Assembly (NCBI GenBank): GCA_049610985.1
Contig: JBMZAB010000005.1
Location: 12,587 to 76,586 of the forward strand
Source of the DNA: Flavobacteriales bacterium
GTDB taxonomy: Bacteria; Bacteroidota; Bacteroidia; Flavobacteriales_D; Sanyastnellaceae
DNA: 64,000 nt
Direction: 5' to 3'
Part shown: positions 1 to 64,000 of the stretch, one piece after another
Position numbering within the stretch: position 1 is the first letter of the stretch
Layout of the letters: every line of letters begins with the position of its first letter
Position numbers and translations under genes: made by a program
Notes under the pieces: model-generated
Databases searched by the model: none
What the model was told of the DNA's origin: nothing
The model's input: only the letters and a program-made list of their open reading frames with translations

Positions 1-318
1 GACACCCCCAGCGTGGTGGTGGTTCCCCTGCATGCCGGTTCAGGCATGCGCATCAAAATTGCAGAAGCTCTGGCCGCAGGGCGCCCAATTGTAACGACCA
101 CAAAAGGCATGACTGGGCTCCCTCTGGAACACGAGGAACATGTCATGGTGGCCGACACCGCTGAAGACTTCGCAGCGGCGCTGGTCGACCTGCTTTCTGA
201 CGGCGCCAAAGCGACAGCCATGGGCCAACGCGGCCGGGCCTGGGCCCAAGTCAACTTGCAGCACCGCGCCCGGGCGGAACAGTTGACCGCGTTCCTCGAA
301 CAATTGGTGGCCTCGTGA
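1..318 (+). CDS. glycosyltransferase family 1/4, C-terminal fragment (5' end upstream of window)
   Basis: Frame is open from the window edge to TGA at 316-318. Translation ...PLHAGSGMRIKIAEALAAGRPIVTT...EHVMVADTAEDFAAAL matches the C-terminal GT-B group-1 region. The stop overlaps the next GT start (GTGA). Confidence 0.7.
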   Translation, partial: DTPSVVVVPLHAGSGMRIKIAEALAAGRPIVTTTKGMTGLPLEHEEHVMVADTAEDFAAALVDLLSDGAKATAMGQRGRAWAQVNLQHRARAEQLTAFLEQLVAS

Positions 319-1505
319 ACATCCTGGTCATCGCTTCCCGGGTTCCCTTTCCCCTCGAAAAAGGAGACAAGCTGAGGCTCTACCACCAACTGAAGCACCT
401 GTCATCCAGGCATACCCTGACGCTGTGCGCCCTTCAAGACCACGCGCTGACCGAGACGCAACTGGAAGTTCTTCGCCCGCTCGCCCAGCACATCCACGTG
501 CTGCGCACCCCCGCCTCAAGAAAGCTGTGGCGCATGATGTGGGCTTGGACGTCGGAGTTGCCTTTTCAAGTGACCTGGTTCACCGATCGCAGGGCCAAAC
601 GCCAACTCGAACGCATCGTCGCAGACACGCAACCTGACCTTATTTACTGCCAACTTGTGCGGTGTGCTGAATACGTGAAGGACTTGCACGCATACCCCAA
701 AGTCTTGGATTACATGGACGCATTCAGCGCGGGCATGCACCGCCGGAGCCACCAGGAAAAAGGGCCTTGGGGCTTGATTCGACAGGCTGTGATGCGGGCA
801 GAGGGCATGCGCTTGGCGAGGCATGAGTCGCGTACGTTCGACTATTTCGACGCGCACACCATCATTTCTGAAAACGACCGGCTTCTGATTCCTCACCTGC
901 ACCGCGACACCATTCGCATTGTGCCCAACGGCGTCGACCTGGACGCATTCGGCGCTTCGGAACCTGCCGCTCCCGACGTGCCCACCCTGTTGTTCACAGG
1001 AAACATGTCGTACGCGCCCAACGTGGACGCAGCACAGCATTTGGTGAAGGACATCCTGCCCAGGGTTCAAACGCGCCCCATCCGTGTGGTCCTTGCCGGT
1101 GCAGAACCAGCTTCAAGCGTGACGGCCCTCGCCAGCGACGAGGTGACTGTCACAGGATGGGTGGACGACATCGCCGCAGAATACAGGCGCTCCACACTCT
1201 TTGTCGCGCCACTTCGCCTGGGCACCGGCCTGCAAAACAAGGTGCTTGAAGCCATGGCCTCTGCCTTGCCTTGTGTCCTCTCGCCACATGCCTTTGCGCC
1301 CTTGGGGATGCCAGCCCACGGGCATGCGGAGATTTGCGACCAGCCCGATGCGTTTGCCGCGGGCATCGACCGACTTCTGGCCCACCCTGAACAAGCCCAA
1401 GACATGGCACGCATGGCGCAACAGGAAGTGAAACGCAAATTCGCGTGGACGACCCATGGCGAGACGCTCAACAGAGTCCTGCAAGACGCTGTGGCCCCAC
1501 ATTGA
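315..1505 (+). CDS. glycosyltransferase family 4 (GT-B, group 1)
   Basis: 396-aa ORF with a GTG start. N-terminus MNILVIASRVPFPLEKGDKLRLYH and C-terminal ...GTGLQNKVLEAMASALPCV are typical of group-1 glycosyltransferases. Confidence 0.85.
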   Translation: MNILVIASRVPFPLEKGDKLRLYHQLKHLSSRHTLTLCALQDHALTETQLEVLRPLAQHIHVLRTPASRKLWRMMWAWTSELPFQVTWFTDRRAKRQLERIVADTQPDLIYCQLVRCAEYVKDLHAYPKVLDYMDAFSAGMHRRSHQEKGPWGLIRQAVMRAEGMRLARHESRTFDYFDAHTIISENDRLLIPHLHRDTIRIVPNGVDLDAFGASEPAAPDVPTLLFTGNMSYAPNVDAAQHLVKDILPRVQTRPIRVVLAGAEPASSVTALASDEVTVTGWVDDIAAEYRRSTLFVAPLRLGTGLQNKVLEAMASALPCVLSPHAFAPLGMPAHGHAEICDQPDAFAAGIDRLLAHPEQAQDMARMAQQEVKRKFAWTTHGETLNRVLQDAVAPH

Positions 1506-1529
1506 CCCAATTTTCTCGACCTTAGAGAC

Positions 1530-2537
1530 ATGAAGAACCCTCCTGCCAGCCTCGCCCATCTCGACTTCGTCGCCGGCATCCCATCGCTCGACTTGAGCCA
1601 TTTCACTCATGGCACGGAAGCTCAGCGCACCCAATTTGTGCACGACCTCGGCACAGCGTACCGGGAAGTTGGGTTCGTGGCCATCGGAGGCCACGGCATA
1701 CCACAGGACGTGATTGACGGGTTGTACAGCGAGGCAGAAGCGTTCTTTGCCCTGCCCGCCGAGACCAAAGCGCAGCACGAACACCCGGAGCACAACAGGC
1801 AACGTGGATTTGTCAGTTTCGGGACAGAGCACGCCAAAGACAGCGACGCGGCCGACCTGAAGGAGTTCTGGCAAGTTGGACAGTGTGACGTTCCGAAGGG
1901 TGCGGACATGAAACACTATCCTCCCAACGCCGTCGTCGCCGAACGCCCTCAGTTGTCGGTCAAGTCCGAGGCGCTGTTCCGAAGCATGGAGGCCGTTGGA
2001 CGGGATGTGTTGAAGGCGATCGCGTTGCACTTGGATTTGGAGGAGGATTACTTCGAGGCCTACGTCCCAGGCGGAAACAGCATCCTGCGGCTGATCCACT
2101 ACCCTCCGATCTTGCAGGAACCGAAGTCCAGCGTCCGCGCCGGTCAGCATGAGGACATCAACCTGATCACATTGTTGGTGGGCGCGTCCGCTTCTGGCTT
2201 GGAAGTGATGGACACCGCAGGGAACTGGACCCCTGTAACCGCCCTTCCCAACCAACTTGTGGTCAACGTGGGCGACATGCTTCAACGGCTCACAAACCAA
2301 GAGCTCAAGTCGACCACCCACCGTGTCGTCAACCCACCACGTGAATTGTGGGGCAAGCCCCGCTTCAGCATGCCTTTCTTCTGCCACCCTGTGCCGCACA
2401 TGAGTTTGGATGCACTGGAACAATGCGTGCCTGCTGGAGAAGCCCCCAAGGAAGCCCCCATCACCGCCGGGGCCTACCTCGCAGAACGCCTCCGAGAGAT
2501 CGGCCTCGTCCGCGACGACGCTTCTGAAAAAGAGTGA
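1530..2537 (+). CDS. 2-oxoglutarate/Fe(II)-dependent oxygenase (isopenicillin-N-synthase-like)
   Basis: 335 aa. H-x-D facial-triad context AGQHEDINLITLL, distal His in KSTTHRVVNP, and RFSMPFF near the C-terminus. Confidence 0.85.
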   Translation: MKNPPASLAHLDFVAGIPSLDLSHFTHGTEAQRTQFVHDLGTAYREVGFVAIGGHGIPQDVIDGLYSEAEAFFALPAETKAQHEHPEHNRQRGFVSFGTEHAKDSDAADLKEFWQVGQCDVPKGADMKHYPPNAVVAERPQLSVKSEALFRSMEAVGRDVLKAIALHLDLEEDYFEAYVPGGNSILRLIHYPPILQEPKSSVRAGQHEDINLITLLVGASASGLEVMDTAGNWTPVTALPNQLVVNVGDMLQRLTNQELKSTTHRVVNPPRELWGKPRFSMPFFCHPVPHMSLDALEQCVPAGEAPKEAPITAGAYLAERLREIGLVRDDASEKE

Positions 2538-2610
2538 AGCCCTGTGGGCGTTCAAATTTCTTGACAGTTTCCGGGGAGAACATCGCGCTCGCCCGTTCGT
2601 TCTTTGGGAC

Positions 2611-4107
2611 ATGCAGTGGTCTTCTCTTCTCCAATGTTCTGCCGCTGGGGCGGCATGTGGTTTGACTTTCGGCCTGATGTCGTGGTTGGATTCCCCCACA
2701 ACGCCCTCCACCTCCACCGTGTACGCCACGTCCCACGCCTGGACGCCCAGACCCGGGAGCGTCGCCATCTCGGCGAAGCCTGCCACCAACACCCCACTCT
2801 CGGACGACGCATTTGGCAGGGCGGCGCAGTCGTCCGTAGACGCCGTGGTCCACGTGCAAACCGCCGCGGTCGTCCCGACCCAGAGCAACCCGTGGTTGAG
2901 CATGTTGGGGATGGACCAAGGCCGGGTGGCGCAGGGCTCTGGGAGTGGCGTCATCCTCGACAGCCAAGGATGGATCGTCACGAACCACCACGTCATCGAC
3001 GGGGCCCAACGCATCCAAGTGGCCCTCTCTGATGGTTCCACCATGGAGGCGAAATTGATCGGCAGCGACCCGAGCACCGATTTGGCACTTCTCAAGACCA
3101 CCGCCTCGGGGGGACTGCCCACACTCGAATTTGGCAACTCGGACGAAGTGAACGTGGGCGAGTGGGTGCTTGCGGTGGGCAATCCGTTGAATTTGACCTC
3201 GACGGTGACGGCAGGCATTGTCAGCGCCAAAGGGCGGAACCTGCGGCTGTTGGAGCCGGATGCCAGACGAGACATCTACCCTGTGGAAAGTTTCTTGCAA
3301 ACCGACGCCGCAGTCAATCCCGGAAACAGCGGCGGTGCGTTGGTCAACCTGGATGGAAAGTTGATTGGCATCAACACGGCCATCGCATCTCAAACCGGGA
3401 GCTATGCGGGATACTCGTTCGCCATCCCGTCCTCCATTGTCCGCAAGGTGGTCGACGATTTGCGTGAATTCGGCCGCGTTCAACGGGCCTACCTCGGCAT
3501 CCAAGTCGACCAACGCGACCCGGGCGTCCGGGTGGCTGGCGTGTACCGAGGGAGCGGGGCCAGCGCAGCGGGCCTGCAACCCGGCGACCGCATCGAAGCC
3601 ATCGACGGCATCCCGGTGTCAAGCTTCCCAGCGCTCCAAGAGCAGTTGTCCAAACACCGTCCCGGCGCACGCATCGCCGTACAGATTCGCCGCGATGGAC
3701 AGCGCGTTCAAAAACAAGTGGAACTCCATGGGCGAGAAGCTTTGGCTTCTGCCAACGCACCATCCCCAATCACCAAGCCCGCCGAGGGCGCCGTGACTGG
3801 AGCAGCCAATGAAGAAGAATTCATCACCAACTGGGAGGTCCAACTCGAGCCGGCATCGGCCCAAGTCCAAACGCGTTTGGACGTTCGAGGGGGACTCGTT
3901 GTCACAGCCATACGACCTGGCCTATGGTCGGACGAAGGCATCCGTCGCGGAGCGGTGCTTCTGCGTTTGGATGGCGAACCGCTTCAATCTGAGGAAGACT
4001 TGACCGAGGCCTTGACACGGGCGAGAAAAGCCGGGCAACGCGGCGTCTTGTTGGAGGGCGTTCAGGCCAATGGCCAGCAGTTCTACGCCGGGGTCCCGCT
4101 CCCCTGA
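2611..4107 (+). CDS. HtrA/DegP/DegQ-family periplasmic serine protease with PDZ domains
   Basis: Triad contexts TNHHVIDGA (His), DLALLK (Asp), NPGNSGGALVN (Ser), followed by PDZ-like segments. The track ORF starts at 2410 and overlaps the previous gene, so the ATG at 2611 is preferred (hydrophobic N-terminus). Confidence 0.9.
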   Translation: MQWSSLLQCSAAGAACGLTFGLMSWLDSPTTPSTSTVYATSHAWTPRPGSVAISAKPATNTPLSDDAFGRAAQSSVDAVVHVQTAAVVPTQSNPWLSMLGMDQGRVAQGSGSGVILDSQGWIVTNHHVIDGAQRIQVALSDGSTMEAKLIGSDPSTDLALLKTTASGGLPTLEFGNSDEVNVGEWVLAVGNPLNLTSTVTAGIVSAKGRNLRLLEPDARRDIYPVESFLQTDAAVNPGNSGGALVNLDGKLIGINTAIASQTGSYAGYSFAIPSSIVRKVVDDLREFGRVQRAYLGIQVDQRDPGVRVAGVYRGSGASAAGLQPGDRIEAIDGIPVSSFPALQEQLSKHRPGARIAVQIRRDGQRVQKQVELHGREALASANAPSPITKPAEGAVTGAANEEEFITNWEVQLEPASAQVQTRLDVRGGLVVTAIRPGLWSDEGIRRGAVLLRLDGEPLQSEEDLTEALTRARKAGQRGVLLEGVQANGQQFYAGVPLP

Positions 4108-4184
4108 GGTCACTCAGCCCCTCCAGCCCCGCTCTGGTGCCCCGCGGTGCCCTGCACGTCCCTGCGTTGCGGTACCCTTGTGTC

Positions 4185-4778
4185 ATGCACCTTCCTCTCT
4201 TTCCATTGCGCATGTTGCCTTTGCCTGGGGAATTTGTGGAACTCCACGTCTTCGAACCCCGTTATCTGCGGCTGTTCAATGAGTTGGAGAACATGGAGTT
4301 GGTGGAATTCGGGATTCCCTGCGCCCACGAGGGTCAAATCCGACGCACCGGCGCCGTCATGCGCCTGGTGAATGTCTCTCGGCGCGAGGCCAATGGACGA
4401 CGTGATGTGACCGTGAAAGCCACGGGCTTGTTCAGACTGGAGTCTTTGGACATGAGGGACGGTCAACTTGCCTATCCCCTCGGAGAAACCGCCGACGTGC
4501 CGGACTGGAAAAGTTGGACCCTGGACGAGGATTGCCGGGCGGTGCGAGACACACTGGTGGGCCTGATGGTGGTCCACGGCTTGGATCCGAAACCCTTGGA
4601 GCAAGAGGGACTCATTGCGGTGTTGACCCATTTGGAACGAGACCCTGTGCAGCGGGCTGAAATTTTAGAAGGCCCCAACCTGGAAGAGATGCAACTCCGC
4701 TTGAAACAACACCTCGAGTTGGCCGTGCAAATCCTGACACAAAACCCCCAAGACGACGCCAACTTTTTCGTGAACTGA
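4185..4778 (+). CDS. LON N-terminal (substrate-binding) domain-only protein
   Basis: MHLPLFPLRMLPLPGEFVELHVFEPRYLRLF is the hallmark start of LON-N/PUA-like domain proteins. There is no AAA+ or protease part. The ATG at 4185 is preferred over 4137. Confidence 0.75.
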   Translation: MHLPLFPLRMLPLPGEFVELHVFEPRYLRLFNELENMELVEFGIPCAHEGQIRRTGAVMRLVNVSRREANGRRDVTVKATGLFRLESLDMRDGQLAYPLGETADVPDWKSWTLDEDCRAVRDTLVGLMVVHGLDPKPLEQEGLIAVLTHLERDPVQRAEILEGPNLEEMQLRLKQHLELAVQILTQNPQDDANFFVN

Positions 4779-4795
4779 CCCTGTATCTTTGGGTC

Positions 4796-5605
4796 ATGAA
4801 GATGCAATCAAGATGGCCCATGATGGCCATGGCGGCAGCCCTGGGATTGTGGGCGTGCGGAGACAACCAAGGAAGCCAAACGCTGAATGCAGGCGCAGCT
4901 TCATCTGCCGAGGTATTTGGAGGCCCGACAGGCGCCACCGACTTGCGCGTTCCTGACTTGGAATTCCACCCTGAACTCGACCCCCTCAAAGTCACCACCG
5001 CCGGAGACAACCTGGTGACCTTCATGTCCAAAGACTCGTCCGACGTCGTCCTGGGCGACTTGTACAACTACTTCCACTTTTCCAACGTCGGCGAATGGGA
5101 CGCCATGTTTGAGCACTTCCCCTCGCACCGCACGGAAGACACCGCCATGGTGCGCATGCAACGCGAGATGATGGACAAGTGGTTCCACAAAGGCCTTCGC
5201 AACCGCGCTGGTGGGGCGCACATCCGCTACGTCAGCCCATGGGTGGAGGAAGAAGACCAGCGCGTCGCGCTGCTGGGCCTGGACCTCAACTACTTCCTCG
5301 ATTTCTTCGAAAATTTCGAAGGCAACCCCGAGGGCATGCGCCTCTCGTTGCAAGACCAATACGGCCGTGACGCCATCGAGTGGCATGAGTTTGACCAAAT
5401 CGACGAGGGCGACACCGCCCTGATCCGGCAGTTTGAGGTGAATGCCGAGATCGTGATGTACGCGTTGAGTTCGCACGACAGCCTTCACTGCACATTCCTC
5501 CCTCCTCAAATCAGCAAGTCGCCCAAGCTCGCGGCCGAGATGATGGACAACGAGACCATGCTCACTTTGCTCCGCCACAAGCGCGAGCACTACGACAAGA
5601 ACTGA
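4796..5605 (+). CDS. hypothetical lipoprotein
   Basis: Lipoprotein-type signal MKMQSRWPMMAMAAALGLWAC|GDNQ. 269 aa with no recognisable motif. Confidence 0.6.
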   Translation: MKMQSRWPMMAMAAALGLWACGDNQGSQTLNAGAASSAEVFGGPTGATDLRVPDLEFHPELDPLKVTTAGDNLVTFMSKDSSDVVLGDLYNYFHFSNVGEWDAMFEHFPSHRTEDTAMVRMQREMMDKWFHKGLRNRAGGAHIRYVSPWVEEEDQRVALLGLDLNYFLDFFENFEGNPEGMRLSLQDQYGRDAIEWHEFDQIDEGDTALIRQFEVNAEIVMYALSSHDSLHCTFLPPQISKSPKLAAEMMDNETMLTLLRHKREHYDKN

Positions 5606-5618
5606 GCGTCGACGTCCC

Positions 5619-6527
5619 ATGCAAATTCGCGCCACCAACGAATGGGCCAACCTCAAGAAGGTGGTCGTCGGCACCGCCCAGTCGATGGGAGGCACGCCTG
5701 CGTTGGAGGAGGCTTACGATCCCAAGTCCAAGGAGCACATTGCCGCAGGCACCTTCCCGACGGAAGCCGACTGCGTTTGTGAATTGGACGCCTTGGCCAC
5801 ACTCCTGCAAAGCATGAACGTGGAGGTTCTTCGTCCCCGTGTGGTGCCTGATTTGAACCAAATTTTTGCCCGCGATGTGGGCATCGTGGTGGAAGATCGC
5901 CTGGTGGCCACCCGCATGATCGCAGACCGGGCGGACGAATGGCAAGGCGTCGCCCCCTTGCTTGCAGACGTGCCGGACTCCCACATTCTTCACCCTCCCT
6001 CGGGTGTGCGCGTGGAAGGCGGCGACGTGATGCCCCGAGACGGCGAGCTTTGGGTGGGCTACAGCGCGCCAGGCGACTTCGACGCATTCACCACGGCGCG
6101 GACCAACGAAGCCGCCTTGGATTGGCTGTCGGATCAATTCCCAGATTGGAACGTGCGGGGTTTTCAACTGCAGAAGTCCGACACGGACCCCAAGGCCAAT
6201 GCGCTTCATTTGGACTGCTGCCTCAGCACGTTGGCCGGAGGTCACGCCGTGTTTCACCCTGAAGGATTGAAATTGGCTGACGACGTGGCCTTCGTTCGCG
6301 ACACCTTTCAAGGTCACATCCTTGAAGTGGGCGCCGACGAGATGTACCACATGCAGTGCAATTTGATCTCTGTGACTCCGGAAGACGTGGTGTCTTGTCC
6401 TCCTTTTGAACCCTTGAACCGACAACTGGAAGCGTGGGGCTACCGGGTTCAGACGACACCCCTTCAAGAAACCGCCAAAATGGAAGGCCTCTTGCGTTGC
6501 GTCACCATGCCTTTGCACCGGGATTGA
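5619..6527 (+). CDS. amidinotransferase/DDAH-like enzyme (guanidino-group-modifying superfamily)
   Basis: 302 aa. The C-terminal catalytic-Cys context EGLLRCVTMPLHRD and an internal ...VEGGDVMP... segment are typical of the arginine deiminase/DDAH/amidinotransferase fold. Confidence 0.75.
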   Translation: MQIRATNEWANLKKVVVGTAQSMGGTPALEEAYDPKSKEHIAAGTFPTEADCVCELDALATLLQSMNVEVLRPRVVPDLNQIFARDVGIVVEDRLVATRMIADRADEWQGVAPLLADVPDSHILHPPSGVRVEGGDVMPRDGELWVGYSAPGDFDAFTTARTNEAALDWLSDQFPDWNVRGFQLQKSDTDPKANALHLDCCLSTLAGGHAVFHPEGLKLADDVAFVRDTFQGHILEVGADEMYHMQCNLISVTPEDVVSCPPFEPLNRQLEAWGYRVQTTPLQETAKMEGLLRCVTMPLHRD

Positions 6528-6548
6528 ACTTTTGAACCTACCCTTGAC

Positions 6549-7511
6549 ATGAGCCACCCTGCCCAAAGCACCTGCCACATTTTGATGGTTCGGCCTGCGA
6601 CATTCCGCAAGAACGAGGAAACCGCAGGCAACAACCACTACCAACAGGACGCCCAGATCGACGACGTGCACCAAGCGGCCCTTGACGAATTCGACGGCAT
6701 GGTGGACGATTTGCGCGGACGCGGCGTGAACGTCATGGTGGTGGAGGACGACCCCTCGACGGACACGCCAGACGCGCTGTTCCCCAACAACTGGGTGTCG
6801 TTCCACGCCGACGGCCGCGTGGGGCTGTACCCCATGTTTGCGCCCAACCGTCGCTTGGAGCGCAGGGAAGACATCCTCCACGACTTGGTCCACGTGAATG
6901 GATTTGACCTGGATGAAATCGTGGACTTCACCGAATTTGAAGGTCACGACGCGTTCCTCGAGGGCACTGGGAGCATGGTCCTGGACCGTGTGCATGGCAA
7001 GGCCTACGCCGCCTTGAGCCCTCGCACCGACCGCGACGCCTTCGCGCATTGGTGCGAATCGATGGATTTGGAGGGCGTGATTTTCGAGGCCAACCAAACG
7101 GTCGGCGACGCGCGCATGCCCATTTACCACACCAACGTGATGATGGCGGTGGGCACCGGCTGGGCGGCCGTGTGCCTCGACTCCATCGACCACCCCGACG
7201 ACCGGGCGCTCGTGCTCGACTCCCTCCAAGAGGACGGCCTGACCGTGGTCGACCTGTCTGAAGACCAAATCAACCGCTTCGCTGGCAACATGCTCGAAGT
7301 GGCCACCGACCAAGGCGACAAACTCATCGTGATGAGCTCACGAGCCCACGACGCCCTGACCGACGACCAGCGCACCACGCTTGGGAAGTTTGGCACCCTG
7401 GTTCACAACGACTTGCACCACATCGAAACCTGTGGCGGCGGTTCCGCCCGCTGCATGATGGCGGAAGTCCACCTCCCCCGCCCTGCCCAAACCAACGACG
7501 CACACGCATGA
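6549..7511 (+). CDS. arginine-deiminase-related / citrulline-utilisation hydrolase (CtlX-like)
   Basis: 320 aa. ILMVRPATFRKNEETAGNNHYQQ at the N-terminus and a C-terminal GGGSARCMMAEV catalytic Cys context. The stop overlaps the argS ATG (ATGA at 7508-7511). Confidence 0.75.
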   Translation: MSHPAQSTCHILMVRPATFRKNEETAGNNHYQQDAQIDDVHQAALDEFDGMVDDLRGRGVNVMVVEDDPSTDTPDALFPNNWVSFHADGRVGLYPMFAPNRRLERREDILHDLVHVNGFDLDEIVDFTEFEGHDAFLEGTGSMVLDRVHGKAYAALSPRTDRDAFAHWCESMDLEGVIFEANQTVGDARMPIYHTNVMMAVGTGWAAVCLDSIDHPDDRALVLDSLQEDGLTVVDLSEDQINRFAGNMLEVATDQGDKLIVMSSRAHDALTDDQRTTLGKFGTLVHNDLHHIETCGGGSARCMMAEVHLPRPAQTNDAHA

Positions 7512-9301
7512 TTCACGGCATTGACGCGCGGCTGCACCAAGCCGTCCTTGACACCTTCGAAGCCACCTTTGGCAAGCGCCCCGCAGACCGTCAGATTCAA
7601 ATCCAGACAACCCGTGCCGAATTTGAAGGGGACCGCACCTTGGTGGTGTTTCCCCTCGCAGGCATGGCAGGGGCACCTCCGCACCTCGCGGCTGACACGT
7701 TGGGACAAGCCCTGACTGAAGCGTGCGACTGGATCTCCAGCTTCAGTGTGGTCAAAGGGTTTTTGAACCTCTCCTTGACCGACGCGTGCTGGAACGCCGC
7801 GCTCCAGGATGCGCTGACCCAATCCGATTGGGGCCACGCCCCGGCCGGCTCCAAGCCTCAGGTGATGGTGGAGTACAGCTCACCCAACACCAACAAGCCG
7901 TTGCACTTGGGCCACCTGAGGAACAACTTCCTGGGCTACAGCGTCTCCCGCATCCTCGAGGCCGCGGGCCACGACGTCAAGAAGGTGCAAATCATCAACG
8001 ACCGTGGCATTCACATCTGCAAGTCCATGGTGGCGTGGCAGAAATTGGGGCAAGGCGAGACGCCGGCTTCGACCGGCGAAAAGGGCGACAAACTCGTGGG
8101 CCGGTACTACGTCGCGTTCGACAAGGCCTTCAAGGCTGAAGTGGCAGAAGGTGTGGCCAAAGGACTTGACCCCAAAGAAGCGGAGGCGGCCAGCCCAATG
8201 CTGCAAGAAGCCCGCGCGATGTTGCAGCGCTGGGAAGAAGGCGACGAGGAGGTCGTGGCGCTTTGGAAAACCATGAATGGCTGGGTGTACGACGGCTTCG
8301 ACGAGACCTACAACGCCATGGGCGTGTCGTTCGACAAGCTCTACTACGAATCGGACACCTACCTCCTTGGCAAAAAGCATGTGGAACAGGGCTTGGCCGA
8401 CGGGGTGTTCTTCCAAAAAGAGGACGGCTCCATCTGGGTGGACCTCACCGACGACGGCCTGGATGAAAAGCTCCTGCTCCGTGGAGACGGCACCGCGGTC
8501 TACATGACCCAAGACATCGGCACCGCCATCCTCCGCTTCGCAGACTTCCCCGGCCTCGACCGCCAGGTGTACACCGTGGGCAACGAACAGGAATACCACT
8601 TCAAGGTGCTGTTCTTGATCCTCAAGAAACTTGGATTCGCCCAAGCGGAGGCCAACCACCACCTCAGCTACGGCATGGTGGAACTGCCCGAAGGCAAGAT
8701 GAAGTCCCGCGAAGGCACCGTGGTCGACGCGGACGACCTGTTGCTGGAAATGCGCGACACGGCGCGCAGCATCTCTGACGAGCTCGGCAAGGTGGACGAC
8801 TTCGGCGAAGACGACAAGGCAGAGCTGGCCACCAAAGTGGGACACGGCGCACTGAAGTACTTCCTTTTGAAGGTCGCCCCGCCCAAGTCCATGATGTTCG
8901 ACCCCAAGAGCAGCATCGACTTCTTTGGCAACACGGCGCCTTTCATCCAGTTCAACGTGGTGCGGTGCAAGAGCATCTTGCGCAACGCCTCAACCTCGCC
9001 TTCCACACTGACGTGGGACCAGACCACCCCGCTGGACGCTTCTGAGCGCCAATTGGCCGCAGGCGTCCTCGGATTCCCGGACGTGGTCCAAGAGGCCGCC
9101 GCCAGCTACGACCCTTCGCTCATCGCGAACCACTGTTACGACCTGATCAAAGCCTTCTCCAGCTTCTACCAAGACCACCCCATTGCCAAAGAAGAAGACG
9201 CCGCAACCCGTCAGGCCCGACTTGGCTTGACCGCTTTGGTCAGCGAAACCGTCTCCAACGGCATGGCCATGCTCGGCATCGACATGCCCGAGCGCATGTG
9301 A
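7508..9301 (+). CDS. argS: arginine--tRNA ligase
   Basis: 597 aa. Class-I HIGH motif in SSPNTNKPLHLGHLRNN, and a conserved C-terminal anticodon-binding (DALR) region ending ...GIDMPERM. Confidence 0.95.
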   Translation: MIHGIDARLHQAVLDTFEATFGKRPADRQIQIQTTRAEFEGDRTLVVFPLAGMAGAPPHLAADTLGQALTEACDWISSFSVVKGFLNLSLTDACWNAALQDALTQSDWGHAPAGSKPQVMVEYSSPNTNKPLHLGHLRNNFLGYSVSRILEAAGHDVKKVQIINDRGIHICKSMVAWQKLGQGETPASTGEKGDKLVGRYYVAFDKAFKAEVAEGVAKGLDPKEAEAASPMLQEARAMLQRWEEGDEEVVALWKTMNGWVYDGFDETYNAMGVSFDKLYYESDTYLLGKKHVEQGLADGVFFQKEDGSIWVDLTDDGLDEKLLLRGDGTAVYMTQDIGTAILRFADFPGLDRQVYTVGNEQEYHFKVLFLILKKLGFAQAEANHHLSYGMVELPEGKMKSREGTVVDADDLLLEMRDTARSISDELGKVDDFGEDDKAELATKVGHGALKYFLLKVAPPKSMMFDPKSSIDFFGNTAPFIQFNVVRCKSILRNASTSPSTLTWDQTTPLDASERQLAAGVLGFPDVVQEAAASYDPSLIANHCYDLIKAFSSFYQDHPIAKEEDAATRQARLGLTALVSETVSNGMAMLGIDMPERM

Positions 9302-9304
9302 GGC

Positions 9305-9664
9305 TCAGCCTTTGCGCTGCAACCGCCGCTCCGTGCGGTGACCCTCGCACGCCATGCGTATGGTGACACTTTCCGTGCCATCTGGCACTGCCACACTCCA
9401 GGCGTGGACACCCACTTCAAGCGCTCCCTCATGAACCGCGGTGTCGTGATCGTCCTTGTGGAGGCTCAACACCACCTCTCCGGCACGCACAACACGAAGG
9501 TGAATGTCCACCACGCCGCCGGACCACAGCGCCCCCTCTCCTTCCCAGTCCGCAGCCACCGGGGGCGGCACGCCCTTTCCGAAGGAGGCCCGCATGCGAT
9601 GCCACAAGACATAGAGAAGCATGGCCAACAGGCCCACCAACATCGTCCACTGAAGCGTCTGCAT
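9305..9664 (-). CDS. hypothetical small membrane-anchored protein
   Basis: 119 aa with an N-terminal TM helix (WTMLVGLLAMLLYVLW) followed by a beta-rich region. Sits 11 nt downstream of the DUF493 gene on the same strand. No motif support. Confidence 0.45.
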   Translation of the reverse strand: MQTLQWTMLVGLLAMLLYVLWHRMRASFGKGVPPPVAADWEGEGALWSGGVVDIHLRVVRAGEVVLSLHKDDHDTAVHEGALEVGVHAWSVAVPDGTESVTIRMACEGHRTERRLQRKG

Positions 9665-9675
9665 GGAGCTGGCGG

Positions 9676-9981
9676 TCAGAGGGAGAAAATGCCTGGAATC
9701 TTGGACGCGGCCTCGTAGCGGGCAAAGATGTCGTCAGGCCCCGTCACCTTCTCGTCCACCGTCACAGCGCGGTAGTTCCCCTTGGAAGATTCCCGCACTT
9801 GGAACGCGGCCTTGGTGCCAAAAATGGCGCGAAGCGACGCCTCGTTCTCAGGCTTGGCCGGCACAATGAACTTGAACTTGAACACACACGGCCAGGTGTG
9901 GGTGTCGTTCAATTGTTGACGCAGCTGTTCGCGTTTTTCGTCGTCTTGAGGGGTCATATTTCCAGGAACTTGGGGGGACAA
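9676..9981 (-). CDS. DUF493/YbeD-like small protein
   Basis: WPCVFKFKFIV... and ...SSKGNYRAVTV... match the YbeD-family pattern. An alternative ATG lies at 9957. Confidence 0.7.
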   Translation of the reverse strand: MSPQVPGNMTPQDDEKREQLRQQLNDTHTWPCVFKFKFIVPAKPENEASLRAIFGTKAAFQVRESSKGNYRAVTVDEKVTGPDDIFARYEAASKIPGIFSL

Positions 9982-10014
9982 AAATAAGAACGGGCCGCCC
10001 GAAGGCGACCCGTT
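9976..10014 (-). terminator. rho-independent terminator of the 10044-11216 gene
   Basis: Minus-strand transcript AACGGGUCGCC-UUCG-GGCGGCCCGUU forms an 11-bp stem (one G.U) with a UUCG tetraloop, followed by CUUAUUUUUG. It starts 29 nt after the stop codon. Confidence 0.6.
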
Positions 10015-10082
10015 GACGTCCTAGGGTTTGTTGGGCAGAGCTGTCAACATGGTTGGCCAAAAGCCGCCAAGAATTGCAACAA
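9989..10082. repeat. 94-nt perfect direct repeat, copy A (last 12 codons + stop + hairpin of the 10044-11216 gene)
   Basis: Hand alignment gives 9989-10082 identical to 26951-27044, with a constant offset of 16,962 nt. Confidence 0.9.
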
Positions 10083-11216
10083 GTCTCCGGTCGACACCGA
10101 CCCATCCCCGTCCAAATCTGCAGGGCACAGGTCTTCTGCGGCCTCTGCAATGCATTGGTTCAATTCCGCATTCCATGTGGTCCCGGCACCGCAATACAAC
10201 GAAGGGTCCACGACTTCTTCGTCTGCGTCACAAATTCCATTGTCGTTGTCGTCCGATTGGCAGCTTCCTCCACAAATGCCCAAAGCATCTGCTTGGTTGC
10301 CTTCGCAATCGCAATCTCCTTCAGGAATGTCGCTGCATCCGCATTCGTACACCTCTCCCGGACCGTTGCAGATGCCGCACGCATCCAAGGCACCCACACA
10401 CGGATCCACATCGTCACAAATGCCATCCCCATCTGCATCCTCGCAACCGTCTTCTTCACATGAAATGGCTCCGCCATTGACCGACAACTCGGTGAATTCA
10501 ATCAACCCACTGGAAAATTGAAATTTGACCGACCGAGCGAAGGAGACGGCGCTGACAGTCACGTCGTTGAGTCCCAAAGACAGCGGCATCGCATTGCCAT
10601 TGTTCCAATTCCCGTTGGCCACGGTCTTCACCACACGGTAGTTCGCCCCTTCAGCGGGCAAAGCTGTAACAAAAATGCTCATGGATTGGGCGTCGGCGCT
10701 GTTTGGATCGTCAGGCGTGGTGGCAGTCACCACGTGTGGCCATGTGGCATTGGGCCCTGCATCCACCCCCGCGCAAGTCTCCATCGCGACACCATCCAAA
10801 TCGTTGGCACAAGACAGGGCGTCTCCATTGAGCGAAAGCTCAGTAAACTCCACCAGGCCGCTGTCGAATTGAAATTTGACAGACCGGGCGAAAGACACCG
10901 CACTGACCGTCACAGAGTTGACACCCAACACCAAGGGCACGGCGTTGCCATTGTTCCAGTTCCCATTGGCCACCGTCTTGACCACGCGGTAGTTCGCCCC
11001 TTCTGCGGGGAGAGAGGTGATAAAAATTTCCAGGCTTTGGGCACCGGAACTGTTCGGGTCGTCAGGTGTGGTGGCCGTCAGCACATGCGACCATGTGGAA
11101 TTGGGGCCTTCGTCGAACAAATCACACGATTCAATTGCGTTTTGGCCCCAGGCAAAAGAAGAAGCGAGGAGCAAAAAGAGCGCGAGGGTTGGAGAGGGGA
11201 TTTTCATGACACTCAA
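10044..11216 (-). CDS. secreted protein: two tandem about 106-aa unknown domains + Cys-rich TSP3-like region + dockerin-like C-terminal tail
   Basis: Signal peptide MSVMKIPSPTLALFLLLASSFAWGQ. Duplicated module ...GPN(S/A)TW.HV.TATTPDDPNS...ANYRVVKTVANGNWNNGNA...FARSVKFQF.SGL.EFTELS.NG. Also [14 protein letters not shown] and [21 protein letters not shown]. The tail is CPADLDGDGSVSTGDLLQFLAAFGQPC. Confidence 0.8.
   Translation of the reverse strand: MSVMKIPSPTLALFLLLASSFAWGQNAIESCDLFDEGPNSTWSHVLTATTPDDPNSSGAQSLEIFITSLPAEGANYRVVKTVANGNWNNGNAVPLVLGVNSVTVSAVSFARSVKFQFDSGLVEFTELSLNGDALSCANDLDGVAMETCAGVDAGPNATWPHVVTATTPDDPNSADAQSMSIFVTALPAEGANYRVVKTVANGNWNNGNAMPLSLGLNDVTVSAVSFARSVKFQFSSGLIEFTELSVNGGAISCEEDGCEDADGDGICDDVDPCVGALDACGICNGPGEVYECGCSDIPEGDCDCEGNQADALGICGGSCQSDDNDNGICDADEEVVDPSLYCGAGTTWNAELNQCIAEAAEDLCPADLDGDGSVSTGDLLQFLAAFGQPC
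10458..11126 (-). repeat. in-frame tandem domain duplication (period 351 nt / 117 aa)
   Basis: Residues 31-136 and 148-253 of the 390-aa protein align without gaps. Nucleotide identity is roughly 80% by eye. Confidence 0.85.
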
Positions 11217-11266
11217 ATGAAGGATTCGGAGAATAACTTACACAAAACCAAGCAAAAAACCAAGCG

Positions 11267-12889
11267 TCATTTCATGCCCTCTTTTCTCTCTAAGGCTTTG
11301 CGAGGCTCGCTGTACACCCTCTGGATGACCGTGTCTGTCATCAACTTCATGTCCTCAAGGGATTGATCGTCGCCAAACTCCACCTGCAACGCCTTCAGCT
11401 CCGACTTCAACCTCTGCACGAGTGTATCCGGTGCACTGGCATACATGTTGTTCAATTCATACGGATCGTCGTCAAGGTTGTACAATTCCCATTCGTCCAT
11501 GGAGTAGTAAAAGTGCATCAACTTGTAGGGACCCGATTTGATGCCGTAATGCGGTTGCACCTTGTGCCAAATGGGGTATTCGTAGTAATGGTAATAGACC
11601 GCCGTCCGCCCAGGCTCATCATCGTTGTCAAAAGCCGATTTGAAACTTTTCCCCTGCATGGTTGAAGGCACTTCCAACCCCGCCATGTCCAACAGCGTGG
11701 GACCGAAATCGATGTTCATGGCCATGTGGTCAGACACGGTTCCAGGTTCAATCACCCCGGGGCACTGAACCACGAATGGCATTTTGAACGACTCTTCGTA
11801 CATCCATCGTTTGTCGAACCAGCCATGCTCGCCCAGGTAGAAGCCTTGGTCTGAAGTGTACACCACAAGGGTGTTCTCATCGAGGCCAGTTTCTTCCAAA
11901 TGGTCCAACACGCGTCCCACGGCGCGGTCCACACCCGCCACGCAACGCAGATAGTCTTTGATGTACGTCTGGTATTTCCAATGTTTCAAATCCTCTCCCT
12001 GCAATGAATCGTGGGGCGTCCAGAATTGTCCCTTGTCTCCGTAAGCGAGCCAGCGCATGGAATCACGGCGTGTCAACCCAGGCGGCGGCACTTGCTTCAT
12101 GTCCCTGCGGTTCAGGTGCTCCCCAATTTCCATCATGTTTTCCGCTGCCGCAGGGCGTCCTGCATAGTCGTCGTTGAACGACAATGGCGTGGGGAAATCA
12201 AAATCCGCAAACAACTCGTGGTACATCGAATCCGGGCGCCAATCCCTGTGCGGGGCTTTGAACTGGTAAAGCAACATGAATGGCTTGTTGGGATCGCGTT
12301 GCTCTGTCAACCACGCGATGCAATCGTCTTCAATGACCTGTGTGGAGTGCCTGGTGGTTTCCACCAACGTGTCCACCCCATTCACACAAAATTGTGGGTT
12401 GAAGTAAGTGCCTTGACCTCCCCAATTGATGAGCACCTTGGAGTGGTCAAAGCCCTCGGGCGTCGTACCCAAGTGCCACTTGCCGATGACAGCGGTTTCG
12501 TAACCGTTTTGTTGGAACACCTTCGGAAAGGTGAGCAAGTCCCCGTTGAAATCACCTCCATCCACATTTTTGTAGAAGCCATTCACGTGGCTGAATTGAC
12601 CCGTCAGAATCGACGATCGGCTGGGTCCGCAAATGCTGTTGGTGCAGTACACCTGGTCCATTCTTGCCCCGTTCTTGGCAATCCTGTCGATGTTGGGGGT
12701 CGGGGCAAGTTTTGAAATTTCAGAACCGTAGGCACTGATGGCTTGGTAGGCATGGTCGTCCGCCATGATGTAAATGACGTTGAGCGGCTTGTCTTTGTCA
12801 CCGCGTTGAGTAGTGGATTGGCAGGAAAGCATGCTCACGGCCAGCAAACACATCGCGAGGGTTGCGAGGGGGGGCTGAATTCTTGTCAT
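11267..12889 (-). CDS. sulfatase (Cys-type; N-acetylglucosamine-6-sulfatase/arylsulfatase-like, with DUF4976-like C-terminus)
   Basis: NVIYIMADDH..., sulfatase signature C-x-P-x-R in SICGPSRSSILTG, and a C-terminal LYNLDDDPYELNN. The ATG at 12889 gives the lipoprotein-like signal MTRIQPPLATLAMCLLAVSMLSC. The track extension to 13126 would overlap the upstream gene. Confidence 0.9.
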   Translation of the reverse strand: MTRIQPPLATLAMCLLAVSMLSCQSTTQRGDKDKPLNVIYIMADDHAYQAISAYGSEISKLAPTPNIDRIAKNGARMDQVYCTNSICGPSRSSILTGQFSHVNGFYKNVDGGDFNGDLLTFPKVFQQNGYETAVIGKWHLGTTPEGFDHSKVLINWGGQGTYFNPQFCVNGVDTLVETTRHSTQVIEDDCIAWLTEQRDPNKPFMLLYQFKAPHRDWRPDSMYHELFADFDFPTPLSFNDDYAGRPAAAENMMEIGEHLNRRDMKQVPPPGLTRRDSMRWLAYGDKGQFWTPHDSLQGEDLKHWKYQTYIKDYLRCVAGVDRAVGRVLDHLEETGLDENTLVVYTSDQGFYLGEHGWFDKRWMYEESFKMPFVVQCPGVIEPGTVSDHMAMNIDFGPTLLDMAGLEVPSTMQGKSFKSAFDNDDEPGRTAVYYHYYEYPIWHKVQPHYGIKSGPYKLMHFYYSMDEWELYNLDDDPYELNNMYASAPDTLVQRLKSELKALQVEFGDDQSLEDMKLMTDTVIQRVYSEPRKALERKEGMK

Positions 12890-12903
12890 GGAAAGAGAAT
12901 TTG

Positions 12904-14190
12904 TCAATTTTTTCGGGCAGACACGAGGAAGGGCAAATTGGCGGAAGAACATTGGTCCGTGGTGTTGCATGCCCTCACAAAAACACGGTAGGCCTCTGGC
13001 TGTTGAGGGGCGGTGAACTCGACGACTGAGCCTCGGGACACCTCGAAAGAGGCCGGGACTTCCTTCAGACTCGCTTGGCGGTCTCCGCCTGTTTTGGTCG
13101 AGGTCGACTCTGGGAACAAGGCGCACGTCCAGCGCACCTCGGCCCCGTGGCCCTCAACCTCCACCTCCAATTGCAGGAGCTCTCCAGGCTGAACCACATG
13201 GTCCTTCCGCCACCCCTGGCCTTTCAATTTCAGGTCCACAATGCCGGGCGACCGGGTCGCGGGCCATTCTCCTGTCCAGGCGCGGTGCATGGCATCCACA
13301 CCGTCGGTCGGCCGGCCATCGCTCAAAAAGAGTCCATGCCAGGTTGCTGTGGACTCTTGTTTTTGGCCCCACAAAAAACAATAGCTCCCCAAGCAACGTG
13401 CGCTGTCTGAGGCAATGATTTCTTCAAACCGCCTCAAACGGGTGGCTGCTTTGACCCCGCCAGGGGGCTCTTTCTTCGCACCCCATGCTGTCTTGGGTGC
13501 TTCAAATGGGCCGTTGACCCCCCACTCCGTGACGAGGTAGGGCTTGTCCCATCCAAATCGCCGAATGTTCAAGGGCAACTTTTCGATGCTCCCGTAAGCG
13601 TTGACCCCAAGCACATCCACACTGGGGCACTGGGTTCGGACCATGTAGATTTTGGCCGGATCGATGCCGGCGAGCACCGTGGAAGTGGGATGATCGGGAT
13701 CCACCTGGTGAATAAATTCGGCCAAGGCCTCCACGGAATCCCAAACCCGGGTGTTGGTGTATTGTAAGTCCACTTCATTTCCGATTCCCCAAAGGAGCAG
13801 CGCCGGGTGGTCCTTGTATTTCAGAACTTCTTGCTTGAGCTCGGCCAATTGACCTTCCACAGCGTGCACGTCGTTGTAATCCATGCCCGTGCGCTCAGGC
13901 CTTAAATACAAACCCAGCATGACCGACATCCCGCGGGCATGCGCAGAATCCAACAAGGCCGATTTGTTCGTGCTCCAAAGCCGGATGGAATTGGCTCCCG
14001 ACGATTGAAGCAACTCGAAGTTGGCTTTGGCTCCGGCGCCCAGTACAGGGTGGGTTTCGCCGTGACGCAACAAGGTCCATCCGGAGGAATCTTTCGAAAT
14101 CGTCACTTCAGGAACCTGCGCCCTTCCCACCGTCGAGGCGGTAAAGCACCACCACGCCAAAATCACGTATGCCGTCTTCTTCTGCCTCAT
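12904..14190 (-). CDS. clan GH-A glycoside hydrolase (TIM barrel + C-terminal beta-sandwich; GH2/GH158-like)
   Basis: Signal MRQKKTAYVILAWWCFTASTVGRAQ. Acid/base context LLLWGIGNEVD and nucleophile context PYLVTEWG. The start at 14190 forms an ATGA overlap with the upstream stop; an alternative start is at 14211. Confidence 0.75.
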   Translation of the reverse strand: MRQKKTAYVILAWWCFTASTVGRAQVPEVTISKDSSGWTLLRHGETHPVLGAGAKANFELLQSSGANSIRLWSTNKSALLDSAHARGMSVMLGLYLRPERTGMDYNDVHAVEGQLAELKQEVLKYKDHPALLLWGIGNEVDLQYTNTRVWDSVEALAEFIHQVDPDHPTSTVLAGIDPAKIYMVRTQCPSVDVLGVNAYGSIEKLPLNIRRFGWDKPYLVTEWGVNGPFEAPKTAWGAKKEPPGGVKAATRLRRFEEIIASDSARCLGSYCFLWGQKQESTATWHGLFLSDGRPTDGVDAMHRAWTGEWPATRSPGIVDLKLKGQGWRKDHVVQPGELLQLEVEVEGHGAEVRWTCALFPESTSTKTGGDRQASLKEVPASFEVSRGSVVEFTAPQQPEAYRVFVRACNTTDQCSSANLPFLVSARKN

Positions 14191-15380
14191 GGTTGTCGAC
14201 GTTGAAGCCAACGTTCCACCTTGTCCGGATGACCGCGATACGCTTCCCAGGCGAAGTCGTGAAGGGTGATGTCGGTGTCATCAGGCAGGATCACACGCAC
14301 CTCCCTGGTGCCCGCCCAATTGAATTCGTCATGCCGAGGCATGCTTTTGATGGGAAGCGCACAGGACCAAATGCCCTCCTCCAATTGCACACAATGTTGG
14401 GGGGTGAGCGTCGATTGAATCTGCCGCGGCTTGCCTGTGCCCGACCAGATGGACATGCCAAGAGGCACCCATCCCCCCTCCAAGCGAAATGTCAAAGCTG
14501 AGTGGGAATGCACCTCCGTCATGTCCAACATTTCCCATCCGTTCAGTGCCACGCCGAAGGCATTCCATTCCTTGTTCGTTCCGCCTTTGTCGTGCTTCAA
14601 CACCAAAAAGGAATTTCCTCGAGATTCCGACCAAAAGACCGAGGAGGACGACGCATTTTCTTGAATGCCCCACCACAATTTGGAACGGCCCAAGTCCAGC
14701 GGAAGAGCCCCGCACACGTCTTGAGACCTGGAGGACAGCTTCTCCCCTTGATGCTCGAATGGCACAATTCGAAGGCCGTCAAGATGTACGCACCCTTCGC
14801 GCTGAAACTCGATGCGCAGCTCTTTGATGTTTTCCAAATTCACCCCCCTCGATGCCGCACGAAACGCGGACAATGGAATGTGCGCCTTTCTCCATTGGTC
14901 GTCGAAGGTTTGCCCCTCCACGTCGAGCAAATTGATCTTGGAAGTGGCTTGTCGGCCTGCGTAATCGATCAAGGCGAAAAACATCGGGATTTTGGAAGCC
15001 GTGCCCCGTTCAAGTTTGATGTGACATTGAATGGCTGCAATCTTCTCCAAGGGCTTCAAGTTTTTGCCCATGTAATTGGCCCATGGGAACCCCACCCCCA
15101 GGTACCGACAGCTGTCCGTTTGAGACCACTCCACCCGCACGTGATCGGCCCCTTCTGCAGACCCTTCTCGGACGACATCCACCCGTTTGCAAGGATGGGA
15201 TTTGTGGCCAAACATGAGGGAGTTGGCTTCGTCCAAATAAATGTCCCTGTGGACGTAGTTTAACACCCGCTCTTCCGCCGTCGGACGCAAGTCCAAGTCG
15301 TACAATGGCATGTCTTGCATGGTGCCACATCCCAGCAGCAATCCGGCAACCAACCCCAAAGTCAACCGCATTCGCATCAT
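14187..15380 (-). CDS. lipoprotein with two CBM-like beta-sandwich regions (putative surface glycan-binding protein)
   Basis: Lipobox MMRMRLTLGLVAGLLLGC. Two segments resemble non-catalytic carbohydrate-binding modules (e.g. ...NIKELRIEFQREGCVHLDGLRIVPF). This rests on compositional and pattern inference only. Confidence 0.65.
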   Translation of the reverse strand: MMRMRLTLGLVAGLLLGCGTMQDMPLYDLDLRPTAEERVLNYVHRDIYLDEANSLMFGHKSHPCKRVDVVREGSAEGADHVRVEWSQTDSCRYLGVGFPWANYMGKNLKPLEKIAAIQCHIKLERGTASKIPMFFALIDYAGRQATSKINLLDVEGQTFDDQWRKAHIPLSAFRAASRGVNLENIKELRIEFQREGCVHLDGLRIVPFEHQGEKLSSRSQDVCGALPLDLGRSKLWWGIQENASSSSVFWSESRGNSFLVLKHDKGGTNKEWNAFGVALNGWEMLDMTEVHSHSALTFRLEGGWVPLGMSIWSGTGKPRQIQSTLTPQHCVQLEEGIWSCALPIKSMPRHDEFNWAGTREVRVILPDDTDITLHDFAWEAYRGHPDKVERWLQRRQP

Positions 15381-16411
15381 TCTTGCTCCAAAAGTGGGGC
15401 ACCTTCCGTGAACATGACGTAGTCCAAGTCGGCACGGGCTTCAATGTCTCCGTTCTCAGGACAATTTCCGCTGTTGAAGGGACAAGCCTGCAGTCCGAGA
15501 CGGATGCCTCGGATTTGGCTCGGTTCACGAACGTTGTTGCCCCCTTCACTTTTCACCTCGAACTCCGAATACGACACGGACACATACCGCCAACCCTCCC
15601 AATCCACCGGCCGAACTTGATGCTTGTACACTTCCATGCCCGTTGCAAAAATGTCCGCAGCATTGTTGGAGGTGTTGTCGTTGAATGGGGCGTCAGACTC
15701 AGAAAGCAAGATGTTGACGTATTGATCGGACGCAAATTCCCCGTTCAGCCCGCCAAGCACACCCAGATTCAGGAAGAACCCTTCGGCATCGGTCGTCACG
15801 GAGGTCAAATCAAGCGGAATGTCGATGTATCCGAGGCTCCAGTCCCAATTCACCCGTCCCCCCATTTTAAAGTACTGTCCCCCTTGGAGCGCTTCATCTT
15901 GGGCGAGGTCGAACGTCATGTTTCCACCGTCTTGGTGCCACACCAACGCCCCATTTGGCAATCCGTCGTCAAAATCCGCCACAGGCAACCCTTCGTACAC
16001 CTTTTCGCCTTGAATCACCAAGTCTTGCTGGAACACCTCAGGCTCCCCTTCCACTGTCAACTCAACCTCGCAGGATTCGACCAAGAAAAAGGGAACGTCA
16101 TCGCAGTTGCCGTGCCACACCACCTGTTCAGGCAGGAGTTCCCTTGAAAATCCAGACAAGGTTTTCACACTCCCTGATTCCGTCCCCACAACGCGGACTG
16201 TCCATTCGACGGGCTTGGAGAATTCGCACGCAAATCCAACAACGTCGCCCACCGAAAAGTCTGGGGTGTGGGTTGTCAGACTCAGTGAGTCCAGCACCTC
16301 AAACTGGCCAAACAGCTCGTCAAGGGATGGCCCCTCAGAATCCGGCCTGTCACACCCGATTGCCAAGAGACACATCAAGACTGAAGCCCACCACATTCTT
16401 GTCTTTCTCAT
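15377..16411 (-). CDS. lipoprotein, Ig-like + CBM-like region (putative surface glycan-binding protein)
   Basis: Lipobox MRKTRMWWASVLMCLLAIGC. 344 aa. ATGA overlaps with both neighbouring genes. Confidence 0.65.
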   Translation of the reverse strand: MRKTRMWWASVLMCLLAIGCDRPDSEGPSLDELFGQFEVLDSLSLTTHTPDFSVGDVVGFACEFSKPVEWTVRVVGTESGSVKTLSGFSRELLPEQVVWHGNCDDVPFFLVESCEVELTVEGEPEVFQQDLVIQGEKVYEGLPVADFDDGLPNGALVWHQDGGNMTFDLAQDEALQGGQYFKMGGRVNWDWSLGYIDIPLDLTSVTTDAEGFFLNLGVLGGLNGEFASDQYVNILLSESDAPFNDNTSNNAADIFATGMEVYKHQVRPVDWEGWRYVSVSYSEFEVKSEGGNNVREPSQIRGIRLGLQACPFNSGNCPENGDIEARADLDYVMFTEGAPLLEQE

Positions 16412-18129
16412 AGTCTTGCAGATATCACGATGAACACTTGATTTGCCCTCACCTCATCCCCCTCTCCTGTCTTTCCTTGTCCCCAGGCGTTCCATTGGAC
16501 ACAGGCAGAGATGTCCTTGGCCAGGATGTGCTTGATTCCCAAGGACGCCATCCAAGCTTGGGTGTCCAACTCCACCCGTTCAAAGTTGTACAAGGTTCCA
16601 AAACCGTCTCGAAGCGCCAAGTATTCGTGGCCCTGCCCTACCGCATGACGCCCTGACCCCTCCAACCATGTGCCAGGCCACACTTCAAATCCGGCCGACA
16701 TCGTCAGGTTGGACGTCAGCAATTCAATGGCCTCCAACGCACTTCCTCCACGTTGGGTTTGTTGAAGCCTTTCAAACACAGACACTCGCCAAGGGTGAGA
16801 CGTCGTGGTGGACGTCCATTCTGCCCCCAACCCCAACGCCTTGAATGTTCGGAGTTGCGTTGTGCCTTGACCGGTCAACTCCGAGTGCATCCCCAGATCC
16901 AACTTCATGGCCAATGCATTCTGCTGTTTCTCCACCGCCAATTCGCCCCCACGTCGGTTGGGGGTCGCATGGCCAAAGGGCAAAATGTTGTCGAACAACG
17001 GGGCCACCGCCATCAACGTGGGGGACAAACTTTGGTTGGCACGAGTCACGTCTGTCAGAAGGTCAAAAAGCGATGCTGATCGAGTCGTCGACCCTGCATC
17101 CACGGTGGGAAATACAGCGGGCTCGGGGAGCTCCGCGAAGTTGTAACGCTTGGATTGCGACCCTGCACTTCTGAAAAAAGGATCCACTTCCCGGTATGAA
17201 GCATGCAGGGTCCAGGAAGAGTCTTGGCTTGTCACATCCAGATTCAAGCCGGCGAACCCACCGCGCACAGAAAAGGCCACGCTGTCCAAATCTGGCGCGT
17301 TCACATCGCGTATCCTCCAGCCCCTTCGTGAGGCTCCAGCTTCCGCGGTCCACCTCATGTGGAGTCCAGGTGTTGACCCTTTCTTGTGGATCAGACCGTG
17401 CACCACTGGGTTCAACACGTTGTGTTTTGCGGTGCCTGATTGGGGGAGGTCGGCCATCACCGAGTGGTGGAATTCGCCTGACCATCCGTCCTGTCCAGTG
17501 ACTGCGGATGTCACGCCGGCCAACACGCGATCAGGCACGTAAGATGTTTCAGAGAGCTGTCTTGACCCTCGCGGCCGTGTGGCGTAACCGTCCAACACGA
17601 GACGCTCCACCCAGCGATCTCCCAAGAACACGGCGTTGGCATGTGCACCTTGCAACCGCCAGCGGTTGTCCTCAAAAAAATTCTCGTAAGCCACCAGGTT
17701 CTTTTGGGCCTCAAACGCCTTGCCCCACGGATCGAAAACTTCTCCGTCGTCGGCATGCAACGTGAATCGGGACTGGTTCAAGTAGATGTCACCCACATTG
17801 AACCTCACCTTGCCACCCAACACCCCAGAAACGCGCAATTGCCTGACGTCGACTTGGGTGCCTTGACCGAAAAACCCTCCAAATTCATTCAGGACCCTGA
17901 CCTGGGCGAACACCTCCACGTTGGGGGTGGGATTGACGTGGGGGTTCAAATCAAGCAGATTCCATCCAGCCGTCACCGAAGGCTCAGGCTGGTTCACCAG
18001 GGTGTTCGAAGTGAACCAGGTTCTGGCGAACCCATCCAGCCAATACTGGGGCTCTCCACCCTCCTCACCCTGTCCCCAGGCCACATTCCCGAGGCACAAC
18101 AAGAGGATGGCAGACAATTGATGTTTCAT
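16408..18129 (-). CDS. predicted outer-membrane beta-barrel protein (unknown family)
   Basis: Sec signal MKHQLSAILLLCLGNVAWGQ. 573 aa of alternating amphipathic short strands rich in G/N/T/S/aromatics. Shares the motif ..QSR[LF]T[VL].. in register with the upstream barrel gene. Confidence 0.6.
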   Translation of the reverse strand: MKHQLSAILLLCLGNVAWGQGEEGGEPQYWLDGFARTWFTSNTLVNQPEPSVTAGWNLLDLNPHVNPTPNVEVFAQVRVLNEFGGFFGQGTQVDVRQLRVSGVLGGKVRFNVGDIYLNQSRFTLHADDGEVFDPWGKAFEAQKNLVAYENFFEDNRWRLQGAHANAVFLGDRWVERLVLDGYATRPRGSRQLSETSYVPDRVLAGVTSAVTGQDGWSGEFHHSVMADLPQSGTAKHNVLNPVVHGLIHKKGSTPGLHMRWTAEAGASRRGWRIRDVNAPDLDSVAFSVRGGFAGLNLDVTSQDSSWTLHASYREVDPFFRSAGSQSKRYNFAELPEPAVFPTVDAGSTTRSASLFDLLTDVTRANQSLSPTLMAVAPLFDNILPFGHATPNRRGGELAVEKQQNALAMKLDLGMHSELTGQGTTQLRTFKALGLGAEWTSTTTSHPWRVSVFERLQQTQRGGSALEAIELLTSNLTMSAGFEVWPGTWLEGSGRHAVGQGHEYLALRDGFGTLYNFERVELDTQAWMASLGIKHILAKDISACVQWNAWGQGKTGEGDEVRANQVFIVISARL

Positions 18130-18130
18130 G

Positions 18131-20071
18131 TCAAAAAGTCAATTTCAATTCCACCATGGTTTCCGATCCTGCCAAGGCATTGAGTGAAAAATTAGGATCT
18201 CGGAAGGTATACCACTGATGCCGCACGTAAAGGTTGACGCCGTCACTCAGGGATAGATCCATCCCTGCTCCGAGCCTGCTCTGCGTTTGGTTGCGGGCAG
18301 AAGTCATGACTTCATGACGGCCACCACTGAGCCAACTCGTCCATGGATTGGCCACACTCGGAACGTCCGCATCCCCTGCCGCTGTCTCTCCGTTGCCCAC
18401 CACACGTTCGAACCCGAGGTGAATCAACCCCACACAACGCGGACTGAATTCCACACCCAAATCCAGTTGGCTGCTTTGCTGACGGAGCAACGACGCCGTG
18501 GGCCCATCAAATCCATCCCACCAACCGCGCTGAGCCGTGTTCATGCGATGAAGCCATGTCGCCATCCAGTCACGGCCTTTAAAGGTTCCTTTTCTTTTGA
18601 CTTGGACTTCCAAGGTGTTGAATCGCTTTTTGAATGCGGTGGCCTCGGTCGCGAGCGAATCAGACAATGACACCACTTCGAAAGTCCGGCGATACACGCT
18701 GTTTAGCGCATTGTAAGGCCCCCACGATTGGGAGAACAAGTTCAACCTGGACAGCGTCTCGCCGTTGACAATGTGGAAATACGAAACCCCACCAGACGTC
18801 GGCGTCAACTCCGAGGCCAGACCCATGCCCGTGTTGATTTGCCATGCTCCCACTGCCCCTTGCATTTGCACTTCCAAGCCTTGCCTGTTGTTCACCGGAG
18901 TGCCCAGCTGCACCATGGGCGATTCAAAAGGCGCGCGAACCGTGGCTCCTATCCCAGCCACATTGGGAAACACTTCCAGGACAGATGAATTCAAAAAATT
19001 TCCTGTGACGTTCACGAATTCCGGGGCAATTCTGTACGCCCGCAGCGACAATGGCACCTTGGCCTGGGATGTCGGGCGGATGTCCAGGAACACAGCCTCG
19101 CCTTGCTGCCATTCCATGTCCATGTCTTCTCTGTACTTTCCCCAACCACCTTCAAGCAAGACCACATGCTCCTTCCAAACCGCCTTTGTCTCTAGGGTGT
19201 GAAGGTGGTACACCCTGGCGTCCCCGTTCAACGTGTCGATGACGGCCTGAGACGTGAGGGTGTTGTACGCCAGGTTCATCTTCGACCCCAAAGACTTGGA
19301 CACGCGCCAACTTGACGCGAAGTTGGGCACACCGGATGCGATTGCACGGTTGAAGTTGCTCTTCCCCAAAACGCCTTTGACCTCAAGTTGACCAGGCAGG
19401 TCCTTCATCCCTAAAAAAATGCCTTGAAACGCACGGCTGCCGTAACGCAAACCCATGTCCACCAGGCCTTGCTCCACGTAACGGTTGTAACGCGCCCACG
19501 GCCTCCGTTCCACGGAGGTTTGCGGCCTTCGGTCGAACAAGCTCAGCCGGTTGAACGATTGGTTACCCCACACCGTCAATCGACTCTGACGGTACCACGT
19601 GACGCCCCCGGTTCGAAGCGTCACCTTGCCCCAGTTTCTTCGGATGTTCATTGAGGTGTTCAACCCGAGGTCCAACGTCAATGCGGAAGGGTCCACCTCT
19701 GGCCCTTTGAACAGCGAATTGCCCATGAAATCCACCCCAATCCTCACCCCTTCTTTCGTGGTGATCTTCAGGCGGGTCAAAAACATGGGCTCTCGATAGA
19801 GGTCGCCCACCAAAACCGCCATGGTCTTTCCGGAATTCCCTGGAAACACTTCATTTTGGTTTCTCACATACCCCAACACGCGACAGAACCCTGACGCCGA
19901 CACCCCATGCGCAGGCTGCCGAATGGACGGAGCGGAACTGCTCGTCCAACTTTGTGAATCCAACCCTTGGGCCAACATGGGGGCTGGCAAAAACAAGAGG
20001 GCAGTCCACAACGCGACCCTCAACGGGAGGCCTTCAAAATGAAAACAAGGATGGCGCAGGAGAGGAGACAC
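18131..20071 (-). CDS. predicted outer-membrane beta-barrel protein (unknown family)
   Basis: GTG start. Signal ...LRVALWTALLFLPAPMLAQG. 646 aa ending ...ETMVELKLTF, the terminal aromatic typical of BAM substrates. Confidence 0.6.
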   Translation of the reverse strand: MSPLLRHPCFHFEGLPLRVALWTALLFLPAPMLAQGLDSQSWTSSSAPSIRQPAHGVSASGFCRVLGYVRNQNEVFPGNSGKTMAVLVGDLYREPMFLTRLKITTKEGVRIGVDFMGNSLFKGPEVDPSALTLDLGLNTSMNIRRNWGKVTLRTGGVTWYRQSRLTVWGNQSFNRLSLFDRRPQTSVERRPWARYNRYVEQGLVDMGLRYGSRAFQGIFLGMKDLPGQLEVKGVLGKSNFNRAIASGVPNFASSWRVSKSLGSKMNLAYNTLTSQAVIDTLNGDARVYHLHTLETKAVWKEHVVLLEGGWGKYREDMDMEWQQGEAVFLDIRPTSQAKVPLSLRAYRIAPEFVNVTGNFLNSSVLEVFPNVAGIGATVRAPFESPMVQLGTPVNNRQGLEVQMQGAVGAWQINTGMGLASELTPTSGGVSYFHIVNGETLSRLNLFSQSWGPYNALNSVYRRTFEVVSLSDSLATEATAFKKRFNTLEVQVKRKGTFKGRDWMATWLHRMNTAQRGWWDGFDGPTASLLRQQSSQLDLGVEFSPRCVGLIHLGFERVVGNGETAAGDADVPSVANPWTSWLSGGRHEVMTSARNQTQSRLGAGMDLSLSDGVNLYVRHQWYTFRDPNFSLNALAGSETMVELKLTF

Positions 20072-20127
20072 GGCTCAACTTACTCCATATTGTTGAACGA
20101 CTGCGGCATGGGCCCGTCAAGAATGCG

Positions 20128-21153
20128 TCAATTCTGAGGTGCGAGGGGTACGGAATCTCGAACACACCGGAATCCGACATGGCTAGCGCCCGTGTCTTCT
20201 GCCACAGGCATTCGCGCAGTCACCCTGTAACTGGAGCAGTATCCAGGATGGCAGAGGAAAGAACCACCCCTCATGACGCGTTTGGGGACATGGTCTTCCA
20301 TGGGGTCAAACGAAACTCCCGGCCCCCTTGGATTCAAAACAACCTGACCGGAACGACTTGCATAAGTGTAAGGGTCGTACCGATCGCTGCACAATTCCCA
20401 CACGTTGCCTCCCAAGTCGTGGATTCCGAGGCTGTTTGCTGGGTACGACATGACTGGAGCCGTCTTGACGTGGCCATCCAATTTGGCGTTGGAGACTGGA
20501 AATTGCCCTTCCCAGATGTTGCATTTCACCTCACCCTGCCCTGGAGCTTCGTTGCCCCAAGGAAACCTGACTTGTTCCCCACGAGCGGTGGCTGCAAACT
20601 CCCACTCCGCTTCGGTGGGCAAGCGCGCCCCCCTCCATGTCGCATAAGCCACGGCGTCCTCCAACGCGATGTGCACCACAGGATGATCCAACACCTCTTG
20701 ATACGTTGAACCTGGGCCTTCAGGGCATTTCCAGCTGGCCGACTCTGTCCACTTCCACCACTGCCCAGGGTCCCTCAGACTGAAAATCGCCTCAGGAGAA
20801 AAGAACGTCATGGAACCAGGGTCGTGGGAACCTTGCGGGGTGTCAACTGGTCGCTCGGCCACGGTCACGTACCCCGTGCTTTCCACAAATTCTGCGAACT
20901 GGGCGTTGGTCACCTCATGACGGTCCATGTGAAAGCCATCAACCCTCACAAGGTGTCTTGGCTGTTCACGAGGCAACGCATCCGAATCCCCTGAATGCGC
21001 CCCCATTTGGAATGCTCCCCCTTCCACCCAAACCATGGACGCATGACCTGCTGCAGGCTGGGGAGATGCCAGCTTCTTCTCATGATTCTTCGCAGCTGGC
21101 TGACATCCCAAAACAACGACCAGCCCAAGAATGCTCCTCCAAGATGTATTCAT
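20128..21153 (-). CDS. formylglycine-generating enzyme (SUMF1/FGE family)
   Basis: MVWVEGGAFQMGA..., ...VTNAQFAEFV..., ...GGNVWELCSDRY... and ...RVMRGGSFLCHPGYCSSYRVTAR are canonical FGE-sulfatase domain blocks. The start overlaps the upstream stop by 1 nt (TGATG). Confidence 0.9.
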   Translation of the reverse strand: MNTSWRSILGLVVVLGCQPAAKNHEKKLASPQPAAGHASMVWVEGGAFQMGAHSGDSDALPREQPRHLVRVDGFHMDRHEVTNAQFAEFVESTGYVTVAERPVDTPQGSHDPGSMTFFSPEAIFSLRDPGQWWKWTESASWKCPEGPGSTYQEVLDHPVVHIALEDAVAYATWRGARLPTEAEWEFAATARGEQVRFPWGNEAPGQGEVKCNIWEGQFPVSNAKLDGHVKTAPVMSYPANSLGIHDLGGNVWELCSDRYDPYTYASRSGQVVLNPRGPGVSFDPMEDHVPKRVMRGGSFLCHPGYCSSYRVTARMPVAEDTGASHVGFRCVRDSVPLAPQN

Positions 21154-22565
21154 CAGTGCGTGGATTCAAAAGAGCGAAACGGGTCGTTTTTCCAGGTGAT
21201 CCCATCTTGCCACCGAGGCGCTTTCACTTGCTTCAGATAATCGAGCAAGTCCGACTCCATGTCGTGGGCAAGCTCCGGCAACTTGAGCGCGAGGTTTGTC
21301 GTCTCTTCCAAGTCCTTCTCCAAGTCAAACAACCGCACCTCGCCGTTGTCGTGGAACTTCAGCAGTTTGTAATGGCCAGAGATCCAAGCCGAGTGTGCAC
21401 GGTTGAGGGCGATTCGGTTTTGGTATGGCACATGAAAGGCCATGCCCCCATTCGGCCGCACCACATCCTTGGCTTGCACTCCTCGCAGCACGTGGACAAA
21501 ACTACCCCCATCCAAGCTGTCAGGCGCCTCACTCCACCCTCCCGCCAATTCAGCCACGGTGGGCAAGAGGTCCGCTCCCCAGACACAGGCTGACGTCGCC
21601 ACGTTCGCAGCAACACCAGGACCTGACACCACAAACGGCACCCTGAGCCCACCTTCCATGGCGTCCCATTTCCCCCTGCTCAAGGGCTCATTGAGGCTCT
21701 TCTCATAATGCTTGGCCCCAGGAATGTTTGGGACACCCCCGTTGTCGGACAGATAGATCATGTAGGTGTTGTCGTCCAACCCCAATTCATGAACCTTCGC
21801 CAAGAGTAGGCCTAGACTCGCATCCAAGTCCATGGTCATGCCGGCCATTCCTTGGTGACGGTGTCGCCGGCCGGGCTCCGTCCTTCCCACCTTGCCTAAA
21901 GAAGCTGGTGTTGTTTCAATGTTGGTGTGCACCGCATAATGGGAAATCTGTAGGAAAAACGGACGGGCCAAGGCATGACAAGAGTCCACGAATCTCATTG
22001 CACGGTCTGTCAACTCAAAGACACGCTTGGGGTCAGAAACCACCTCGGTCTCCCATTGACTTCTGTCGTTGACGAACCCGCCATCCACATTTTTCGTCGG
22101 TCCGTCGCTGACGTCGTACCCCACCTCCTCAGGGGTGCCACCCATGCCCCATTTTCCAAAATGTGCGGTCTGGTACGTTGAGTCGATGGTCTGAAGGGCC
22201 TTGGGCAAACTCACCCAGTCCCCGTGAGGAATGTGAGAGGTGTTCATCCCCACCCGAATCAACTGGATTCGGGCTGGAGATTTCCCGAATTGAATGCTGT
22301 AACGCGACGGGGCACACACGGGTGCCGACGCCCTCGCGTTGGAGAACCTCATCCCGCTTTGGGCCAACGAATCCAGCCACGGCGTCTGGTGAAAGTCACT
22401 TGCCGATTCTGGCAGCCCAGGAACCATTTCCACCGACGTCCCATTCCACGCCTGGTCGTCCACCAGCACGACGACAAAGTTTGGCGGGGCCTTCTGACAC
22501 GTGCGCTCATCCGAGGCACACGAGGCACAAAAAACCAAGCACAACATCCACACGTGCATCCTCAT
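21153..22565 (-). CDS. sulfatase (Cys-type, arylsulfatase A-like)
   Basis: Signal MRMHVWMLCLVFCASC, then NFVVVLVDDQ... and the C-x-P-x-R signature in APVCAPSRYSIQFG. Confidence 0.9.
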   Translation of the reverse strand: MRMHVWMLCLVFCASCASDERTCQKAPPNFVVVLVDDQAWNGTSVEMVPGLPESASDFHQTPWLDSLAQSGMRFSNARASAPVCAPSRYSIQFGKSPARIQLIRVGMNTSHIPHGDWVSLPKALQTIDSTYQTAHFGKWGMGGTPEEVGYDVSDGPTKNVDGGFVNDRSQWETEVVSDPKRVFELTDRAMRFVDSCHALARPFFLQISHYAVHTNIETTPASLGKVGRTEPGRRHRHQGMAGMTMDLDASLGLLLAKVHELGLDDNTYMIYLSDNGGVPNIPGAKHYEKSLNEPLSRGKWDAMEGGLRVPFVVSGPGVAANVATSACVWGADLLPTVAELAGGWSEAPDSLDGGSFVHVLRGVQAKDVVRPNGGMAFHVPYQNRIALNRAHSAWISGHYKLLKFHDNGEVRLFDLEKDLEETTNLALKLPELAHDMESDLLDYLKQVKAPRWQDGITWKNDPFRSFESTH

Positions 22566-24082
22566 GGCTCTGACGACTCCAGTGATGGGCGTTTCAGAAC
22601 CGGCGCCACGCGGGGCAAGGGCCTTGCCAAGGGGTTCACCAGGCCCACACCCGCCGGCACCACCTTGTGGGAAGAATCCATTTGAACCAACACCTGTTGA
22701 AGAGAGTCCAGAATCGGGCCCATGTCCAGTTGACCCGCCAAGTTGTCCAACTCAGAGGGATCTGCCTGATGGTCGTACAACTCCCATCCCAGCTCGCCTT
22801 CGTTTCCCCATCGAGTGATGCGGTGACGCGCTGTGCGAAGAGAGGATCCCTTCCTCCACTCCGTGTACGCACCCGGTGAAACTTGGTCTTCTGTCTCGCG
22901 GGGCTGCAGCACATTTCTGCCCGGAAGTTGTGCAGGAGGAACCAACCCAGCCCATGCGGCGACCGTGGGATAAAGGTCCACCAGTTCCACAGGTGCGAAT
23001 TCCGCGGCATGAGAATTCAATTCGTCTGGGTTTCTGAGGATGAAGGGCACCCTCGTTGCCTCTTCAAACAACGTTTGCTTCTGCCAATGGCCATGTTCTC
23101 CGAGGTGATAGCCATGGTCGCTCAAAAACACGACCAGCGTGTTGTCGTCAAGTCCCGTCTCTTTCAGCGCCCCGAGCACCCTGCCCACCTGTGCGTCCAC
23201 AAAGGACACGGACGCGCGATACGCCTGAATCACCATCTGCGCAGTGTCATGCGCCAAGTCCACTTGGACTCGGTTGCCCCGAATGGAGCGCTTGGACGGG
23301 GTGGGCAACGCCGACAAGGTTGAATCGGCGTAATCGGGAACCACCATGTCCCCCTTGGGATGCATGTCAAAAAAGGAAGAAGGCGCGACAAATGGCGTGT
23401 GGGGCCTGAAGAATCCCGCCGCCAAAAAGAAGGGTTGCTCGGTTTGCGCATGCGCACGGAGCTTCTCAATGGTCAACGAAGCCACCATCCCGTCGGTGTG
23501 CTCTTCCTCGTCTCCTTCGGAACTCAACCAACTCAAAGTCCCACCGAACTTTCCTTCGACCAGAGAGTGAATCAAGTGCTCCTCGCGCTTGTCTCGTCCT
23601 GATGGGTTGTACGTTTCATCCCACGACGGATTGTCGTCTTGGCCCGACGTGCCGATTTCTCCAGGGTTGTCGTAATGGAAAAGCTTGCCCACCCGGGTCA
23701 CGTGGTAACCGTGCTGCCGGAACAATTGAGGCAGGGTCACCACCTCGGGCATGGCGTCCCGAAGCATGACGCGATTCTCTCGAACGCCAGACTGAGAAGG
23801 GTAAAGTCCAGTCAGAAAACTTGTGCGAGACGGACCACAGAGCGGGTATTGACAATGGGCTTGGTCGAAGCGGATCCCTTCAGAGGCAAGCGCGTCGATA
23901 TTTGGGGTCGATGCCAAGGAATCTCCATAACATCCCAGCATGCAGTTCAAATCGTCCGCAACCAACAGCAGGACATTCCGTGTGGCATGGAGATGCTCCT
24001 TCTCACTGGGAGCGCATGAAACCATGAATCCCAACGCCACGACCGACAGCAACCTCCACGCCGATTGAGGAGCAAACCTCAC
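22562..24082 (-). CDS. sulfatase (Cys-type, iduronate-2-sulfatase-like)
   Basis: NVLLLVADDLN... and YPLCGPSRTSFLTG. The GTG at 24082 gives the lipoprotein-like signal VRFAPQSAWRLLSVVALGFMVSC, 10 nt after the upstream stop. The track start (24187; ATG at 24184) would overlap the upstream gene by about 90 nt. Confidence 0.85.
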   Translation of the reverse strand: MRFAPQSAWRLLSVVALGFMVSCAPSEKEHLHATRNVLLLVADDLNCMLGCYGDSLASTPNIDALASEGIRFDQAHCQYPLCGPSRTSFLTGLYPSQSGVRENRVMLRDAMPEVVTLPQLFRQHGYHVTRVGKLFHYDNPGEIGTSGQDDNPSWDETYNPSGRDKREEHLIHSLVEGKFGGTLSWLSSEGDEEEHTDGMVASLTIEKLRAHAQTEQPFFLAAGFFRPHTPFVAPSSFFDMHPKGDMVVPDYADSTLSALPTPSKRSIRGNRVQVDLAHDTAQMVIQAYRASVSFVDAQVGRVLGALKETGLDDNTLVVFLSDHGYHLGEHGHWQKQTLFEEATRVPFILRNPDELNSHAAEFAPVELVDLYPTVAAWAGLVPPAQLPGRNVLQPRETEDQVSPGAYTEWRKGSSLRTARHRITRWGNEGELGWELYDHQADPSELDNLAGQLDMGPILDSLQQVLVQMDSSHKVVPAGVGLVNPLARPLPRVAPVLKRPSLESSEP

Positions 24083-24092
24083 AATGCCTGGC

Positions 24093-25046
24093 TCAAGGAC
24101 GATGAACGATGAAGCGATGGACTTGGGTAATTCCTCCCAGGTGCGTCTCCAACAAATACGTGCCTGGCAACCATCCAGAAACATCAATGGCCGTGGAGGT
24201 CGACTGAGAATGTTCAGTCAAGCACACCTTGCCCTGGGCATCCAACACCCGAAATCGGCCAAGGGCTAGGCTGGACGTCACCCACAATTCCATGGATGCA
24301 GGGTTGGGCGCCATGCCGATGGACAAGGAGGACTGAGCGTCTTGCACGTCGTCCACTTCCCCGGCGCAAAGGCAATCGGCTGTGATCATGTCGTTGATTG
24401 TGTCGTCGTTTCCGTCATCGCACGAATCCCCCACCAAGACACACATGCCGTTGTCCACTTCTGCATAGGGCGCGTAGTTGCACGCCTCCGCATTGGTGCA
24501 ACCCACAGAATTGTAAACCACCATTTGTTTCCAGTAGATGGTGTCTCCATTTGCAACTCCCCATGGACCGCGCCAACCAAAGCGCCCCACTGTCCCTTCA
24601 AACGTGCCACTCCCACTGTTGGGGGGGCTTGTCAAATCCAAGGTGTACGTCTGGAATCCCTCCATCTCTGTGTCCACAGGAACATTCCAATGACACATGA
24701 ACGCGTTGGTTTCTGGTGCGTAGGCGAACAGACGCGCGTTGGGGTTGCCCGACGTGGTGGGGTTTCTCAACGTGATTTGAACGCGGTCGTACATGCCGGC
24801 GTCGATGCCCAAGCTTTCATTGACTGTGCCACTGCGCATGACCGGGGTCGTGTTGAATGCCCGCATGGCCATGGCCTCGGGCTGCTCAATGAGGTTGCAA
24901 CCGAGGTTGGACTCACTGGCGGGAACCCACCCTTCCTTGGAGTCTTGCCAATCGTAGACAATCTGCGCCGTGGCGCACGTCGGGGCAATCACAAACGACA
25001 ACAACAAACAGACGATGCAGGAGGAAATGCGCAAGGAGGTGGTCAT
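24093..25046 (-). CDS. T9SS C-terminal-sorting-domain protein with unknown N-terminal domain and one ACNY module
   Basis: Signal MTTSLRISSCIVCLLLSFVIAPTCATAQ and module GCTNAEACNYAPYAEVDNGMC. The last about 75 aa (24096-24320: ...MAPNPASMELWV...LDAQGKV...GTYLLE...) match the Por_Secre_tail pattern. Confidence 0.75.
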   Translation of the reverse strand: MTTSLRISSCIVCLLLSFVIAPTCATAQIVYDWQDSKEGWVPASESNLGCNLIEQPEAMAMRAFNTTPVMRSGTVNESLGIDAGMYDRVQITLRNPTTSGNPNARLFAYAPETNAFMCHWNVPVDTEMEGFQTYTLDLTSPPNSGSGTFEGTVGRFGWRGPWGVANGDTIYWKQMVVYNSVGCTNAEACNYAPYAEVDNGMCVLVGDSCDDGNDDTINDMITADCLCAGEVDDVQDAQSSLSIGMAPNPASMELWVTSSLALGRFRVLDAQGKVCLTEHSQSTSTAIDVSGWLPGTYLLETHLGGITQVHRFIVHRP

Positions 25047-25098
25047 AACTCTTTCAATGGATTGATTCACAGGCAACGTCCCAAGGTACATTAGAAGC

Positions 25099-26943
25099 AT
25101 GAGTCTTCTCCGCACTCCAAGTGCAACCTGCTGCTCCATGTTGTTGAGGCTTGGCGCCTTTTGGGTTGGCATGGTTGGATGCATCCTCTCCTGCCACGCC
25201 CAGCAAACCTACCACGTGTCGCCCACAGGCGACGATGCGCTCTCGGGATTGTCTCCAACGAATGCCTGGCAATCCTTGGACGCGCTGAATGCGCAAACGT
25301 TCTTGCCAGGCGACAGCATCTTGTTTGAGCGGGGCGGAATTTGGCATGGCATGCTGCACCTTAAAGGGTCGGGGGCTGAAGGAGCGGCACTCGTCGTTGG
25401 AGCCTATGGAGACAACTCCCAGCCCAGGCCCATTCTGGACGGGGACGGATACCAAGCGTCCCTTTTGATTTACAACGACAGCCACATTGTTGTCCAAGAC
25501 ATGGTTTTCACCAACCAAACATCCCATCTTGATGACAATGGTGAGGTGAAGAAATTGCCCACGTTTTTGGGCGAAACCAACGATTGGGGGTCGGGCAAGA
25601 ACGTGCGATTTGGCATCAAGGTCGTTGCCGACGCGGCCACTGTGAAGGACCTTGTGTTCCGAGATGTCAAGCTTCACGACATCTACCCCACCCCAACCAA
25701 CCCAGACAACGCTCACTTGGGTTACGGCATCAAGCTTGAAAGTCGATCCGACACTTTGAACGGGCAAATTCACACCATCGACGACGTGTTGGTGACCGGC
25801 GTTGAATTCACACGGACTGGGCATTATGGCATGTGGATCAAACCGCTTGGCCTCGCGGGGAACAACAGCATCAAGCACGAAAACATCCACATCACCGGGT
25901 GCACCTTCACGCACACAGGTGGCTCAGGGTTCGTGCCCAACCGATCGAGACATGTGGTCGTGGAACACTGCCTGTTCAACCACGCAGGCTCGAGCATCGA
26001 CGATCGCATGTGGGCGCGTGGAAGCGGCACATGGCCCTTCAAATGTGAGCGGGTCGTCATCCAACACAACCGCTTGATGAATGCCCACGGACCCCAAGAC
26101 TCGTACAGTGCGCACATCGACTACGGCTGCAAAGACGTTGTCATTCAATACAACCTGAGCTTCAACAACGAGGGCGGGTTCGCCGAGATTTTGGGGGACA
26201 ACATCAATTGTGGATACAGGTACAACATCAGTGTCAACGACGGACACCGGGAGGACCCAGACGGACAACCTTGGAACAAGAAGGGCAAAATCTTCTGGCT
26301 TTCGACGTTTTGCGGGAACAACCAAGTTCGATGCCCCAGCCAGGGCTCCTTCTTCTACAACAACACGGTGTACGTCGACGAGTCCATCAATCCTGAAATC
26401 TACGTATGGCCAGATGCGGGCGATGTGCTGATTTGCAACAACCTGGTGTCCATGGCTGCGGGTGGCGAGGTCCTTCCGACTTTGCTTGAAGACGAAGGCA
26501 ATGTGTTCAACGTGAACCACAATCTATTTCACCCTCCAGCGCGCATCGACCTTGACAACGACCTCCTGACGAACGCCTCGTTTCTGTCGCCCCAGTTCTT
26601 GGCCACAAGCGACGCCCCCGTCCAGTCAGAACTGAACTACCAACCGTCTCCTGCCAGCCCCACCTTGGGCAACGGCGCGTTGATTTCCGGAAGTGATGAC
26701 CCTTGGGACTTTCGCCACAACAATGGAGGTCAAGATTTTTTTGGCCTGCCCGTCCCCGACACTACTGCCCCGACCATCGGTGCCTTGCAACGCAGCTTGT
26801 GCGCCGAAAGTACCTTTTGGAATGCCAACACGAATCAGTGTGAGCCTCACCCTGAACCATGTCCGGAGGATTTGGATGGAGATGGCACGGTCAGTGTGTT
26901 CGACCTGCTGATGCTACTGACCGCCCTGCCCACAACATGCTGA
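25099..26943 (+). CDS. right-handed parallel beta-helix protein (possible polysaccharide lyase/hydrolase) with dockerin-like C-terminal tail
   Basis: N-terminus ...QQTYHVSPTGDDALSGLSPTNAWQSLDALNAQTFLPGDSILFERGGIWHG is typical of beta-helix carbohydrate-active proteins, with repeated ...N..V... coils. The tail is CAESTFWNANTNQCEPHPEPCPEDLDGDGTVSVFDLLMLLTALPTTC. Confidence 0.8.
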   Translation: MSLLRTPSATCCSMLLRLGAFWVGMVGCILSCHAQQTYHVSPTGDDALSGLSPTNAWQSLDALNAQTFLPGDSILFERGGIWHGMLHLKGSGAEGAALVVGAYGDNSQPRPILDGDGYQASLLIYNDSHIVVQDMVFTNQTSHLDDNGEVKKLPTFLGETNDWGSGKNVRFGIKVVADAATVKDLVFRDVKLHDIYPTPTNPDNAHLGYGIKLESRSDTLNGQIHTIDDVLVTGVEFTRTGHYGMWIKPLGLAGNNSIKHENIHITGCTFTHTGGSGFVPNRSRHVVVEHCLFNHAGSSIDDRMWARGSGTWPFKCERVVIQHNRLMNAHGPQDSYSAHIDYGCKDVVIQYNLSFNNEGGFAEILGDNINCGYRYNISVNDGHREDPDGQPWNKKGKIFWLSTFCGNNQVRCPSQGSFFYNNTVYVDESINPEIYVWPDAGDVLICNNLVSMAAGGEVLPTLLEDEGNVFNVNHNLFHPPARIDLDNDLLTNASFLSPQFLATSDAPVQSELNYQPSPASPTLGNGALISGSDDPWDFRHNNGGQDFFGLPVPDTTAPTIGALQRSLCAESTFWNANTNQCEPHPEPCPEDLDGDGTVSVFDLLMLLTALPTTC

Positions 26944-26950
26944 ATGCGAA

Positions 26951-27044
26951 AACGGGCCGCCCGAAGGCGACCCGTTGACGTCCTAGGGTTTGTTGGGCAG
27001 AGCTGTCAACATGGTTGGCCAAAAGCCGCCAAGAATTGCAACAA
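26951..27044. repeat. 94-nt perfect direct repeat, copy B
   Basis: Identical to 9989-10082. It begins 8 nt after the stop of the 25099-26943 gene. Confidence 0.9.
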
Positions 27045-27056
27045 ATCCAGATTCAA
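27006..27056 (-). pseudogene. orphan 3' remnant of a dockerin-tail gene (LNLDLLQFLAAFGQPC*)
   Basis: The minus-strand frame is closed by an in-frame TGA at 27057-27059, so only 16 codons plus the stop remain. The last 12 codons and stop are nucleotide-identical to the end of the 10044-11216 gene. Confidence 0.6.
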
Positions 27057-27180
27057 TCAACCATGATTTATTCAAGCGGACTTGACCTCAATGGGCGAGC
27101 TGTCAAGTTGGCAGGACAGAGCAAGCATCTTCCGCCTGATGCTGCGCTCACCAGATTGAACGAAAGCCGTCGTCAACGCC

Positions 27181-27214
27181 AAAAAAAATCCCGACCTCAC
27201 TGGCCGGGATTTTT
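27181..27214 (-). terminator. rho-independent terminator of the 2379-aa gene
   Basis: Minus strand AUCCCGGCC-AGU-GAGGUCGGGAU forms an 8-9 bp stem including a G.U pair, followed by U8. It lies 67 nt after the stop codon at 27281-27283. Confidence 0.65.
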
Positions 27215-27280
27215 CATCCTTTCGTCTAGCCTTCGCTGAGCGAGGTCAAGATTCAAGAATTCAACACTCGCTCGCTGCGC

Positions 27281-30200
27281 TCACTCGGCATCCTGGATGC
27301 AACGAACAGACATTCCCTCTCCCCCCGCAGAACTCACCGAGATAGTCGTAAAGGCGCTATGTAGTCCTCGGAACATGCCGCCGTTGCCTACGGGCGAAGA
27401 AGTCCACCAGCTCGCTACGGTTCCTGCACCATGGCTGCCATTGGCATCCTCGTATCCGGCTGGCAAACCAGCAAAACCACTCGTATTTGTGCCGTTCCAA
27501 GCGGGGTTATCACTTGGTGAGGCTTTCAATTGAGTGCCTTGGTCGGTGCCTCGCCAGGCCCCGCTGTTGGCTTCTGCCTCAGTCATGCCCAAAGCAAATT
27601 CCAAGGTTAACCAGTCTTCATGCGACGGAACGTGCCAGCCGCTCGGACACAGACCACGGGCATCGTCCACGGCGTTCCAATTGTAAAGGCGGCCGTAAGT
27701 CTCAAGAAGTGAAGCATCGTCATTGTACACTGCAACAGCTCCAGACGACATATTCATCCACTCGCTTTGGCTCACGTTTGAAGAAATAGCATCGCCATTC
27801 TCATAGTTCTCGCTGCGGAGGTTCTCAGCAAACCAGCATTGGTCACCGATCAGCACCGTGGCGTAATCGTAGCCCTGGTAGGAAAAAGGGTCGCCGCAGG
27901 ACAAAGACTCAGCCGGACAACTGGATGACCAATCAAATTCCCAGTTCTCGTTTGACGAGAATGCCGAATGAATGCTGCATTTGTTTTCATCAGAGAGGGA
28001 GTTTTCAGCTCCAGACATCATCGCTTCCATGTTTTCCACATTCGAAACGTCCCAGCCAGAGATGTCCTGGTCGAAAACGAGACCGGCGTCGGCGTAAAAC
28101 ATGGCCCCCATGGACACCACATTGGAAACGTCCCAGCCTCCGATTGGCTGATTGAATGAGTAAGCATCCTTGAACATGGAAGTCATATCGGTCACATTGG
28201 ATACATCCCAGCCAGAAATGTCACTGTTGAACTGAAAGGCTCTGTGGAACATGTCCCGGGTGTTGGTCGCACTCGAGACATCCCAAGAGGAAAGATCTCT
28301 GTTGAAGATTTGAGCATCATCAAACATCCAGGTGAAGATTTCGACCGACGACACGTCCCACCCGGACACGTCTCCATTGAAAGAGTGGCATCCAATAAAA
28401 TGGTGATTCATGTTGGTCACATTGCTCACATCCCAATTCTCCAATCCCTCACCTGTGAATGATCCGCAGCTCCTGAACGCATTGTCCATGCTTGTCACAT
28501 TGGAGACATCCCAATCTCCAAGGTTCTGATCAAAAGAGCTACACCACACAAACATGGATTCCATGCTTGTAATACCTGACACGTCCCAACCACTTATGTC
28601 AGCGTTGAAATCATAACAATCCCAGAACATTTGTGTCATATCCGTCACGCTGCTGACGTCCCAATCGGAAATGTCAGCATTGAAACTTTCACATCCTCTG
28701 AACATTCGGTGCATGTTGGTCACATTGGATACATCCCAGCCAGAAATGTCCGCATTGAAGTTGGTGTGAGCTGTCGAACAATCCCATTCGCATCCAAAGA
28801 GCATGACCATGTTCGTAACAGCACTCACGTCCCAGTCTTCAATTGGACCATAAAGGGCTGCTGCCTCAGCTTGGTCATCGTACCAGAGGTCGACCGCACT
28901 GTGGATGTTGTCATTGGTCAACTCCACCAGGTCAGGCCCGTTGTTGAAGTCAATCACCCAAGGGCAAACGTTGCCCCACAACTGGAAGAAGTCGAGGAGG
29001 TCATTCACGTCCACTTGACCGTCACCGGTGAAGTCGCCTGGACAAGGCTCGAGGTAGTCACACTCGCCTGGGTAGTTGGCAGAGGCGTCGAAGTTCAAGG
29101 CCGTGTCGTCCTGACATCCGATGTAGAGACAAGCATCATCTCCGCTGCCGTCGGCGTACTGGTCGTAGTTGATCGCCGCTTCGTCGCTGCAACCTGTGGT
29201 CAAGCAGCTGAAGTCGCAGCTCTCGTCGTCGATGGTTGCTTCAGGATCGAAGTTGCACGCGTCAGCGTACATACAACCTCCGTACAAGCAAGAACCGTCG
29301 TCTACGTTGGCCTCGTCGTCGTAGTTGGCCGCCGCTGGATCGGTGCAACCGACAGCCTCACAGCCGTCAGGCACTCCGTTGCCATTGGCATCGAACTCTG
29401 GGAAGATGTTGCCGTCGCAGTCGAACGCCACAATCATGACAGGATCGTACCCTCCAGTTTCCTCATTGAATTCGAAACAAGGCACAGCATCGACGTACTC
29501 GCAGCTTCCGTCGTCAACGGTGACGTCTGAGTCGTAGTTGCAGGCGTTGAAGCCACCAAATGGGTTCAATGAAGCATCCATGCATCCGAAAACATCTTCT
29601 TCGTCACAAATGCCGTCATTGTTGAAGTCGTTGTAGCACTCTCCATCGCAGTTGCGCAACTCGTCCTCGGAGTAAGTGCAAGACCCGTCGTCGTAAGTGG
29701 CATCTTCGTTGTAGTTGCAGGCTGCATACGTTCCATCTTCAGCCAAGCTGTCGTCGGTACATCCGCATGACGGCGCACCGAAGCTCAACGTCAAGTACTC
29801 AGCGTCTGCACCCACCCCGTTCGGGAAGACCTGCACATAGAGCTGACCAGTCAACGTTCCGTCGGTGGTCAACTGCGCGATCAACACGCGGTTGTCGTCA
29901 CCAGCCACACCGTTCGACAAGTCACTGAGGGTGAACCAGCTGGCTCCAAAGAATCCGCTGAGCTCGAGGTTTCCACCGGCTTCGAAATCGTCGGCCCAGG
30001 TGTCCCCTGCCGCAGCAGCCAATGTCACATCCTGCACGCTGTCGTCGCCTGCAGCAGGAGCCTGGTCAATGCCAATGGTCAACCAGCTGTCGTAGGCTGA
30101 GCTTGGGAACAACTCAAACAACAAGGGGTTGATCGCACCTGCAGTCACTCCGCCGTATTCGTCCTGGTAGAAGCTCGTGCTCGTACGCAAGTATGAGGGG

Positions 30201-33200
30201 TTGAATTCGTCACCTGCCACAGCTGACACGAAGTCGGTCGGACCTGGCGTGGTCACGTACAGGCGGTACGTGGTCATGCCTGCAATGCCGCCTACCGCGT
30301 GTTCCTCCACTGCGAGACCGAAGCCGTTTTGGCCACCGTCGCCGTCAAGGGCGCATGAGCAGTAGTCGCATGAACCGTCATCAATCAACGAACCGAGGGT
30401 GTAGTTGCATGCGAGGACGTCGGTGCATCCGAGGCAAGTCTCGTACTCACAAGAACCGTCTTCTTCTGTCGCATCAGCTGAGAAGTTGCAGGCACCTGCA
30501 TCTTGACATCCGTAGATTTCTTCGCAATCACGCACACCGTCACCGTCCGTGTCCACATCGTCGGTCACGTCAAGGCCAGCCAGAATCGCAGCCACGGCCT
30601 CTGCACCTGTGGTGTTGCACACCTCACAACCTTCCAATGGAATCACGGCTGGCTGCAAGTCGGTCACGCCTTCTACGTAGTTGCACGCAGTTGGCACCGG
30701 GCTACCCAAGATTTCGAGTTCGTCACACACCCCGTCGCCGTCGGCGTCGTTGATGCACGTCTCTCCATCGCACTCGTAGAATTCGGGAGCGTAGTAGCAC
30801 GCCAACTCAGAGGCGGACACCATCACTTCAATGGAGCCTTCAGAACCGGACACAGAGAACCCCGACACATTGTCCCCATCCACGATGGTCATCTCAGCAC
30901 CGTTCCAGCCGTCGCCGTAAGAGTCGAAACCTTCGATGGTGTAAGAACCGCCGTCCAATGCAATGAATCCATCGAATGGAGCCCCGTAGGTTTCACCGTT
31001 CAACGTCCAAGAAATTTCTGAAGGCCATGAACCTGCAGTCAAAGCAATGCTCAACCCTGAGGCTGGTGCTGGGTCTGTTGCTTCCGGGTTGTAGTTGCAA
31101 GCCATTTCGTCTTGACATCCCTCCACTTCACACACGTCGTTCACACCATCTCCGTCAGAATCGAGGTCAGTCAAGCCACCATCTTCAGTGCAGAAGAGAC
31201 AGTTGTCGGCATCCTCGAACAAACAGCCCGCGGGGTCCACCATGACGTCAATTGAACCTTCACTTCCGCTCACGGAGAACGAAGAAGAGTTTGAAGGGTT
31301 GTTAGCGTCCACGATGGTCATTTCCGCACCGTTCCAACCATCTCCGTATGAATCGAAGCCAGCAATGGTGTATGCACCTTCGTCAAGGGCAATGAACCCT
31401 TCAAATGGTGCACCATATTCTTGGCCGTTCAATGTCCATGTGATCTCAGAGGCATAGGATCCTGCAGTCAAAGAGATGTTCAAGCCAGAAATAGCGTCAT
31501 CTGTGGCTGCAGGGCTGTAGTTGCACGCGGACTCGTCCTGGCAACCGGCAATCTCCAATTCATCGCAGACACCATCGCCATCAGAATCGTTCAAACAGCT
31601 GCCGTCACAGTCATAGTGCTCCTCAGCATATTCACAAAAATCGGCGTCGGTGGCCTCAGGGTTGTAGTTGCATGCGGTGTCATCTTGGCAGCCCAACACC
31701 TCCAATTCGTCACAAATTCCATCGCTGTCCGCGTCGTTCAAACAAGGACCACCGCAGTCATAGAATTCAGCGGCGTACTCGCAAGAACCATCTGAAGTGT
31801 TTGCTGCTCCGTCGTAGTTGCACGCAATCGGATCGGTACAACCTGGAACCTCATCGCAATCATTGATGCCGTCGCCGTTCGAATCGACTGGGACAGATTC
31901 ACCATCAACACATTCTTCGCAACCTGGGAATGGGACATCGCAGCTGCCATCGTCGCCACAAGCTCCCGCGTCATAATTGCAAGCTTCAGGGTTGGTGCAA
32001 CCGAGGTAACCGTCTCCACCGCAAACGCCACACGCATCGAGCACATTGCCGTCGCAGTCGCAAGCTGTTTCTTCAAAGCCAGAAGCGTAAATGCCGACCT
32101 CAGCAATGTGAAGCACGTTGCATCCATAAGATGCGCCAGGGCGCACAATGCGTACAACAGAACCAACCAATGGGGTAGGACACACTGCCAAAATGGGAGC
32201 GTTGATGTCATCACCAAGGGTCAAGTTATCTGCGCAAACAACTCCATCAACTTCAACACGAGCTCCATTGATACGCTCGTGACAACAGTCTTGGCGAGGA
32301 GTAATGCTAACTTCTGTCACCTCTCGGTCACCTCCCAAGCTGATTTGCCACCACTGGTCACCGTCTTGACCGCAATCAGTGTGATTGAAAGTGTTCAGGT
32401 CTCCATCAACAGCGTTGGATGCTGGTTCAGCTGTGGTGCTCTGGTCGGCTGTGGAAGCGTATGCGCTCAAGTCAAGCCAGCTGTAGTCACCAAAACCTCC
32501 TTCAGGAAGATCGGAACAGCCGCACTCGTAGATCGCGCCCGGACCGTTGCACACGCCGCAGTCGTCGTAAGCACCAACGCAGTCGTCCACGTCGTCGCAG
32601 GTGCCGTCGCTGTCCGCATCGGCTGCACAAGCACCGCCACACAATCCAATGGCGTCAAGCTGGTTGCCATCGCAGTCGCAGTCACCCTCTGGGATGTCTG
32701 CGCAACCGCACTCGTAAATCGCACCCGGACCGTTGCAAATGCCGCAATCGTCATAAGCACCAACGCAATCGTCTACGTCATCACAGATGCCATCGCTGTC
32801 CGCATCGGCTGCACAATCACCGCCACACAAGCCAATGGCGTCAAGCTGCAAGCATGAACCGTCTTCGTTGTTGGCCTCAGGGTTGAAATTGCAGGCTGTC
32901 TCGTCCATGCAACCACAGACGGTCACGATGTTCGGGAATTCACCTTCTCCCTCAAAGTCGACCGACTTTTGGATTTGGTTCTGACCGTCTCCCAGAGGGA
33001 AAATTTGGTAATTGAGGGTTCCTGAGATGGGGCCTGCCGTGGTGATCTGGGCGATCAACCAGCGCCCGTCGGTTGGAAGGGCGTTGGCAGCTGTGTTCAA
33101 AACGTACCAAGACGCCCCTGTGAGGGTGTTCACGTTGAAGCCAGTGCCTCCAGATTGGAAGTAAGCGCTCGGGCTAGGTGAGAGAGATGCGTCCTGCACG

Positions 33201-34420
33201 AGTGAAGGATCTTCTGCCCCTGGCACTTCTGCTGCTGGACCAGCAAGTCCAATTGTGGCGAAACTGTCAAACGCCAAATCTGGAAAGAAAGCCAAAAGAC
33301 CAGCACTCAATCCGGATGCATTCCAAGAGCTGTTGAAGGCATCGTTATAAATGCCTTCAGGCGTATTGATTATCAAAGGCTTCTGGTCGTTTCCGAACAC
33401 CGCAGAGATTTTGTCGGTCGCGTCTTCTGCATTCACGTAGAAGCGGTAAGTCGTGCCGAGATCTCCCACGTTGTAAGACTCCACAGTCAACTTGTACCCG
33501 GGGGTGAGCATTTCAGCGGCTGCGGGAACACAAGCGTCCTCGTCGTCGCAAATGCCGTCTCCGTCTGCGTCCAAAATGCAGTTGCCTTCGCAATCACGGG
33601 CAAAAGCAGGCAAGGTTCCCGCACAATCGCACGCACCTTCTGGGATGCCAGGACCATTAGGGACTCCACATTCATCGGCACAACTAGAGTTATCTCCGTT
33701 CGGGACTCCACATTCATCGGCACAGCTAGAGTTATCTCCGTCGCAAACACCACATTCATCGAGTTCGCCGGCGCATGGATCTTCTACCTCATCTCCCACG
33801 AAATTCCAAGTTTGCTGAATTTGATCAGCTCCGTCTCCGAGAGGGAAGATTTGGGCGTTGAGGGTACCAGAAATGTCACCCGCTGTCGTGATTTGTGCAA
33901 TCAACCACCGACCGTCTGTTGGCAGAGCGTTGGCAGCAGTATTCAAAACGTACCAAGACGCCCCTGTGAGGGTGTTGACATTCAATTCGGTGCCGCCGGC
34001 CTGAAAGTAGCCGCTCACTGTAGGAGACAGGGATGCGTCTTGAACCAATGATGGATCTTCAGCACCTGGCACTTCTGCTGCAGGCTGAGAAAGACCGATT
34101 GTGGCATAGCTGTCGTCGGCGAGTTCTGGGAAGAAAGCCAAGAGACCAACACTCAATCCAGATGCGTTCCAAGCGCTGTTGAAGGCATTGTTGTAGATGC
34201 CTGAAGGGGTTGACAGAATCAAGGGATTCTCGTCGTTGCCAAAGATGGCAGACAACTTGTCGGTGGCATCGTTCGCTTCGATGTAGAAACGGTAAACAGT
34301 GCCTTCTTCTGGAAGGACGGCAGCTGATGTCTCAATCGACATGCCATATTGCGCGTTGGCGCCCATGAATGGGGCCAATCCGAGCAGAGCCATGAGGGCG
34401 TAGCAAAGGTTCGTTCGCAT
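27281..34420 (-). CDS. giant mosaic secreted/surface protein (2379 aa)
   Basis: Uninterrupted 7.1-kb ORF with signal [24 protein letters not shown]. Order of parts: unknown domain A x2, Cys/TSP3 modules, F-type lectin, ACNY modules, DSYGDGWNG domain x2, domain A copy 3, ACNY modules, internal dockerin-like loop, BspA LRRs, Fib_succ_major. Confidence 0.9.
27284..27898 (-). other. Fib_succ_major (Fibrobacter succinogenes major paralogous) domain
   Basis: [11 protein letters not shown]...[10 protein letters not shown]...[13 protein letters not shown]...[12 protein letters not shown]...ASWWTSS...GMSVRCIQD follows the family's ordered motifs. Confidence 0.85.
28001..28918 (-). other. BspA-type leucine-rich repeats (DUF285-like), about 10 units
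   Basis: Repeated [15 protein letters not shown] units, preceded by the typical ...[34 protein letters not shown] leader. Confidence 0.85.
28964..29044 (-). other. internal copy of the dockerin-like Cys-framed loop
   Basis: [27 protein letters not shown] (residues 1793-1819). The same motif is strictly C-terminal in three other genes of this window. Confidence 0.8.
32081..32458 (-). other. F-type lectin (fucolectin/FTP, F5/8-type-C-related) domain
   Basis: [16 protein letters not shown]...[37 protein letters not shown]. The R-x-D-x4-R motif is exact (RQDCCHER), with a His 29 residues upstream. Confidence 0.75.
32498..32845 (-). repeat. tandem duplication of a 54-aa Cys/TSP3 module (period 186 nt)
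   Basis: [49 protein letters not shown] occurs twice (32684-32845 and 32498-32659), joined by DCDCDGNQ. Confidence 0.9.
33661..33744 (-). repeat. 42-nt in-frame tandem duplication
   Basis: 33661-33702 and 33703-33744 are identical up to the unit's last few bases, except one a/g at 33683/33725. They encode (N/D)[13 protein letters not shown] twice. Confidence 0.9.
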
Positions 34421-34484
34421 GATGAGATAATTTTATTCACCCTAAATATACGACGCAATCTCGAGAAAAGTTCCACTGAGCTCA

Positions 34485-34524
34485 AAAAAATCTTGATTCG
34501 TCGGGAAAAAATCCAAATTCGTCG
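34485..34524. promoter_or_regulatory. two 19-nt direct repeats (AAAAAATC-n4-TTCGTCG), 21-nt period, in a divergent promoter region
   Basis: 34485-34503 aaaaaatcttgattcgtcg and 34506-34524 aaaaaatccaaattcgtcg lie between the giant gene start (34420) and ffh (34611). A TATATTTA box (34450-34443, minus strand) sits about 23 nt upstream of the giant-gene ATG. Confidence 0.2.
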
Positions 34525-34610
34525 CACGTGTCACAACGCATCCCGCGACAACTCTCTGTGTACCTTTGCCGCGGCCTTCGCGCCCCTGAATCACCCACTG
34601 ACCCCGAACG

Positions 34611-35942
34611 ATGTTTGAGAATTTGCAAGAACGCTTCGAGCGTGCATTCAAAGTCCTGAAAGGACACGGATCCATCACCGAAGTCAATGTCGGCGACACC
34701 TTGAAAGAGGTGCGTAAAGCCCTTCTGGACGCGGACGTCGACTTCAAGACCGCCAAGAACTTCATCAGAACGGTGAAAGAAGAGGCGCTGGGCCGGCAAG
34801 TGCTCACGGCGATTCAACCAGGGCAACTCTTGATCAAGATCACCCACGAAGAGCTGACCAAACTCATGGGCCAAGCGGCCGCGCCGCTGGAACTGAAAGG
34901 AAACCCCGCCACCGTGCTCTTGGCCGGATTGCAAGGGGCCGGAAAAACCACCCATGCAGGAAAGCTTGCCGCACGCATCGCCAAATCAGGCCGCAAGCCC
35001 CTGCTCGTCGCCTGCGACGTTCACCGCCCTGCAGCTGTGGACCAGTTGCACGTGGTGGGTGAGAGCGTCGGCGCCGACGTCTACTCGGAGCCTGGCGTGA
35101 AAGACGCGGTGGGCATCGCTCAGCGCGGCATGGCGAAGGCCAAGGCAGAAGGCTACGGCGCCGTCATCGTGGACACCGCGGGACGTTTGGCCATCGACGA
35201 GGTCCTGATGAAAGAGATTTCAGCCGTACGTGACGTGGTTCAACCGCAAGAGACGTTGTTTGTGGTGGACGCCATGACAGGCCAAGACGCAGTGCAAACG
35301 GCCAAGGCCTTCAACGACCGACTCGATTTCACGGGGGTTATCTTGACCAAACTGGACGGCGATGCGCGTGGGGGTGCCGCATTGAGCATCTATTCTGTGG
35401 TGGGCAAGCCGATCAAGTTTGTGGGCACCGGCGAGAAGATGGACGCCTTGGACGTTTTCCACCCCGAGCGCATGGCGGACCGCATCCTTGGCAAAGGCGA
35501 TGTGGTCTCGTTGGTGGAACGCGCCCAACAGGCCATCGACGAGAAAGAAGCCCAGCGCCTGGAAGCCAAGCTAAGGAAGAACACCTTCGACTTGGACGAC
35601 TTTTTGGCCCAAATCCAGCAGATCAAGAAAATGGGCAACGTCAAGGAGCTGCTGGGCATGGTCCCTGGCATGGGCAAGGCGCTGAAAGGCATCGACGTGG
35701 ACGACGACGCATTCGTGGGGATTGAAGCCATCATTCGGTCCATGACCCCCGCAGAACGCGCCGACCCGGGCATCATCAACGGCAGTCGCCGCAGCCGCAT
35801 CGCCAAGGGCAGCGGCAAGAGCGTCGAGGAAGTGAACCGGCTGTTGAAGCAGTTCCAGGACATGAAGAAAATGATGGGCATGATGGCCAAAGGTGGCATG
35901 CCCAACATTCCCGGCATGCGCATGCCAGGTCGACGCGGATAA
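34611..35942 (+). CDS. ffh: signal recognition particle protein
   Basis: GLQGAGKTTHAGKLA (P-loop), DTAGR, TKLDGD, and a Met-rich M-domain tail MKKMMGMMAKGGMPNIPGMRMPG. Confidence 0.95.
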   Translation: MFENLQERFERAFKVLKGHGSITEVNVGDTLKEVRKALLDADVDFKTAKNFIRTVKEEALGRQVLTAIQPGQLLIKITHEELTKLMGQAAAPLELKGNPATVLLAGLQGAGKTTHAGKLAARIAKSGRKPLLVACDVHRPAAVDQLHVVGESVGADVYSEPGVKDAVGIAQRGMAKAKAEGYGAVIVDTAGRLAIDEVLMKEISAVRDVVQPQETLFVVDAMTGQDAVQTAKAFNDRLDFTGVILTKLDGDARGGAALSIYSVVGKPIKFVGTGEKMDALDVFHPERMADRILGKGDVVSLVERAQQAIDEKEAQRLEAKLRKNTFDLDDFLAQIQQIKKMGNVKELLGMVPGMGKALKGIDVDDDAFVGIEAIIRSMTPAERADPGIINGSRRSRIAKGSGKSVEEVNRLLKQFQDMKKMMGMMAKGGMPNIPGMRMPGRRG

Positions 35943-35994
35943 TCCGGCGTCGAACAAAGCCCCTCGAGAGACCTAATATTACGACACCCCAAGC

Positions 35995-36876
35995 ATGACT
36001 CAGATTTTGGACGGCAAGGCCACCTCGTTGGCCATCGAAGCAGAATTGACCCAAGCAGTGGACGCCCGGATGGCGTCTAGACTCAAACGCCCGCACCTCG
36101 CGGCCATCCTGGTGGGCGACAACCCGGCAAGCCGGGCGTACGTGGGCCACAAAGTGAAGGCTTGCGCCAGAGTTGGCTTCGAGAGCACTTTGGTGGAGCA
36201 TCCAGCCGACATCACTCAAGAAGCCCTGCTGGACGCGGTCCATGCCCTGAACAACGATCTGTCCATCGACGGGTTCATCGTCCAACTCCCCCTCCCCGAT
36301 CACATCGACGACCAGGCTGTGCTGGAAGCGGTGCATCCCGACAAGGATGTGGACGGGTTCCACCCGGTCAACGCCGGGAAAATGGCGCTGGATTTGCCGT
36401 GTTTTTTGCCTGCGACCCCCAAAGGGATCGTGTCTTTGCTGGATCGCGCAGGAATTGACACCCAAGGCAAGCACGCAGTCATTCTGGGCCGCAGTTCCAT
36501 TGTGGGCACGCCCATGGCGTTGTTGCTTCGCCGCAATGGCGCGCCGGGCAACTGCACCGTGACCGTGTGCCACAGCCGGACCCAAAACCTTGCGGAGCAC
36601 ACACGTCGCGCCGACATCTTGGTGGCAGCCATTGGGCGGGCACACTTCGTCACCGCAGACATGGTGAAAGAAGACGCCGTTGTCATCGACGTGGGCATCA
36701 ACCGCATTGCCGATGCAAGCAAGAAATCGGGCAGCCGCCTCACAGGAGACGTCGACTTCGACAAGGTGGCGCCCAAATGCAGTTGGATCACCCCTGTCCC
36801 CGGCGGTGTGGGGCCCATGACCATTGCCTCCTTGATGGAGAACACCCTCAAGGCCTGCGCCCAAAAAGACGCATGA
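35995..36876 (+). CDS. folD: bifunctional methylenetetrahydrofolate dehydrogenase/cyclohydrolase
   Basis: ILDGKATS..., ...LAAILVGDNPASRAYV..K.KA..., ...GRSSIVGTPMA.LL... and ...TPVPGGVGPMTIA are canonical FolD blocks. Confidence 0.95.
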   Translation: MTQILDGKATSLAIEAELTQAVDARMASRLKRPHLAAILVGDNPASRAYVGHKVKACARVGFESTLVEHPADITQEALLDAVHALNNDLSIDGFIVQLPLPDHIDDQAVLEAVHPDKDVDGFHPVNAGKMALDLPCFLPATPKGIVSLLDRAGIDTQGKHAVILGRSSIVGTPMALLLRRNGAPGNCTVTVCHSRTQNLAEHTRRADILVAAIGRAHFVTADMVKEDAVVIDVGINRIADASKKSGSRLTGDVDFDKVAPKCSWITPVPGGVGPMTIASLMENTLKACAQKDA

Positions 36877-37964
36877 CCTGGTCGGCCCAAGACGTGCGTT
36901 GGATGACACGGGCCTTGGAATTGGCCGCACGCGGACGATTCACGACTTGGCCCAACCCCATGGTGGGCTGTGTGGTCGTCCGAGACTACAGCTTGCTCGC
37001 CGAAGGATGGCATCGGAAACATGGTGAAGGACATGCCGAGGTCAACGCGTTGGCCCAGCTTGATCCCGAATTGGACTTGTCCCAAGCGACGGCTTACGTC
37101 ACCCTCGAGCCGTGCAGCCACACAGGCAAGACCCCTCCATGTGCAGACCTGCTTGTGTCCCGCGGCGTGGGACGCGTGGTGGTGGCCATGACGGATCCCA
37201 ACCCAGTGGTCGCTGGCCAAGGCCTCGAACGTCTGCAACATGCGGGCGCAGCGTGCGAGGTTGGCTGCCTCGAACGGGAAGCCCTGAAATTGAACGCCCC
37301 CTTCGTGCATTGCATGACGTCACGGACACCCTGGGTCACTTTGAAATGGGCACAATCGCCGGATGGGTTCATGGACGGACGGACTTCGCCAGCCATCAGC
37401 GCCGGAGGGTGGGCAATCACAGGAGCCGCGAGCCGGCGCCGGACCCACAGGTTGCGTGCGAGGCACGACGCTCTGTTGGTGGGCATGCGCACGTGGCTCG
37501 TGGACAGCCCCTCGCTGACCACACGAGACGCACCTGGCCCCTCCCCGCGTCCACTCATCCTGACCCATGGTCAGACGACACGGCCTGCCAATGCCAAGGC
37601 CGCCTCTGATGGGGCTGACGTCCCGGTGTTGGTCCATCCTGCTTCCGGCGCCTCTGAACAAGCGTTGGACACCTGGCGCCGCGCGGGCTACGACACCTTG
37701 GCCATGAATCAATCTCCCATGACCCCTGCATGGTGGGCCGACTTGCGCACGGGGCTGCGTTGCGATGCCGTGTTGGTGGAAGGCGGTGCCCAAATCGCCC
37801 AGATGGCCCTGTCCACGTCCAGCTGGAACGAACTCCACGTGCTTCAAAGCCTGAAGCCCTTGGGCAAGGGGTTGGCTGCACCAAGCCTCCCCAAGTCTGC
37901 CCCCACGAAGCACCAGAGGTGCGGCGACGACGACGTGCGGATTTGGGAACAGACTTTGAGATGA
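36873..37964 (+). CDS. ribD: riboflavin biosynthesis deaminase/reductase
   Basis: The ATG at 36873 overlaps the folD stop (ATGA). Deaminase zinc motifs HAEVNAL and PCSHTGKTPPCAD are followed by a reductase-like C-terminal half. The track's start at 36567 is an out-of-gene extension inside folD. Confidence 0.9.
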   Translation: MTWSAQDVRWMTRALELAARGRFTTWPNPMVGCVVVRDYSLLAEGWHRKHGEGHAEVNALAQLDPELDLSQATAYVTLEPCSHTGKTPPCADLLVSRGVGRVVVAMTDPNPVVAGQGLERLQHAGAACEVGCLEREALKLNAPFVHCMTSRTPWVTLKWAQSPDGFMDGRTSPAISAGGWAITGAASRRRTHRLRARHDALLVGMRTWLVDSPSLTTRDAPGPSPRPLILTHGQTTRPANAKAASDGADVPVLVHPASGASEQALDTWRRAGYDTLAMNQSPMTPAWWADLRTGLRCDAVLVEGGAQIAQMALSTSSWNELHVLQSLKPLGKGLAAPSLPKSAPTKHQRCGDDDVRIWEQTLR

Positions 37965-38836
37965 CCGCATTCTTCATCACCATCGCCACCACTGTGACCA
38001 TCTACCTGCTTTTCGCGGGATTTGGCCGATGGGGAGTTCAAACCTCTTGGGCCATCACCTTGAATTATTTTGTGGCAGCTGGCCTCGGCTGGACGCTGGC
38101 TGGGGGTGTGCCCGCCATGGGCGATACGCTAGCAGCGCCTTGGATCGGACCTCTTTCGGCATTGGGACTGGCCTTTTACCCGCTTTTTCGACTCACGGCC
38201 AAATGCTCCCAAGAACTCGGCGTCTCTGTGGCCACCGTGGCGACCAAGTTGTCCATGGCCATCCCAGTTTTGGTGTTTGCATTGCACGACGGATGGGCGG
38301 AGCTGGGGTTGGGGCAATGGCTCGGGTTGGCCCTCGCTTTCCCCGCAGTTTGGCTCTCTGCCATGGATGGGGCGACCACCCGACCCACGGATCAAGGTCG
38401 CCTGAGCATGGCTTGGATGCCGGTGGTCATGTTTCTGGGATCAGGAACCATCGACACCATGTTTGGCTGGTACACCGACGACCCCTCTATGGATGCGCCA
38501 GGCATGCAGATGGCGTTCGCCTCTGTGCCATTCACCTTGGGCGGCGTGGTCGGGTTGATGGACCAATGGAGATCGGCTGCCCCGCGTCCTCGACGCAAAG
38601 ACATCCTTGCCGGGACGATGCTAGGGGTGGCCAATTTCGGCTCCTTGTTTTTCCTGCTTCGGGTTTTCGACGGGGGCCTGGTTCAGCGAAGCATGGTGGT
38701 CCCCATGCTCAACTTGAGTGTCATCGTGCTGGCCACGCTGGTGGGCGTGCTGGCTTTCAAAGACATTCCAGGAAGAAAAGCACGGTGGGGCGTGGCGGTG
38801 GCGGCCCTGGCGATTGGCGCCATGATGGCCTTGTGA
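37961..38836 (+). CDS. polytopic membrane protein (DMT/EamA-like)
   Basis: The ATG at 37961 overlaps the ribD stop (ATGA). 291 aa with about 10 hydrophobic helices. The family assignment is tentative. Confidence 0.6.
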   Translation: MTAFFITIATTVTIYLLFAGFGRWGVQTSWAITLNYFVAAGLGWTLAGGVPAMGDTLAAPWIGPLSALGLAFYPLFRLTAKCSQELGVSVATVATKLSMAIPVLVFALHDGWAELGLGQWLGLALAFPAVWLSAMDGATTRPTDQGRLSMAWMPVVMFLGSGTIDTMFGWYTDDPSMDAPGMQMAFASVPFTLGGVVGLMDQWRSAAPRPRRKDILAGTMLGVANFGSLFFLLRVFDGGLVQRSMVVPMLNLSVIVLATLVGVLAFKDIPGRKARWGVAVAALAIGAMMAL

Positions 38837-38843
38837 CGGAATC

Positions 38844-41213
38844 TTACTCCCCGCCTCCGGCGTTGTTCAGCTCGGCGTCGCGCCGCGCACGTTGCATGGG
38901 GTTCTCACCTCCTGCCGCGTAGCGGCTGTAGCCACGGCTTCCTTTGTAGGCTTCGAACCGGGTCGGCTCGGGACGCGGAGGCCACACGTTGTTGCCCATG
39001 TCCACGTCGGCTGTTTCCATGTACGGATCGAGCATGATGCGAACAGCCGGCTGCTCCGTCACGAACACCTTGGTGACGGTGGGCTCACTCATTTTCCAGA
39101 TCTCCGCAGGGATGTGGCGGATGTCGCGGCTTCCGTCTTCGAATTCGAATTCCACAATCAACGGCATCACCAAACCACCCACGTTGCGGAACGTGATTTC
39201 GTAATACTGCTTGCCGCTTTCCAACAGGGTGCGGTCCTCTTCGCTGAGCCCGTCGAGAACCTCTTGGCCCTCCTGACGGTCCAACTCCAGAACTTCGTAT
39301 TTGCCTGTGGTCGTGTAGTAGTCGTTCAATGTGGGGTCCGCCTCGAGGTAAGATTGCGGCACGCCTCCATTGGCGTTGCGGAGTTGCGTGATGTCCTCAG
39401 GTTGACGTGCATCCGAAGCTTCGCGGAAGGCCACCTCCACATCCGGATTTTGGGAATCCATCTGCATCCACTTGATGTCCTCCATGGCGATGTCCACGTG
39501 GTCGATGGTGTAGAACCATCCCCTCCAGAACCAATCCAAGTCCACCCCGGACGCATCCTCCATGGTGCGGAAGAAGTCCGCCGGAGAAGGATGCTTGAAC
39601 GCCCAGCGTCGGCTGTACTCCTTGAAGGCGTGGTCGAAGAGGTCGCGCCCCATCACCGTCTCTCGCAAGATGTTCAAGGCTGTGGCCGGCTTGCCGTATG
39701 CGTTGTTGCCAAACTGGTAGATGGACTCGGAGTTGGTCATGATCGGGCTGATGCGCGTCTTGTCGCCGCCCATGTATTCCCGGATGTTCCGGGCACTTCC
39801 GCGGCGTGAGGGGTAATCCCGGTCGAACTCCTTCTCGGTCAAGAACTGCACAAACGTGTTCAGCCCCTCGTCCATCCACGTCCATTGACGCTCATCCGAG
39901 TTGATGATCATCGGGAAGAAGTTGTGGCCCACCTCGTGGATGATCACGCTGATCATGCCATGCTTGGTGCGTGCGCTGTACGTGCCGTCCTCTGCCGGAC
40001 GACCGCCGTTGAAGCAGATCATCGGGTACTCCATGCCGATCCATTTGGTGTGCACGGAAATGGCCACAGGGTACGGGTAATCGATGGTGAACTTGCTGTA
40101 GGTCTTCAGCGTTTGAGCCACGGCCTTCGTGCTGTACTGTTCCCACAAGGGGTTGCCCTCCTTGGGGTAGTAGCTCATGGCCAAAGGCGACTTGTTGCCC
40201 ACTTTCACGGCCATGGCGTCCCAGATGAACTTCCGGCTGGACGCCCAACCGAAGTCACGGACATTCTTGGCGTCGAACACCCAGGTCTTCTCGCCGTCGG
40301 CATGGGTCTTCTCGGTCTCTCGAGCTTCTTCCTCGGTGACGATGAGCACCGGCTGGTCATATTCCGACTTGGCCTGCTCGTAGCGGCGACGCTGCTGCGA
40401 CGTCAACACACTCTTCGCATTGCTCAACGTGCCTGTAGACGCCACGACGTGGTCGGAAGGCACGGTCAATTCCACATGGTAGTCGCCAAAGTTCAAAGTG
40501 AATTCGCCGCTGCCCAAGAACTGCTTGTTCTGCCACCCGTCGTTGTCACAGTACACCACCATGCGTGGGTAGAACTGCGCAATGGTGTAGATGTAGTTGT
40601 CTTCTTCCTCGAAGTACTCAAATCCGCTGCGGCCACCGTCTTTCATACGATCGTTGATGTTGTACCACCAATCGATGCTGAACTTGAACTGGCTGCCAGG
40701 TTTCAAGGGGCGGGCCAAATCGATTCGCATCATCGTCTTGTTCACCGTGTAATCCAGAGCTTTGCCTGCAGCATCCACCACCTTCTCAATTTTGAATCCA
40801 CCGTCGAACGTGGGTTCCAACTTGCGCAACTCGTCGAAGGTCGCACGGTCTTCCAACGACGATTCCCGGATTTTGTAACTGTCGCTGTCGAGTGCACGCA
40901 TGTTCTGATCCAACTGCAACCACAGGTAACGCAACTCGTCTGGGCTGTTGTTGGTGTAGGTGATGGTCTCAGAACCGTCGATCCGCTGGGTCTTGTCGTC
41001 CAAGTGGATCTTCATGTTGTAGTCCGCCTTCTGCTGCCAGTACTCGTGTCCAGGGGCGCCCGACGCCGTGCGGTACACGTTGGGGGTGGGAAGGTCTTGA
41101 CCCAACTGCCGAAATGCGTTGGTGTTCACACGCTGGGGAGTCTCCTGCTGGGCCCATGTCCCAGCTGCCATCACGCAGCTCAAGGCTGCCGCCATCCAAA
41201 TTCTCATGGTCAT
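38844..41213 (-). CDS. M1-family zinc metallopeptidase (aminopeptidase N-like)
   Basis: Signal MTMRIWMAAALSCVMAAGTWAQQ and gluzincin motif HEVGHNFF-x-WMDEG (HExxH + E). Confidence 0.9.
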   Translation of the reverse strand: MTMRIWMAAALSCVMAAGTWAQQETPQRVNTNAFRQLGQDLPTPNVYRTASGAPGHEYWQQKADYNMKIHLDDKTQRIDGSETITYTNNSPDELRYLWLQLDQNMRALDSDSYKIRESSLEDRATFDELRKLEPTFDGGFKIEKVVDAAGKALDYTVNKTMMRIDLARPLKPGSQFKFSIDWWYNINDRMKDGGRSGFEYFEEEDNYIYTIAQFYPRMVVYCDNDGWQNKQFLGSGEFTLNFGDYHVELTVPSDHVVASTGTLSNAKSVLTSQQRRRYEQAKSEYDQPVLIVTEEEARETEKTHADGEKTWVFDAKNVRDFGWASSRKFIWDAMAVKVGNKSPLAMSYYPKEGNPLWEQYSTKAVAQTLKTYSKFTIDYPYPVAISVHTKWIGMEYPMICFNGGRPAEDGTYSARTKHGMISVIIHEVGHNFFPMIINSDERQWTWMDEGLNTFVQFLTEKEFDRDYPSRRGSARNIREYMGGDKTRISPIMTNSESIYQFGNNAYGKPATALNILRETVMGRDLFDHAFKEYSRRWAFKHPSPADFFRTMEDASGVDLDWFWRGWFYTIDHVDIAMEDIKWMQMDSQNPDVEVAFREASDARQPEDITQLRNANGGVPQSYLEADPTLNDYYTTTGKYEVLELDRQEGQEVLDGLSEEDRTLLESGKQYYEITFRNVGGLVMPLIVEFEFEDGSRDIRHIPAEIWKMSEPTVTKVFVTEQPAVRIMLDPYMETADVDMGNNVWPPRPEPTRFEAYKGSRGYSRYAAGGENPMQRARRDAELNNAGGGE

Positions 41214-41290
41214 CTTGATTTTCGGGTGCCCAAAATACGCCCGCTTGGTCGAATGACTGAGGTCTGGAAGGATTGTTGCAATTTGCTGAC

Positions 41291-42010
41291 ATGAATACGA
41301 ATCGCCTCTGCGTGTGTGCTTGTGTGATGGCTATGTTGGGGTGTCAACCCGACGCCAACACGCCCGACGGCAACGACGGCATTGACGTCCATCAAGGGCG
41401 CGTGATTCGGTACCTGGCCTTGGGTGACAGCTACACCATCGGCGAGGCCGTCACCCCCTCGGCCCGTTGGCCCAACCAACTCGTCGACGCACTGCGCCCA
41501 GGCCTGCATGACGGAGACAGCCTGGCGGCCGCACAGATTGTGGCAACCACCGGCTGGACGACGGCCGATTTGAAGCAAGGCATGGACGGTGCAGGGTTGG
41601 ACACGACGGCGTGGGATTTGGTGTCCCTTCTCATCGGGGTGAACAACCAATTCCAAGGCTTGCCCATCGAAGATTACGCCCAAGAATTTGACGCGTTGCT
41701 GGACGCGGCCATTGGCTTGGCGGGTGGCGACAAAGCGCGCGTGTTTGTGTTGAGCATTCCGGACTATGGGTACTCGCCCTTCGGACAAGCCAACCAACCG
41801 TCCATCAGCACCGCCCTCCAGGCCTTCAACGACACATGTCGGACTCGCACCTCGGCCAAGGGCGTTTCCCATTTCAACATCACCGACATTTCACAACAGT
41901 GGCCTGACACCCCAGGCTTGGTCGCCGTGGACGGGCTTCACCCAAGTGGGTTGCAGTACAGCTTGTGGGTGGACTCGTTTGCGGGGGAGGTCAAAGACAA
42001 GCTTGAATGA
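41291..42010 (+). CDS. SGNH/GDSL-family hydrolase lipoprotein
   Basis: Lipobox MNTNRLCVCACVMAMLGC, block I YLALGDSYTIGE, block III ...IGVNN..., block V ...DGLHPS. Confidence 0.8.
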   Translation: MNTNRLCVCACVMAMLGCQPDANTPDGNDGIDVHQGRVIRYLALGDSYTIGEAVTPSARWPNQLVDALRPGLHDGDSLAAAQIVATTGWTTADLKQGMDGAGLDTTAWDLVSLLIGVNNQFQGLPIEDYAQEFDALLDAAIGLAGGDKARVFVLSIPDYGYSPFGQANQPSISTALQAFNDTCRTRTSAKGVSHFNITDISQQWPDTPGLVAVDGLHPSGLQYSLWVDSFAGEVKDKLE

Positions 42011-42019
42011 CCGTGACGC

Positions 42020-42817
42020 TCAGCCGAGCGACGACTTGGCGCGGTCCCAGTACACATCCATCTCCGCAAGTTCCATGTCTGCAAGATCCTTTCCATCCCT
42101 GGAAACCGCTTGCTCCAGGTGCTGGAAACGGGCGATGAATCGACGTGTGGTGCGTTCCAAAGCTTCGTCAGGGTTGACGTCCAAGAACCGCGCGTAGTTG
42201 ATCATGGCGAACATCACGTCCCCAAATTCCTCGCCCACCCTTTCGGGGTTGACTGTGGGGGCGTTCAATTCCTCTTGGAGTTCGGTGAGCTCTTCTTGGA
42301 CCTTCGCCCACACTTGTCCGACGTGGTCCCAATCGAAGCCCACACCGCGAACCTTGTCTTGCACCCGGTACGCTTTCACCAAACTGGGAAGCGATCGGGG
42401 CACCCCTTCCAGCACAGACTTCTTGCCCTCCTTGAGCTTCAATTTCTCCCAATTGGCCTTGACTGTTTCCTCGTCGTTGGCCTCCACATCTCCGTAGATG
42501 TGGGGGTGGCGCTCCACAAGCTTGTCGCAAATGCTGTGGAGGGCGTCGGCGATGTCGTACCCACCCTGCTCCTTGGGCAATTCAGAGCCCAATTTGGCGT
42601 AGAACACCATGTGCAACAGGAGATCGCCGGTCTCTTTTTTGATTTCTTCCACGTCGGCGTCCAAAATCGCATCGGCCAACTCGTACGTTTCCTCGATTGT
42701 CAGGTGCCGCAACGACTCGAAGGTCTGCTTCCGATCCCACGGGCACTTTTCCCTCAGGTCGTCCATGATGTCCAACAATCGACCAAAAGCTTCGAGGTGT
42801 TGCGCGCGCTTGTTCAT
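42020..42817 (-). CDS. mazG: nucleoside triphosphate pyrophosphohydrolase
   Basis: Tandem MazG domains: ...CPWDRKQTFESLRHLTIEETYELADAI... and ...VQEELTELQEE...GEEFGDVMFAMINYARF. Confidence 0.9.
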   Translation of the reverse strand: MNKRAQHLEAFGRLLDIMDDLREKCPWDRKQTFESLRHLTIEETYELADAILDADVEEIKKETGDLLLHMVFYAKLGSELPKEQGGYDIADALHSICDKLVERHPHIYGDVEANDEETVKANWEKLKLKEGKKSVLEGVPRSLPSLVKAYRVQDKVRGVGFDWDHVGQVWAKVQEELTELQEELNAPTVNPERVGEEFGDVMFAMINYARFLDVNPDEALERTTRRFIARFQHLEQAVSRDGKDLADMELAEMDVYWDRAKSSLG

Positions 42818-42930
42818 GCGTCAAAGGTAGGCGCCGTGTGTGCCTCAGGTTGCACGTTTGGCCGGCGGGACGAACCAATTTTTCATCCGATTGTTGCACC
42901 TTCGAAATTGAAATCCGAAGCCGCTTTCTC

Positions 42931-43236
42931 ATGAACCTTCAAGACCTCGTGGGACAAATCAAGTCCCAGCCCCGACTCCTCATCCGCTTCCACGCCTCGT
43001 GGTGCGGTGTCTGCAAATTGTTGGCCCCACATGTGGAATCCCTGAAGCAAAACGACGCGTACGCCGATGTCACGTTTGTCGACGTGGATGTGGAAGAAAA
43101 CTTGGACGTGAAGGAGGCGTTCAAAATCAACGACCTCCCCTATTTCGCAGGATTCAAAGACGGCAAATTGCTGGAAGAATTTGCCACCGCGAAGAAGGAC
43201 CGCGTGACGGAACTCACCGACGCCGTCGCCTCATGA
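42931..43236 (+). CDS. thioredoxin-family protein
   Basis: 101 aa from the ATG at 42931, with redox motif WCGVC in LIRFHASWCGVCKLLAP. Confidence 0.85.
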   Translation: MNLQDLVGQIKSQPRLLIRFHASWCGVCKLLAPHVESLKQNDAYADVTFVDVDVEENLDVKEAFKINDLPYFAGFKDGKLLEEFATAKKDRVTELTDAVAS

Positions 43237-43472
43237 ACGCCGCCGAAATCCGGAAGCTCATCGCTGAGCACGACATGGCGGGACTCGACAAGCTCGAGCA
43301 AGAAGTCTACGCCTCCATGGACGACGAGGCCAACGACGTGTCCGTGTTGGGCGACACCCTGACCAACATCCTGGGCGCAAAGCGCGTGTTGGAGGAAGCC
43401 GAGAAACAGGGGGTGGAACCCAAAGTGGCGCTGCGCACCTTTTTCAAGGACGTCCGAGACATCATCGGCTGA
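43233..43472 (+). CDS. small hypothetical protein (79 aa), translationally coupled to thioredoxin
   Basis: The ATG at 43233 overlaps the thioredoxin stop (ATGA). Acidic and helical, with no motif recognised. Confidence 0.5.
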   Translation: MNAAEIRKLIAEHDMAGLDKLEQEVYASMDDEANDVSVLGDTLTNILGAKRVLEEAEKQGVEPKVALRTFFKDVRDIIG

Positions 43473-43480
43473 GGGCTCAT

Positions 43481-45394
43481 TCAGCAGGGCTCGCCGTACA
43501 CCGACAACAGCATCAGGAGGTCGACCGACGTCACCTCCCCGTCTTCATTGAGGTCCGCGGGACACACATCCTCAACCGCCCCCATCAGACAAGTCCCGTC
43601 GTCCAACGTGGCTGCCGGGTCGTAATTCTCCGCGCCCGTCCATGTGCATCCTGAGCACCCCTCTGTGGTGCACGACCCGTCGTCCAGCAGCGCCTCCGGA
43701 TCGTAATTGCACGCGAGTTGGAAGGTGCACCCCGCACAAGACGCTCTTTCACAGCTGCCGTCGTCCACCAAGGCCAAGGGGTCGTAGTTGCAGGCAAAAT
43801 CGTACGTGCATCCTTCCGTCAACACGACCTCACCAGAAAACAGCCCCATGCCGTCCAGGGTGGTCCACCCCGCAAACCAAGGCTCAAGGACGGGATGAAA
43901 CGCCCCGTGGTAGGACGTCACTTCGAGCCTGTCGTCCGTCTGCAAGTAGTACGGTGTCACCGTTTGGCCTGCGGCTGGTCTCGGATCCAGTCCATCGACA
44001 AGCACACCGTCTGCGAGTGTGAAGTCTCCATCCTGGAGCACTTCCAACACCACGTTGCCGCTGTCGGACAGCCATCCCGAGAGTTCATCCTGGGCATCGT
44101 AATTTCCGTTGTAGCGACCTGGGATGACCTCACCCTCCCCACAAACCCGCCAATTGCGCAGGGTCAAGATGCCATACTGACTGGGCATGATGGCGTTGAA
44201 GCCGTCGCAAGACAAGTAATGTTGGATTTCAATCCCCGCGTCGCTCACCCCGTGCACAATGCTGTTCGTCCAATCGCCCCCTGGCAAGCTGTGGTAGCAC
44301 GCTGCATAATCGGCTCCGTTGGTCAACAGCGTGAGGTTGCTCATCGCCGGGGTGCAAAACGGTTCCGCGGTGGGGTCCATGTTGCTCTCCTCGAAGTCGT
44401 CGCCTTCCGCGTCGTACACAAAGCTGCGGCCTGGTGGGTTGCTGGCATGGGCCAACGCCGTGTCTTGAAGACCAAACCAATGTTGTCCCGCACCTTGCCA
44501 CCCCTGGTCGCTTTCAAACGCATCCTCCGCGTGGAACGCCGACATCACGCGCCGCACCTCCACCAAGCCTCCGAAAATGTGGAGACCATCGTCGGCCGAC
44601 GCCAGCAATTCAATGTGTTCCACCACCGTACCAGAACCGCAGGCTCCGAGCTGAAGCAGGTCCGTCTCGTGGCCATTGCCGCTCTGGTTCCATCCCAGGT
44701 TGGTGCTCCCATGGCGAATCGACAAGTGTCGCAAGATGCCCGAAGATCCGTGGGGGTCCTCGTTGCCGCCGTACACGTGACGCTGTTGTCCCGACACGTC
44801 GACCACACCTTCCAAGAGGTCCTCACCCGACCCCACACCTCCTGTGAAGGTCGGCGCATTGGCGAAGGAAAGATCGAGGTTCAGCGTGTTGGTTTGGGCG
44901 CCGCCGCACAAGGCCAAACCACCCCACATGCCCCGCACATCCAACCCCACTGAGCCGTCCAAAGGGTCTCCCAAAAAGGAAAATTGGATGGGGCAGTCAG
45001 CCGTGCCTTGGGCATCCAAGAACGCGCCCCTCGCCGCGATCAACGCCCCTGGCATGGTGCTGTAGCTCACGGTCTTGATGGAACCAAAAGCAAACGGAAT
45101 CTCCACCAGGCTCTCGCTCCGCCCCTGTCCCCCGGCGCCCAACACCACCGTGCCAGGCTCAACGCGAAGCGTGTCTCCAGCATTGATGAATACTTCTTCA
45201 AGAAGCACGTAGTGGTGGTCACAAGTCCACACTTGACTGCCCACTCCTGCACCGGCATTGTCCGTCACCCACACGGTGTCACGTTCCGACACGTTCGGGC
45301 ATCCGCACCCCTGTGCCACTCCTTCGCAAGGGGACGCACAGAGCCCCATCAAAAGGGACCAACACAACGCGAAAAGAAACCGGTACAAGGTCAA
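43481..45394 (-). CDS. secreted beta-helix-like protein with three ACNY modules and dockerin-like C-terminal tail
   Basis: Signal MTLYRFLFALCWSLLMGLCASPC. A central region with ...WGGLALCG..., ...YGGNEDPHGSSG... and ...ADDGLHIFGG... resembles a Bacteroidota surface-protein family. ACNY modules lie at 43589-43813. The tail is CPADLNEDGEVTSVDLLMLLSVYGEPC. Confidence 0.8.
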   Translation of the reverse strand: MTLYRFLFALCWSLLMGLCASPCEGVAQGCGCPNVSERDTVWVTDNAGAGVGSQVWTCDHHYVLLEEVFINAGDTLRVEPGTVVLGAGGQGRSESLVEIPFAFGSIKTVSYSTMPGALIAARGAFLDAQGTADCPIQFSFLGDPLDGSVGLDVRGMWGGLALCGGAQTNTLNLDLSFANAPTFTGGVGSGEDLLEGVVDVSGQQRHVYGGNEDPHGSSGILRHLSIRHGSTNLGWNQSGNGHETDLLQLGACGSGTVVEHIELLASADDGLHIFGGLVEVRRVMSAFHAEDAFESDQGWQGAGQHWFGLQDTALAHASNPPGRSFVYDAEGDDFEESNMDPTAEPFCTPAMSNLTLLTNGADYAACYHSLPGGDWTNSIVHGVSDAGIEIQHYLSCDGFNAIMPSQYGILTLRNWRVCGEGEVIPGRYNGNYDAQDELSGWLSDSGNVVLEVLQDGDFTLADGVLVDGLDPRPAAGQTVTPYYLQTDDRLEVTSYHGAFHPVLEPWFAGWTTLDGMGLFSGEVVLTEGCTYDFACNYDPLALVDDGSCERASCAGCTFQLACNYDPEALLDDGSCTTEGCSGCTWTGAENYDPAATLDDGTCLMGAVEDVCPADLNEDGEVTSVDLLMLLSVYGEPC

Positions 45395-45448
45395 TTGGTT
45401 TGAAACATAAACCTAGCTCAAAATGCCCGCATCCACTACCTTTGGACC

Positions 45449-45652
45449 ATGGGAATTGTTGAGATTTTATTGACAATCGGCCTCCTCAGTTTAGGTGTGG
45501 CCGGCATCGCCATCAAAATCTTGGTGAAGCCAGGGGGAGAGTTCAGCGGAACATGCGCCAGCAACAACCCCATGCTCCGCAGCGAAAAAGGGGGATGCAG
45601 CGTGTGCGGCGCCCGTCCCCAAGACGCATGTCAGGCAGAAAATCCAGCTTGA
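45449..45652 (+). CDS. nqrM: small Cys-rich single-pass membrane protein, candidate NqrM-like Na+-NQR maturation factor
   Basis: 67 aa with one N-terminal TM helix (IVEILLTIGLLSLGVAGIAIKIL), then C36-x13-C50-x2-C53-x7-C61. It lies 18 nt from the 3' end of apbE, in convergent orientation. Confidence 0.5.
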   Translation: MGIVEILLTIGLLSLGVAGIAIKILVKPGGEFSGTCASNNPMLRSEKGGCSVCGARPQDACQAENPA

Positions 45653-45670
45653 TTTAAGCGCTGTCCCGCC

Positions 45671-46834
45671 TCAGCGATTCACCTCTGGCAACTCGGACAA
45701 CCAAGTCAATTGCCCACGCATCTTGGGTGTCGCCCAGAAGCTGTAGGCGTCGGTGGAATCTGCCATGATGAACAACGCTTCAACCGGCTTGCCAGCCTGC
45801 TGCAAGCTGTCGATCCATGCTGCGCCGTCCTCTGGCCCCAACACCATGCACACGGTGGCGTAGGCGTCCGCGTAAGCCGCGCTGGGTGTGACCACCGTGG
45901 CGCTCAGCAAGCCATGGTCCACAGGACGACCGGTGCGAGGGTCCAAAGTGTGCGAAACGCGTTGGCCATTGACCACTGTCGTTTTCCTGTAGTTCCCGCT
46001 CGTGCACACAGAGGTGTTCTCCACAGGATAGATGGCCTGCAAGGAGCGGCCGACAGCTTGTGGCCGGTCCACTGCGATGCGCCAAGGCTGGCCTTGCAGA
46101 TTGCTTCCCCAACACTTCACCTCCCCGCCCAACTCCACCATGGCATGCGCCACACCTTCCATTTGGAGCACTTCGGCCAACCCGTCCACGGTGTAACCTT
46201 GGGCCACGGCATTGAAATCCAGAGAAACCCTGGAGTCGCCCTTGGAGAGGTGGCCAGCGGTCTTTTGACCACTGTCGTCGAGCACCTCGTTGAAATCCAC
46301 AACGTCGGTGCGGAACCTGGCGAAGGCGAGCACGCTGTCAACCATGGCTTGGGTCACCACATTTCGGTGCTCGGTGCGGAATCCCCACAGCTTCATCAAC
46401 GGCGCCATGGCCACGTCGAACGCGCCTCTTGACTCGGCATGCACATCGAAGGAAATGTCCCAAAGCAAGGCCCAGACGTCGGCCGCATCGCGCACTTCAA
46501 ACACCGTGTCGGTCCGGGAAAATGCATTGAACCGAGACAACGCCGACTCGGGCCGCCACGCGTTCATTTCCACATCCACCCGCTCAAGCTCGTCGTCGAT
46601 GGCTTGCTGGGGCACGGAATCTTGAGCCACGTACTTGATGGTGTACGTCGTGCCTTGGGCCTCGCCTTGGTGAACCCAGAGCTTCCCGCCCACGACAGGA
46701 TTCTCTACGTCGCATCCAGGGTCCTGACATCCGAAAACGACAAAGGCCCCTGCCAATGCAAGGACCTTTGTGATTCGTGGCGTGATGAAATCAGCCACCA
46801 AAGTCGTCGAAACTGACGTTTTCAGGGGGCACAC
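45671..46834 (-). CDS. apbE: FAD:protein FMN transferase
   Basis: [23 protein letters not shown] and VCTSGNYRK blocks are typical of ApbE. It follows nqrF directly. The start is uncertain: 46834 overlaps nqrF by 44 nt, while an in-frame GTG at 46798 overlaps by 8 nt. Confidence 0.85.
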
Positions 46835-48086
46835 CCCAATCGTCGCACATCTTCAGCACCGCCTGGTTCATCATGGGCGGACCGCAGAAGTAGAACTCGA
46901 TGTCCTCAGGCGCCTCGTGGTCTTTGAGGTGGTGGTCGATGACTGCGTTGTGGACAAAGCCAAGAAAGCCATCGCCCTCGTCGTTGATGTCCTTTTTCTC
47001 GTTCCAATTGTCCCCTTCGGCTGGCTCGGACAACACCAAGTGGAACTTGAAGTTGGGGAACTCCTTCTCAATCGCCCGAAAATCGTCCACGTAGAACAGC
47101 TCACGCTTGGAACGTCCGCCATAGAAGAAGGTGACCTTGCGGCCAGTCTTCAAGGTGTGGAACAGGTGGAACAAGTGGGAGCGCATGGGCGCCATGCCTG
47201 CACCACCTCCGATGTACACCATCTCGGCTTCGGTCTCTTTGATGAAGAATTCGCCGTACGGACCAGAAATGGTGACTTTGTCGCCTGGCTTTTGGGCAAA
47301 GACGAACGAAGAACAAATGCCTGGATTTACCTGCATCCATCCGTTCCGCGCGCGGTCCCAAGGTGGGGTCGCGATCCGAATGTTCAACATCACAATGTTG
47401 CCCTCCGCAGGGTGGTTGGCCATGGAGTACGCCCGAACGATCGGCTCGTCGTTGACCATCTTGAGGTCCCACAACCCGAACTTGTCCCACTCCGACTGGA
47501 AGGTCTTGGGATCTGGGTGATGCTCAGGGTGGGCCGTGATGTCGATGTCCTTGTAGTCCACAGTGATCGTCGGCACATCCACTTGGATGTATCCGCCAGC
47601 TTCGAAGTCCAAGGTTTCGCCCTCTGGAAGGCGCACCACAAACTCCTTGATGAAGGAGGCCACATTGTAGTTGGACACCACTTCGCACTCCCACTTCTTG
47701 ATGCCGAAGACTTCCTCAGGAACCTGAATGTCCATGTCTTCCTTCACCTTCACTTGGCATCCAAGGCGCCAGTTGTCGGCGATCTCTTTGCGTGAGAAGT
47801 GCGGGGTCTCGGTGGGCAGGATGGAACCTCCGCCAGTGTTGACTTGGCATTTGCACTGGACACAAGTGCCACCGCCGCCACAGGCTGAAGGAAGGAACAC
47901 CCCGTTGTTGCCCAACGTGGACAGCAGGGTTGAGCCTCCCTCCACCTCAAGGGTTTGCTCCCCGTTGATGGTGATTTTGAGTTTGCCCGCGGGCGAGAGT
48001 TTAGCCTTCACAAAGAGAAGCAAGCTCACGAGCATCAAGATGACCGTGAGGAAGAAGGCGATGGTCAGAATCAGCGTGGTCGTCAT
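46791..48086 (-). CDS. nqrF: Na+-translocating NADH:quinone oxidoreductase subunit F
   Basis: N-terminal TM helix, 2Fe-2S motif [12 protein letters not shown], and FAD motif RAYSMAN. Confidence 0.95.
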
Positions 48087-48092
48087 GTCTGA

Positions 48093-48707
48093 TCAGATTT
48101 CAATGCCCATGAAGCTCATGAAGGCGATGCCCATGAGTCCAGTGATGATGAACGTGATGCCCAACCCGCGGAGCGGCGCAGGGACGTGAGAGTAGCGAAT
48201 TTTTTCGCGGATGGCGGCGATGGCCACGATGGCCAACCACCAGCCCACCCCGCTGCCCAGGCCAAAGACCGTGGCTTCCCCAATGCTCGGGTACTGGCGG
48301 TCCTGCATGAACAAGGCGCCACCGAGGATGGAACAATTCACCGCGATCAGGGGCAGGAAGATGCCCAACGCGCCGTACAGTGCAGGGGCGAACTTCTCGA
48401 CAATCATCTCCACGAGCTGCACCATGGAGGCGATGACCGCGATGAACATGATGAAACTGAGGAAGCTCAAGTCCACATTGGCGTACTCTGGATTCAACCA
48501 GGCCAAGGCCCCTTCCTTGAGCACGTAGTTCTCGAGGAGGTAGTTGATTGGCACGGTGATGCCGAGGACAAAAATCACCGCAAGGCCCAAGCCGTTGGCG
48601 GTTTTGACCGTCTTGGACACCGCGAGGTAAGAACACATGCCCAAGAAGTAGGCGAAAATCATGTTCTCGATGAAGATGCCCTTCACGAATATGCTGAGGT
48701 ATTCCAT
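48093..48707 (-). CDS. nqrE: Na+-NQR subunit E
   Basis: 204-aa polytopic protein [31 protein letters not shown], Rnf/Nqr E-type, in operon position. Confidence 0.95.
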
Positions 48708-48710
48708 GGC

Positions 48711-49406
48711 TTAGTTTTCTTCGATAAGTGCCTCGTTGCGGCTGCGTTGAATCCAAATGATGATGCCCACCGTGATCAAAGCCATCGGAGGGAGAATCAT
48801 CAGGTTGTTGTTCTCGTAGAAGCCTCCTTCAGAGATGAACCAGCTTGTGGGCAGGAACTTGACTTGGCCCATGCCAGGGAGCGAGATGGCCCCACTGCCG
48901 AAGATTTCACGGACAATGGAAACCACCAGTAGAATCCAAGCGTAGCCCATCGCGTTGCCGATGGCGTCGAGGAGCGAAGGCCCAGGCTTGTTGCCCAAGG
49001 CGAACGCCTCAAGACGACCCATGATGATGCAGTTGGTGATGATCAAGCCCACAAAGACCGACAGCTTCTCGCTGATGTCGGGCTGGAAAGCTTTCAGCAC
49101 CTGGTCCACGATGATCACCAAAGAGGCGACGACCACGAGCTGCACAATGATCCGGATTCGGTCTGGCACCATGTTGCGAAGCAAGGAGATGATGACGTTG
49201 CCACCAATCATCACGAAGAGCACAGACAAGCTCATGATCACGGCCTGCTGGAGTTGCACGGTGATCGCCAAGGCGGAGCAAATGCCAAGCACCTGAACGG
49301 TGATGGGGTTGCTGTCGTCCAGGGGATCCTTGAGGAGTTTGCGGTTCTTTTTGCTGAACAAGCTCTCGCGCTTGGTCTCGACCGCGGTGTTGGTGTCGGT
49401 GCTCAT
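48711..49406 (-). CDS. nqrD: Na+-NQR subunit D
   Basis: ...LKDPLDDSNPITVQVLGICSALAIT... matches the NqrD/RnfE pattern. Confidence 0.95.
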   Translation of the reverse strand: MSTDTNTAVETKRESLFSKKNRKLLKDPLDDSNPITVQVLGICSALAITVQLQQAVIMSLSVLFVMIGGNVIISLLRNMVPDRIRIIVQLVVVASLVIIVDQVLKAFQPDISEKLSVFVGLIITNCIIMGRLEAFALGNKPGPSLLDAIGNAMGYAWILLVVSIVREIFGSGAISLPGMGQVKFLPTSWFISEGGFYENNNLMILPPMALITVGIIIWIQRSRNEALIEEN

Positions 49407-50176
49407 CGTTGGGCGCGTTGGGTTGAGTTGTTGAAGTACTTGAGGTAAATGCCCATGGTGCGGTTGAGCATTTCATCCACGCCCTTGGACGTGATGGTGC
49501 CGCCGGTGATGCCGTCGACGCTGTGCACGTCGGTCAACGCTCCGCCCTTCAAGACCGAGAAATAAGTGGGCCCCACTTCCGCGAGGGTCTTGCCTTCGAA
49601 CTTTTCGGTGAAGAAAGACTCCTTGATTTCGGCACCCAAACCTGGCGTCTCCGTCTTGTGATCAAACTTGGCGCCGTAGATGGTCTGCATGTCGCCCTCA
49701 AGCGCCACGTAGCCCCAAATCGGCCCCCACAGTCCCGAGCCCACCATGGGCACCACGAAGTAGGTCTCGCCATCTTTTTGGCATTCGAAGACCGGGAAGG
49801 TCAAGTCGTCGGCGTTCGCCCAAGACAAGTCGCCTTTGGCGGGCTTGTGCGAGCGGTAGTCCTTCTTGATGTCGATGTTGAAGGGGTCGGTCGCGTCGGT
49901 GGTGCTGACTTCCCCTTGCTTCACAGACACCTGCGCGCCAGTCGCGTCGATGGACACGCGCGAGGTCACGTATTCTGCAAAGAGCTCCTTGGCGTTGTCG
50001 CGCTGGGAGTCCACTTTGATGGCCCCAAGGATGTCCATCATCTTTTTGTCAGCCGCATTGGCCTGCTGGAGGGGCTTCAGCGAGATGGCTGTGGCTGCGA
50101 GGGCCGTTCCCACCACCACCACCATCACAATGGCAAAGCCAAAGGTGTAGCCGGTTCCGTTTTTGTTGATCGCCAT
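49403..50176 (-). CDS. nqrC: Na+-NQR subunit C
   Basis: Single TM helix, then the FMN-attachment context DGITGGTITSKGV. Confidence 0.9.
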   Translation of the reverse strand: MAINKNGTGYTFGFAIVMVVVVGTALAATAISLKPLQQANAADKKMMDILGAIKVDSQRDNAKELFAEYVTSRVSIDATGAQVSVKQGEVSTTDATDPFNIDIKKDYRSHKPAKGDLSWANADDLTFPVFECQKDGETYFVVPMVGSGLWGPIWGYVALEGDMQTIYGAKFDHKTETPGLGAEIKESFFTEKFEGKTLAEVGPTYFSVLKGGALTDVHSVDGITGGTITSKGVDEMLNRTMGIYLKYFNNSTQRAQR

Positions 50177-50203
50177 GGTTGTGCGTTTCGTTCGTTCGTA
50201 AGG

Positions 50204-51421
50204 TTAGGCTGCGGCCACAGTCAATCGCTTCTCGCGGCGCTTGATGTTGGCTTCAATCACGTAGTGGTCGATGAGTGGGGCCATGACATTCATGAACAGG
50301 ATGGCCATCATCACCCCCTCCGGGTAGGCGGGGTTGAAGACGCGAATCATGATGCTGAACAAGCCGCCAAAGAACCCGTACCAGAGCTTGCCGGTGTTGG
50401 TTTGGGCCGCACTCACAGGGTCGGTGGCCATGAAGACCATGCCAAACATGAATCCGCCCATCACCACTTGGTGCACAGGGCTGATGGTCATGTACGCGTT
50501 GGCGCCGATGAGGTTGAACAACACCCCCATCACCAAGCCGCCTGCCAAGAAGGAGGCGATCACGCGCCAGCTGCCAATGCCGGTCCAAATGAGGATGGCC
50601 GCGCCGATCAAGCAGGCCAACGCAGACGTTTCACCCACCGAACCTGGGATCAACCCCAAGAAGCAATTGCTCAGCGAGAACATGCCGCCGTCCGCGAACA
50701 ACGACATCGTGGCTGCACTCGCTTCTGACGCCGCGGTGCCGACTGTGCCCGCGAGGTGTCCCAAGGCCGTGGCCCCAGTGTAACCGTCCACAAGCATACC
50801 TCCTGCCTTGCTGGTCGCCACGTCGTGGATCCAGATTTCTCCACTCAATTGTTTGGGGTAGGCGAAGAACAAGAACGCCCGCGCCGTGAGGGCCACGTTC
50901 AAAATGTTCATGCCGGTGCCTCCGAAGACTTCCTTCGCCACCACCACGGCAAACGCCACGGCCAAGGCGACCATCCAAAGGGGCACGTCCACAGGCATGA
51001 TGAGTGGGATCAGCATGCCGGACACGAGGTACCCCTCGTTGATGCTGTGGCCTCGCATGCCCGCGAACAAAAACTCAATGCCCAAGCCCACGCCGTAGCT
51101 GACGACGATGAGGGGGATGACCTTCCATGCGCCCACGAGCACGTTGGCGAGGAGGTCAGAAGATTGGCCCAAGCTCAAATGGTATTGGTGCCCGATGTTC
51201 CACATGCCAAACAACAGACAGGGAATCATGGCCACAATCACCAAGAACATGGTGCGCTTCAAATCAATGCTGTCGCGGACGTGCGCCCCCGAAGAGGTCA
51301 CATGACCTGGGGTGAATGCGAACGTCTCAAGGGAGTCGAACACCACCCAAAAGCGCGACAGCTTGCCGCCCTCTTCGAAGTGAGGCTTGACCGATTGGAT
51401 GAGGTTGTGAATGGCTTTCAT
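50204..51421 (-). CDS. nqrB: Na+-NQR subunit B
   Basis: 405-aa polytopic protein with FMN-attachment context DGYTGATALGH. Confidence 0.95.
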   Translation of the reverse strand: MKAIHNLIQSVKPHFEEGGKLSRFWVVFDSLETFAFTPGHVTSSGAHVRDSIDLKRTMFLVIVAMIPCLLFGMWNIGHQYHLSLGQSSDLLANVLVGAWKVIPLIVVSYGVGLGIEFLFAGMRGHSINEGYLVSGMLIPLIMPVDVPLWMVALAVAFAVVVAKEVFGGTGMNILNVALTARAFLFFAYPKQLSGEIWIHDVATSKAGGMLVDGYTGATALGHLAGTVGTAASEASAATMSLFADGGMFSLSNCFLGLIPGSVGETSALACLIGAAILIWTGIGSWRVIASFLAGGLVMGVLFNLIGANAYMTISPVHQVVMGGFMFGMVFMATDPVSAAQTNTGKLWYGFFGGLFSIMIRVFNPAYPEGVMMAILFMNVMAPLIDHYVIEANIKRREKRLTVAAA

Positions 51422-51432
51422 GTCGTCAGACT

Positions 51433-52779
51433 TTATCCAAGTTCCACTTTCAAAGCGTCCAGCCCCTCACGCACGAGCGACTGCACAGGAATTTTCGAGG
51501 TGCATACGAATTCGCACAAGGCAAAATCCTCGGGCGCGACCTCGTAGATGCCCAGCTTCTCCATCGCATCGATGTCGTTCACCATGATGCTCTTGACGAG
51601 GTGCACTGGGAAGATGTCAAAGGGGAACACCGCCTCGTATTGGCCGGAGACCACAAAGGCGCGGTCTTCTCCATTCTGGTTGGTGTCCAACGTGTAGGTC
51701 TTCCCCTTGGGCATGAGCCACGTGGGGTAGGCACGGCTGGCCGAGAACTTGTTCAACCCTGGGCTCAACCAACCTTCGGTCAACATGAACTTGGGGTCGT
51801 GCCCTTCCGGCAACGCCACCACTTGCGTGGCGAACGCGCCCAAGTGACCGTCGATTCCAGCGTTGGTGCCGGTCAACACGCTGCCGCTGATGACGCGCGC
51901 GCCGTCGTGGACCTTCAAGCCGAGGTCGGCGAGCTTGGCGCCGACGATGGTTTCCAAGTGACGGGGGTTGTCCATCTCTGAACCGCATGCGGCCACCACA
52001 CGACGGGCACTGTACTTGCCCGTGTTCAGGAAGGCGCCAAGGTTGATTGCGTCTTGCAATCCCAACGTCCACAACACTTCCCCTTTGTTGATGGGGGCCG
52101 TGTGGTGAATCTGCACACCCACGTTGCCCGCGGGGTGAGGTCCTTGGAACGCAGTCGTCTTGCAATTTTTGAGTCCAGCGAGGGCGTTGTCGCCAGCTTG
52201 AAGGCCCACGTGCACCCCTCCTGCTCCTGCGAGCTCGGCCAGGGCATCAATTCCGCGCTGGAGGTGGTCCATTTGGCCTTTCACCACCACAGAAGTCGAC
52301 GCCGCCATGGGCGAGGAATCGAATCCACTCACGTAAATGGCGCGAGGGGTCTCGTCAGGGTTGGCCAACACGTCGAAAGGACGCTGGCGGAAAGCCGCGA
52401 ACAAACCTGCCTCGGCCAGATGGGCCACCAGGGAGTCTCGGTCCCCTCCGTTCCAAACCCCAAAGTCACGGTGCTTCTCTTCGTTGGAAGCCTCAACCAC
52501 GACGGCCATGATCCGGCGCTTGGCGCCACGAATCACATCCTTCACGGTGCCTGCCACTGGGCTTGCGACTTTGACGTTGGTGAAGGTCTTGTCGAACACA
52601 AGCGCGTCACCGACGCTCACAGCGTCGCCAGCTTTGACAGCAAGTTTGGGGGTCAATCCCGCGTAGTCGGGAGGTTGAATGGCCACCACCTTGGGTGCCG
52701 GCGCTGCAGCACATTCGGTGGAAGGAGCTCCGGCCAAGCGGATGTCAACTCCTTTTTTGATTCGCAAGGTCTTGGACAT
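51433..52779 (-). CDS. nqrA: Na+-NQR subunit A
   Basis: MSKTLRIKKGVDIRLAGAP... is the conserved NqrA start. The track's extra 42 codons (to 52905) have no support. Confidence 0.9.
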   Translation of the reverse strand: MSKTLRIKKGVDIRLAGAPSTECAAAPAPKVVAIQPPDYAGLTPKLAVKAGDAVSVGDALVFDKTFTNVKVASPVAGTVKDVIRGAKRRIMAVVVEASNEEKHRDFGVWNGGDRDSLVAHLAEAGLFAAFRQRPFDVLANPDETPRAIYVSGFDSSPMAASTSVVVKGQMDHLQRGIDALAELAGAGGVHVGLQAGDNALAGLKNCKTTAFQGPHPAGNVGVQIHHTAPINKGEVLWTLGLQDAINLGAFLNTGKYSARRVVAACGSEMDNPRHLETIVGAKLADLGLKVHDGARVISGSVLTGTNAGIDGHLGAFATQVVALPEGHDPKFMLTEGWLSPGLNKFSASRAYPTWLMPKGKTYTLDTNQNGEDRAFVVSGQYEAVFPFDIFPVHLVKSIMVNDIDAMEKLGIYEVAPEDFALCEFVCTSKIPVQSLVREGLDALKVELG

Positions 52780-52903
52780 GTCCAATCGGTTTTCGGGGCG
52801 CAAAGGTAGCCCCCACAATTCAAAAGAACGGACCAAGACAACACGCGATTTATCCATGGTCGCAAGGGCAATTCTTGAAAGGATTTGCGACGAACTTTGG
52901 GGC

Positions 52904-54205
52904 ATGACTTTCAGCTGGCACGTTCCTCACGCAAGTTCTGGGCTGTGGGCCTTGGCCCTGACTTGGTTCAGCGCCACGGTGGCCAACGCACAACCTTCCA
53001 CGTTTCCTCCCCTGCCCCTCGACGACGCGCGCATTCAAGCGGTGACGTTCCACCCTGTGGGCCAACCCATCGCGCCGCCGGTGGTTTCGCTGGCGCAATC
53101 CCAGGAACAAGGCGTGTTGGAACTGCGCTTTGACGACATGACGGGGGACTACACGCCCTGGGAAGTTCAAATCGTTCACTGCGACCGCCACTGGCAACCC
53201 TCCGACCTCCACCCCAGCGAGTACCTGCAAGGGTTCTACTCCACCCCCACCGCCGACGACGAGGCCAGCTTCGGAACCAAAGTGGATTTCACCCACCACC
53301 TGTTGCGGTTGCCCAACGACGACTTGAGGTGGACGCGAAGCGGCAATTACTTGCTCCAAATCGTCGACCCTTCTGAGCCTGAACGGCCGCTGGTGCAGCG
53401 CCGATTCGTGGTGTTTGAGGAATTGTGCGACGTGGACGCCAGGGTGAGCGAGCCCTCGGATTTGGCGTTGGTGCGCAGCCACCAGGAGGTGCACTTCACG
53501 GTGAAAGAGCGGACCTACAGCTTGTCTGACCCGTACGATCGGCTGACCGTCACCGTGGTGCCCAACTGGACCTGGTCACGGGCCATCACAGGCAAGGAGC
53601 CGAGGTTTGTCAAAGGCACCGAGATCGACTTCACCCGATCCGGCCATGTGTTTGAAGGGGGCAACACCTATCGATTTGTGGACCTCAAAGGCCTCGAATT
53701 CAGCGCACGCGGCGTCGCCCGCCTGGAAGAACATCCCGACGCATGGCACTTCTGGCTGGAGACAGACGAGCGCCGCACGTACGACTACTACGGCGGAGGC
53801 CAAGACATTCACGGTGCGTCGGTCACCCACAACGACCGGCTCGACCCCTTCACCGGGAGCGACCACGTGTGGGTGCACTGGTCTTTGGACACCCGCCACC
53901 CGCTGGCTGGAAGGGACGTCTATGTGGTGGGTGCGTTGAGCCAGCACGAGTGCAGGCCCGACTTCAAGATGATCTACGACGCCGACCGTGGCCTGTACAC
54001 GTTGGACCAAACCCTCAAGCAGGGCTACCACAACTACCACTACGTGGTTCGGGAACAAGGCGACCGCGACTCCGCAGGCCAACTGCTCGATGTCGAAGGA
54101 AGCCACGCCCAAACCAACAACCTCTACACCCTGGTGGTGCATTACGACGATTGGGAAGGCTACGACCGCGTTGTTGGCCTTTCGCAATGGGAATCGAATC
54201 CATGA
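52904..54205 (+). CDS. DUF5103 / T9SS-plug-like protein
   Basis: Signal MTFSWHV...WFSATVANAQ. ...LELRFDDMTGDYTPWEVQIVHCDRHWQPSDLHPSEYLQGF...SGNYLLQIV...RRFVVFE follows the pattern I recall for Bacteroidota DUF5103 proteins. Confidence 0.65.
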   Translation: MTFSWHVPHASSGLWALALTWFSATVANAQPSTFPPLPLDDARIQAVTFHPVGQPIAPPVVSLAQSQEQGVLELRFDDMTGDYTPWEVQIVHCDRHWQPSDLHPSEYLQGFYSTPTADDEASFGTKVDFTHHLLRLPNDDLRWTRSGNYLLQIVDPSEPERPLVQRRFVVFEELCDVDARVSEPSDLALVRSHQEVHFTVKERTYSLSDPYDRLTVTVVPNWTWSRAITGKEPRFVKGTEIDFTRSGHVFEGGNTYRFVDLKGLEFSARGVARLEEHPDAWHFWLETDERRTYDYYGGGQDIHGASVTHNDRLDPFTGSDHVWVHWSLDTRHPLAGRDVYVVGALSQHECRPDFKMIYDADRGLYTLDQTLKQGYHNYHYVVREQGDRDSAGQLLDVEGSHAQTNNLYTLVVHYDDWEGYDRVVGLSQWESNP

Positions 54206-55695
54206 AGCACGTCCTGCTCTTCTTCGCAGCCACGTGGGCGTGCCAAACCATCGCGCAGTCCCCGTTCGACACCTGGGCGGACGAGTACGGTGTGCTCGGA
54301 TTCAGCGTTTCTGTGGCCACTGAATCGGGCCCCACATCCACCTGGACCGGTGGCCTTCGAGAAGTGGAAGCACAACTTCCCGTCAACGCCGCCACAACTT
54401 TCAGGGTGGCCTCCATCAGCAAAGCCGCCGTGGCGGTTGGTTTTTTCAAGCTGTGGGCCAATGGCGAAATCGGGTTAGACGACGACATCAATGAGGTCCT
54501 CGGCACCACCCTCACGACCCCTGTGTTGCACCCTCAACATCCGAGCACGCCCCTCACCCCACGCATGCTGCTGAGTCACACATCGGGGCTCAGAGATGGC
54601 AGTGGGTATTCGGACTTTTTGAGCAGCACGTACAACGCTCCTTCGGGCAGTGAGATTCCTACGATTTCGGAAGCATTGGATCCCTCAGGCACCTATTACA
54701 CCACCGACATGTGGGGCACAGAGCCCGGCACCTACTTTGCGTATTCCAACCTCAATTTTGGCTTGTTGGCGACTGTCATGGAGGCTGTGACCCAAACGCG
54801 ATTTGACGTGTGGATGCGCAACGAAGTCTTTGCTCCGCTCAACATGAACGCGAGCTTCGCCATCCAAGACTTGGAGTCCATTGAAAATCTGGCTGTGCTT
54901 TACCGTCACGTGGGCGATTGGATTCCACAAGTCGACAACCACGGCGGAACCATGCCCGCAGCCCCGGACCTCGCAGCTTACATTCCCGGCACAAATGCCG
55001 CGCGTTTTTCCCCCCAAGGGGGGTTGCGTTGCAGCGCCCCTGACCTGCTCACCCTGGTGAACGAATGGGTGGCCCTGAGTTCTGGCGGCACAACCTCCCA
55101 GCTCCTTCCCGCGCCTGTGGTCCAAACTCTCCGAGAAGAAGAATGGTCTGTTGATGCCAGCAATGGAAACACCTATGGGGGCCTTTTCGAGGCTTGGGGG
55201 CTGGGGCTTCACATCGACGCCTTCGATTCAGAAAACCATCCGGCACCAGGCCAGGAAGCCACGGCTTGGGGACATCCTGGCGAAGCCTACGGGTTGATTT
55301 CTGGAGCCTACCACGTGGTGACTTCTGACGGTTGCCGTTGGAAATTCGCCTACCTGATCAACGGCATGAATCCTGAGCCCAACCTCGGTGAGGACGGTTG
55401 GTACAGCGTGGAGAATGCGCTGCACGACATTCTCGGACAATGGGCCAACGCGTCGTGCAGCACTTCCCAACTTGACGAGCAAGATTTCGCACCCAGACCT
55501 TGCTGTCACGTGATGGATCCTGGTCAAACACGTCCAGCCGACCTTGTTTGTTCGCCCTGTGTTTGGACAGATTGGAAAGGACGCATGGCTCACCAAACAA
55601 CGCAAGACTTGTGGCTCGCCCCTTCACTCGCTGCCGGGCACTACGTGCTGACTGAACAAGGCATGGTGGTGGGCACCGTACTCCTGACCCCCTGA
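54202..55695 (+). CDS. serine hydrolase, beta-lactamase/transpeptidase fold
   Basis: The ATG at 54202 overlaps the upstream stop (ATGA). Signal MKHVLLFFAATWACQTIAQ, S-x-x-K in FRVASISKAAV, and Y-x-N in YFAYSNLNF. Confidence 0.8.
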   Translation: MKHVLLFFAATWACQTIAQSPFDTWADEYGVLGFSVSVATESGPTSTWTGGLREVEAQLPVNAATTFRVASISKAAVAVGFFKLWANGEIGLDDDINEVLGTTLTTPVLHPQHPSTPLTPRMLLSHTSGLRDGSGYSDFLSSTYNAPSGSEIPTISEALDPSGTYYTTDMWGTEPGTYFAYSNLNFGLLATVMEAVTQTRFDVWMRNEVFAPLNMNASFAIQDLESIENLAVLYRHVGDWIPQVDNHGGTMPAAPDLAAYIPGTNAARFSPQGGLRCSAPDLLTLVNEWVALSSGGTTSQLLPAPVVQTLREEEWSVDASNGNTYGGLFEAWGLGLHIDAFDSENHPAPGQEATAWGHPGEAYGLISGAYHVVTSDGCRWKFAYLINGMNPEPNLGEDGWYSVENALHDILGQWANASCSTSQLDEQDFAPRPCCHVMDPGQTRPADLVCSPCVWTDWKGRMAHQTTQDLWLAPSLAAGHYVLTEQGMVVGTVLLTP

Positions 55696-55699
55696 CAGC

Positions 55700-56431
55700 A
55701 TGACAAACAACACACCCCTCCGCATTTGGATCACTGGCGCCTCCAGCGGCATCGGAAAAGCATGCGCTTTGACCTTGGCCGGCGCAGGCCACCACGTCCT
55801 CGCCTCCGCGAGGTCCCGCGCCGCCTTAGACGCACTGTTGGAAGAAGCCCAGGGCCTTGAAGGCTCGGTGTCCGCACTCCCCTGCGACGTCACGGACTTG
55901 GTGTCCGTGGCGCGCTGTGTGGAGTGGATTTCTGACCACTGGGCAGGCCTCGACGTGGTCATCCCCAACGCGGGCATCGGCTACTTCGATCCGCTTGAAA
56001 ACGCGAAAATCGAGGAGTGGCACGCCATGGTGGACGTCAACGTCACCGGGGTGTTGAACAGCTTGCACGCGACGCTGCCTCTGTTGTTGGCTTCCAAAGG
56101 ACATGTGGTGAACATCGGCTCCTTGGCCGCCCGCCAAGTGTTTCCTAACAGCGGCATTTACTGCGCCACCAAGCACGCCGTACTGGCCATTTCTGAGTCG
56201 CTCCGGACGGAGTTCAAGGGGCAGCTGGCCGTCACCACGATCAACCCAGGCGCGGTCAACACCCCCTTCATCGACCGCACCACCAACGACGAACTTCGGG
56301 CCAATTACCGCCCCCAATTCGACGTGGGAATGACCCCGGAATACGTGGCGGAAGCGGCCTTGTTTGCGGTGGAAAGCAGAGGCAGAGGCATCGTCAGCGA
56401 GCTCACCATTCGTCCCGACACAAGAAACTGA
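55700..56431 (+). CDS. short-chain dehydrogenase/reductase
   Basis: ITGASSGIGKA (TGxxxGxG) and catalytic YCATK (Y-x3-K). Confidence 0.9.
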   Translation: MTNNTPLRIWITGASSGIGKACALTLAGAGHHVLASARSRAALDALLEEAQGLEGSVSALPCDVTDLVSVARCVEWISDHWAGLDVVIPNAGIGYFDPLENAKIEEWHAMVDVNVTGVLNSLHATLPLLLASKGHVVNIGSLAARQVFPNSGIYCATKHAVLAISESLRTEFKGQLAVTTINPGAVNTPFIDRTTNDELRANYRPQFDVGMTPEYVAEAALFAVESRGRGIVSELTIRPDTRN

Positions 56432-57552
56432 TGACGTACAAGTTGAGACTTATCACCTCGTCCATCGGTTGGGGAGGATTGGAGCGCAATTTGTTGGTCA
56501 TGGCCCAATGGATGACCAAGGCCGGACACGAGGTGTCGTACGCCGCCGTGGAAGGTTCCCCGAGCTGGAACCATGCCCCGTCGTTTGGGGTCACCCCAGA
56601 AGCCATCCCCCATCATCCTCGTCGTGCCACCGTGTTGGATGTGCGACGGTGGAAGCAACTGGCACGCGAAGCCGACTTGGTGTGGATTCGGGCCCCGCGA
56701 GATTTGGACGTGGCCAGCCGCGCATGCCGCCAGACCGGCACCCCATTGTTGGTGCAACAGGCCATGCAGATCTCCAAGCCCAAAACGCTGTGGTGGCACA
56801 AGCGCCGCTACAGAACGGTGAACGCGTGGGTCAGCGGACTTGAATCGTTGCGTGCCGAATCCCTCGCAAACACCCCCCTCCAGGCGCCTCAATCCCACGT
56901 CCTCCCCCTCCCCTTGGCGCCACGCTGGTTTGACACGAGCCGCATGGGCACGCTGTCCGCCCGCCGCCACCTCGGCTTGATTGTGCCTGACGGCGTGAAG
57001 CTGGTCGGCACAGTGGGACGGTTGGATCCCGGCAAAGGCCAGCGAATGGCCCTTCGCGCGTTGGCACAACTCCCTGACCATGTGCACTGGCTGTTTGTCG
57101 GGGACAACACCGTCAACAACGGCGTCAATGAAGCGAGTCACTTGAAGCACCTGGCGGCGAAATTGGGGGTGAACGATCGCGTCCATTGGCTGGAAGGCCG
57201 CAACGACGTGCTTTCAGTGTACGACGCCCTGGACGTGTTTGCCATGACCAGCCACGCCGAGACGATTGGAACCGTCACGCTGGAAGCCATGGCCCGCCTT
57301 GTGCCGGTTGTGGGCTCCTTGGCCGGCGGCACCCCGGAATTGCTGGATGGGGGGCGCGGCATCGGATTTGAATCCCGCGACGACCGCGATCTCGCACGTG
57401 CCATCCACGACGTCTTGGCCATGGACGACGACGCAACTTCTGAGATGTGCGACGCCGCCAGGGAGCATGCGATGAATTCGCACCCAGACGCCTTGATTCC
57501 CGCTTGGAACGACTTGCTGCGCCAAACCATTCAGTCGGCACGGACGACTTAA
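56431..57552 (+). CDS. glycosyltransferase family 4
   Basis: [28 protein letters not shown] at the N-terminus and a C-terminal ...[23 protein letters not shown] (E-x7-E). The start overlaps the SDR stop by 1 nt. Confidence 0.85.
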
Positions 57553-57565
57553 GTTTGCAGCCACC

Positions 57566-59173
57566 ATGAGCGCTGCCATCCAAGACCAAATCCAACGCCG
57601 TCGCACCTTCGCGATCATCTCGCACCCGGACGCCGGCAAAACCACATTGACGGAGAAATTTCTCCTGTTTGGTGGCGCCATCCAAACGGCCGGCGCGGTC
57701 AAGAACAACAAGATCACCAAGTCTGCGGCATCCGACTTCATGGACATTGAACGCCAACGTGGCATCTCGGTGGCCACGTCGGTCATGGCGTTCCACTACA
57801 GGGACATCCTGGTCAACCTGCTCGACACCCCGGGCCACAAAGATTTCGCGGAAGACACGTACCGGACGTTGACCGCAGTAGACAGCGTCATCTTGGTGAT
57901 CGACTGCGTGAAGGGCGTGGAGCCCCAGACCGAGCGCCTCATGGAGGTCTGCCGGATGCGCAACACCCCTGTGATTGTCTTCATCAACAAGATGGACCTC
58001 GAGGGCCGCGACCCCACCGACCTGCTCGACGAGGTGGAAGCCAAGCTCAACATCCAAGTGCGGCCGTTGTCTTGGCCTATTTCTCAGGGGCACACCTTCC
58101 AAGGCGTGTACAACCTCTACAACAAGAGCCTGCGACTGTTCCAAGCGGACAAAACGAAGGTGGCCAAAGACGTGGTCGCCATCGAATCCCTTGACGACTG
58201 CGCCCTCGACGACCTCGTGGGAGAACACGCCGACACACTCCGTGAGGATGTGGAATTGGTGGAAGGGGTCTACGACGCCTGGGACCCAGCGCCTTACCTC
58301 GAGGGCAAGCTGGCGCCCGTCTTCTTTGGCAGTGCGGTGAACAACTTCGGCGTTCAGGAAATGCTGGACACCTTCATCGACATCGCGCCCAACCCCAAAC
58401 CCCGAGAAACATCCAGCCGAGAGGTTGCGCCTGACGAGTCCAAATTCACCGGGTTCATCTTCAAGATTCACGCGAACATCGACCCCAAGCATCGCGACCG
58501 CATTGCCTTCCTTCGCGTGTGCTCCGGCAGCTTCAAGCGCAACACCTTCTACCAACACACGCGCCTCACCAAAAAGCTGAAGTTTGCCAACCCTGCCACC
58601 TTCCTGGCCCAAGAAAAGAGCGTCGTGGACGAGGCTTGGCCGGGCGACGTGGTGGGCCTGTACGACACGGGAAACTTCAAAATTGGCGACACACTCACCG
58701 AGGGAGAAGATTTGCAATTCCGGGGCATCCCCAGCTTCTCGCCCGAAATCTTCAAGGAATTGGTCAACAAAGACCCCATGAAGAGCAAACAGCTGGAGAA
58801 AGGCATCCAGCAGCTGACCGACGAGGGCGTGGCCCAATTGTTCATCCGTGAAGCAGGCAACCGCAAAATCGTCGGCACCGTGGGAGAGCTGCAATTTGAG
58901 GTCATCCAATACCGTCTGGAACACGAGTACGGCGCCAAGTGCGAATTTCAAGCCAAACCCTACTCCAAGGCCTGCTGGATTGAATCCGAAAACGAAGACA
59001 AGCTCGCCGAATTCCGACGCATCAAAGCGCAGGACATTGTGCGCGACAAAGACGGCCTCGAAGTGTACCTCGCGCCGTCTCAATTCATGCTGAACATGGA
59101 GATCCAGAATTTTCCTGAAATCACCTTCCATTTCACCAGCGAATTCAAGACGGCACAAGAAGAGCACACTTGA
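57566..59173 (+). CDS. prfC: peptide chain release factor 3
   Basis: [20 protein letters not shown] (G1), DTPGHKDF (G3), INKMD (G4); the length and C-terminus fit RF3. Confidence 0.95.
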
Positions 59174-59195
59174 TGCGTTGTACCTTCCACACCGC

Positions 59196-59846
59196 ATGAA
59201 TTCAGTGCCCTTTCGCCTCGCATTTGTGTGTGCATTCACCTTGTGGATGGGCCCTGCCGCGTCATGCCAAACCGACAGCCTCTCCGCGCAAGTGGTGCAA
59301 GTCAGCGGCCTCGTCGTCACGGGCGATTCACTGTCTCCGCTTCCCTATTGTACGGTGTTCAGGTCGCGGGACCGTCGCGGAACCATGACCGACGCCCGCG
59401 GGTTTTTCAGTTTGCCAGCGCTGACGGGAGACACCTTGGAATTCTCAAGCGTGGGGTACGTGAGCCAACAGGCCGTCATTCCTGAAGGGGGTGCGTTGGC
59501 CCGGGTAAATCTGGTCCAACCGATGGGCCGCGATACCGTGGCCATGAAAGATGCGTTCGTCTATCCTTGGCCAAGCCGCGAGCGCTTTCGTCAAGACTTC
59601 TTGGCCCTTGGCCTGCCCAACCAAGGGCTCGACCCGGCTTGGGACTCCCCCATAGACCCCATGGACGTGTACGACCGCCTGAGTGAGGTGGGCCGCGACG
59701 GGCAATCAACGTCGTCGGAGGTGCTGGCCGCCCAAGCCCAACAAGCTGGCTATGCAGGTCAGGCTCCACCTGTGAATTTGCTGAATCCAGTGGCGTGGGC
59801 ACAATTCCTTCAAGCCTTGAAATCCGGCGATTTGCGAAGGCAATGA
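59196..59846 (+). CDS. carboxypeptidase-regulatory-like domain protein
   Basis: Signal MNSVPFRLAFVCAFTLWMGPAASCQ, then ...VSGLVVTGDSLSPLPYCTVF...TMTDARGFFSLPALTGDTLEFSSVGY is the CarboxypepD_reg pattern. Confidence 0.6.
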   Translation: MNSVPFRLAFVCAFTLWMGPAASCQTDSLSAQVVQVSGLVVTGDSLSPLPYCTVFRSRDRRGTMTDARGFFSLPALTGDTLEFSSVGYVSQQAVIPEGGALARVNLVQPMGRDTVAMKDAFVYPWPSRERFRQDFLALGLPNQGLDPAWDSPIDPMDVYDRLSEVGRDGQSTSSEVLAAQAQQAGYAGQAPPVNLLNPVAWAQFLQALKSGDLRRQ

Positions 59847-62377
59847 AATCTCGAAGCCATCGAATTCTCCTTGCATGTTGGCTGGGCATGATGTCCACAA
59901 CCGGCGCATGGGCCCAGGGCTTCTTCCTCACCGGCGATGTGCAGGACACCCGAGGAACGCCCCTCCCAGGCGCAGCCGTCTTGGTAAAAGACCACCTTCG
60001 ACTCGGCGTGACCACCGACGCAGAGGGCCAATACAGCATCGAGTTTCCCCACGCCGGCCCCTGGACCGTGCAGGCTTCGTTTGTTGGACACGGGTCAGAA
60101 TCGTGGTCTTGGACCTTCGAGCGTGAACGCGTTCAGCACCCATTCAGGCTCATGCCAGGAACCAACCTTCAAGAAGCGGAAGTGGTCGGAGACGGCCGCC
60201 AAGACATGACTGTGCAACGCATCGACCCCAAGCTCGCAGGCAAGGTCCCCACCCCTAGGGGCACGATCGAGGACGCCTTGCTGCAAGCGCCGGTGAACTT
60301 CACATCCGAATTGAGCAGCGCCTACAACGTGCGGGGCGGCTCGTTCGACGAGAATTTGGTTTACGTCAACGACATCGAGGTGTACCGCCCCTTCTTGGTG
60401 AGGAGCGGTCAACAAGAAGGGCTGTCGTTCGCCAACCCCGACATGGTGGACCGCATTGAATTCAGCGCGGGCGGGTTTGAGGCCAAGTATGGGGACAAAC
60501 TGAGCTCGGTGCTGGACATCCATTACCGCAAGCCCATCGAAGCGAAGACCCGGGCGACCGCCAGCGCGCTTGGCGCCCAACTTCAACACGACAATGTGCT
60601 GGGGCCTGTGCGCATGAACGTGGGGCTTCGCTACCGCAACAACAGTTACATCCTGTCCACGTTGGATGAGCGCGGGGAATACGCGCCCACCTACCTTGAC
60701 GGCCAGTGCTACCTGACGTGGGATCCCGACGGGTACGGGCCCTGGGAATTGCAAGCCCTCGGCGTGTACGGCAGAAACGACTACAGCTTCTTGCCGGCCA
60801 CCCGCGAAACCAACATAGGCACAGTGAACCAGGCGGCCCGATTGACGGTGTACTACGACGGGCGTGAAGAGTCGGGCTACGAGACGGGGTTTGGTGCCCT
60901 GGCTGCAGAACGGCGCACCGAACAATCGCGCATCCGATTCATCCAGTCGATTTTCCAAACGGCCGAACGCGAGTCCTTCGACATCCTTGGCCAATACTTC
61001 CTCAGCGAATTGGAGCGCGACCCAGGCGGCGACACCTTCGACGAAGGCCAAACATTCGGCGTCGGCGGCTTCCTGCAGCACGGACGCAACCAATTGTGGG
61101 CCCGTGTGGTCAGCTCTGCGCTCAAGGGGAGTCACATCCTGGACCAGCATCACCTGGAGTGGGGCGTCAAGCACCGGATCGAAACGTTCGACGACATCGT
61201 TTCCGAATGGAACGTGGTGGATTCGGCAGGGTTCTTCGCGCCGCATCCCGCGGACAACTTGGGCTACCTCGACCCCGAAGACCGTCCCAATCAGGTCATC
61301 GCCCTGCCCTATTACGTGTCCGAACATAACCTGGTGTCGGCCCACCGCAGCACAGCCTTCGTCCAAGACACGTGGGCGCAAGAGACTTCACGTGGCGACC
61401 TCCGCGTTCATGTCGGGGCCCGGATCCATCGGTGGTCGGTGTTGACGCACCCCGAAGCCAGCACACGCAACACGCACGTGGTGGGCGGCCCTCGGGCCAA
61501 CGTGTCTTTCGTTCCCGCAAGCATGGCCCTGACCGTGCTTCGCGTGTCGGGTGGCTACTATTACCAGCCGCCCTTTTACCGTGAGATGCGAGGACTGGAC
61601 GGGCTCGTCCGGAATGACGTGGCGCCCCAACGCGCGATCCACGCGGTGGCCGGAGTCGACCACGAATTCTCCTCCAAGGGACGCCCCTTCAAGTTTGTGG
61701 GGGAACTCTTTTGGAAAGACCTCGACAACCTCATCCCCTACGAGATTGAAAACGTCCGACAACGATATTACGCCACCAACAACGCCTCGGGCTACGCCAC
61801 CGGCGTGGACATGATGCTCAACGGGGAATTCATCCCTGGCGTCCAAAGTTGGTTGCGCATGTCCGCGCTCAAAACGGAGGAAGACCTCGTCGACGACAGT
61901 TACGAGGAGTACTTCAATGCCGACGGACTTCAAGTCGTGCCTGGCTACCACAGCGGCCCCTATGCCAACATCACCGACACCGTGGTGGTGCTCCCGGGCA
62001 TGATTCCCCGTCCTGCAGACCAACGCTTCAGCTTCAGCCTGCTGTTTCAAGACGAGATGCCGCGCAACCCTGACTACAAGGTGTTGCTCAGCCTCTTCTA
62101 CGGAAGCGGGTTGCCCTACGGACCGCCGTCCTTCAACAGGTACCAGGATGTGCTCCGCACCCCCGCCTACCGCCGCGTCGACGTGGGCTTCTCCCGGGCC
62201 TTGTTCGGCGACGAAGATGAGCGCGACGGGCTTGTGTCCATCGAAGTCTTCAACTTGCTGGGCATCAACAACACCATCAACCACAACTGGATCCAGGACG
62301 TCAATGGCCGTTATTACGCCGTGCCCAACTTCCTGACCGGCCGCAGGCTGAACTTGAAATTCACCGTCTCTTTCTGA
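59843..62377 (+). CDS. TonB-dependent receptor (CarboxypepD_reg + plug + barrel)
   Basis: The ATG at 59843 overlaps the upstream stop (ATGA). Signal ...MMSTTGAWAQ, then FFLTGDVQDTRGTPLPGAAVLVKD. The C-terminus ...RRLNLKFTVSF ends in Phe. Confidence 0.85.
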   Translation: MKSRSHRILLACWLGMMSTTGAWAQGFFLTGDVQDTRGTPLPGAAVLVKDHLRLGVTTDAEGQYSIEFPHAGPWTVQASFVGHGSESWSWTFERERVQHPFRLMPGTNLQEAEVVGDGRQDMTVQRIDPKLAGKVPTPRGTIEDALLQAPVNFTSELSSAYNVRGGSFDENLVYVNDIEVYRPFLVRSGQQEGLSFANPDMVDRIEFSAGGFEAKYGDKLSSVLDIHYRKPIEAKTRATASALGAQLQHDNVLGPVRMNVGLRYRNNSYILSTLDERGEYAPTYLDGQCYLTWDPDGYGPWELQALGVYGRNDYSFLPATRETNIGTVNQAARLTVYYDGREESGYETGFGALAAERRTEQSRIRFIQSIFQTAERESFDILGQYFLSELERDPGGDTFDEGQTFGVGGFLQHGRNQLWARVVSSALKGSHILDQHHLEWGVKHRIETFDDIVSEWNVVDSAGFFAPHPADNLGYLDPEDRPNQVIALPYYVSEHNLVSAHRSTAFVQDTWAQETSRGDLRVHVGARIHRWSVLTHPEASTRNTHVVGGPRANVSFVPASMALTVLRVSGGYYYQPPFYREMRGLDGLVRNDVAPQRAIHAVAGVDHEFSSKGRPFKFVGELFWKDLDNLIPYEIENVRQRYYATNNASGYATGVDMMLNGEFIPGVQSWLRMSALKTEEDLVDDSYEEYFNADGLQVVPGYHSGPYANITDTVVVLPGMIPRPADQRFSFSLLFQDEMPRNPDYKVLLSLFYGSGLPYGPPSFNRYQDVLRTPAYRRVDVGFSRALFGDEDERDGLVSIEVFNLLGINNTINHNWIQDVNGRYYAVPNFLTGRRLNLKFTVSF

Positions 62378-62395
62378 CGGGAGCCACGCCCGCAG

Positions 62396-64000
<1,605 letters not shown>

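Follow-up and report, generated by a model that had tools for sequence, protein, structure and literature searches.

A putative flexible island of sulfatase genes bracketed by two copies of a predicted terminator hairpin in a marine Flavobacteriales genome

At the wzy locus of Salmonella Typhimurium, 113-bp attL/attR direct repeats flank a deletable segment of 2.6 kb, and RecA-dependent recombination above the MEPS has been proposed to act there, no dedicated recombinase being known (PMC12074656). The MEPS values quoted in that study are 23-27 bp for RecBC and 44-90 bp for RecF. Marine bacteria carry flexible (additive) genomic islands, and homologous recombination serves to keep and exchange them (PMC4033161, PMC4898812). 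Here, we describe a locus that resembles both, located in a 64,000-nucleotide stretch of a Flavobacteriales genome (the whole of which is referred to as the window). Concerted evolution by gene conversion, another process with a counterpart here, is known from rRNA operons and from tufA/tufB. Gene conversion between dispersed repeats has also been described in M. tuberculosis (PMC12046097).

As at the wzy locus, perfect direct repeats of ~100 bp surround a dispensable surface/glycan block, and deletion variants hold exactly one repeat. The two cases differ in that the joint here is a 26-nt predicted terminator hairpin, its 94-nt form being lineage-specific, in that the block measures 17 kb instead of 2.6 kb, and in that deletion is known here between sister species and not within cultures. 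With the flexible islands of marine bacteria the locus shares a single core-gene slot, varying content, mosaic strains, and polysaccharide or surface cargo. Unlike those islands, it has no tRNA alongside and no integrase that we could find (ARAGORN, Pfam), its boundaries are two copies of one predicted terminator, and the same joint is where the neighbouring giant gene exchanges its 3' domains. The locus is thus of a known kind: a clear case of a flexible island flanked by repeats, and an ordinary one. Its features are listed in Table 1.

Table 1. Features of the locus, in window coordinates
Feature	Position	Strand	Basis or remark
DUF493 gene	9676..9957	-	conserved left anchor; Pfam PF04359
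hp1, predicted terminator hairpin of T and core of repeat copy 1	9989..10014	-	
Rest of repeat copy 1 (spacer, stop, last 12-13 codons of T)	10015..10085	-	
Tail gene T	10044..11216	-	ORF and translation
Ten-gene sulfatase cluster	11267..25184	-	Pfam
Beta-helix gene B, dockerin-like tail, convergent on hp2	25138..26943	+	Pfam PF13229
hp2, same hairpin, core of repeat copy 2	26951..26976	-	
Orphan T-type 3' end (spacer, stop, 13 codons)	26977..27047	-	direct reading
Intergenic patch	27048..27280	-	
DUF285 + Fib_succ_major 3' extension of giant gene	27281..28957	-	Pfam
Former C-terminal dockerin-like tail of giant gene, now internal	28958..29050	-	
ffh, conserved right anchor of variable locus	34611..35942	+	Pfam

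Positions 9989-10082 and 26951-27044 are direct repeats, identical at 94 of 94 positions and spaced 16,962 bp apart, just as the initial annotation had proposed. Identity continues through 10085/27047 at 96 of 97 positions, with a single A/G mismatch at 10083/27045, and ends abruptly beyond both edges, where the flanks match at a random level (18-36%). The anatomy described for copy 1 was found in full: 12 codons of T running to 10082, the TGA stop at 10044-10046, a 29-nt spacer at 10015-10043, and a hairpin with an 11-bp stem, a UUCG loop and a T-rich tail behind it. The view that each copy is the end of a dockerin-tail gene held for copy 1, which ends T, and failed for copy 2, which is an orphan. 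Its tail frame, read upstream, meets a TGA at 27057-27059, and no long minus-strand ORF ends in it. Copy 2 has the stop codon of B (26943) on one side and, on the other, the giant-gene terminator (27181-27210; gene end 27281), a hairpin followed by T8 that serves the fused lectin end of that gene.

Across the whole 2.32-Mb assembly, the full 94-mer is present only twice (n=2), both copies being at this locus. The 26-nt hairpin core is present three times (n=3), the third copy (G000:C20:3979-4004) lying 3' of an unrelated tail gene. The relatives searched also carry the hairpin at few loci only, with one to three seen. A REP/MITE-like dispersed element was rejected on copy number (2 full copies and 3 hairpins in 2.32 Mb), which settled an earlier concern that the 94-mer might be generic. 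Like REP, BIME and MITE elements, the hairpin is GC-rich, lies past stop codons and is repeated in the genome; it differs from them in having 3 copies in 2.3 Mb, in following dockerin-like-tail genes only, in its T-tract and character of an ordinary intrinsic terminator, and in being without terminal inverted repeats or target duplications. An island defined by composition was likewise rejected. Low G+C (~0.55 vs 0.60) spans 10-35 kb including the giant gene, and this zone is not delimited by the repeats.

The 26-nt core is predicted to act as an intrinsic terminator on the minus strand, where the stem energy is -21.0 kcal/mol, compared with -15.6 kcal/mol on the plus strand. Copy 1 was called terminator-like, with 11 pairs and the tail CTTATTTTTG. 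Copy 2 was not called a terminator: the stem is present, with only a TTTT tail and no good T-tract. The stem also covaries, with compensatory changes that give GGGTCGCC/GGCGGCCC in this clade and GGGCCACC/GGTGGCCC in G010, G023, G020, G001 and G016. Conservation of the hairpin extends throughout the genus, and its copies always lie just 3' of tail-gene stop codons. Within one genome both flanking hairpins bear the same stem variant, and the variants differ between clades, a pattern that implies interaction between the two hairpins.

Between the repeats lie T, the ten genes of the sulfatase cluster and B, as originally listed, making a block of 12 genes in both orientations. T encodes a secreted protein of 390 aa in which a 106-aa domain is duplicated, alongside a Cys-rich region and a dockerin-like tail, and T orthologues adjoin the DUF493 gene in all block-bearing relatives. 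The cluster comprises three sulfatases, an FGE, a GH2-like and a CBM30-like protein, three genes of unknown function and a T9SS-tail protein. The product of B (601 aa) was called in all strains. Three block proteins have no Pfam match, which leaves room for a novel enzyme. Pfam searches of 17 ORFs in and around the block identified no integrase, transposase or relaxase domain, ARAGORN found no tRNA in the window, and no Rfam family reached its gathering score across the whole window. The locus thus shows no recombinase, tRNA att site or attC array of the kind that marks an integrase-, transposase- or integron-borne island. These negative results bear on the proposal that a site- or hairpin-specific recombinase (attC-, IS200/IS605- or Xer-like) targets the hairpin and that the block is a mobilisable cassette. 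Identical structured repeats exactly at the block boundaries, an empty site that retains one copy and conservation of the hairpin across the genus would all suit such a system. However, besides the missing recombinase domains and tRNA, there are just 3 hairpins per genome, always past tail-gene stops, and the block has 12 genes lying in both orientations, so that we consider this proposal very unlikely.

To place the locus among its relatives, we compared 24 same-genus species and ~15 metagenome contigs. The DUF493 gene is syntenic in 22 of the 24 genus members, and an identical DUF493 protein is encoded on 23 metagenome contigs read; all 10 of the contigs listed with the identical protein carry T and the block, with no deletion allele of this species among them. 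The slot between DUF493 and ffh takes four architectures, one of which is an empty site, and the two anchors lie 6-8 kb apart in five species with an empty site vs 24.6 kb here. The block is found in 9 species and missing in 11, a distribution that needs at least 5 changes on the ffh tree. It occupies the same site even in species just ~70-80% identical, and its genes diverge in step with the core (Sulf1, 77-93% at the amino acid level; ffh, 76-88% at the nucleotide level). With the same slot and variable content, the DUF493-ffh interval classifies, on sequence comparison, as a flexible genomic island.

The boundaries could be followed to the base pair in L062, which is 94% identical to the window and in which hp1 equals hp2 at a distance of 16,962 bp. 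The two hairpins are identical at 26 of 26 positions in L062, L048, L061 and G014. The whole 94 nt had been taken as the joint; across the genus, however, the two sides have only the 26-nt hairpin in common. The variants with a single repeat copy that the initial annotation had suggested looking for exist, in the form of this 26-nt core, in G017, G009 and G019, where an empty site with one hairpin has collinear flanks. The 200 nt to its left are 95-96% identical to the left flank of hp1 in L062, and the 200 nt to its right 95-98% identical to the right flank of hp2 (190-196 of 200 positions, compared with only ~25-29% for the wrong pairings). The empty allele corresponds to L062 minus exactly 16,962 bp, with no base gained or lost on either side. 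An empty allele bearing the full 94-mer was not found among the relatives compared.

We infer that the empty state arose by crossover between the hairpins and not by allelic replacement through the flanks, and such a crossover probably accounts for the exact joint. It does not seem to be the sole route. In G015, fragments of T and T's own terminator remain next to the giant-gene hairpin, which shows, on the sequence, that the block was lost from a filled ancestor by a separate, untidy deletion with end points outside the hairpins. In G006 and G013, hp1 has diverged from hp2; together with the G015 deletion, this indicates that hairpin crossover is not the only way in which the block changes. 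Both observations would also fit a reading in which the hairpins are mere terminators of two paralogous-tailed genes that happen to be 17 kb apart and have no role in gain or loss, and the block changes by illegitimate deletion and by allelic replacement through the conserved sequence that extends far to either side (argS-DUF493 and giant gene-ffh). The strain identity profiles, which are strongly mosaic across the region and speak for frequent homologous exchange, and the third identical hairpin behind the unrelated C20 tail gene point the same way. What makes us consider this reading unlikely is that illegitimate deletion would have produced the exact joint of G017, G009 and G019 relative to L062 only by chance, and that the hairpins are identical within genomes yet differ between clades, which implies interaction. 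With both alleles in existence, exchange through long flanking homology could nevertheless explain most of the presence and absence.

The right-hand boundary has a history of its own. In relatives, hp2 is the predicted terminator of the giant gene, whose tail is followed directly by the stop, a 29-nt spacer and the hairpin. The DUF285 + Fib_succ_major extension is confined to type (c) strains; G017, G009, G019, G006, L062 and L048 are without it, and homology jumps to 28958. No form in which a whole second T-type gene stands beside hp2, as a hypothetical ancestor would have had, turned up among 24 genus genomes, ~15 contigs and 64 T-scan loci. The 71-nt orphan may be what is left of a second T-type gene, or a patch templated on T.

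Perfect identity over 94 nt beside diverged flanks had been taken to imply either a recent event or ongoing gene conversion, and the two alternatives fared differently. The orphan junction at 27047/27048 is common to L037, L050 and L051, strains that diverge from the window by 5-7%, and the 68 extra bases of the repeat are thus judged to be old, the orphan predating the divergence of these strains. The copies in these other assemblies differ at 4-5 of 97 positions, the figure being 5 of 97 in L050/L051, where both copies are covered. Copy 2 of the window, with the spacer state 'gacgtcc', has C29, C32 and C33 like copy 1, whereas copy 2 of L037, L050 and L051 has T29, G32 and T33; among copy 1 alleles of outgroups the states are T29/G32. 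Window copy 2 retains the copy-2 state at repeat position 95. Since three derived copy-1 states are present in window copy 2 and missing from the orthologous copy 2 of three other assemblies, these comparisons indicate gene conversion as the source of the identity, and not a recent event. As in known cases of concerted evolution, paralogues within the genome are closer than orthologues between strains, and they share derived states. The acceptor here differs in being a non-coding 71-nt orphan plus hairpin with a tract of <95 nt, and the donor in being the functional 3' end of a gene 17 kb off.

Had this genome recently undergone a duplication or a cassette-like insertion, with the 94-nt repeat as its fresh scar, perfect identity beside unrelated flanks would also result. 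We give this scenario almost no credence, because the 5-7% diverged L037, L050 and L051 have the same orphan junction, the copies of L050 and L051 already differ at 5/97 positions, and the block stands at the same site in species ~70-80% identical. The data could also be distorted by assembly, either through a mixed-strain MAG that threads copy-1 k-mers into copy 2 or through a chimeric contig. The genome is indeed a 91-contig MAG, and the window is 100% identical to L048 over 9.5-13 kb and just 87-96% identical elsewhere. However, the architecture recurs in three assemblies from other samples, and a Logan k=31 contig of run SRR27204696 (100% identical, 22138-26980) links a copy-2-specific base ahead of the hairpin to the copy-1-type C29. 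A mis-join in the graph would moreover give chimeras of the left flank-repeat-27048 or B-repeat-T kind, not copy-1 SNPs in copy 2, and we hold an artefact to be highly improbable.

Together, these observations are probably best explained by paralogous 3' modules that bracket an old flexible island, with recombination at the hairpins and gene conversion acting on the orphan. The two repeats would be 3' modules of dockerin-like-tail genes with a terminator hairpin as core, hp1 ending T and hp2 having originally ended the giant surface-protein gene. Both hairpins would bracket an old 17-kb sulfatase cluster, the flexible island between DUF493 and ffh, and homologous recombination inside the 26-bp hairpin would interconvert the filled and empty states, after which a single hairpin would remain, flanked on the left by the sequence next to hp1 and on the right by that next to hp2. 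In the lineage of this genome, fusion to a DUF285-FISUMP lectin may have rebuilt the giant gene at its 3' end, and a 71-nt T-type orphan would have stayed beside hp2, lengthening the repeat. Conversion of copy 2 by copy 1 would have given the present perfect identity with the real end of T. Repeat lengths of 26 bp (core) and 94 bp (here) reach the MEPS, whose values are for E. coli and not Flavobacteriales; with 26 bp, RecA recombination would be only just efficient. Loss of the island is presumed to depend on RecA, and the 94-bp identity should raise deletion of the block in this genome relative to relatives that share 26 bp.

A more elaborate reading would make the module of tail, spacer and hairpin a selected, genus-wide portable joint, a cassette system free of recombinases in which conversion keeps the joints identical within each lineage. 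The terminator hairpin would let gene blocks and C-terminal domains of giant proteins plug in and out at tail-gene ends, the alternatives at this one locus being a plain tail, a T-like domain or the DUF285-FISUMP lectin. We regard this as unlikely.

Under the preferred account of bracketing modules and hairpin recombination, the locus offers a base-pair-resolved case of a polysaccharide-degradation cluster whose gain or loss separates very close, uncultured marine Flavobacteriales, in which the joint of the island would be an ordinary terminator hairpin common to two genes of one tail family. The three-sulfatase cluster, located beside a giant protein that bears a fucose lectin, probably decides the use of sulfated glycans by strain. 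The locus also illustrates that perfect repeats found in a MAG can be old ones held identical by gene conversion rather than fresh scars, and it carries a warning about method, as short terminator repeats break and shape the assemblies of such variable loci.

The intergenic patch yielded some minor observations. On folding, the 27048-27180 element showed no structure that convinced us (z -0.8 and -2.0), and an Rfam E-value scan of 26800-27500 returned two weak, sub-threshold matches at 27181-27266 (E 0.2-0.5). The element at 27057-27175 is repeated elsewhere in the assembly, at G000 C24 and C29.

Sequence comparison and a search of the whole assembly (2.32 Mb, 91 contigs) confirmed the perfect 94-nt direct repeats reported in the initial annotation, which lie in the same orientation and 16,962 bp apart. 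The match extends to 96 of 97 positions and ends there, with 20-200 nt on either side being only 18-36% identical, as in random sequence. The repeat is real and far beyond chance. The assembly holds two full copies, and the first 26 nt of the repeat, its hairpin core, occur once more on contig C20; this count rules out a dispersed REP-like element. A looser hairpin pattern was found at five genome sites, three of which are the repeat hairpin. A zone of lower G+C spans 10-35 kb and takes in the giant surface-protein gene to the right of copy 2; since the zone reaches across this gene, the repeats do not form its boundaries.

Features of the repeat-flanked locus, in window positions
Feature	Position	Strand	Description
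Copy 1	9989-10082		direct repeat; hairpin core hp1
T	10044-11216	minus	390-aa secreted tail protein (dockerin-like tail); TGA at 10044-10046
Logan contig match	22138-26980		100% identical
B	25138-26943	plus	beta-helix gene
Copy 2	26951-27044		direct repeat; hairpin core hp2
Orphan junction	27047/27048		common to L037, L050 and L051
Stop in tail frame of copy 2	27057-27059		TGA, five codons upstream of the repeat
Intergenic element	27057-27175		copies on C24 and C29
Gene end and terminator	27174-27310		last 10 Fib_succ_major codons and downstream hairpin-T8 terminator
Old tail of giant gene	28958-29050		internal in the window

Folding of the first 26 nt of the repeat gave, on the minus strand, an 11-bp stem with a UUCG loop (-21.0 kcal/mol, versus -15.6 kcal/mol for the plus-strand transcript). 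Both copies had been described as gene ends. This holds for copy 1, in which the stop codon of T is followed by a 29-nt spacer, a hairpin called as a terminator by the terminator scan, and a T-rich tail, with the DUF493 gene starting 30 nt beyond. It does not hold for copy 2, where a TGA shuts the tail frame and no long minus-strand ORF ending at the repeat was found, which makes copy 2 an orphan and not the end of a gene. Its hairpin sits 7 nt past the stop codon of B and has a short T run. The content of the intervening block is as first annotated, namely T, ten genes (three sulfatases, FGE, GH2-like, CBM30-like and T9SS-tail protein among them) and then B, and neither a recombinase domain nor a tRNA was found among these genes.

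This slot is framed by conserved anchors, argS-DUF493 to its left and ffh-folD to its right. Among 24 congeneric species and about 15 metagenome contigs, we observed four architectures for it. In the empty type (a) (G017, G009, G019, G020, G001, G021, G016 and G003), DUF493 is followed by a single hairpin and by the giant gene, which ends in a dockerin-like tail and stop; G017, G009 and G019 are 87-92% identical to the window, and DUF493 and ffh lie 6-8 kb apart in species with both on one contig. The filled types carry the block, and hp2 is followed by the plain giant-gene tail in type (a') (L062, 94% identical, G006 and G023), by a T-like domain fused behind that tail in type (b) (L048, L049, L058, L059, L061, G014 and G010), and in type (c) (the window, L037, L050 and L051) by the 71-nt T-type orphan, after which come a 230-nt intergenic patch and, fused on behind the tail, a DUF285-FISUMP lectin. 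In L048, L058 and L061, the T-like 106-aa-repeat domain is joined in frame after the dockerin-like tail of the giant protein. With the type (b) fusion, the same giant gene therefore has three alternative C-termini among close relatives.

The filled strain L062 carries hp1 and hp2 of identical sequence, with the window's spacing of 16,962 bp between them. In G017, G009 and G019, the 200 nt to the left of the lone hairpin match the left flank of L062 hp1 at 190-192 positions and the 200 nt to its right match the right flank of hp2 at 190-196, versus 47-58 of 200 in the cross-pairings. Therefore, removing the block and one hairpin from the filled allele gives the empty one, and the joint falls within the 26 identical bases. 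The single-repeat, empty-site variants anticipated in the initial annotation are present in these species, but the common joint is the hairpin and not the entire 94-mer.

The block is absent from 11 species; an orthologue of its first sulfatase (Sulf1) adjoins DUF493 in G004, G010, G023, G005, G002, G006 and G013, and G014 has T and B. Block state changes at least five times on an ffh tree, which cannot separate gain from loss. Loss has two observations in its favour: block and core genes diverge in step (Sulf1 77-93% aa, ffh 76-88% nt), and G015, the sister of block-bearing G013, retains, in the stretch from the giant-gene hairpin to DUF493, two fragments of T together with the diverged terminator that belongs to T. 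At this locus (L068, G015:C17, 2826-3140), 36 nt of the B side also persist. G015 is a separate, untidy illegitimate deletion of the sulfatase block; orphaned T ends are thus among the normal products of deletion at the slot. The hairpins hp1 and hp2 have drifted apart in G006 and G013, which means that not every species has the hairpin route open to it. The trio of Sulf1, T and a B-like gene also occurs outside the genus (L104-L108, other Flavobacteriales/Crocinitomicaceae MAGs), where T and a downstream B-like gene share one strand; as a set, these genes therefore predate the arrangement they have now.

Identity between strains forms a strong mosaic: the window and L048 are 100% identical over 9.5-13 kb, versus 87-96% elsewhere. 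Across 6500-27000, 500-nt windows against L048, L050, L058, L059 and L037 place 100% blocks beside 83-92% blocks. Mosaic identity of this kind indicates frequent homologous exchange in the population; with both alleles in existence, exchange over long flanks must also spread them.

The identity of the repeats had been attributed to a recent event or ongoing gene conversion, or to the scar of a cassette insertion. The orphan junction is common to the JGI metagenome contig L037 (94.7% identical) and the TARA scaffolds L050 and L051 (about 93%); the orphan must therefore predate that divergence, which gives no support to a recent event, and is not an artefact of the window's MAG. The cassette scar likewise found no support. 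Gene conversion, on the other hand, was supported. Copies 1 and 2 differ at 5 of 97 positions in L050 and L051. At positions 29, 32, 33 and 95, copy 2 reads T, G, T and A in L037, L050 and L051, outgroup copy 1 alleles (G014, L058 and L047) read T, G, C and A, copy 1 of the window's clade reads C, C, C and G, and window copy 2 reads C, C, C and A. Three parallel point mutations in window copy 2, all to the exact copy-1 states, are not credible. The alleles fit a conversion tract from copy 1 to copy 2 that would begin in or beside the hairpin and stop before position 95. Every copy 2 and some of the copy 1s have an A at position 59, a possible trace of transfer in the opposite direction. As for its origin, the orphan may be what is left of another T-type gene that was broken up in the lectin-cassette fusion, by analogy with the G015 remnant, or it may be a patch copied off T after a template switch that was primed in the hairpin; none of the genomes searched has a second, intact T next to hp2.

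A graph mis-join would combine the flanks chimerically; it would not place copy-1 SNPs in copy 2. A Logan contig (k=31, run SRR27204696) ends 4 nt past hp2, within the repeat, and its last k-mer joins a base specific to the copy-2 side to the copy-1-type C at position 29, providing assembler-independent support for window copy 2. In the long-read '_pilon' contigs L044 and L045, many genes are fragmented relative to short-read assemblies, which most likely reflects residual indel errors of long-read assembly rather than pseudogenes.

The third hairpin, on C20, is separated by a 27-nt spacer from another dockerin-like-tail gene that precedes it and has a T7 run; in relatives just one to three hairpin loci were seen, once more behind dockerin-like tails. 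Its stem is GGGTCGCC/GGCGGCCC in the window's clade and GGGCCACC/GGTGGCCC in G010, G023, G020, G001 and G016; these differences are compensatory substitutions, a pattern that a functional terminator would show. Within each genome hp1 and hp2 have the same stem variant, with different variants between clades, which points to the same homogenisation as between copies 1 and 2, over a longer time scale.

We propose that the repeats are 3' modules of two genes from one tail family, and that their hairpin core serves as short homology through which the block can loop out or, in reverse, integrate. In E. coli, RecA/RecBC recombination has a minimum of 23-27 bp and RecF a range of 44-90 bp (PMC12074656). 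By these E. coli thresholds, the 26-bp core lies at the minimum and the window's 94 bp lie above the RecF range, and we therefore expect lower stability of the block in type (c) strains. Among described systems the Salmonella wzy locus comes closest; there, 113-bp perfect direct repeats surround a deletable gene and natural deletants retain one repeat (PMC12074656). The locus is a direct-repeat-flanked flexible island with repeats in concerted evolution, a kind already known; its twist is that the island joint is a terminator hairpin, and that the same joint marks the C-terminal domain swap point of the neighbouring giant surface-protein gene.

Other repeated modules lie near copy 2. The intergenic element has copies at G000:C24:31414-31514 (83%; a 404-aa outer-membrane-like gene lies 38 nt downstream) and at G000:C29:27905-27975 (about 90%), both in the window's own assembly. 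It had no Rfam match at the gathering score and no convincing fold; a promoter or leader module is one possibility, a small repeat another. The adjoining Fib_succ_major gene end and terminator, found again with 80-87% identity at dozens of loci in the genus, form a second conserved module of a gene end plus its terminator.

Follow-up and report, generated by a model that had tools for sequence, protein, structure and literature searches.

Four secreted proteins encoded in a 64,000-nt stretch of DNA from an uncultured, marine member of the Flavobacteriales (hereafter the window) carry a 27-residue, Cys-flanked tail that is, judged by its sequence, a half-size, single-repeat relative of the two-repeat GC-type dockerin (NF041540). 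The module is not a new kind, as it belongs to a large family already modelled by NCBI. Its family membership, Ca-loop consensus, C-terminal position, alternation with the T9SS CTD and Cys co-occurrence are established at the sequence level. We consider it rather probable that the tail is a single-repeat, dockerin-like Ca-binding module that docks its protein to a partner, where binding, docking and the disulfide topology are what we infer.

Tail copies in the window and the genes that carry them

The motif C-P-x-D-[LF]-x2-D-G-x-V-x3-D-L-L-x2-[LF]-x6-C occurs four times in coding frames of the window, three times on the minus strand and once on the plus strand (tail 2), and a six-frame regular-expression scan of the window gave no fifth copy. 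The original prediction was that three genes end in this Cys-framed motif and that a fourth copy is internal, and all four copies were found where they had been placed. Tail 1 (CPADLDGDGSVSTGDLLQFLAAFGQPC; 10047-10127, minus strand) closes the protein P1, with the stop codon at 10044-10046, tail 2 (CPEDLDGDGTVSVFDLLMLLTALPTTC; 26860-26940, plus strand) closes P2 and tail 4 (CPADLNEDGEVTSVDLLMLLSVYGEPC; 43484-43564, minus strand) closes P4; in each of the three the last Cys is the final residue of the protein and its codon is directly followed by the stop. Tail 3 (28964-29044, minus strand) lies within a giant gene, 560 codons before its stop, and is not terminal, with DUF285/PARCEL repeats and a FISUMP domain after it. 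The same subtype is C-terminal in five relatives.

The P1 gene (10044-11207, minus strand) is an open reading frame for 387 aa with a signal peptide (..SFAWG/Q), two ~110-aa repeats of unknown type, Cys-rich TSP3-like modules, a Cys knot and the tail. No Pfam family matched P1 above its cutoff, and an identical product is encoded on ENA contig ERZ28548087 contig_25190, the 947-kb source contig; exact look-ups with P2, ArgRS and the giant protein gave no match. The knot (CGAGTTWNAELNQC; 10152-10193, minus strand) is directly upstream of tail 1, and the span 10047-10196 singled out at the outset corresponds to the tail plus the knot of this gene. As predicted, the knot pattern C-x3-T-x-W-N-A-x2-N-Q-C precedes two tails, the second instance (CAESTFWNANTNQC; 26800-26841, plus strand) being upstream of tail 2. 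The P2 gene (25138-26943, plus strand) encodes a right-handed beta-helix protein of 601 aa (PF13229, 28.6 bits) in the order signal peptide (..SCHA/QQ), beta-helix, knot and tail; its start is likely M14 of the open reading frame 25099-26943, which gives the length of the closest homologues, P0171 and P0172. Of 36 P2 homologues with a tail, 34 have the knot ahead of it.

The giant gene (27281-34420, minus strand; 2379 aa) encodes a signal peptide (..GANA/Q), followed by an F5/8 type C domain, many CNYD-type Cys repeats, the tail, the DUF285/PARCEL repeats and Fib_succ_major. P4 (43481-45394, minus strand) consists of a signal peptide (..EGVA/Q), three CNYD repeats and the tail, and its homologues are annotated as PF28492 (Beta_helix_4). 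It has a syntenic orthologue in Flavobacteriales, located between ApbE/NQR and MazG, with the conserved synteny established for orthologue P0372; the tail is kept in P4 orthologues, P0372 among these, at 34-35% identity. Each tail holds a single repeat, as had been proposed; upstream of it comes either a knot or a CNYD repeat, and no second loop-helix. Scans of the window for tRNAs and Rfam families returned nothing relevant.

Relation to dockerins and EF-hands

The tail consists of a canonical 12-residue EF-hand/dockerin Ca loop, D-x-[DN]-x-D-G-x-V-x3-D, and an exiting helix. Against Pfam Dockerin_1 (PF00404), the isolated tails scored 14.0, 17.0 (tail 2), 22.1 (tail 4, just under the cutoff) and 13.1 bits, all below the gathering threshold of 22.9, and in whole-protein Pfam scans Dockerin_1 matched P4 only, at 16.7 bits. 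The EF-hand models (PF00036/PF13405/PF13202) gave 13.5-16.9 bits, under cutoffs of about 25, and the pairing typical of EF-hands is lacking, with a single repeat and no entering helix in the AF2 model. With NCBIfam NF041540 the scores were 22.7, 15.7 and 19.0 bits, while a search of tail 2 with this model gave no match. NCBI's rule would therefore not name the window tails, since its curated cutoff is 29 bits. The alignments cover one half of the 67-position model, either 34-67 (tail 1, at 22.7 bits), 1-30 or 1-31, whereas two-repeat tails span positions 1-67, one of them exceeding the cutoff with 40 bits.

A profile search of the PDB placed dockerins on top (5lxv_B at 5e-6, 6kg9 and 2y3n), with calmodulin weaker. 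The AF2 model of a 31-aa tail shows the loop and a 10-residue helix (residues 17-26) at a pLDDT of 87, and the same loop and helix were predicted in a 108-aa context of CNYD repeat plus tail. The best Foldseek match of the 31-aa model was the NagH dockerin 2ozn_B, with an rmsd of 0.8 Å over 23 columns and a non-significant E-value; the 108-aa model gave no Foldseek match in the PDB. Dockerin_1, the half-length alignments to NF041540, the PDB profile and AF2 thus all bear out the early suggestion that the core resembles one half of a dockerin Ca loop.

NF041540, the 'GC-type dockerin domain-anchored protein' (dockerin_GC), shares with the window tails the Cys-flanked D-x-[DN]-x-DG-x-V-x3-D-L-L loop-helix ending in G-x(0-2)-C and the C-terminal placement on secreted proteins, but it has two repeats where the window tails have one. 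Two-repeat tails from the same loci, of Flavobacteriales and Planctomycetota, match it over its whole length. The function implied by 'anchored' is part of the family name. A literature search for 'GC-type dockerin' found no paper, and one for dockerins together with T9SS and Flavobacteriia found nothing pertinent.

Type I dockerins (PF00404), found on cellulosomal as well as non-cellulosomal proteins, have the same 12-residue Ca loop with an exiting helix (the F-hand) and are likewise C-terminal on secreted proteins of the carbohydrate-active type. They comprise two tandem repeats, whereas the window tails are single, have flanking Cys and score below threshold; the host of the window is no cellulosome producer but from an aerobic aquatic lineage of Bacteroidota, with no cohesin detected nearby. 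A direct precedent for a working half-dockerin is the group-2 'truncated' dockerins of Ruminococcus flavefaciens, which are natural, have one Ca-coordinating loop, as do the window tails, and are functional, two units binding next to each other on a single cohesin and in mutual contact; they are described as the sole natural truncated dockerins known to function (PMC12270676). These differ from the window tails in lineage, in the absence of a flanking Cys pair and in having a known cohesin partner, ScaE.

Distribution and C-terminal position across genomes

A scan of GTDB species genomes with a DNA pattern that did not include a stop codon located the tail at at least 119 loci, mostly in uncultured Flavobacteriales. 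Of 115 genomic instances, 108 place their last Cys 0-6 residues ahead of the stop, and the strictly C-terminal position proposed as a check on the original prediction thus holds across more than 100 genomes. The two flanking Cys are invariant, and positions left free in the search pattern are nevertheless conserved among the 115 instances (N/D6, 90%; F/Y/W23, 94%; G24, 92%). MAGs labelled as Planctomycetota, as Gammaproteobacteria (Luminiphilus) and, in one case, as an archaeon also contain the unit, and it is intact at its non-terminal positions, one in the giant gene and one in L073. Subtypes of the tail are family-specific, for example DLLMLLSVYGEPC.

A profile search at E<=1e-3, which supplied the family size and the data set on Cys patterns, returned 23,580 cluster representatives. 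The best 150 of these are mostly multi-repeat proteins and therefore yield no C-terminal statistics for single-repeat tails. A homologue search with an alignment of knot plus tail recovered 20 short metagenomic fragments only.

These counts bear on whether the tails could be alike by chance or composition, as termini rich in Asp, Gly and Leu on unrelated proteins. All that speaks for such an origin, which we regard as extremely improbable, is that the motif is short and that its database scores fall below threshold. A chance or compositional motif is ruled out by the 4 matches of the degenerate DNA pattern in the window against 0.00 expected (100 dinucleotide-preserving shuffles) and by the genomic loci with their C-terminal placement; the conservation outside the search pattern and the number of cluster representatives argue in the same direction.

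Alternation with the T9SS CTD

Much algal polysaccharide is broken down by uncultured Flavobacteriales, and the surface retention or assembly of their exo-enzymes is usually ascribed to T9SS CTDs and surface lipoproteins. A neighbouring gene (24093-25184, minus strand) ends in a canonical T9SS type A sorting domain (PF18962, 27.3 bits; TIGR04183, 30.6 bits with a cutoff of 23), and the organism therefore uses T9SS CTDs. None of the four tail proteins had a Pfam or NCBIfam match to such a domain (TIGR04183/PF18962), which excludes the tails from T9SS CTD membership and agrees with the initial reading of a T9SS-bearing organism whose tail proteins lack the CTD. A sortase- or exosortase-type signal was rejected because the sequence has neither a TM helix nor a basic tail.

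In two unrelated enzyme families, the tail is present in the closer homologues, and in more distant ones its place is taken by a T9SS type A CTD, the CTD carriers being homologues, in other Bacteroidota, of two of the window tail proteins. The two modules occupy the same extreme C-terminus of the same enzyme families on an either/or basis, although the CTD is unrelated to the tail in fold and size. This alternation fits an alternative C-terminal module that may serve anchoring or docking.

The same observation can be read differently, with the tail as a non-canonical C-terminal export or sorting signal for the T9SS or another machine, equivalent to a CTD and possibly cleaved. T9SS substrates with non-canonical CTDs exist, Flavobacterium johnsoniae ChiA for example, which together with the strict C-terminal placement and the position shared with the type A CTD in two families favours such a role. 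We nevertheless judge a sorting signal unlikely, as a 27-aa loop-helix is unlike a beta-sandwich CTD of ~70-100 aa, the unit stays intact at internal positions, its two-repeat relatives are dockerin-like modules and it is also present in the Planctomycetota, Luminiphilus and archaeal MAGs, from groups that are not known to have a T9SS.

Cysteine pairing and candidate partners

Among the two-repeat relatives, C1 and C4 tend to be present together (odds ratio 322), as do the two Cys of the linker, and each pair varies independently of the other. This pattern indicates bonds that would run between repeats, each joining the beginning of one repeat with the end of its neighbour, and not within a repeat. 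The disulfide that was first proposed to enclose the single tail is doubtful, because the Cys of the two-repeat relatives pair between repeats. The statistics come from related, two-repeat sequences and therefore apply to a single repeat by analogy only; by that analogy, a self-closed disulfide appears less likely than two tails that pair with each other or a tail that docks to a partner.

A self-contained tail would be a passive, Ca2+-binding and disulfide-stapled C-terminal plug that stabilizes extracellular proteins in Ca-rich water and needs no partner. The two invariant flanking Cys with a canonical Ca loop and the confident AF2 fold of the monomer are compatible with it, as is the outcome of the partner searches. 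No cohesin (PF00963) was found in about 45 window ORFs that were scanned or already annotated, in line with the initial remark that no cohesin-like partner is visible in the window, and no conserved gene adjoins the tail genes at the 119 loci. An all-against-all BLAST of 1,304 ORFs from the genome-scan loci revealed only more Cys-repeat and tail proteins and lineage synteny. Still, a passive plug seems improbable to us. A single amphipathic loop-helix has no core for its conserved hydrophobic residues, the between-repeat pairing in the two-repeat relatives sets the two Cys of a repeat apart, one at either end of the helix, and conservation at 34-35% overall identity, together with the family-specific subtypes, suggests recognition.

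Model and implications

Docking to a partner, the reading we prefer, may operate as follows. The tail sits at the end of enzymes and adhesins that uncultured aquatic Flavobacteriales export by the Sec route, and after export Ca2+ would be held by the loop residues D4, N/D6, D8 and D15. A hydrophobic face formed by L5, V11, L16, L17, L20 and F23 would then be exposed by the helix, which is amphipathic, and by the conserved F-G turn. A lone 27-residue unit cannot bury such a face and would therefore dock onto another polypeptide. The partner may be a second tail, in which case the two-repeat fold would be rebuilt and locked by two start-to-end disulfides, or it may be a cohesin-like receptor; under either option the protein would end up attached to its partner or to the cell surface.

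A more specific version, to which we give a low probability, has the tails acting as half-dockerins with no need of a scaffoldin. Two tails, whether they belong to the same secreted protein or to different ones, would pair antiparallel in Ca-rich water and rebuild the two-repeat fold, with the two disulfides forming between molecules as a covalent lock, and would couple exo-enzymes and adhesins to each other in pairs or onto a tail-bearing protein of the surface, for example the giant adhesin. Such coupling would, in this lineage, have replaced attachment by T9SS CTDs.

What is new here is a widespread, unannotated 27-residue C-terminal module that is related to dockerins and alternates with the T9SS CTD on homologous enzymes. 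The set of natural single-repeat dockerins, which in the 2025 literature comprises a few Ruminococcus proteins (PMC12270676), would grow greatly, and an HMM built for the tail would give an annotation to hundreds of secreted proteins now listed as 'hypothetical'. Very short docking tags that can be switched by Ca and redox state would be of interest to protein engineers. For the organisms themselves, the tail points to a second, Ca-dependent logic of attachment or assembly, and tail pairing, if true, would be a way for marine Flavobacteriales to couple their exo-enzymes and adhesins.

Four tail copies and the proteins that carry them

A six-frame regular-expression scan returned exactly four copies of the 27-residue, Cys-flanked tail in the window, three of them on the minus strand and all where the original prediction had placed them: copy 1 at 10047-10127(-) (CPADLDGDGSVSTGDLLQFLAAFGQPC) in P1 (10044..11207(-)), copy 2 at 26860-26940(+) (CPEDLDGDGTVSVFDLLMLLTALPTTC) in the beta-helix gene P2, copy 3 at 28964-29044(-), internal to the giant gene, and copy 4 at 43484-43564(-) (CPADLNEDGEVTSVDLLMLLSVYGEPC) in P4 (43481..45394(-)). 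A degenerate DNA pattern encoding C-x2-D-[LF]-x2-DG-x-V-x3-DLL-x2-[LF]-x6-C matched four times, against 0.00 expected (100 shuffles). The stop codon directly follows the last Cys in three copies, while copy 3 lies 560 codons upstream of the end of a 2379-aa ORF (27281-34420(-)). The knot C-x3-T-x-WNA-x2-NQC precedes two tails, as had been noticed, at 10152-10193(-) and 26800-26841(+). The four genes are dispersed and form no operon. An exact copy of P1 is encoded on the ENA metagenome contig ERZ28548087 contig_25190 (947,609 bp). On inspection, each protein has at its N-terminus a hydrophobic signal sequence, with Gln as the next residue (..AWG/Q, ..CHA/QQ, ..ANA/Q and ..GVA/Q), which we take to fit the signal-peptidase-I 'Q-rule' of Bacteroidota.

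The window (G+C 57.9%) contains housekeeping genes (ArgRS, Ffh, FolD, RibD, the NQR operon, ApbE, RF3 and LigA), a sulfatase/FGE cluster and a TonB-dependent receptor. The gene at 24093-25184(-) ends in a type A sorting domain (CTD) of the type IX secretion system (T9SS; PF18962, 27.3 bits; TIGR04183, 30.6 bits, cutoff 23), and the organism therefore has T9SS substrates; none of the four tail proteins carries a CTD, in agreement with the earlier claim. Read from the ATG at 25099, the P2 ORF overlaps the beginning of this opposite-strand gene by 86 nt (25099-25184), and an exact look-up of this long form gave no match; because the closest P2 homologues have 601 aa, translation probably begins at the ATG at 25138 (25138..26943(+)). 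P2 and the CTD gene adjoin a sulfatase-rich cluster (11267-24187(-)) encoding four sulfatases, an FGE-sulfatase, a GH2-like TIM-barrel protein, a CBM30-like lipoprotein and two large proteins (573 and 646 aa) without Pfam matches, which by sequence look like outer-membrane beta-barrels. The cluster has no SusC/SusD pair.

Nature of the unit

The 12 residues at tail positions 4-15 make up a canonical EF-hand/dockerin loop (loop positions D1, N/D3, D5, G6, V8 and D12), followed by the exiting helix D-L-L-x2-[LF]. Isolated tails scored 13.1-22.1 bits with Pfam Dockerin_1, below the cutoff of 22.9, and 13.5-16.9 bits with EF-hand models. Three tails also matched NCBIfam NF041540 ('GC-type dockerin domain-anchored protein', 67 positions) at 15.7-22.7 bits, below its cutoff of 29. 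This model comprises two repeats, whereas the window tails are single and each covers one half of it (positions 1-30/31 or 34-67); two-repeat tails from the loci of our genome scan aligned with it end to end, one of them above cutoff at 40 bits. A literature search for 'GC-type dockerin' found no paper.

With a 12-sequence tail profile, the best PDB sequence matches were dockerins (5lxv_B, 5e-6, then 6kg9_A and 2y3n_B), ahead of calmodulin EF-hands; the alignments cover only profile positions 7-30, and the flanking Cys fall outside. The AF2 model of the tail is a loop and a 10-residue helix (pLDDT 87), reproduced in a 108-aa context of P4 (32-sequence alignment, pLDDT 84-91), and Foldseek ranks the NagH dockerin 2ozn_B first among its matches (23 columns at rmsd 0.8 A, with an E-value not significant at this length). 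The sub-threshold Dockerin_1 matches, the half coverage of NF041540 and the rank of dockerins in the PDB search bear out the proposal of a single half of a dockerin Ca loop. Of 1.84 billion cluster representatives, 23,580 matched the profile at E<=1e-3, and most of the best 150 have a two-repeat module at the C-terminus (type CPADLNGDGxVDVxDLLxLLxxWGxC). The unit does not represent a new module type but belongs, as a single-repeat variant, to a large family that already exists.

Distribution and position

A scan of one genome per GTDB species with a stop-codon-free DNA pattern matched at least 119 stretches, mainly in uncultured 'Flavobacteriales bacterium' MAGs, Crocinitomicaceae, Cryomorphaceae and Saprospiraceae, and further in MAGs labelled Planctomycetota/Phycisphaerae, Luminiphilus, Comamonadaceae, Deltaproteobacteria and one archaeon. 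The GTDB representative contig CALTBR010000003.1 (uncultured Flavobacteriales bacterium PACB-20200310-m29) carries a further tail gene outside the window (locus L068). The last Cys lies within six residues of the stop in 108 of 115 instances (at a distance of 0 aa (7), 1 aa (71), 2 aa (21) or 3-6 aa (9)), in line with a strictly C-terminal position. The remaining instances deviate: four Planctomycetota tails have another repeat downstream, one tail is followed by a FISUMP-like domain, and at loci L043 and L088 the motif lies early in a short ORF, near the N-terminus (66-93 aa from the start), with ~170 aa after it that include a lamin-tail-like sequence (..TE[IL]HYNP..). Conservation in the 115 instances extends beyond the pattern to Pro at position 2 (50%), N/D at 6 (90%), F/Y/W at 23 (94%) and G at 24 (92%). 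At least 15 are the second unit of a tandem pair, and the rest follow CNYD repeats, knots or other sequence.

The CNYD repeat (~20-30 aa, Cys-framed, G-C-T-[YFW]-x2-A-x-N-[YF]-[DN]-x2-A-x3-D-G-S-C) is found upstream of most tails, at 43670-43792(-), at 29678-32893(-), where it occupies much of the giant protein, and in many scanned loci (e.g. L004, L010 and L036). It has no Pfam or NCBIfam match; AF2 models it as tiny hairpins (pLDDT ~85-92) for which Foldseek found no PDB match, and it looks like an undescribed extracellular mini-domain. Single-repeat tails with CNYD repeats also occur in MAGs labelled Methanobacteriota archaeon SP189, Luminiphilus and 'uncultured Comamonadaceae' (loci with such labels include L020 (PBNL01000050.1), L003/L081 and L006/L009/L027/L041). 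Tails under these labels would reflect either errors in the binning or labelling of contigs or horizontal transfer of these secreted-protein modules. Within P1 lie two repeats of ~110 aa (10200-11150(-), ..TATTPDDPNS..ANYRVVKTVANGNWNNGNA..SVKFQF..) without a family match, and P1 shares with the giant protein (32500-33300(-)) two kinds of Cys-rich block, e.g. CG.CNGPG..YECGC.D.PEGDCDC.GNQ, that resemble thrombospondin type 3 Ca-binding repeats.

Past its tail, the giant ORF continues for 560 aa (27281-28963(-)) with DUF285/PARCEL repeats and a Fib_succ_major (FISUMP) domain. Because five relatives with the copy 3 subtype end at the tail (0-5 aa ahead of the stop) and lack a downstream DUF285 gene, the internal copy is best explained by the joining of a DUF285/PARCEL-FISUMP module to a gene ending in the tail. 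The continuation past the tail may be a lineage-specific gene fusion, or else a lost stop codon or an assembly artefact.

Proposed disulfide topology

Two-repeat modules among the top 150 representatives were classified by a Cys before repeat 1 (C1), the number of linker Cys and a Cys after repeat 2 (C4). The pattern (yes, 2, yes) occurred 56 times, (yes, 0, yes) 36 times, (no, 2, no) 13 times, (no, 0, no) 7 times and mixed patterns 6 times. C1 and C4 co-occur (odds ratio 322), as do the two linker Cys, and the linker pair is independent of the C1/C4 pair (p = 0.8), the p-values being indicative only because the sequences are related. In dockerins, helix 1 runs antiparallel to helix 3, and the two chain termini meet. 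The simplest reading is that one bond would join the start of repeat 1 to the end of repeat 2 and another the end of repeat 1 to the start of repeat 2; in an antiparallel two-helix dockerin these two inter-repeat contacts are equivalent by symmetry. In a single repeat, by analogy, the two Cys would lie at opposite helix ends, making a self-closing C1-C27 bond unlikely; pairing with a second unit or a Cys-bearing partner appears more likely. The original interpretation largely holds, as to the half-dockerin, its C-terminal position, the missing CTD and the lack of a cohesin nearby; its enclosing disulfide is doubtful.

Alternation with the T9SS sorting domain and possible role

In the P2 family (beta-helix, PF13229), 36 of the 120 best homologues end in the tail, mostly at 50-92% identity to P2, with the knot ahead of it in 34. 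About 70 of the 120, at 50-59% identity, have a terminal sequence typical of the CTD; PF18962 is precomputed for ten listed homologues, and in ten others sampled TIGR04183 lies at the extreme C-terminus in seven, above cutoff in four. In the P4 family (PF28492, Beta_helix_4), at least 79 of 120 homologues, down to 34% identity, retain CNYD repeats and the single tail. PF18962 is found on many of the more distant ones (26-34% identity); several of these bear the name 'T9SS type A sorting domain-containing protein' and come from MAGs with the labels Bacteroidota, Bacteroidia, Rhodothermales and Ignavibacteriae. CTD or tail therefore occupies the same place in two unrelated enzyme families.

The P4 homologue P0372 (35% identity, tail kept) shares the P4 synteny NQR-ApbE-gene-MazG...RibD-FolD, and the order NQR operon, ApbE, Beta_helix_4 tail protein, MazG ... 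RibD, FolD is conserved between window 36000-52900 and loci L122-L124. This order is kept although the tail protein is only 35% identical, so that the secreted P4 tail protein has a stable place amid housekeeping genes.

There is precedent for a docking unit with only one Ca loop in the group-2 dockerins of Ruminococcus flavefaciens, which bind the ScaE cohesin, two per cohesin, side by side and in mutual contact (PMC12270676). The authors state that no other natural truncated dockerins are known to be functional; artificial single-repeat forms of other dockerins can also bind (PMC12270676). No cohesin domain was found in the window ORFs scanned or already annotated, and neither the window nor the neighbourhoods of the 119 loci yielded a partner gene; further tails are frequent on neighbouring genes in the scanned loci. 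We infer that the tail serves docking or anchoring. Its alternation with the CTD, as read from homologous sequences, supports an extracellular destination for these proteins and a role linked to their C-terminus, of whatever kind that may be.

Follow-up and report, generated by a model that had tools for sequence, protein, structure and literature searches.

How would a glycan be captured and carried into the cell when the enzymes for its breakdown are not organised around a SusC/SusD pair? The question is raised by a sulfatase and glycosidase operon of an uncultured, fairly GC-rich marine Flavobacteriales bacterium, analysed here within a 64-kb stretch of DNA (the window). The original prediction was of ten genes, including two large outer-membrane barrels and two lipoproteins in the SusC/D/E/F position, forming a different uptake architecture for a sulfated glycan. 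We conclude that the operon encodes a SusC/D-independent system for glycan capture and uptake; its transport mechanism and substrate we infer.

Organisation of the operon

Ten co-directional genes (g1 to g10) occupy positions 11267 to 25046 of the minus strand. Listing of open reading frames, with refinement of starts, exactly reproduced the predicted spacing; no gap exceeds 56 nt and five of the nine junctions overlap (ATGA or TGATG). In gene order, the junctions measure 10, −4, −1, 56, 1, −4, −4, −4 and 14 nt. Pfam and NCBIfam searches identified a T9SS C-terminal domain, three sulfatases, a formylglycine-generating enzyme (FGE), a CBM30-like lipoprotein and a clan GH-A hydrolase among the products; two of the ten, the barrels barA and barB, match no family. 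All ten gene identities were as predicted. The operon has no inner-membrane transporter gene.

The predicted extent needs amendment. An eleventh co-directional gene, g11 (10044–11216, minus strand), lies 50 nt downstream of g10. It is followed by an intrinsic terminator-like hairpin (9989–10014, minus strand) with an 11-bp stem, 8 GC pairs and a T-run. This is the strongest such site within 9800–27400, and the sole strong one on the minus strand. From 25046 to 10044 that strand carries just two weak 5-bp terminator-like sites (23225 and 10599). Thus, the unit probably extends past g10 and ends at the hairpin, at about 9990, with g11 the probable last gene. From the gene overlaps and the absence of internal terminators, we infer that the genes are co-transcribed.

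Absence of SusC, SusD and local regulators

A domain search of the scanned open reading frames of the window found no SusC, SusD, HTCS, ECF or anti-sigma domain. Hence, the predicted absence of a SusC/SusD pair and of an HTCS or ECF/anti-sigma regulator holds. The sole TonB-dependent receptor in the window (59795–62377) is 35 kb away and has no neighbouring SusD. Nor did SusC/D recur in the regions flanking 23 related loci.

The barrels and the lipoproteins

The products of g5 (barA; 18131–20071, minus strand) and g6 (barB; 16408–18129, minus strand) are homologues of CHU_1276 and CHU_1277 of Cytophaga hutchinsonii. For barA and CHU_1276, hhalign gave 99.9% (E 5e-34) and BLASTP 1e-31; for barB and CHU_1277, hhalign gave 100% (E 4e-73, 542 columns). 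The barB family comprises 606 representatives at 50% identity. AlphaFold2 modelled both proteins as barrels, as predicted, with ~22–24 strands in barA (pLDDT 65.5, pTM 0.67) and ~22 in barB (pLDDT 61, pTM 0.59); these models are of moderate confidence, with the most conserved segments at pLDDT <50. In both models the first strand begins ~10–20 residues past the signal peptide, which leaves no space for a ~150-aa plug. Searches for Plug, TonB_dep_Rec or CarboxypepD_reg at E<=0.1 gave no match in barA, barB, CHU_1276, CHU_1277 or the homologues from two distant loci (L084 and L086). Family profiles found no sequence relative of the barrels in the PDB at E<=10. With Foldseek, barA matched generic barrels only (TM<=0.45), and porins, LptD, ushers and AlgE scored as well as or above TonB-dependent transporters. 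The models thus describe barA and barB as large barrels without an N-terminal plug. The conserved segments with pLDDT <50 (residues 157–174, 203–214, 353–393 and 433–477 of barA; 117–160 and 322–390 of barB) could still accommodate an internal plug-like insert.

Neither lipoprotein proved to be SusD-like. The g7 product, lipA (15377–16411, minus strand; lipobox LLAIGC), is a homologue of CHU_1278 (hhalign 98.7%, E 4.6e-16, 331 columns), a bimodular beta-sandwich by its authors' description (PMC12016534). The g8 product, lipB (14187–15380, minus strand; lipobox LLLGC), has two CBM-like domains. Its first domain gave a PDB profile match to CBM11 (1V0A/6R3M) and its second half gave weak matches to CBM30 (2C24, 1WMX). 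All 24 lipB homologues tested match CBM30 (best 5.6e-15), and 20 of the 24 match Exop_C. By position lipB is the counterpart of CHU_1279; comparison of the two revealed no sequence similarity.

The operon resembles chu_1276–chu_1280 of Cytophaga hutchinsonii

The chu_1276–chu_1280 genes form an 'atypical PUL', in which CHU_1276 and CHU_1277 are outer-membrane proteins, CHU_1278 and CHU_1279 are SGBP-B-like and CHU_1280 is a GH9 endoglucanase. Cellulose use requires CHU_1276, CHU_1277, CHU_1279 and CHU_1280, CHU_1277 has been linked to cellooligosaccharide assimilation, and mutation of chu_1276 or chu_1279 impairs growth at low glucose (PMC12016534, PMC5553014). Both systems have the order barrel, barrel, lipoprotein, lipoprotein, glycoside hydrolase, and three of the four non-enzymatic proteins (barA, barB and lipA) are homologous. 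Both lack SusC/SusD and an adjacent regulator, and in both the hydrolase has a Sec signal, CHU_1280 being reported as periplasmic. Conversely, the hydrolase here is a GH158 beta-1,3-glucanase by prediction rather than a GH9 enzyme, lipB is CBM30-like and dissimilar in sequence to CHU_1279, and barA is ~100 N-terminal residues shorter than CHU_1276. Only the present unit includes three S1 sulfatases, an FGE, a T9SS protein and a repeat protein. The hosts also differ, a planktonic marine member of the Flavobacteriales here and a soil cellulolytic member of the Cytophagales there. As judged from sequence, the operon is of the chu_1276–chu_1280 type, so its architecture has a precedent.

In uncultured marine Flavobacteriales the successive steps of the order barA-barB-lipA-lipB-GH were kept in 69/69, 64/64, 63/63 and 58/58 of the loci that reach far enough, lipA following barB in all 64. 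These genomes share just 30–47% amino-acid identity, which argues that the arrangement is not due to chance. Most marine-clade loci have S1_7-, S1_16- and S1_11-like sulfatases and an FGE; the FGE gene is just upstream of barA, on the same strand, in 52 of 65 related loci. In this clade, the additional neighbour seen most often is GH3. Whereas the published range of chu_1276–chu_1280 is three closely related cellulolytic species, the barrel/lipoprotein family occurs in at least 76 marine species-level genomes and many other lineages.

Distant relatives place the four-gene module in the position of SusC/D within complete glycan loci. Locus L086 encodes GH16, an AraR/NUDIX-type regulator, GH158, an SSF symporter, barA, barB, lipA, lipB and GH3; L087 has GH16, barA, barB, lipA and a 7TMR-DISM sensor; L084 has PL14, LacI, barA, barB and two lipA-like genes. 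Relatives of the L086 type, without sulfatases, are typical laminarin loci. At another distant locus, L081, a gene for an Acyl_transf_3 O-acyltransferase adjoins the module.

Sulfatases, their maturation and the GH158 hydrolase

Three genes encode Cys-type S1 sulfatase lipoproteins, each with a CxPSR motif; subfamilies were assigned from the closest solved structures rather than from SulfAtlas. The g2 product (22562–24082, minus strand; PF00884, 175 bits; CGPSR, lipobox FMVSC) is S1_7-like, with 6HHM (1.7e-66) and the iduronate-2-sulfatase 5FQL (2e-51) its best solved relatives. We take 6HHM to be an S1_7 ulvan sulfatase. The g3 gene (21153–22565, minus strand), whose start overlaps the g2 stop (ATGA), encodes an S1_16-like enzyme (PF00884, 102 bits; CAPSR) closest to 9FO1, a 'k-carrageenan sulfatase S1_16' (4e-53). 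The g10 product (11267–12889, minus strand; PF00884 and SGSH_C, 196 bits; CGPSR) is S1_11-like, of the hexosamine/hexose 6-O-sulfatase type, and matches 9S03 (1e-131), the N-acetylglucosamine-6-sulfatase 5G2V (1e-130) and 7P24 (2e-123). The FGE is a lipoprotein encoded by g4 (20128–21153, minus strand; PF03781, 244 bits). Its motif RGGSFLCHPGYCSSYR carries a Cys pair, presumably the catalytic pair, and the enzyme is predicted to mature the three sulfatases.

The clan GH-A hydrolase, g9 (12904–14190, minus strand), matches the GH158 enzymes 9ORO, GH158(Pro) (1.3e-85), and 6PAL, BuGH158 (1.2e-48). It aligns with these beta-1,3-glucanases end to end, over a TIM barrel and an Ig-like domain. The acid/base (NE) and nucleophile (TE) align with Glu143 and Glu229 of GH158(Pro), and the tunnel-forming Arg and Asp with Arg104 and Asp382 (PMC13195107). 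Hence, g9 is a predicted beta-1,3-glucanase. Characterised GH158 enzymes act only on beta-1,3 or beta-1,3/1,4 glucans, with strict recognition at the −2/−1 subsites (PMC13195107). The genomic partners of g9 are sulfatases and CHU-type barrels rather than SusC/D, a difference from BuGH158 and GH158(Pro). As g9 has a Sec signal peptide but lacks a lipobox, the enzyme is probably periplasmic.

Accessory genes at the operon borders

The secreted g1 product (24093–25046, minus strand) carries a T9SS type A C-terminal sorting domain (TIGR04183, 30.6 bits, cutoff 23; PF18962, 27.3 bits) and an N-terminal domain of ~200 aa with no assigned function. Full-length matches in L006, L007 and L067 back its start at 25046. 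At the other end, the secreted g11 product contains two internal ~115-aa repeats and a Cys-rich linker, and has a dockerin-like motif at its C-terminus (10077–10118); it matches no Pfam family, and in most related loci its gene comes after that of the S1_11 sulfatase. The divergent gene g0 (25099–26943, plus strand; PF13229) encodes a GH136-like beta-helix protein, aligned with the lacto-N-biosidase 6KQS over residues 37–391 (3e-17), and its C-terminus bears the same dockerin-like motif as g11. In many relatives g0 adjoins the operon, and in several it is co-directional, after the S1_11 sulfatase. Probably, g1, g0 and g11 supply surface accessories for the operon's substrate.

A model for uptake and its alternatives

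We consider it probable that this is a polysaccharide-utilisation operon of the chu_1276–chu_1280 type, with a sulfated beta-1,3-glucan as its possible substrate. The lipoproteins would bind the glycan on the cell surface and the barrel pair would pass chains or oligosaccharides through the outer membrane without a TonB-gated plug. Periplasmic GH158 would then cleave the beta-1,3-linked glucan processively to disaccharides, and the three lipoprotein sulfatases, activated by the operon's FGE, would strip sulfate esters. A regulator and an inner-membrane transporter would be encoded outside the operon. The homology to chu_1276–chu_1280, the place of the module in distant glycan loci and the lack of recurrent SusC/D in related flanks support the different uptake architecture first proposed; barA, barB, lipA and lipB stand where SusC, SusD and SGBPs do in ordinary Bacteroidota loci. 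The SusC/D independence of that proposal stands, but the architecture is not unprecedented.

The barrels invite other readings. They could be highly divergent SusC-like, TonB-dependent transporters, with a plug too diverged for recognition. The ~22 strands are as in such transporters, SusC, BtuB, FpvA and other chains of this kind are among the weak Foldseek matches, the Cytophaga authors reported matches of this sort for their CHU_1276 model (PMC12016534), and conserved inserts within the sequence could occupy the lumen. This is nevertheless very unlikely, given the lack of plug-related and PDB sequence matches, the early first strand, the equal or higher rank of other barrels at TM<=0.45 and the lack of a SusD-like partner. 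It is less likely still, to the point of being highly improbable, that the module exports or modifies a cell-surface polysaccharide, with the hydrolase and sulfatases in processing roles like those of BcsZ, PslG and AlgL in exopolysaccharide operons. In its favour, the structural matches include AlgE and other polysaccharide secretins, and L081 has its O-acyltransferase; against this, neither the window nor related loci have a glycosyltransferase, synthase, flippase or Wza/Wzc gene within the operon or close to it. Moreover, the module's partners elsewhere are catabolic (GH16, GH3, PL14, the SSF symporter, LacI/AraR-type regulators), the Cytophaga mutants do not grow on cellulose (PMC12016534), and sulfatases take sulfate off where a biosynthetic locus would require sulfotransferases. 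A scaffold role, in which barA and barB anchor and organise surface lipoproteins and enzymes while the glycan or its products enter via other porins or transporters, is unlikely but deserves more weight. In both barrels, the longest of the conserved segments modelled at low confidence could serve as loops for protein contact, and the Cytophaga mutant phenotypes fit this role too. Two ~22-strand barrels exceed the needs of an anchor, however, and the low-glucose growth defect of the chu_1276 mutant is a permeation-type phenotype. Elsewhere the module sits in the place of transporter genes, beside an SSF symporter in L086, and a probably periplasmic GH158 means that its substrate must traverse the outer membrane.

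As to the substrate, fucoidan, carrageenan, ulvan and chondroitin were originally suggested; GH158 indicates a beta-1,3-glucan backbone instead. A 3-linked hexose has its free hydroxyls at O-2, O-4 and O-6. The closest characterised relatives of the three sulfatases act at O-2 (S1_7), O-4 (S1_16) and O-6 (S1_11), so a sulfated beta-1,3-glucan, or a close 3-linked glycan, would be the most economical substrate. The same architecture could instead serve a sulfated 3-linked Gal/GlcNAc glycan (type-1 LacNAc-like, keratan- or mucin-like) or another sulfated algal polymer, which would require this GH158 clade to act on something other than beta-1,3-glucan. In favour, g10 is nearest to GlcNAc-6-sulfatases and mucin-desulfating sulfatases, g3 resembles Gal-/GalNAc-directed sulfatases, g0 resembles a GH136 lacto-N-biosidase, which releases Gal-beta-1,3-GlcNAc, and natural sulfated beta-1,3-glucan or laminarin was not documented in the literature searched. 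We nonetheless think this somewhat unlikely; characterised GH158 enzymes are confined to beta-1,3 or beta-1,3/1,4 glucans (PMC13195107), g9 retains the catalytic and tunnel residues, and lipB has beta-glucan-type CBM30/CBM11-like domains. The frequent GH3 neighbour and the sulfatase-free laminarin loci (L086) point the same way. Hence, the substrate is possibly a sulfated beta-1,3-glucan.

Relation to other uptake systems

The favoured reading, of a chu_1276–chu_1280-type utilisation operon, shares the clustered logic of SusC/SusD PULs, such as marine laminarin PULs (GH16/GH17/GH30/GH3/GH158). Common to both are surface glycan-binding lipoproteins, outer-membrane passage, periplasmic exo- or processive enzymes and sulfatases; GH158, GH3 and S1 sulfatases also occur within SusC/D PULs. 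Unlike these, the operon has no TonB-dependent transporter, plug or SusD, no HTCS or ECF/anti-sigma regulator nearby, and two non-identical barrels in place of a single SusC. The TonB-independent channels LamB/ScrY, ChiP, CymA and AlgE, whose type is among the structural neighbours of barA and barB, are likewise plug-less and encoded beside the catabolic genes for one carbohydrate. However, they have 12–18 strands and 350–490 residues, act singly or as homotrimers, lack a CBM-lipoprotein pair, and show no sequence relationship to barA or barB (TM<=0.45).

PUL predictors keyed to susC/susD pairs would miss this locus. The Cytophaga chu_1276–chu_1280 system was already known, if poorly characterised; what is new is its marine, sulfatase-loaded form. 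Thus, an alternative to SusC/SusD of the CHU_1276–CHU_1278 type is widespread in the ocean.

Organisation of the gene array

The array runs on the minus strand from g1 to g10. The first gene, g1 (24093-25046), encodes a protein with a T9SS tail. It is followed by two S1 sulfatase genes, g2 (22562-24082) and g3 (21153-22565), and by the FGE gene g4 (20128-21153). Next are the genes for two outer-membrane barrels, barA (g5, 18131-20071) and barB (g6, 16408-18129), and two lipoproteins, lipA (g7, 15377-16411) and lipB (g8, 14187-15380). The array continues with a GH158 gene (g9, 12904-14190) and a third sulfatase gene (g10, 11267-12889). Start codons were refined by reference to signal peptides and to related loci whose proteins match over their whole length. 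From g1 to g10, successive junctions measure 10, -4, -1, 56, 1, -4, -4, -4 and 14 nt. The original prediction of ten minus-strand genes, with 5 of 9 junctions overlapping and a maximum gap of 56 nt, was re-derived from the ORFs and refined starts.

An eleventh minus-strand gene, g11 (10044-11216), lies 50 nt downstream of g10. The best terminator-like hairpin between 9.8 and 27.4 kb has an 11-bp stem and is found directly 3' of g11 (10014-9989). Within the gene array, the minus strand has two weak 5-bp terminator candidates and no others. This arrangement suggests that the transcription unit probably comprises eleven genes, and we infer from the sequence that g1-g11 are co-transcribed. With 9 copies for an expectation of 8.6, the Bacteroidota -7 promoter motif, TAnnTTTG, is uninformative; one copy is located upstream of g1 (25204-25211). 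A σ70 promoter scan is not relevant to Bacteroidota. Scans for Rfam families and tRNAs found nothing in the window.

In some Crocinitomicaceae and Cryomorphaceae genomes (loci L002/L010, L012, L019 and L048) FGE and barA are transcribed divergently, and neither upstream sulfatase gene is present at that position. Hence, the segment from barA to GH158 is able to be its own transcription unit. In the window, an internal promoter may be present inside the 56-nt gap between the FGE gene and barA. The GC content of positions 10001-34000, which include the operon and an adjoining giant gene, is 0.53-0.58, compared with 0.59-0.63 in the flanks. The flanks carry ArgRS, Ffh, RibD and NQR genes. Close relatives share the ArgRS flank and so any acquisition of the low-GC block would be older than that clade.

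Sulfatases, FGE and a GH158 enzyme

Pfam and NCBIfam identified Sulfatase domains in g2, g3 and g10, and an FGE-sulfatase domain in g4 (PF03781, 244 bits). The translations of all three sulfatases contain a Cys-type C-x-P-S-R maturation motif (CGPSR in g2, CAPSR in g3 and CGPSR in g10). The g4 translation carries RGGSFLCHPGYCSSYR, which contains the FGE cysteine pair (motif C-HPGY-C). Lipoboxes were found in g2, g3, g4, g7, g8 and g10, and ordinary signal peptides in g1, g5, g6 and g9. The nearest solved structures to g10 were 9S03, the GlcNAc-6-sulfatase 5G2V and a mucin-desulfating sulfatase (1e-131 to 2e-123). For g2 they were 6HHM and then iduronate-2-sulfatase. For g3 the nearest was an entry named 'k-carrageenan sulfatase S1_16'. 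The SulfAtlas subfamily labels S1_7 (g2), S1_16 (g3) and S1_11 (g10) are based solely on these nearest PDB entries.

For g9, Pfam returned a weak GH2_C TIM-barrel signal. The protein matches GH158 over its full length (9ORO, GH158(Pro), 1.3e-85, residues 26-423; 6PAL, 1.2e-48). In the alignment, the GNE (acid/base) and TEW (nucleophile) motifs of g9 fall on Glu143 and Glu229 of GH158(Pro), and g9 also keeps the residues equivalent to Arg104 and Asp382. By homology, g9 has the clan GH-A TIM barrel, Ig-like domain and both catalytic Glu residues of a GH158 enzyme. GH158(Pro) is a processive β-1,3-glucanase that releases disaccharides, and this Arg and Asp close its active-site tunnel (PMC13195107). 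Its paper gives no genomic context (PMC13195107). In the marine-bloom papers covered here, GH158 is mentioned solely within SusC/D or gammaproteobacterial PULs.

The barrels and lipoproteins lack the hallmarks of SusC and SusD

A scan of essentially all ORFs in the window detected no SusD, HTCS, ECF, anti-sigma, LacI or AraC domain, in agreement with the original prediction that the operon has neither a SusC/SusD pair nor a regulator. The sole Plug-containing protein of the window (59795-62377) is encoded far from the operon and adjoins a DNA ligase gene. This ORF overlaps another (59178-59846) on the plus strand in a different frame; CarboxypepD_reg is present in each and Plug in the second. 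The pair, spanning 59178-62377, may be arranged in tandem, or may result from a frameshift or an assembly error in a TonB-dependent receptor gene.

The Plug model (PF07715) had no match at E<=0.1 in barA, barB, CHU_1276 or CHU_1277, or in the barA homologues of loci L086 and L084. Pfam and NCBIfam assigned no family to barA, barB or lipA, and thus detected neither a TonB_dep_Rec barrel nor a CarboxypepD_reg extension. SusD families had no match in 24 lipA homologues. SusC, SusD and Plug were absent from the 25 most frequent Pfam families among 59 flanking proteins at 23 loci. Family profiles of barA, barB and lipA had 0 matches to PDB sequences at E<=10.

AlphaFold2 models built from family alignments are β-barrels, for both barA (pLDDT 65.5, pTM 0.67) and barB (~22 strands, pLDDT 61, pTM 0.59). 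The first modelled strand begins at residue 57 of barA and residue 29 of barB, directly behind the signal peptides, which would leave no space for a plug of ~150 residues. The longest low-confidence stretches overlap highly conserved segments (157-174, 203-214, 353-393 and 433-477 in barA; 117-160 and 322-390 in barB). In these models, such segments may be lumenal or contact loops. Foldseek against the PDB matched both models to generic large barrels alone (MOMP, OccK, AlgE, LptD, ushers and MtrB) with TM<=0.45. Matches to SusC and BtuB had TM values of 0.29-0.36, no better than porins, LptD or ushers. Hence, no fold family could be assigned to barA or barB.

We checked whether the barrels could be divergent TonB-dependent transporters (TBDTs) with a plug, and the lipoproteins SusD-like; we found no Plug, no PDB sequence relatives and barrel-only models. 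With no plug, no specific match to TBDTs in sequence or fold, and no SusD fold, we conclude that the barrels and lipoproteins are very probably not SusC and SusD.

The two barrels were also compared with each other as possible paralogues. The hhalign probability was 5.8%, and a short G-x-P-x-N-R-x-G motif alone was common to both. It reads LG.PVNNRQG at residues 390-397 of barA and FGHATPNRRG at residues 386-394 of barB. In each protein the motif is behind a long conserved low-confidence insert, and it is kept in CHU_1276 and CHU_1277. The shared motif could be a trace of an ancient duplication, or a loop with a similar function in the two barrels. For lipA and lipB the hhalign probability was 6.8%, with a C-terminal strand motif alone in common. 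Pfam gave a near-threshold CBM30 signal for lipB. Among lipB homologues, CBM30 was found in 24/24 and Exop_C in 20/24; both are β-sandwich folds. The first domain of lipB is CBM30-like; in a PDB profile search it also had a weak CBM11 match, and the second domain had weak CBM30 matches.

Relationship to the Cytophaga hutchinsonii chu_1276-1280 cluster

A search seeded with a soil-type member of the barB family retrieved a protein named by NCBI 'CHU_1277 family cellulose-binding protein [Cytophaga hutchinsonii]'. The barA profile aligned with CHU_1276 (hhalign 99.9%, E 5e-34, 492 columns; single-sequence BLASTP 9.8e-32), the barB profile with CHU_1277 (100%, E 4e-73, 542 columns; 1e-48) and the lipA profile with CHU_1278 (98.7%, E 4.6e-16, 331 columns; 4.7e-12). 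In the window too, the CHU_1277-family gene immediately follows the CHU_1276-family gene, with a gap of 1 nt. CHU_1276 and CHU_1277 likewise lack any Pfam domain, Plug included, and NCBIfam release 20 has no model matching CHU_1277 itself.

The chu_1276-chu_1280 genes are co-oriented and co-induced by cellulose (PMC12016534, PMC5553014, PMC6247017). An ECF sigma factor controls chu_1276 (PMC12016534, PMC5553014, PMC6247017). CHU_1276 and CHU_1277 are outer-membrane proteins needed for cellulose use, and CHU_1277 is tied to cellooligosaccharide assimilation (PMC12016534, PMC5553014). CHU_1279 is an essential cellulose-binding SGBP-B-like protein, the presence of which counts more than binding; it has two CBM-like domains, the C-terminal one being described as CBM11-like (PMC12016534). 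CHU_1280 is a GH9 endoglucanase reported to be periplasmic (PMC6247017). The authors speak of an 'atypical PUL', which they also report from two other cellulolytic species that are close relatives (PMC12016534).

No sequence similarity was detected between CHU_1279 and lipB (hhalign 0.7%) or lipA (0.2%). However, lipB and CHU_1279 occupy the same position, have similar lengths (397 and 375 aa), and lipB, like CHU_1279, probably contains two CBM-like β-sandwich domains. The hydrolase closing the cluster is GH158 in the window, where it has an ATGA overlap with lipB, and GH9 in C. hutchinsonii. The window locus differs from the Cytophaga system in its hydrolase family, its fourth protein and an added sulfatase/FGE set; its host belongs to another order of Bacteroidota and lives in another habitat. 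The portion of the chu_1276/chu_1277 literature covered here concerns C. hutchinsonii alone and describes no marine or other versions. We conclude that the window locus belongs to the known, barely understood Cytophaga atypical-PUL kind and is not categorically new.

Distribution and gene order in relatives

Clustering at 90% identity splits the barA family into at least 595 groups; the named sources are all marine Flavobacteriales/Crocinitomicaceae MAGs or Tara samples. The barB family is highly diverse: it counts 606 representatives at 50% identity and divides into over 30 subgroups. Scanning one genome per GTDB species, we found 76 loci. All are from MAGs or SAGs of uncultured marine Flavobacteriales, except for two evidently mis-binned contigs. 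These are L005 (CAZKGY010000014.1) and L077 (CAJXDE010000089.1), filed under Comamonadaceae and Halieaceae MAGs, and the labels are probably binning errors in public records. The operon is conserved in at least 76 species-level genomes of planktonic Flavobacteriales, among them Crocinitomicaceae, Cryomorphaceae, MED-G17 and MED-G20, and it also occurs in Tara samples.

Synteny was counted by tblastn of the window proteins, with loci extending far enough as denominators. The genes for barB (69/69), lipA (64/64), lipB (63/63) and GH158 (58/58) were always present. The downstream S1_11-like sulfatase was found at 35/40 loci, and the upstream sulfatases g3 and g2 at 54/60 and 49/54. FGE was upstream on the same strand at 52/65 loci; at several of the remainder it was upstream yet on the opposite strand. 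Amino-acid identity is merely 30-47% in most loci, which argues that gene order is under selection.

GH3 ranked first in the Pfam census of the 59 other flanking proteins from 23 loci. GH3 is a β-glucosidase family and, as the commonest extra neighbour in part of the marine clade, supports a β-glucoside substrate. ORFs of GH3 size are located just downstream of GH158 in L024 (17034-19325), L030 (17069-19324) and L048 (19058-21367). In L024 and L030 the putative GH3 ORF precedes the S1_11 sulfatase, and an extra opposite-strand sulfatase is often present in such loci.

Distant members of the barB family have other gene neighbourhoods. L086 encodes GH16 (T9SS), an AraR/NUDIX-type regulator, GH158, an SSF symporter, barA, barB, lipA, lipB and GH3. 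Its GH158 is 40% identical to g9 and its lipB contains CBM30 and CBM9. L086 thereby has the full gene set of a laminarin-type locus, in which the four-gene module takes the SusC/D position. L087 encodes GH16, barA, barB, lipA and a 7TMR-DISM sensor. L084 encodes PL14, LacI, a T9SS β-helix protein, barA, barB, two lipA-like proteins and further T9SS enzymes. L081 encodes a GH158-like protein, Acyl_transf_3, barA, barB and lipA. In L081/L083 (1086-2249) the Acyl_transf_3 membrane O-acyltransferase and a 182-aa protein are encoded between the GH158-like gene and barA, which is odd for a catabolic locus.

Secreted proteins at the operon edges

The T9SS type A sorting domain of g1 scored 30.6 bits with TIGR04183 (cutoff 23) and 27.3 bits with PF18962 (cutoff 27). 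The divergent plus-strand neighbour g0 (25099-26943), a β-helix protein, is predicted to be GH136-like (6KQS, phmmer 3e-17, residues 37-391). Both g0 (26869-26910, plus strand) and g11 (10077-10118, minus strand) end with a Cys-flanked, dockerin/EF-hand-like motif, CP(E/A)DLDGDG(T/S)VS..DLL..L......C, directly before the stop codon. The motif occurs nowhere else in a six-frame translation of the window. It could serve as a C-terminal tag for anchoring or sorting, different from the T9SS CTD.

In several relatives (L024 2393-4700, L030, L032, L036, L053 and L070) the g11-type repeat domain is within a GH136-like β-helix gene or fused to a g1-type T9SS tail. Hence, the repeat behaves as a mobile module. 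It may be a CBM that recognises the substrate of the operon. The minus-strand gene at 27281-34420 encodes a secreted protein of 2379 aa that contains F5/8 type C (CBM32-like) domains, three stretches of DUF285 and, at its C-terminus, a Fib_succ_major domain. Fragments of this protein adjoin the operon in L001, L006 and L008, and a role as a surface adhesin tied to operon function is possible.

Proposed function and alternatives

Three of the four module proteins are homologous to the Cytophaga system, and the hallmarks of TBDTs and SusD are absent. GH158 linkage is invariant in the marine clade; catabolic enzymes, symporters and regulators are linked elsewhere. The catalytic motifs of GH158, the sulfatases and FGE are intact. 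In the mechanism we propose, lipA and lipB would capture the glycan and the barA/barB pair would give it TonB-independent passage. GH158 would then act in the periplasm, as g9 has a Sec signal, no lipobox and no T9SS tail. The co-encoded FGE would mature the three sulfatases, which would remove sulfate groups.

In a 3-linked hexose, only C2, C4 and C6 carry free hydroxyls. The nearest characterised relatives of g2, g3 and g10 are active at O-2, O-4 and O-6 respectively. Matching three hydroxyls to three sulfatase affinities, the simplest substrate would be a sulfated β-1,3-glucan, and this is our working hypothesis. In the literature on natural sulfated laminarin covered here, no such polymer was reported and the top matches mainly concerned chemically sulfated material.

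We tentatively propose, as a possible rather than a probable reading, that the CHU_1276/CHU_1277 barrel pair and CBM lipoproteins form a second phylum-wide, TonB-independent glycan importer of Bacteroidota. The importer would be payload-modular (GH9; GH158/GH16/GH3; PL14; sulfatases and FGE), and PUL prediction that relies on susC/susD would not see it. Its target in abundant uncultured marine Flavobacteriales would be a chemically undescribed sulfated β-1,3-glucan, with one sulfatase each for O-2, O-4 and O-6. The same architecture could serve a Gal- or GlcNAc-containing 3-linked glycan instead, to which the GH136-like g0 and the GlcNAc-6-sulfatase affinity of g10 both point. We consider this somewhat unlikely, and it is compatible with the main architectural conclusion.

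Other alternatives concern the barrels themselves. That they act as a scaffold fits some Cytophaga phenotypes and is, in our judgement, unlikely. A cryptic TBDT is very improbable: a strand count of ~22 is the single trait the barrels have in common with SusC-like transporters. AlgE-like structural matches and one Acyl_transf_3 neighbour would suit polysaccharide export. However, the contexts are catabolic and the Cytophaga genetics are against export, which we therefore reject as the least credible of these possibilities.

Implications

Marine glycan surveys locate PULs by means of susC/susD pairs, an approach that systematically overlooks this operon and its relatives. The chu_1276-1280 cluster had been reported from only three cellulolytic species, all close relatives. 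It now looks like one representative of a large and diverse family, which counts 606 clusters at 50% identity for barB alone and is linked to varied enzymes and substrates. The module would be a widespread, payload-swapping alternative to SusC/D that SusC/D-based PUL prediction overlooks. GH158 is strictly linked to three regio-distinct sulfatases, from which we predict a sulfated β-1,3-linked marine glycan that chemists could seek. The family also provides comparative leverage on an old question: how chains of cellulose, or other glycans, cross the outer membrane without SusC. The laminarin-type loci (GH16/GH158/GH3/SSF) are soluble-substrate versions of the system and should be easier to study than those for crystalline cellulose.
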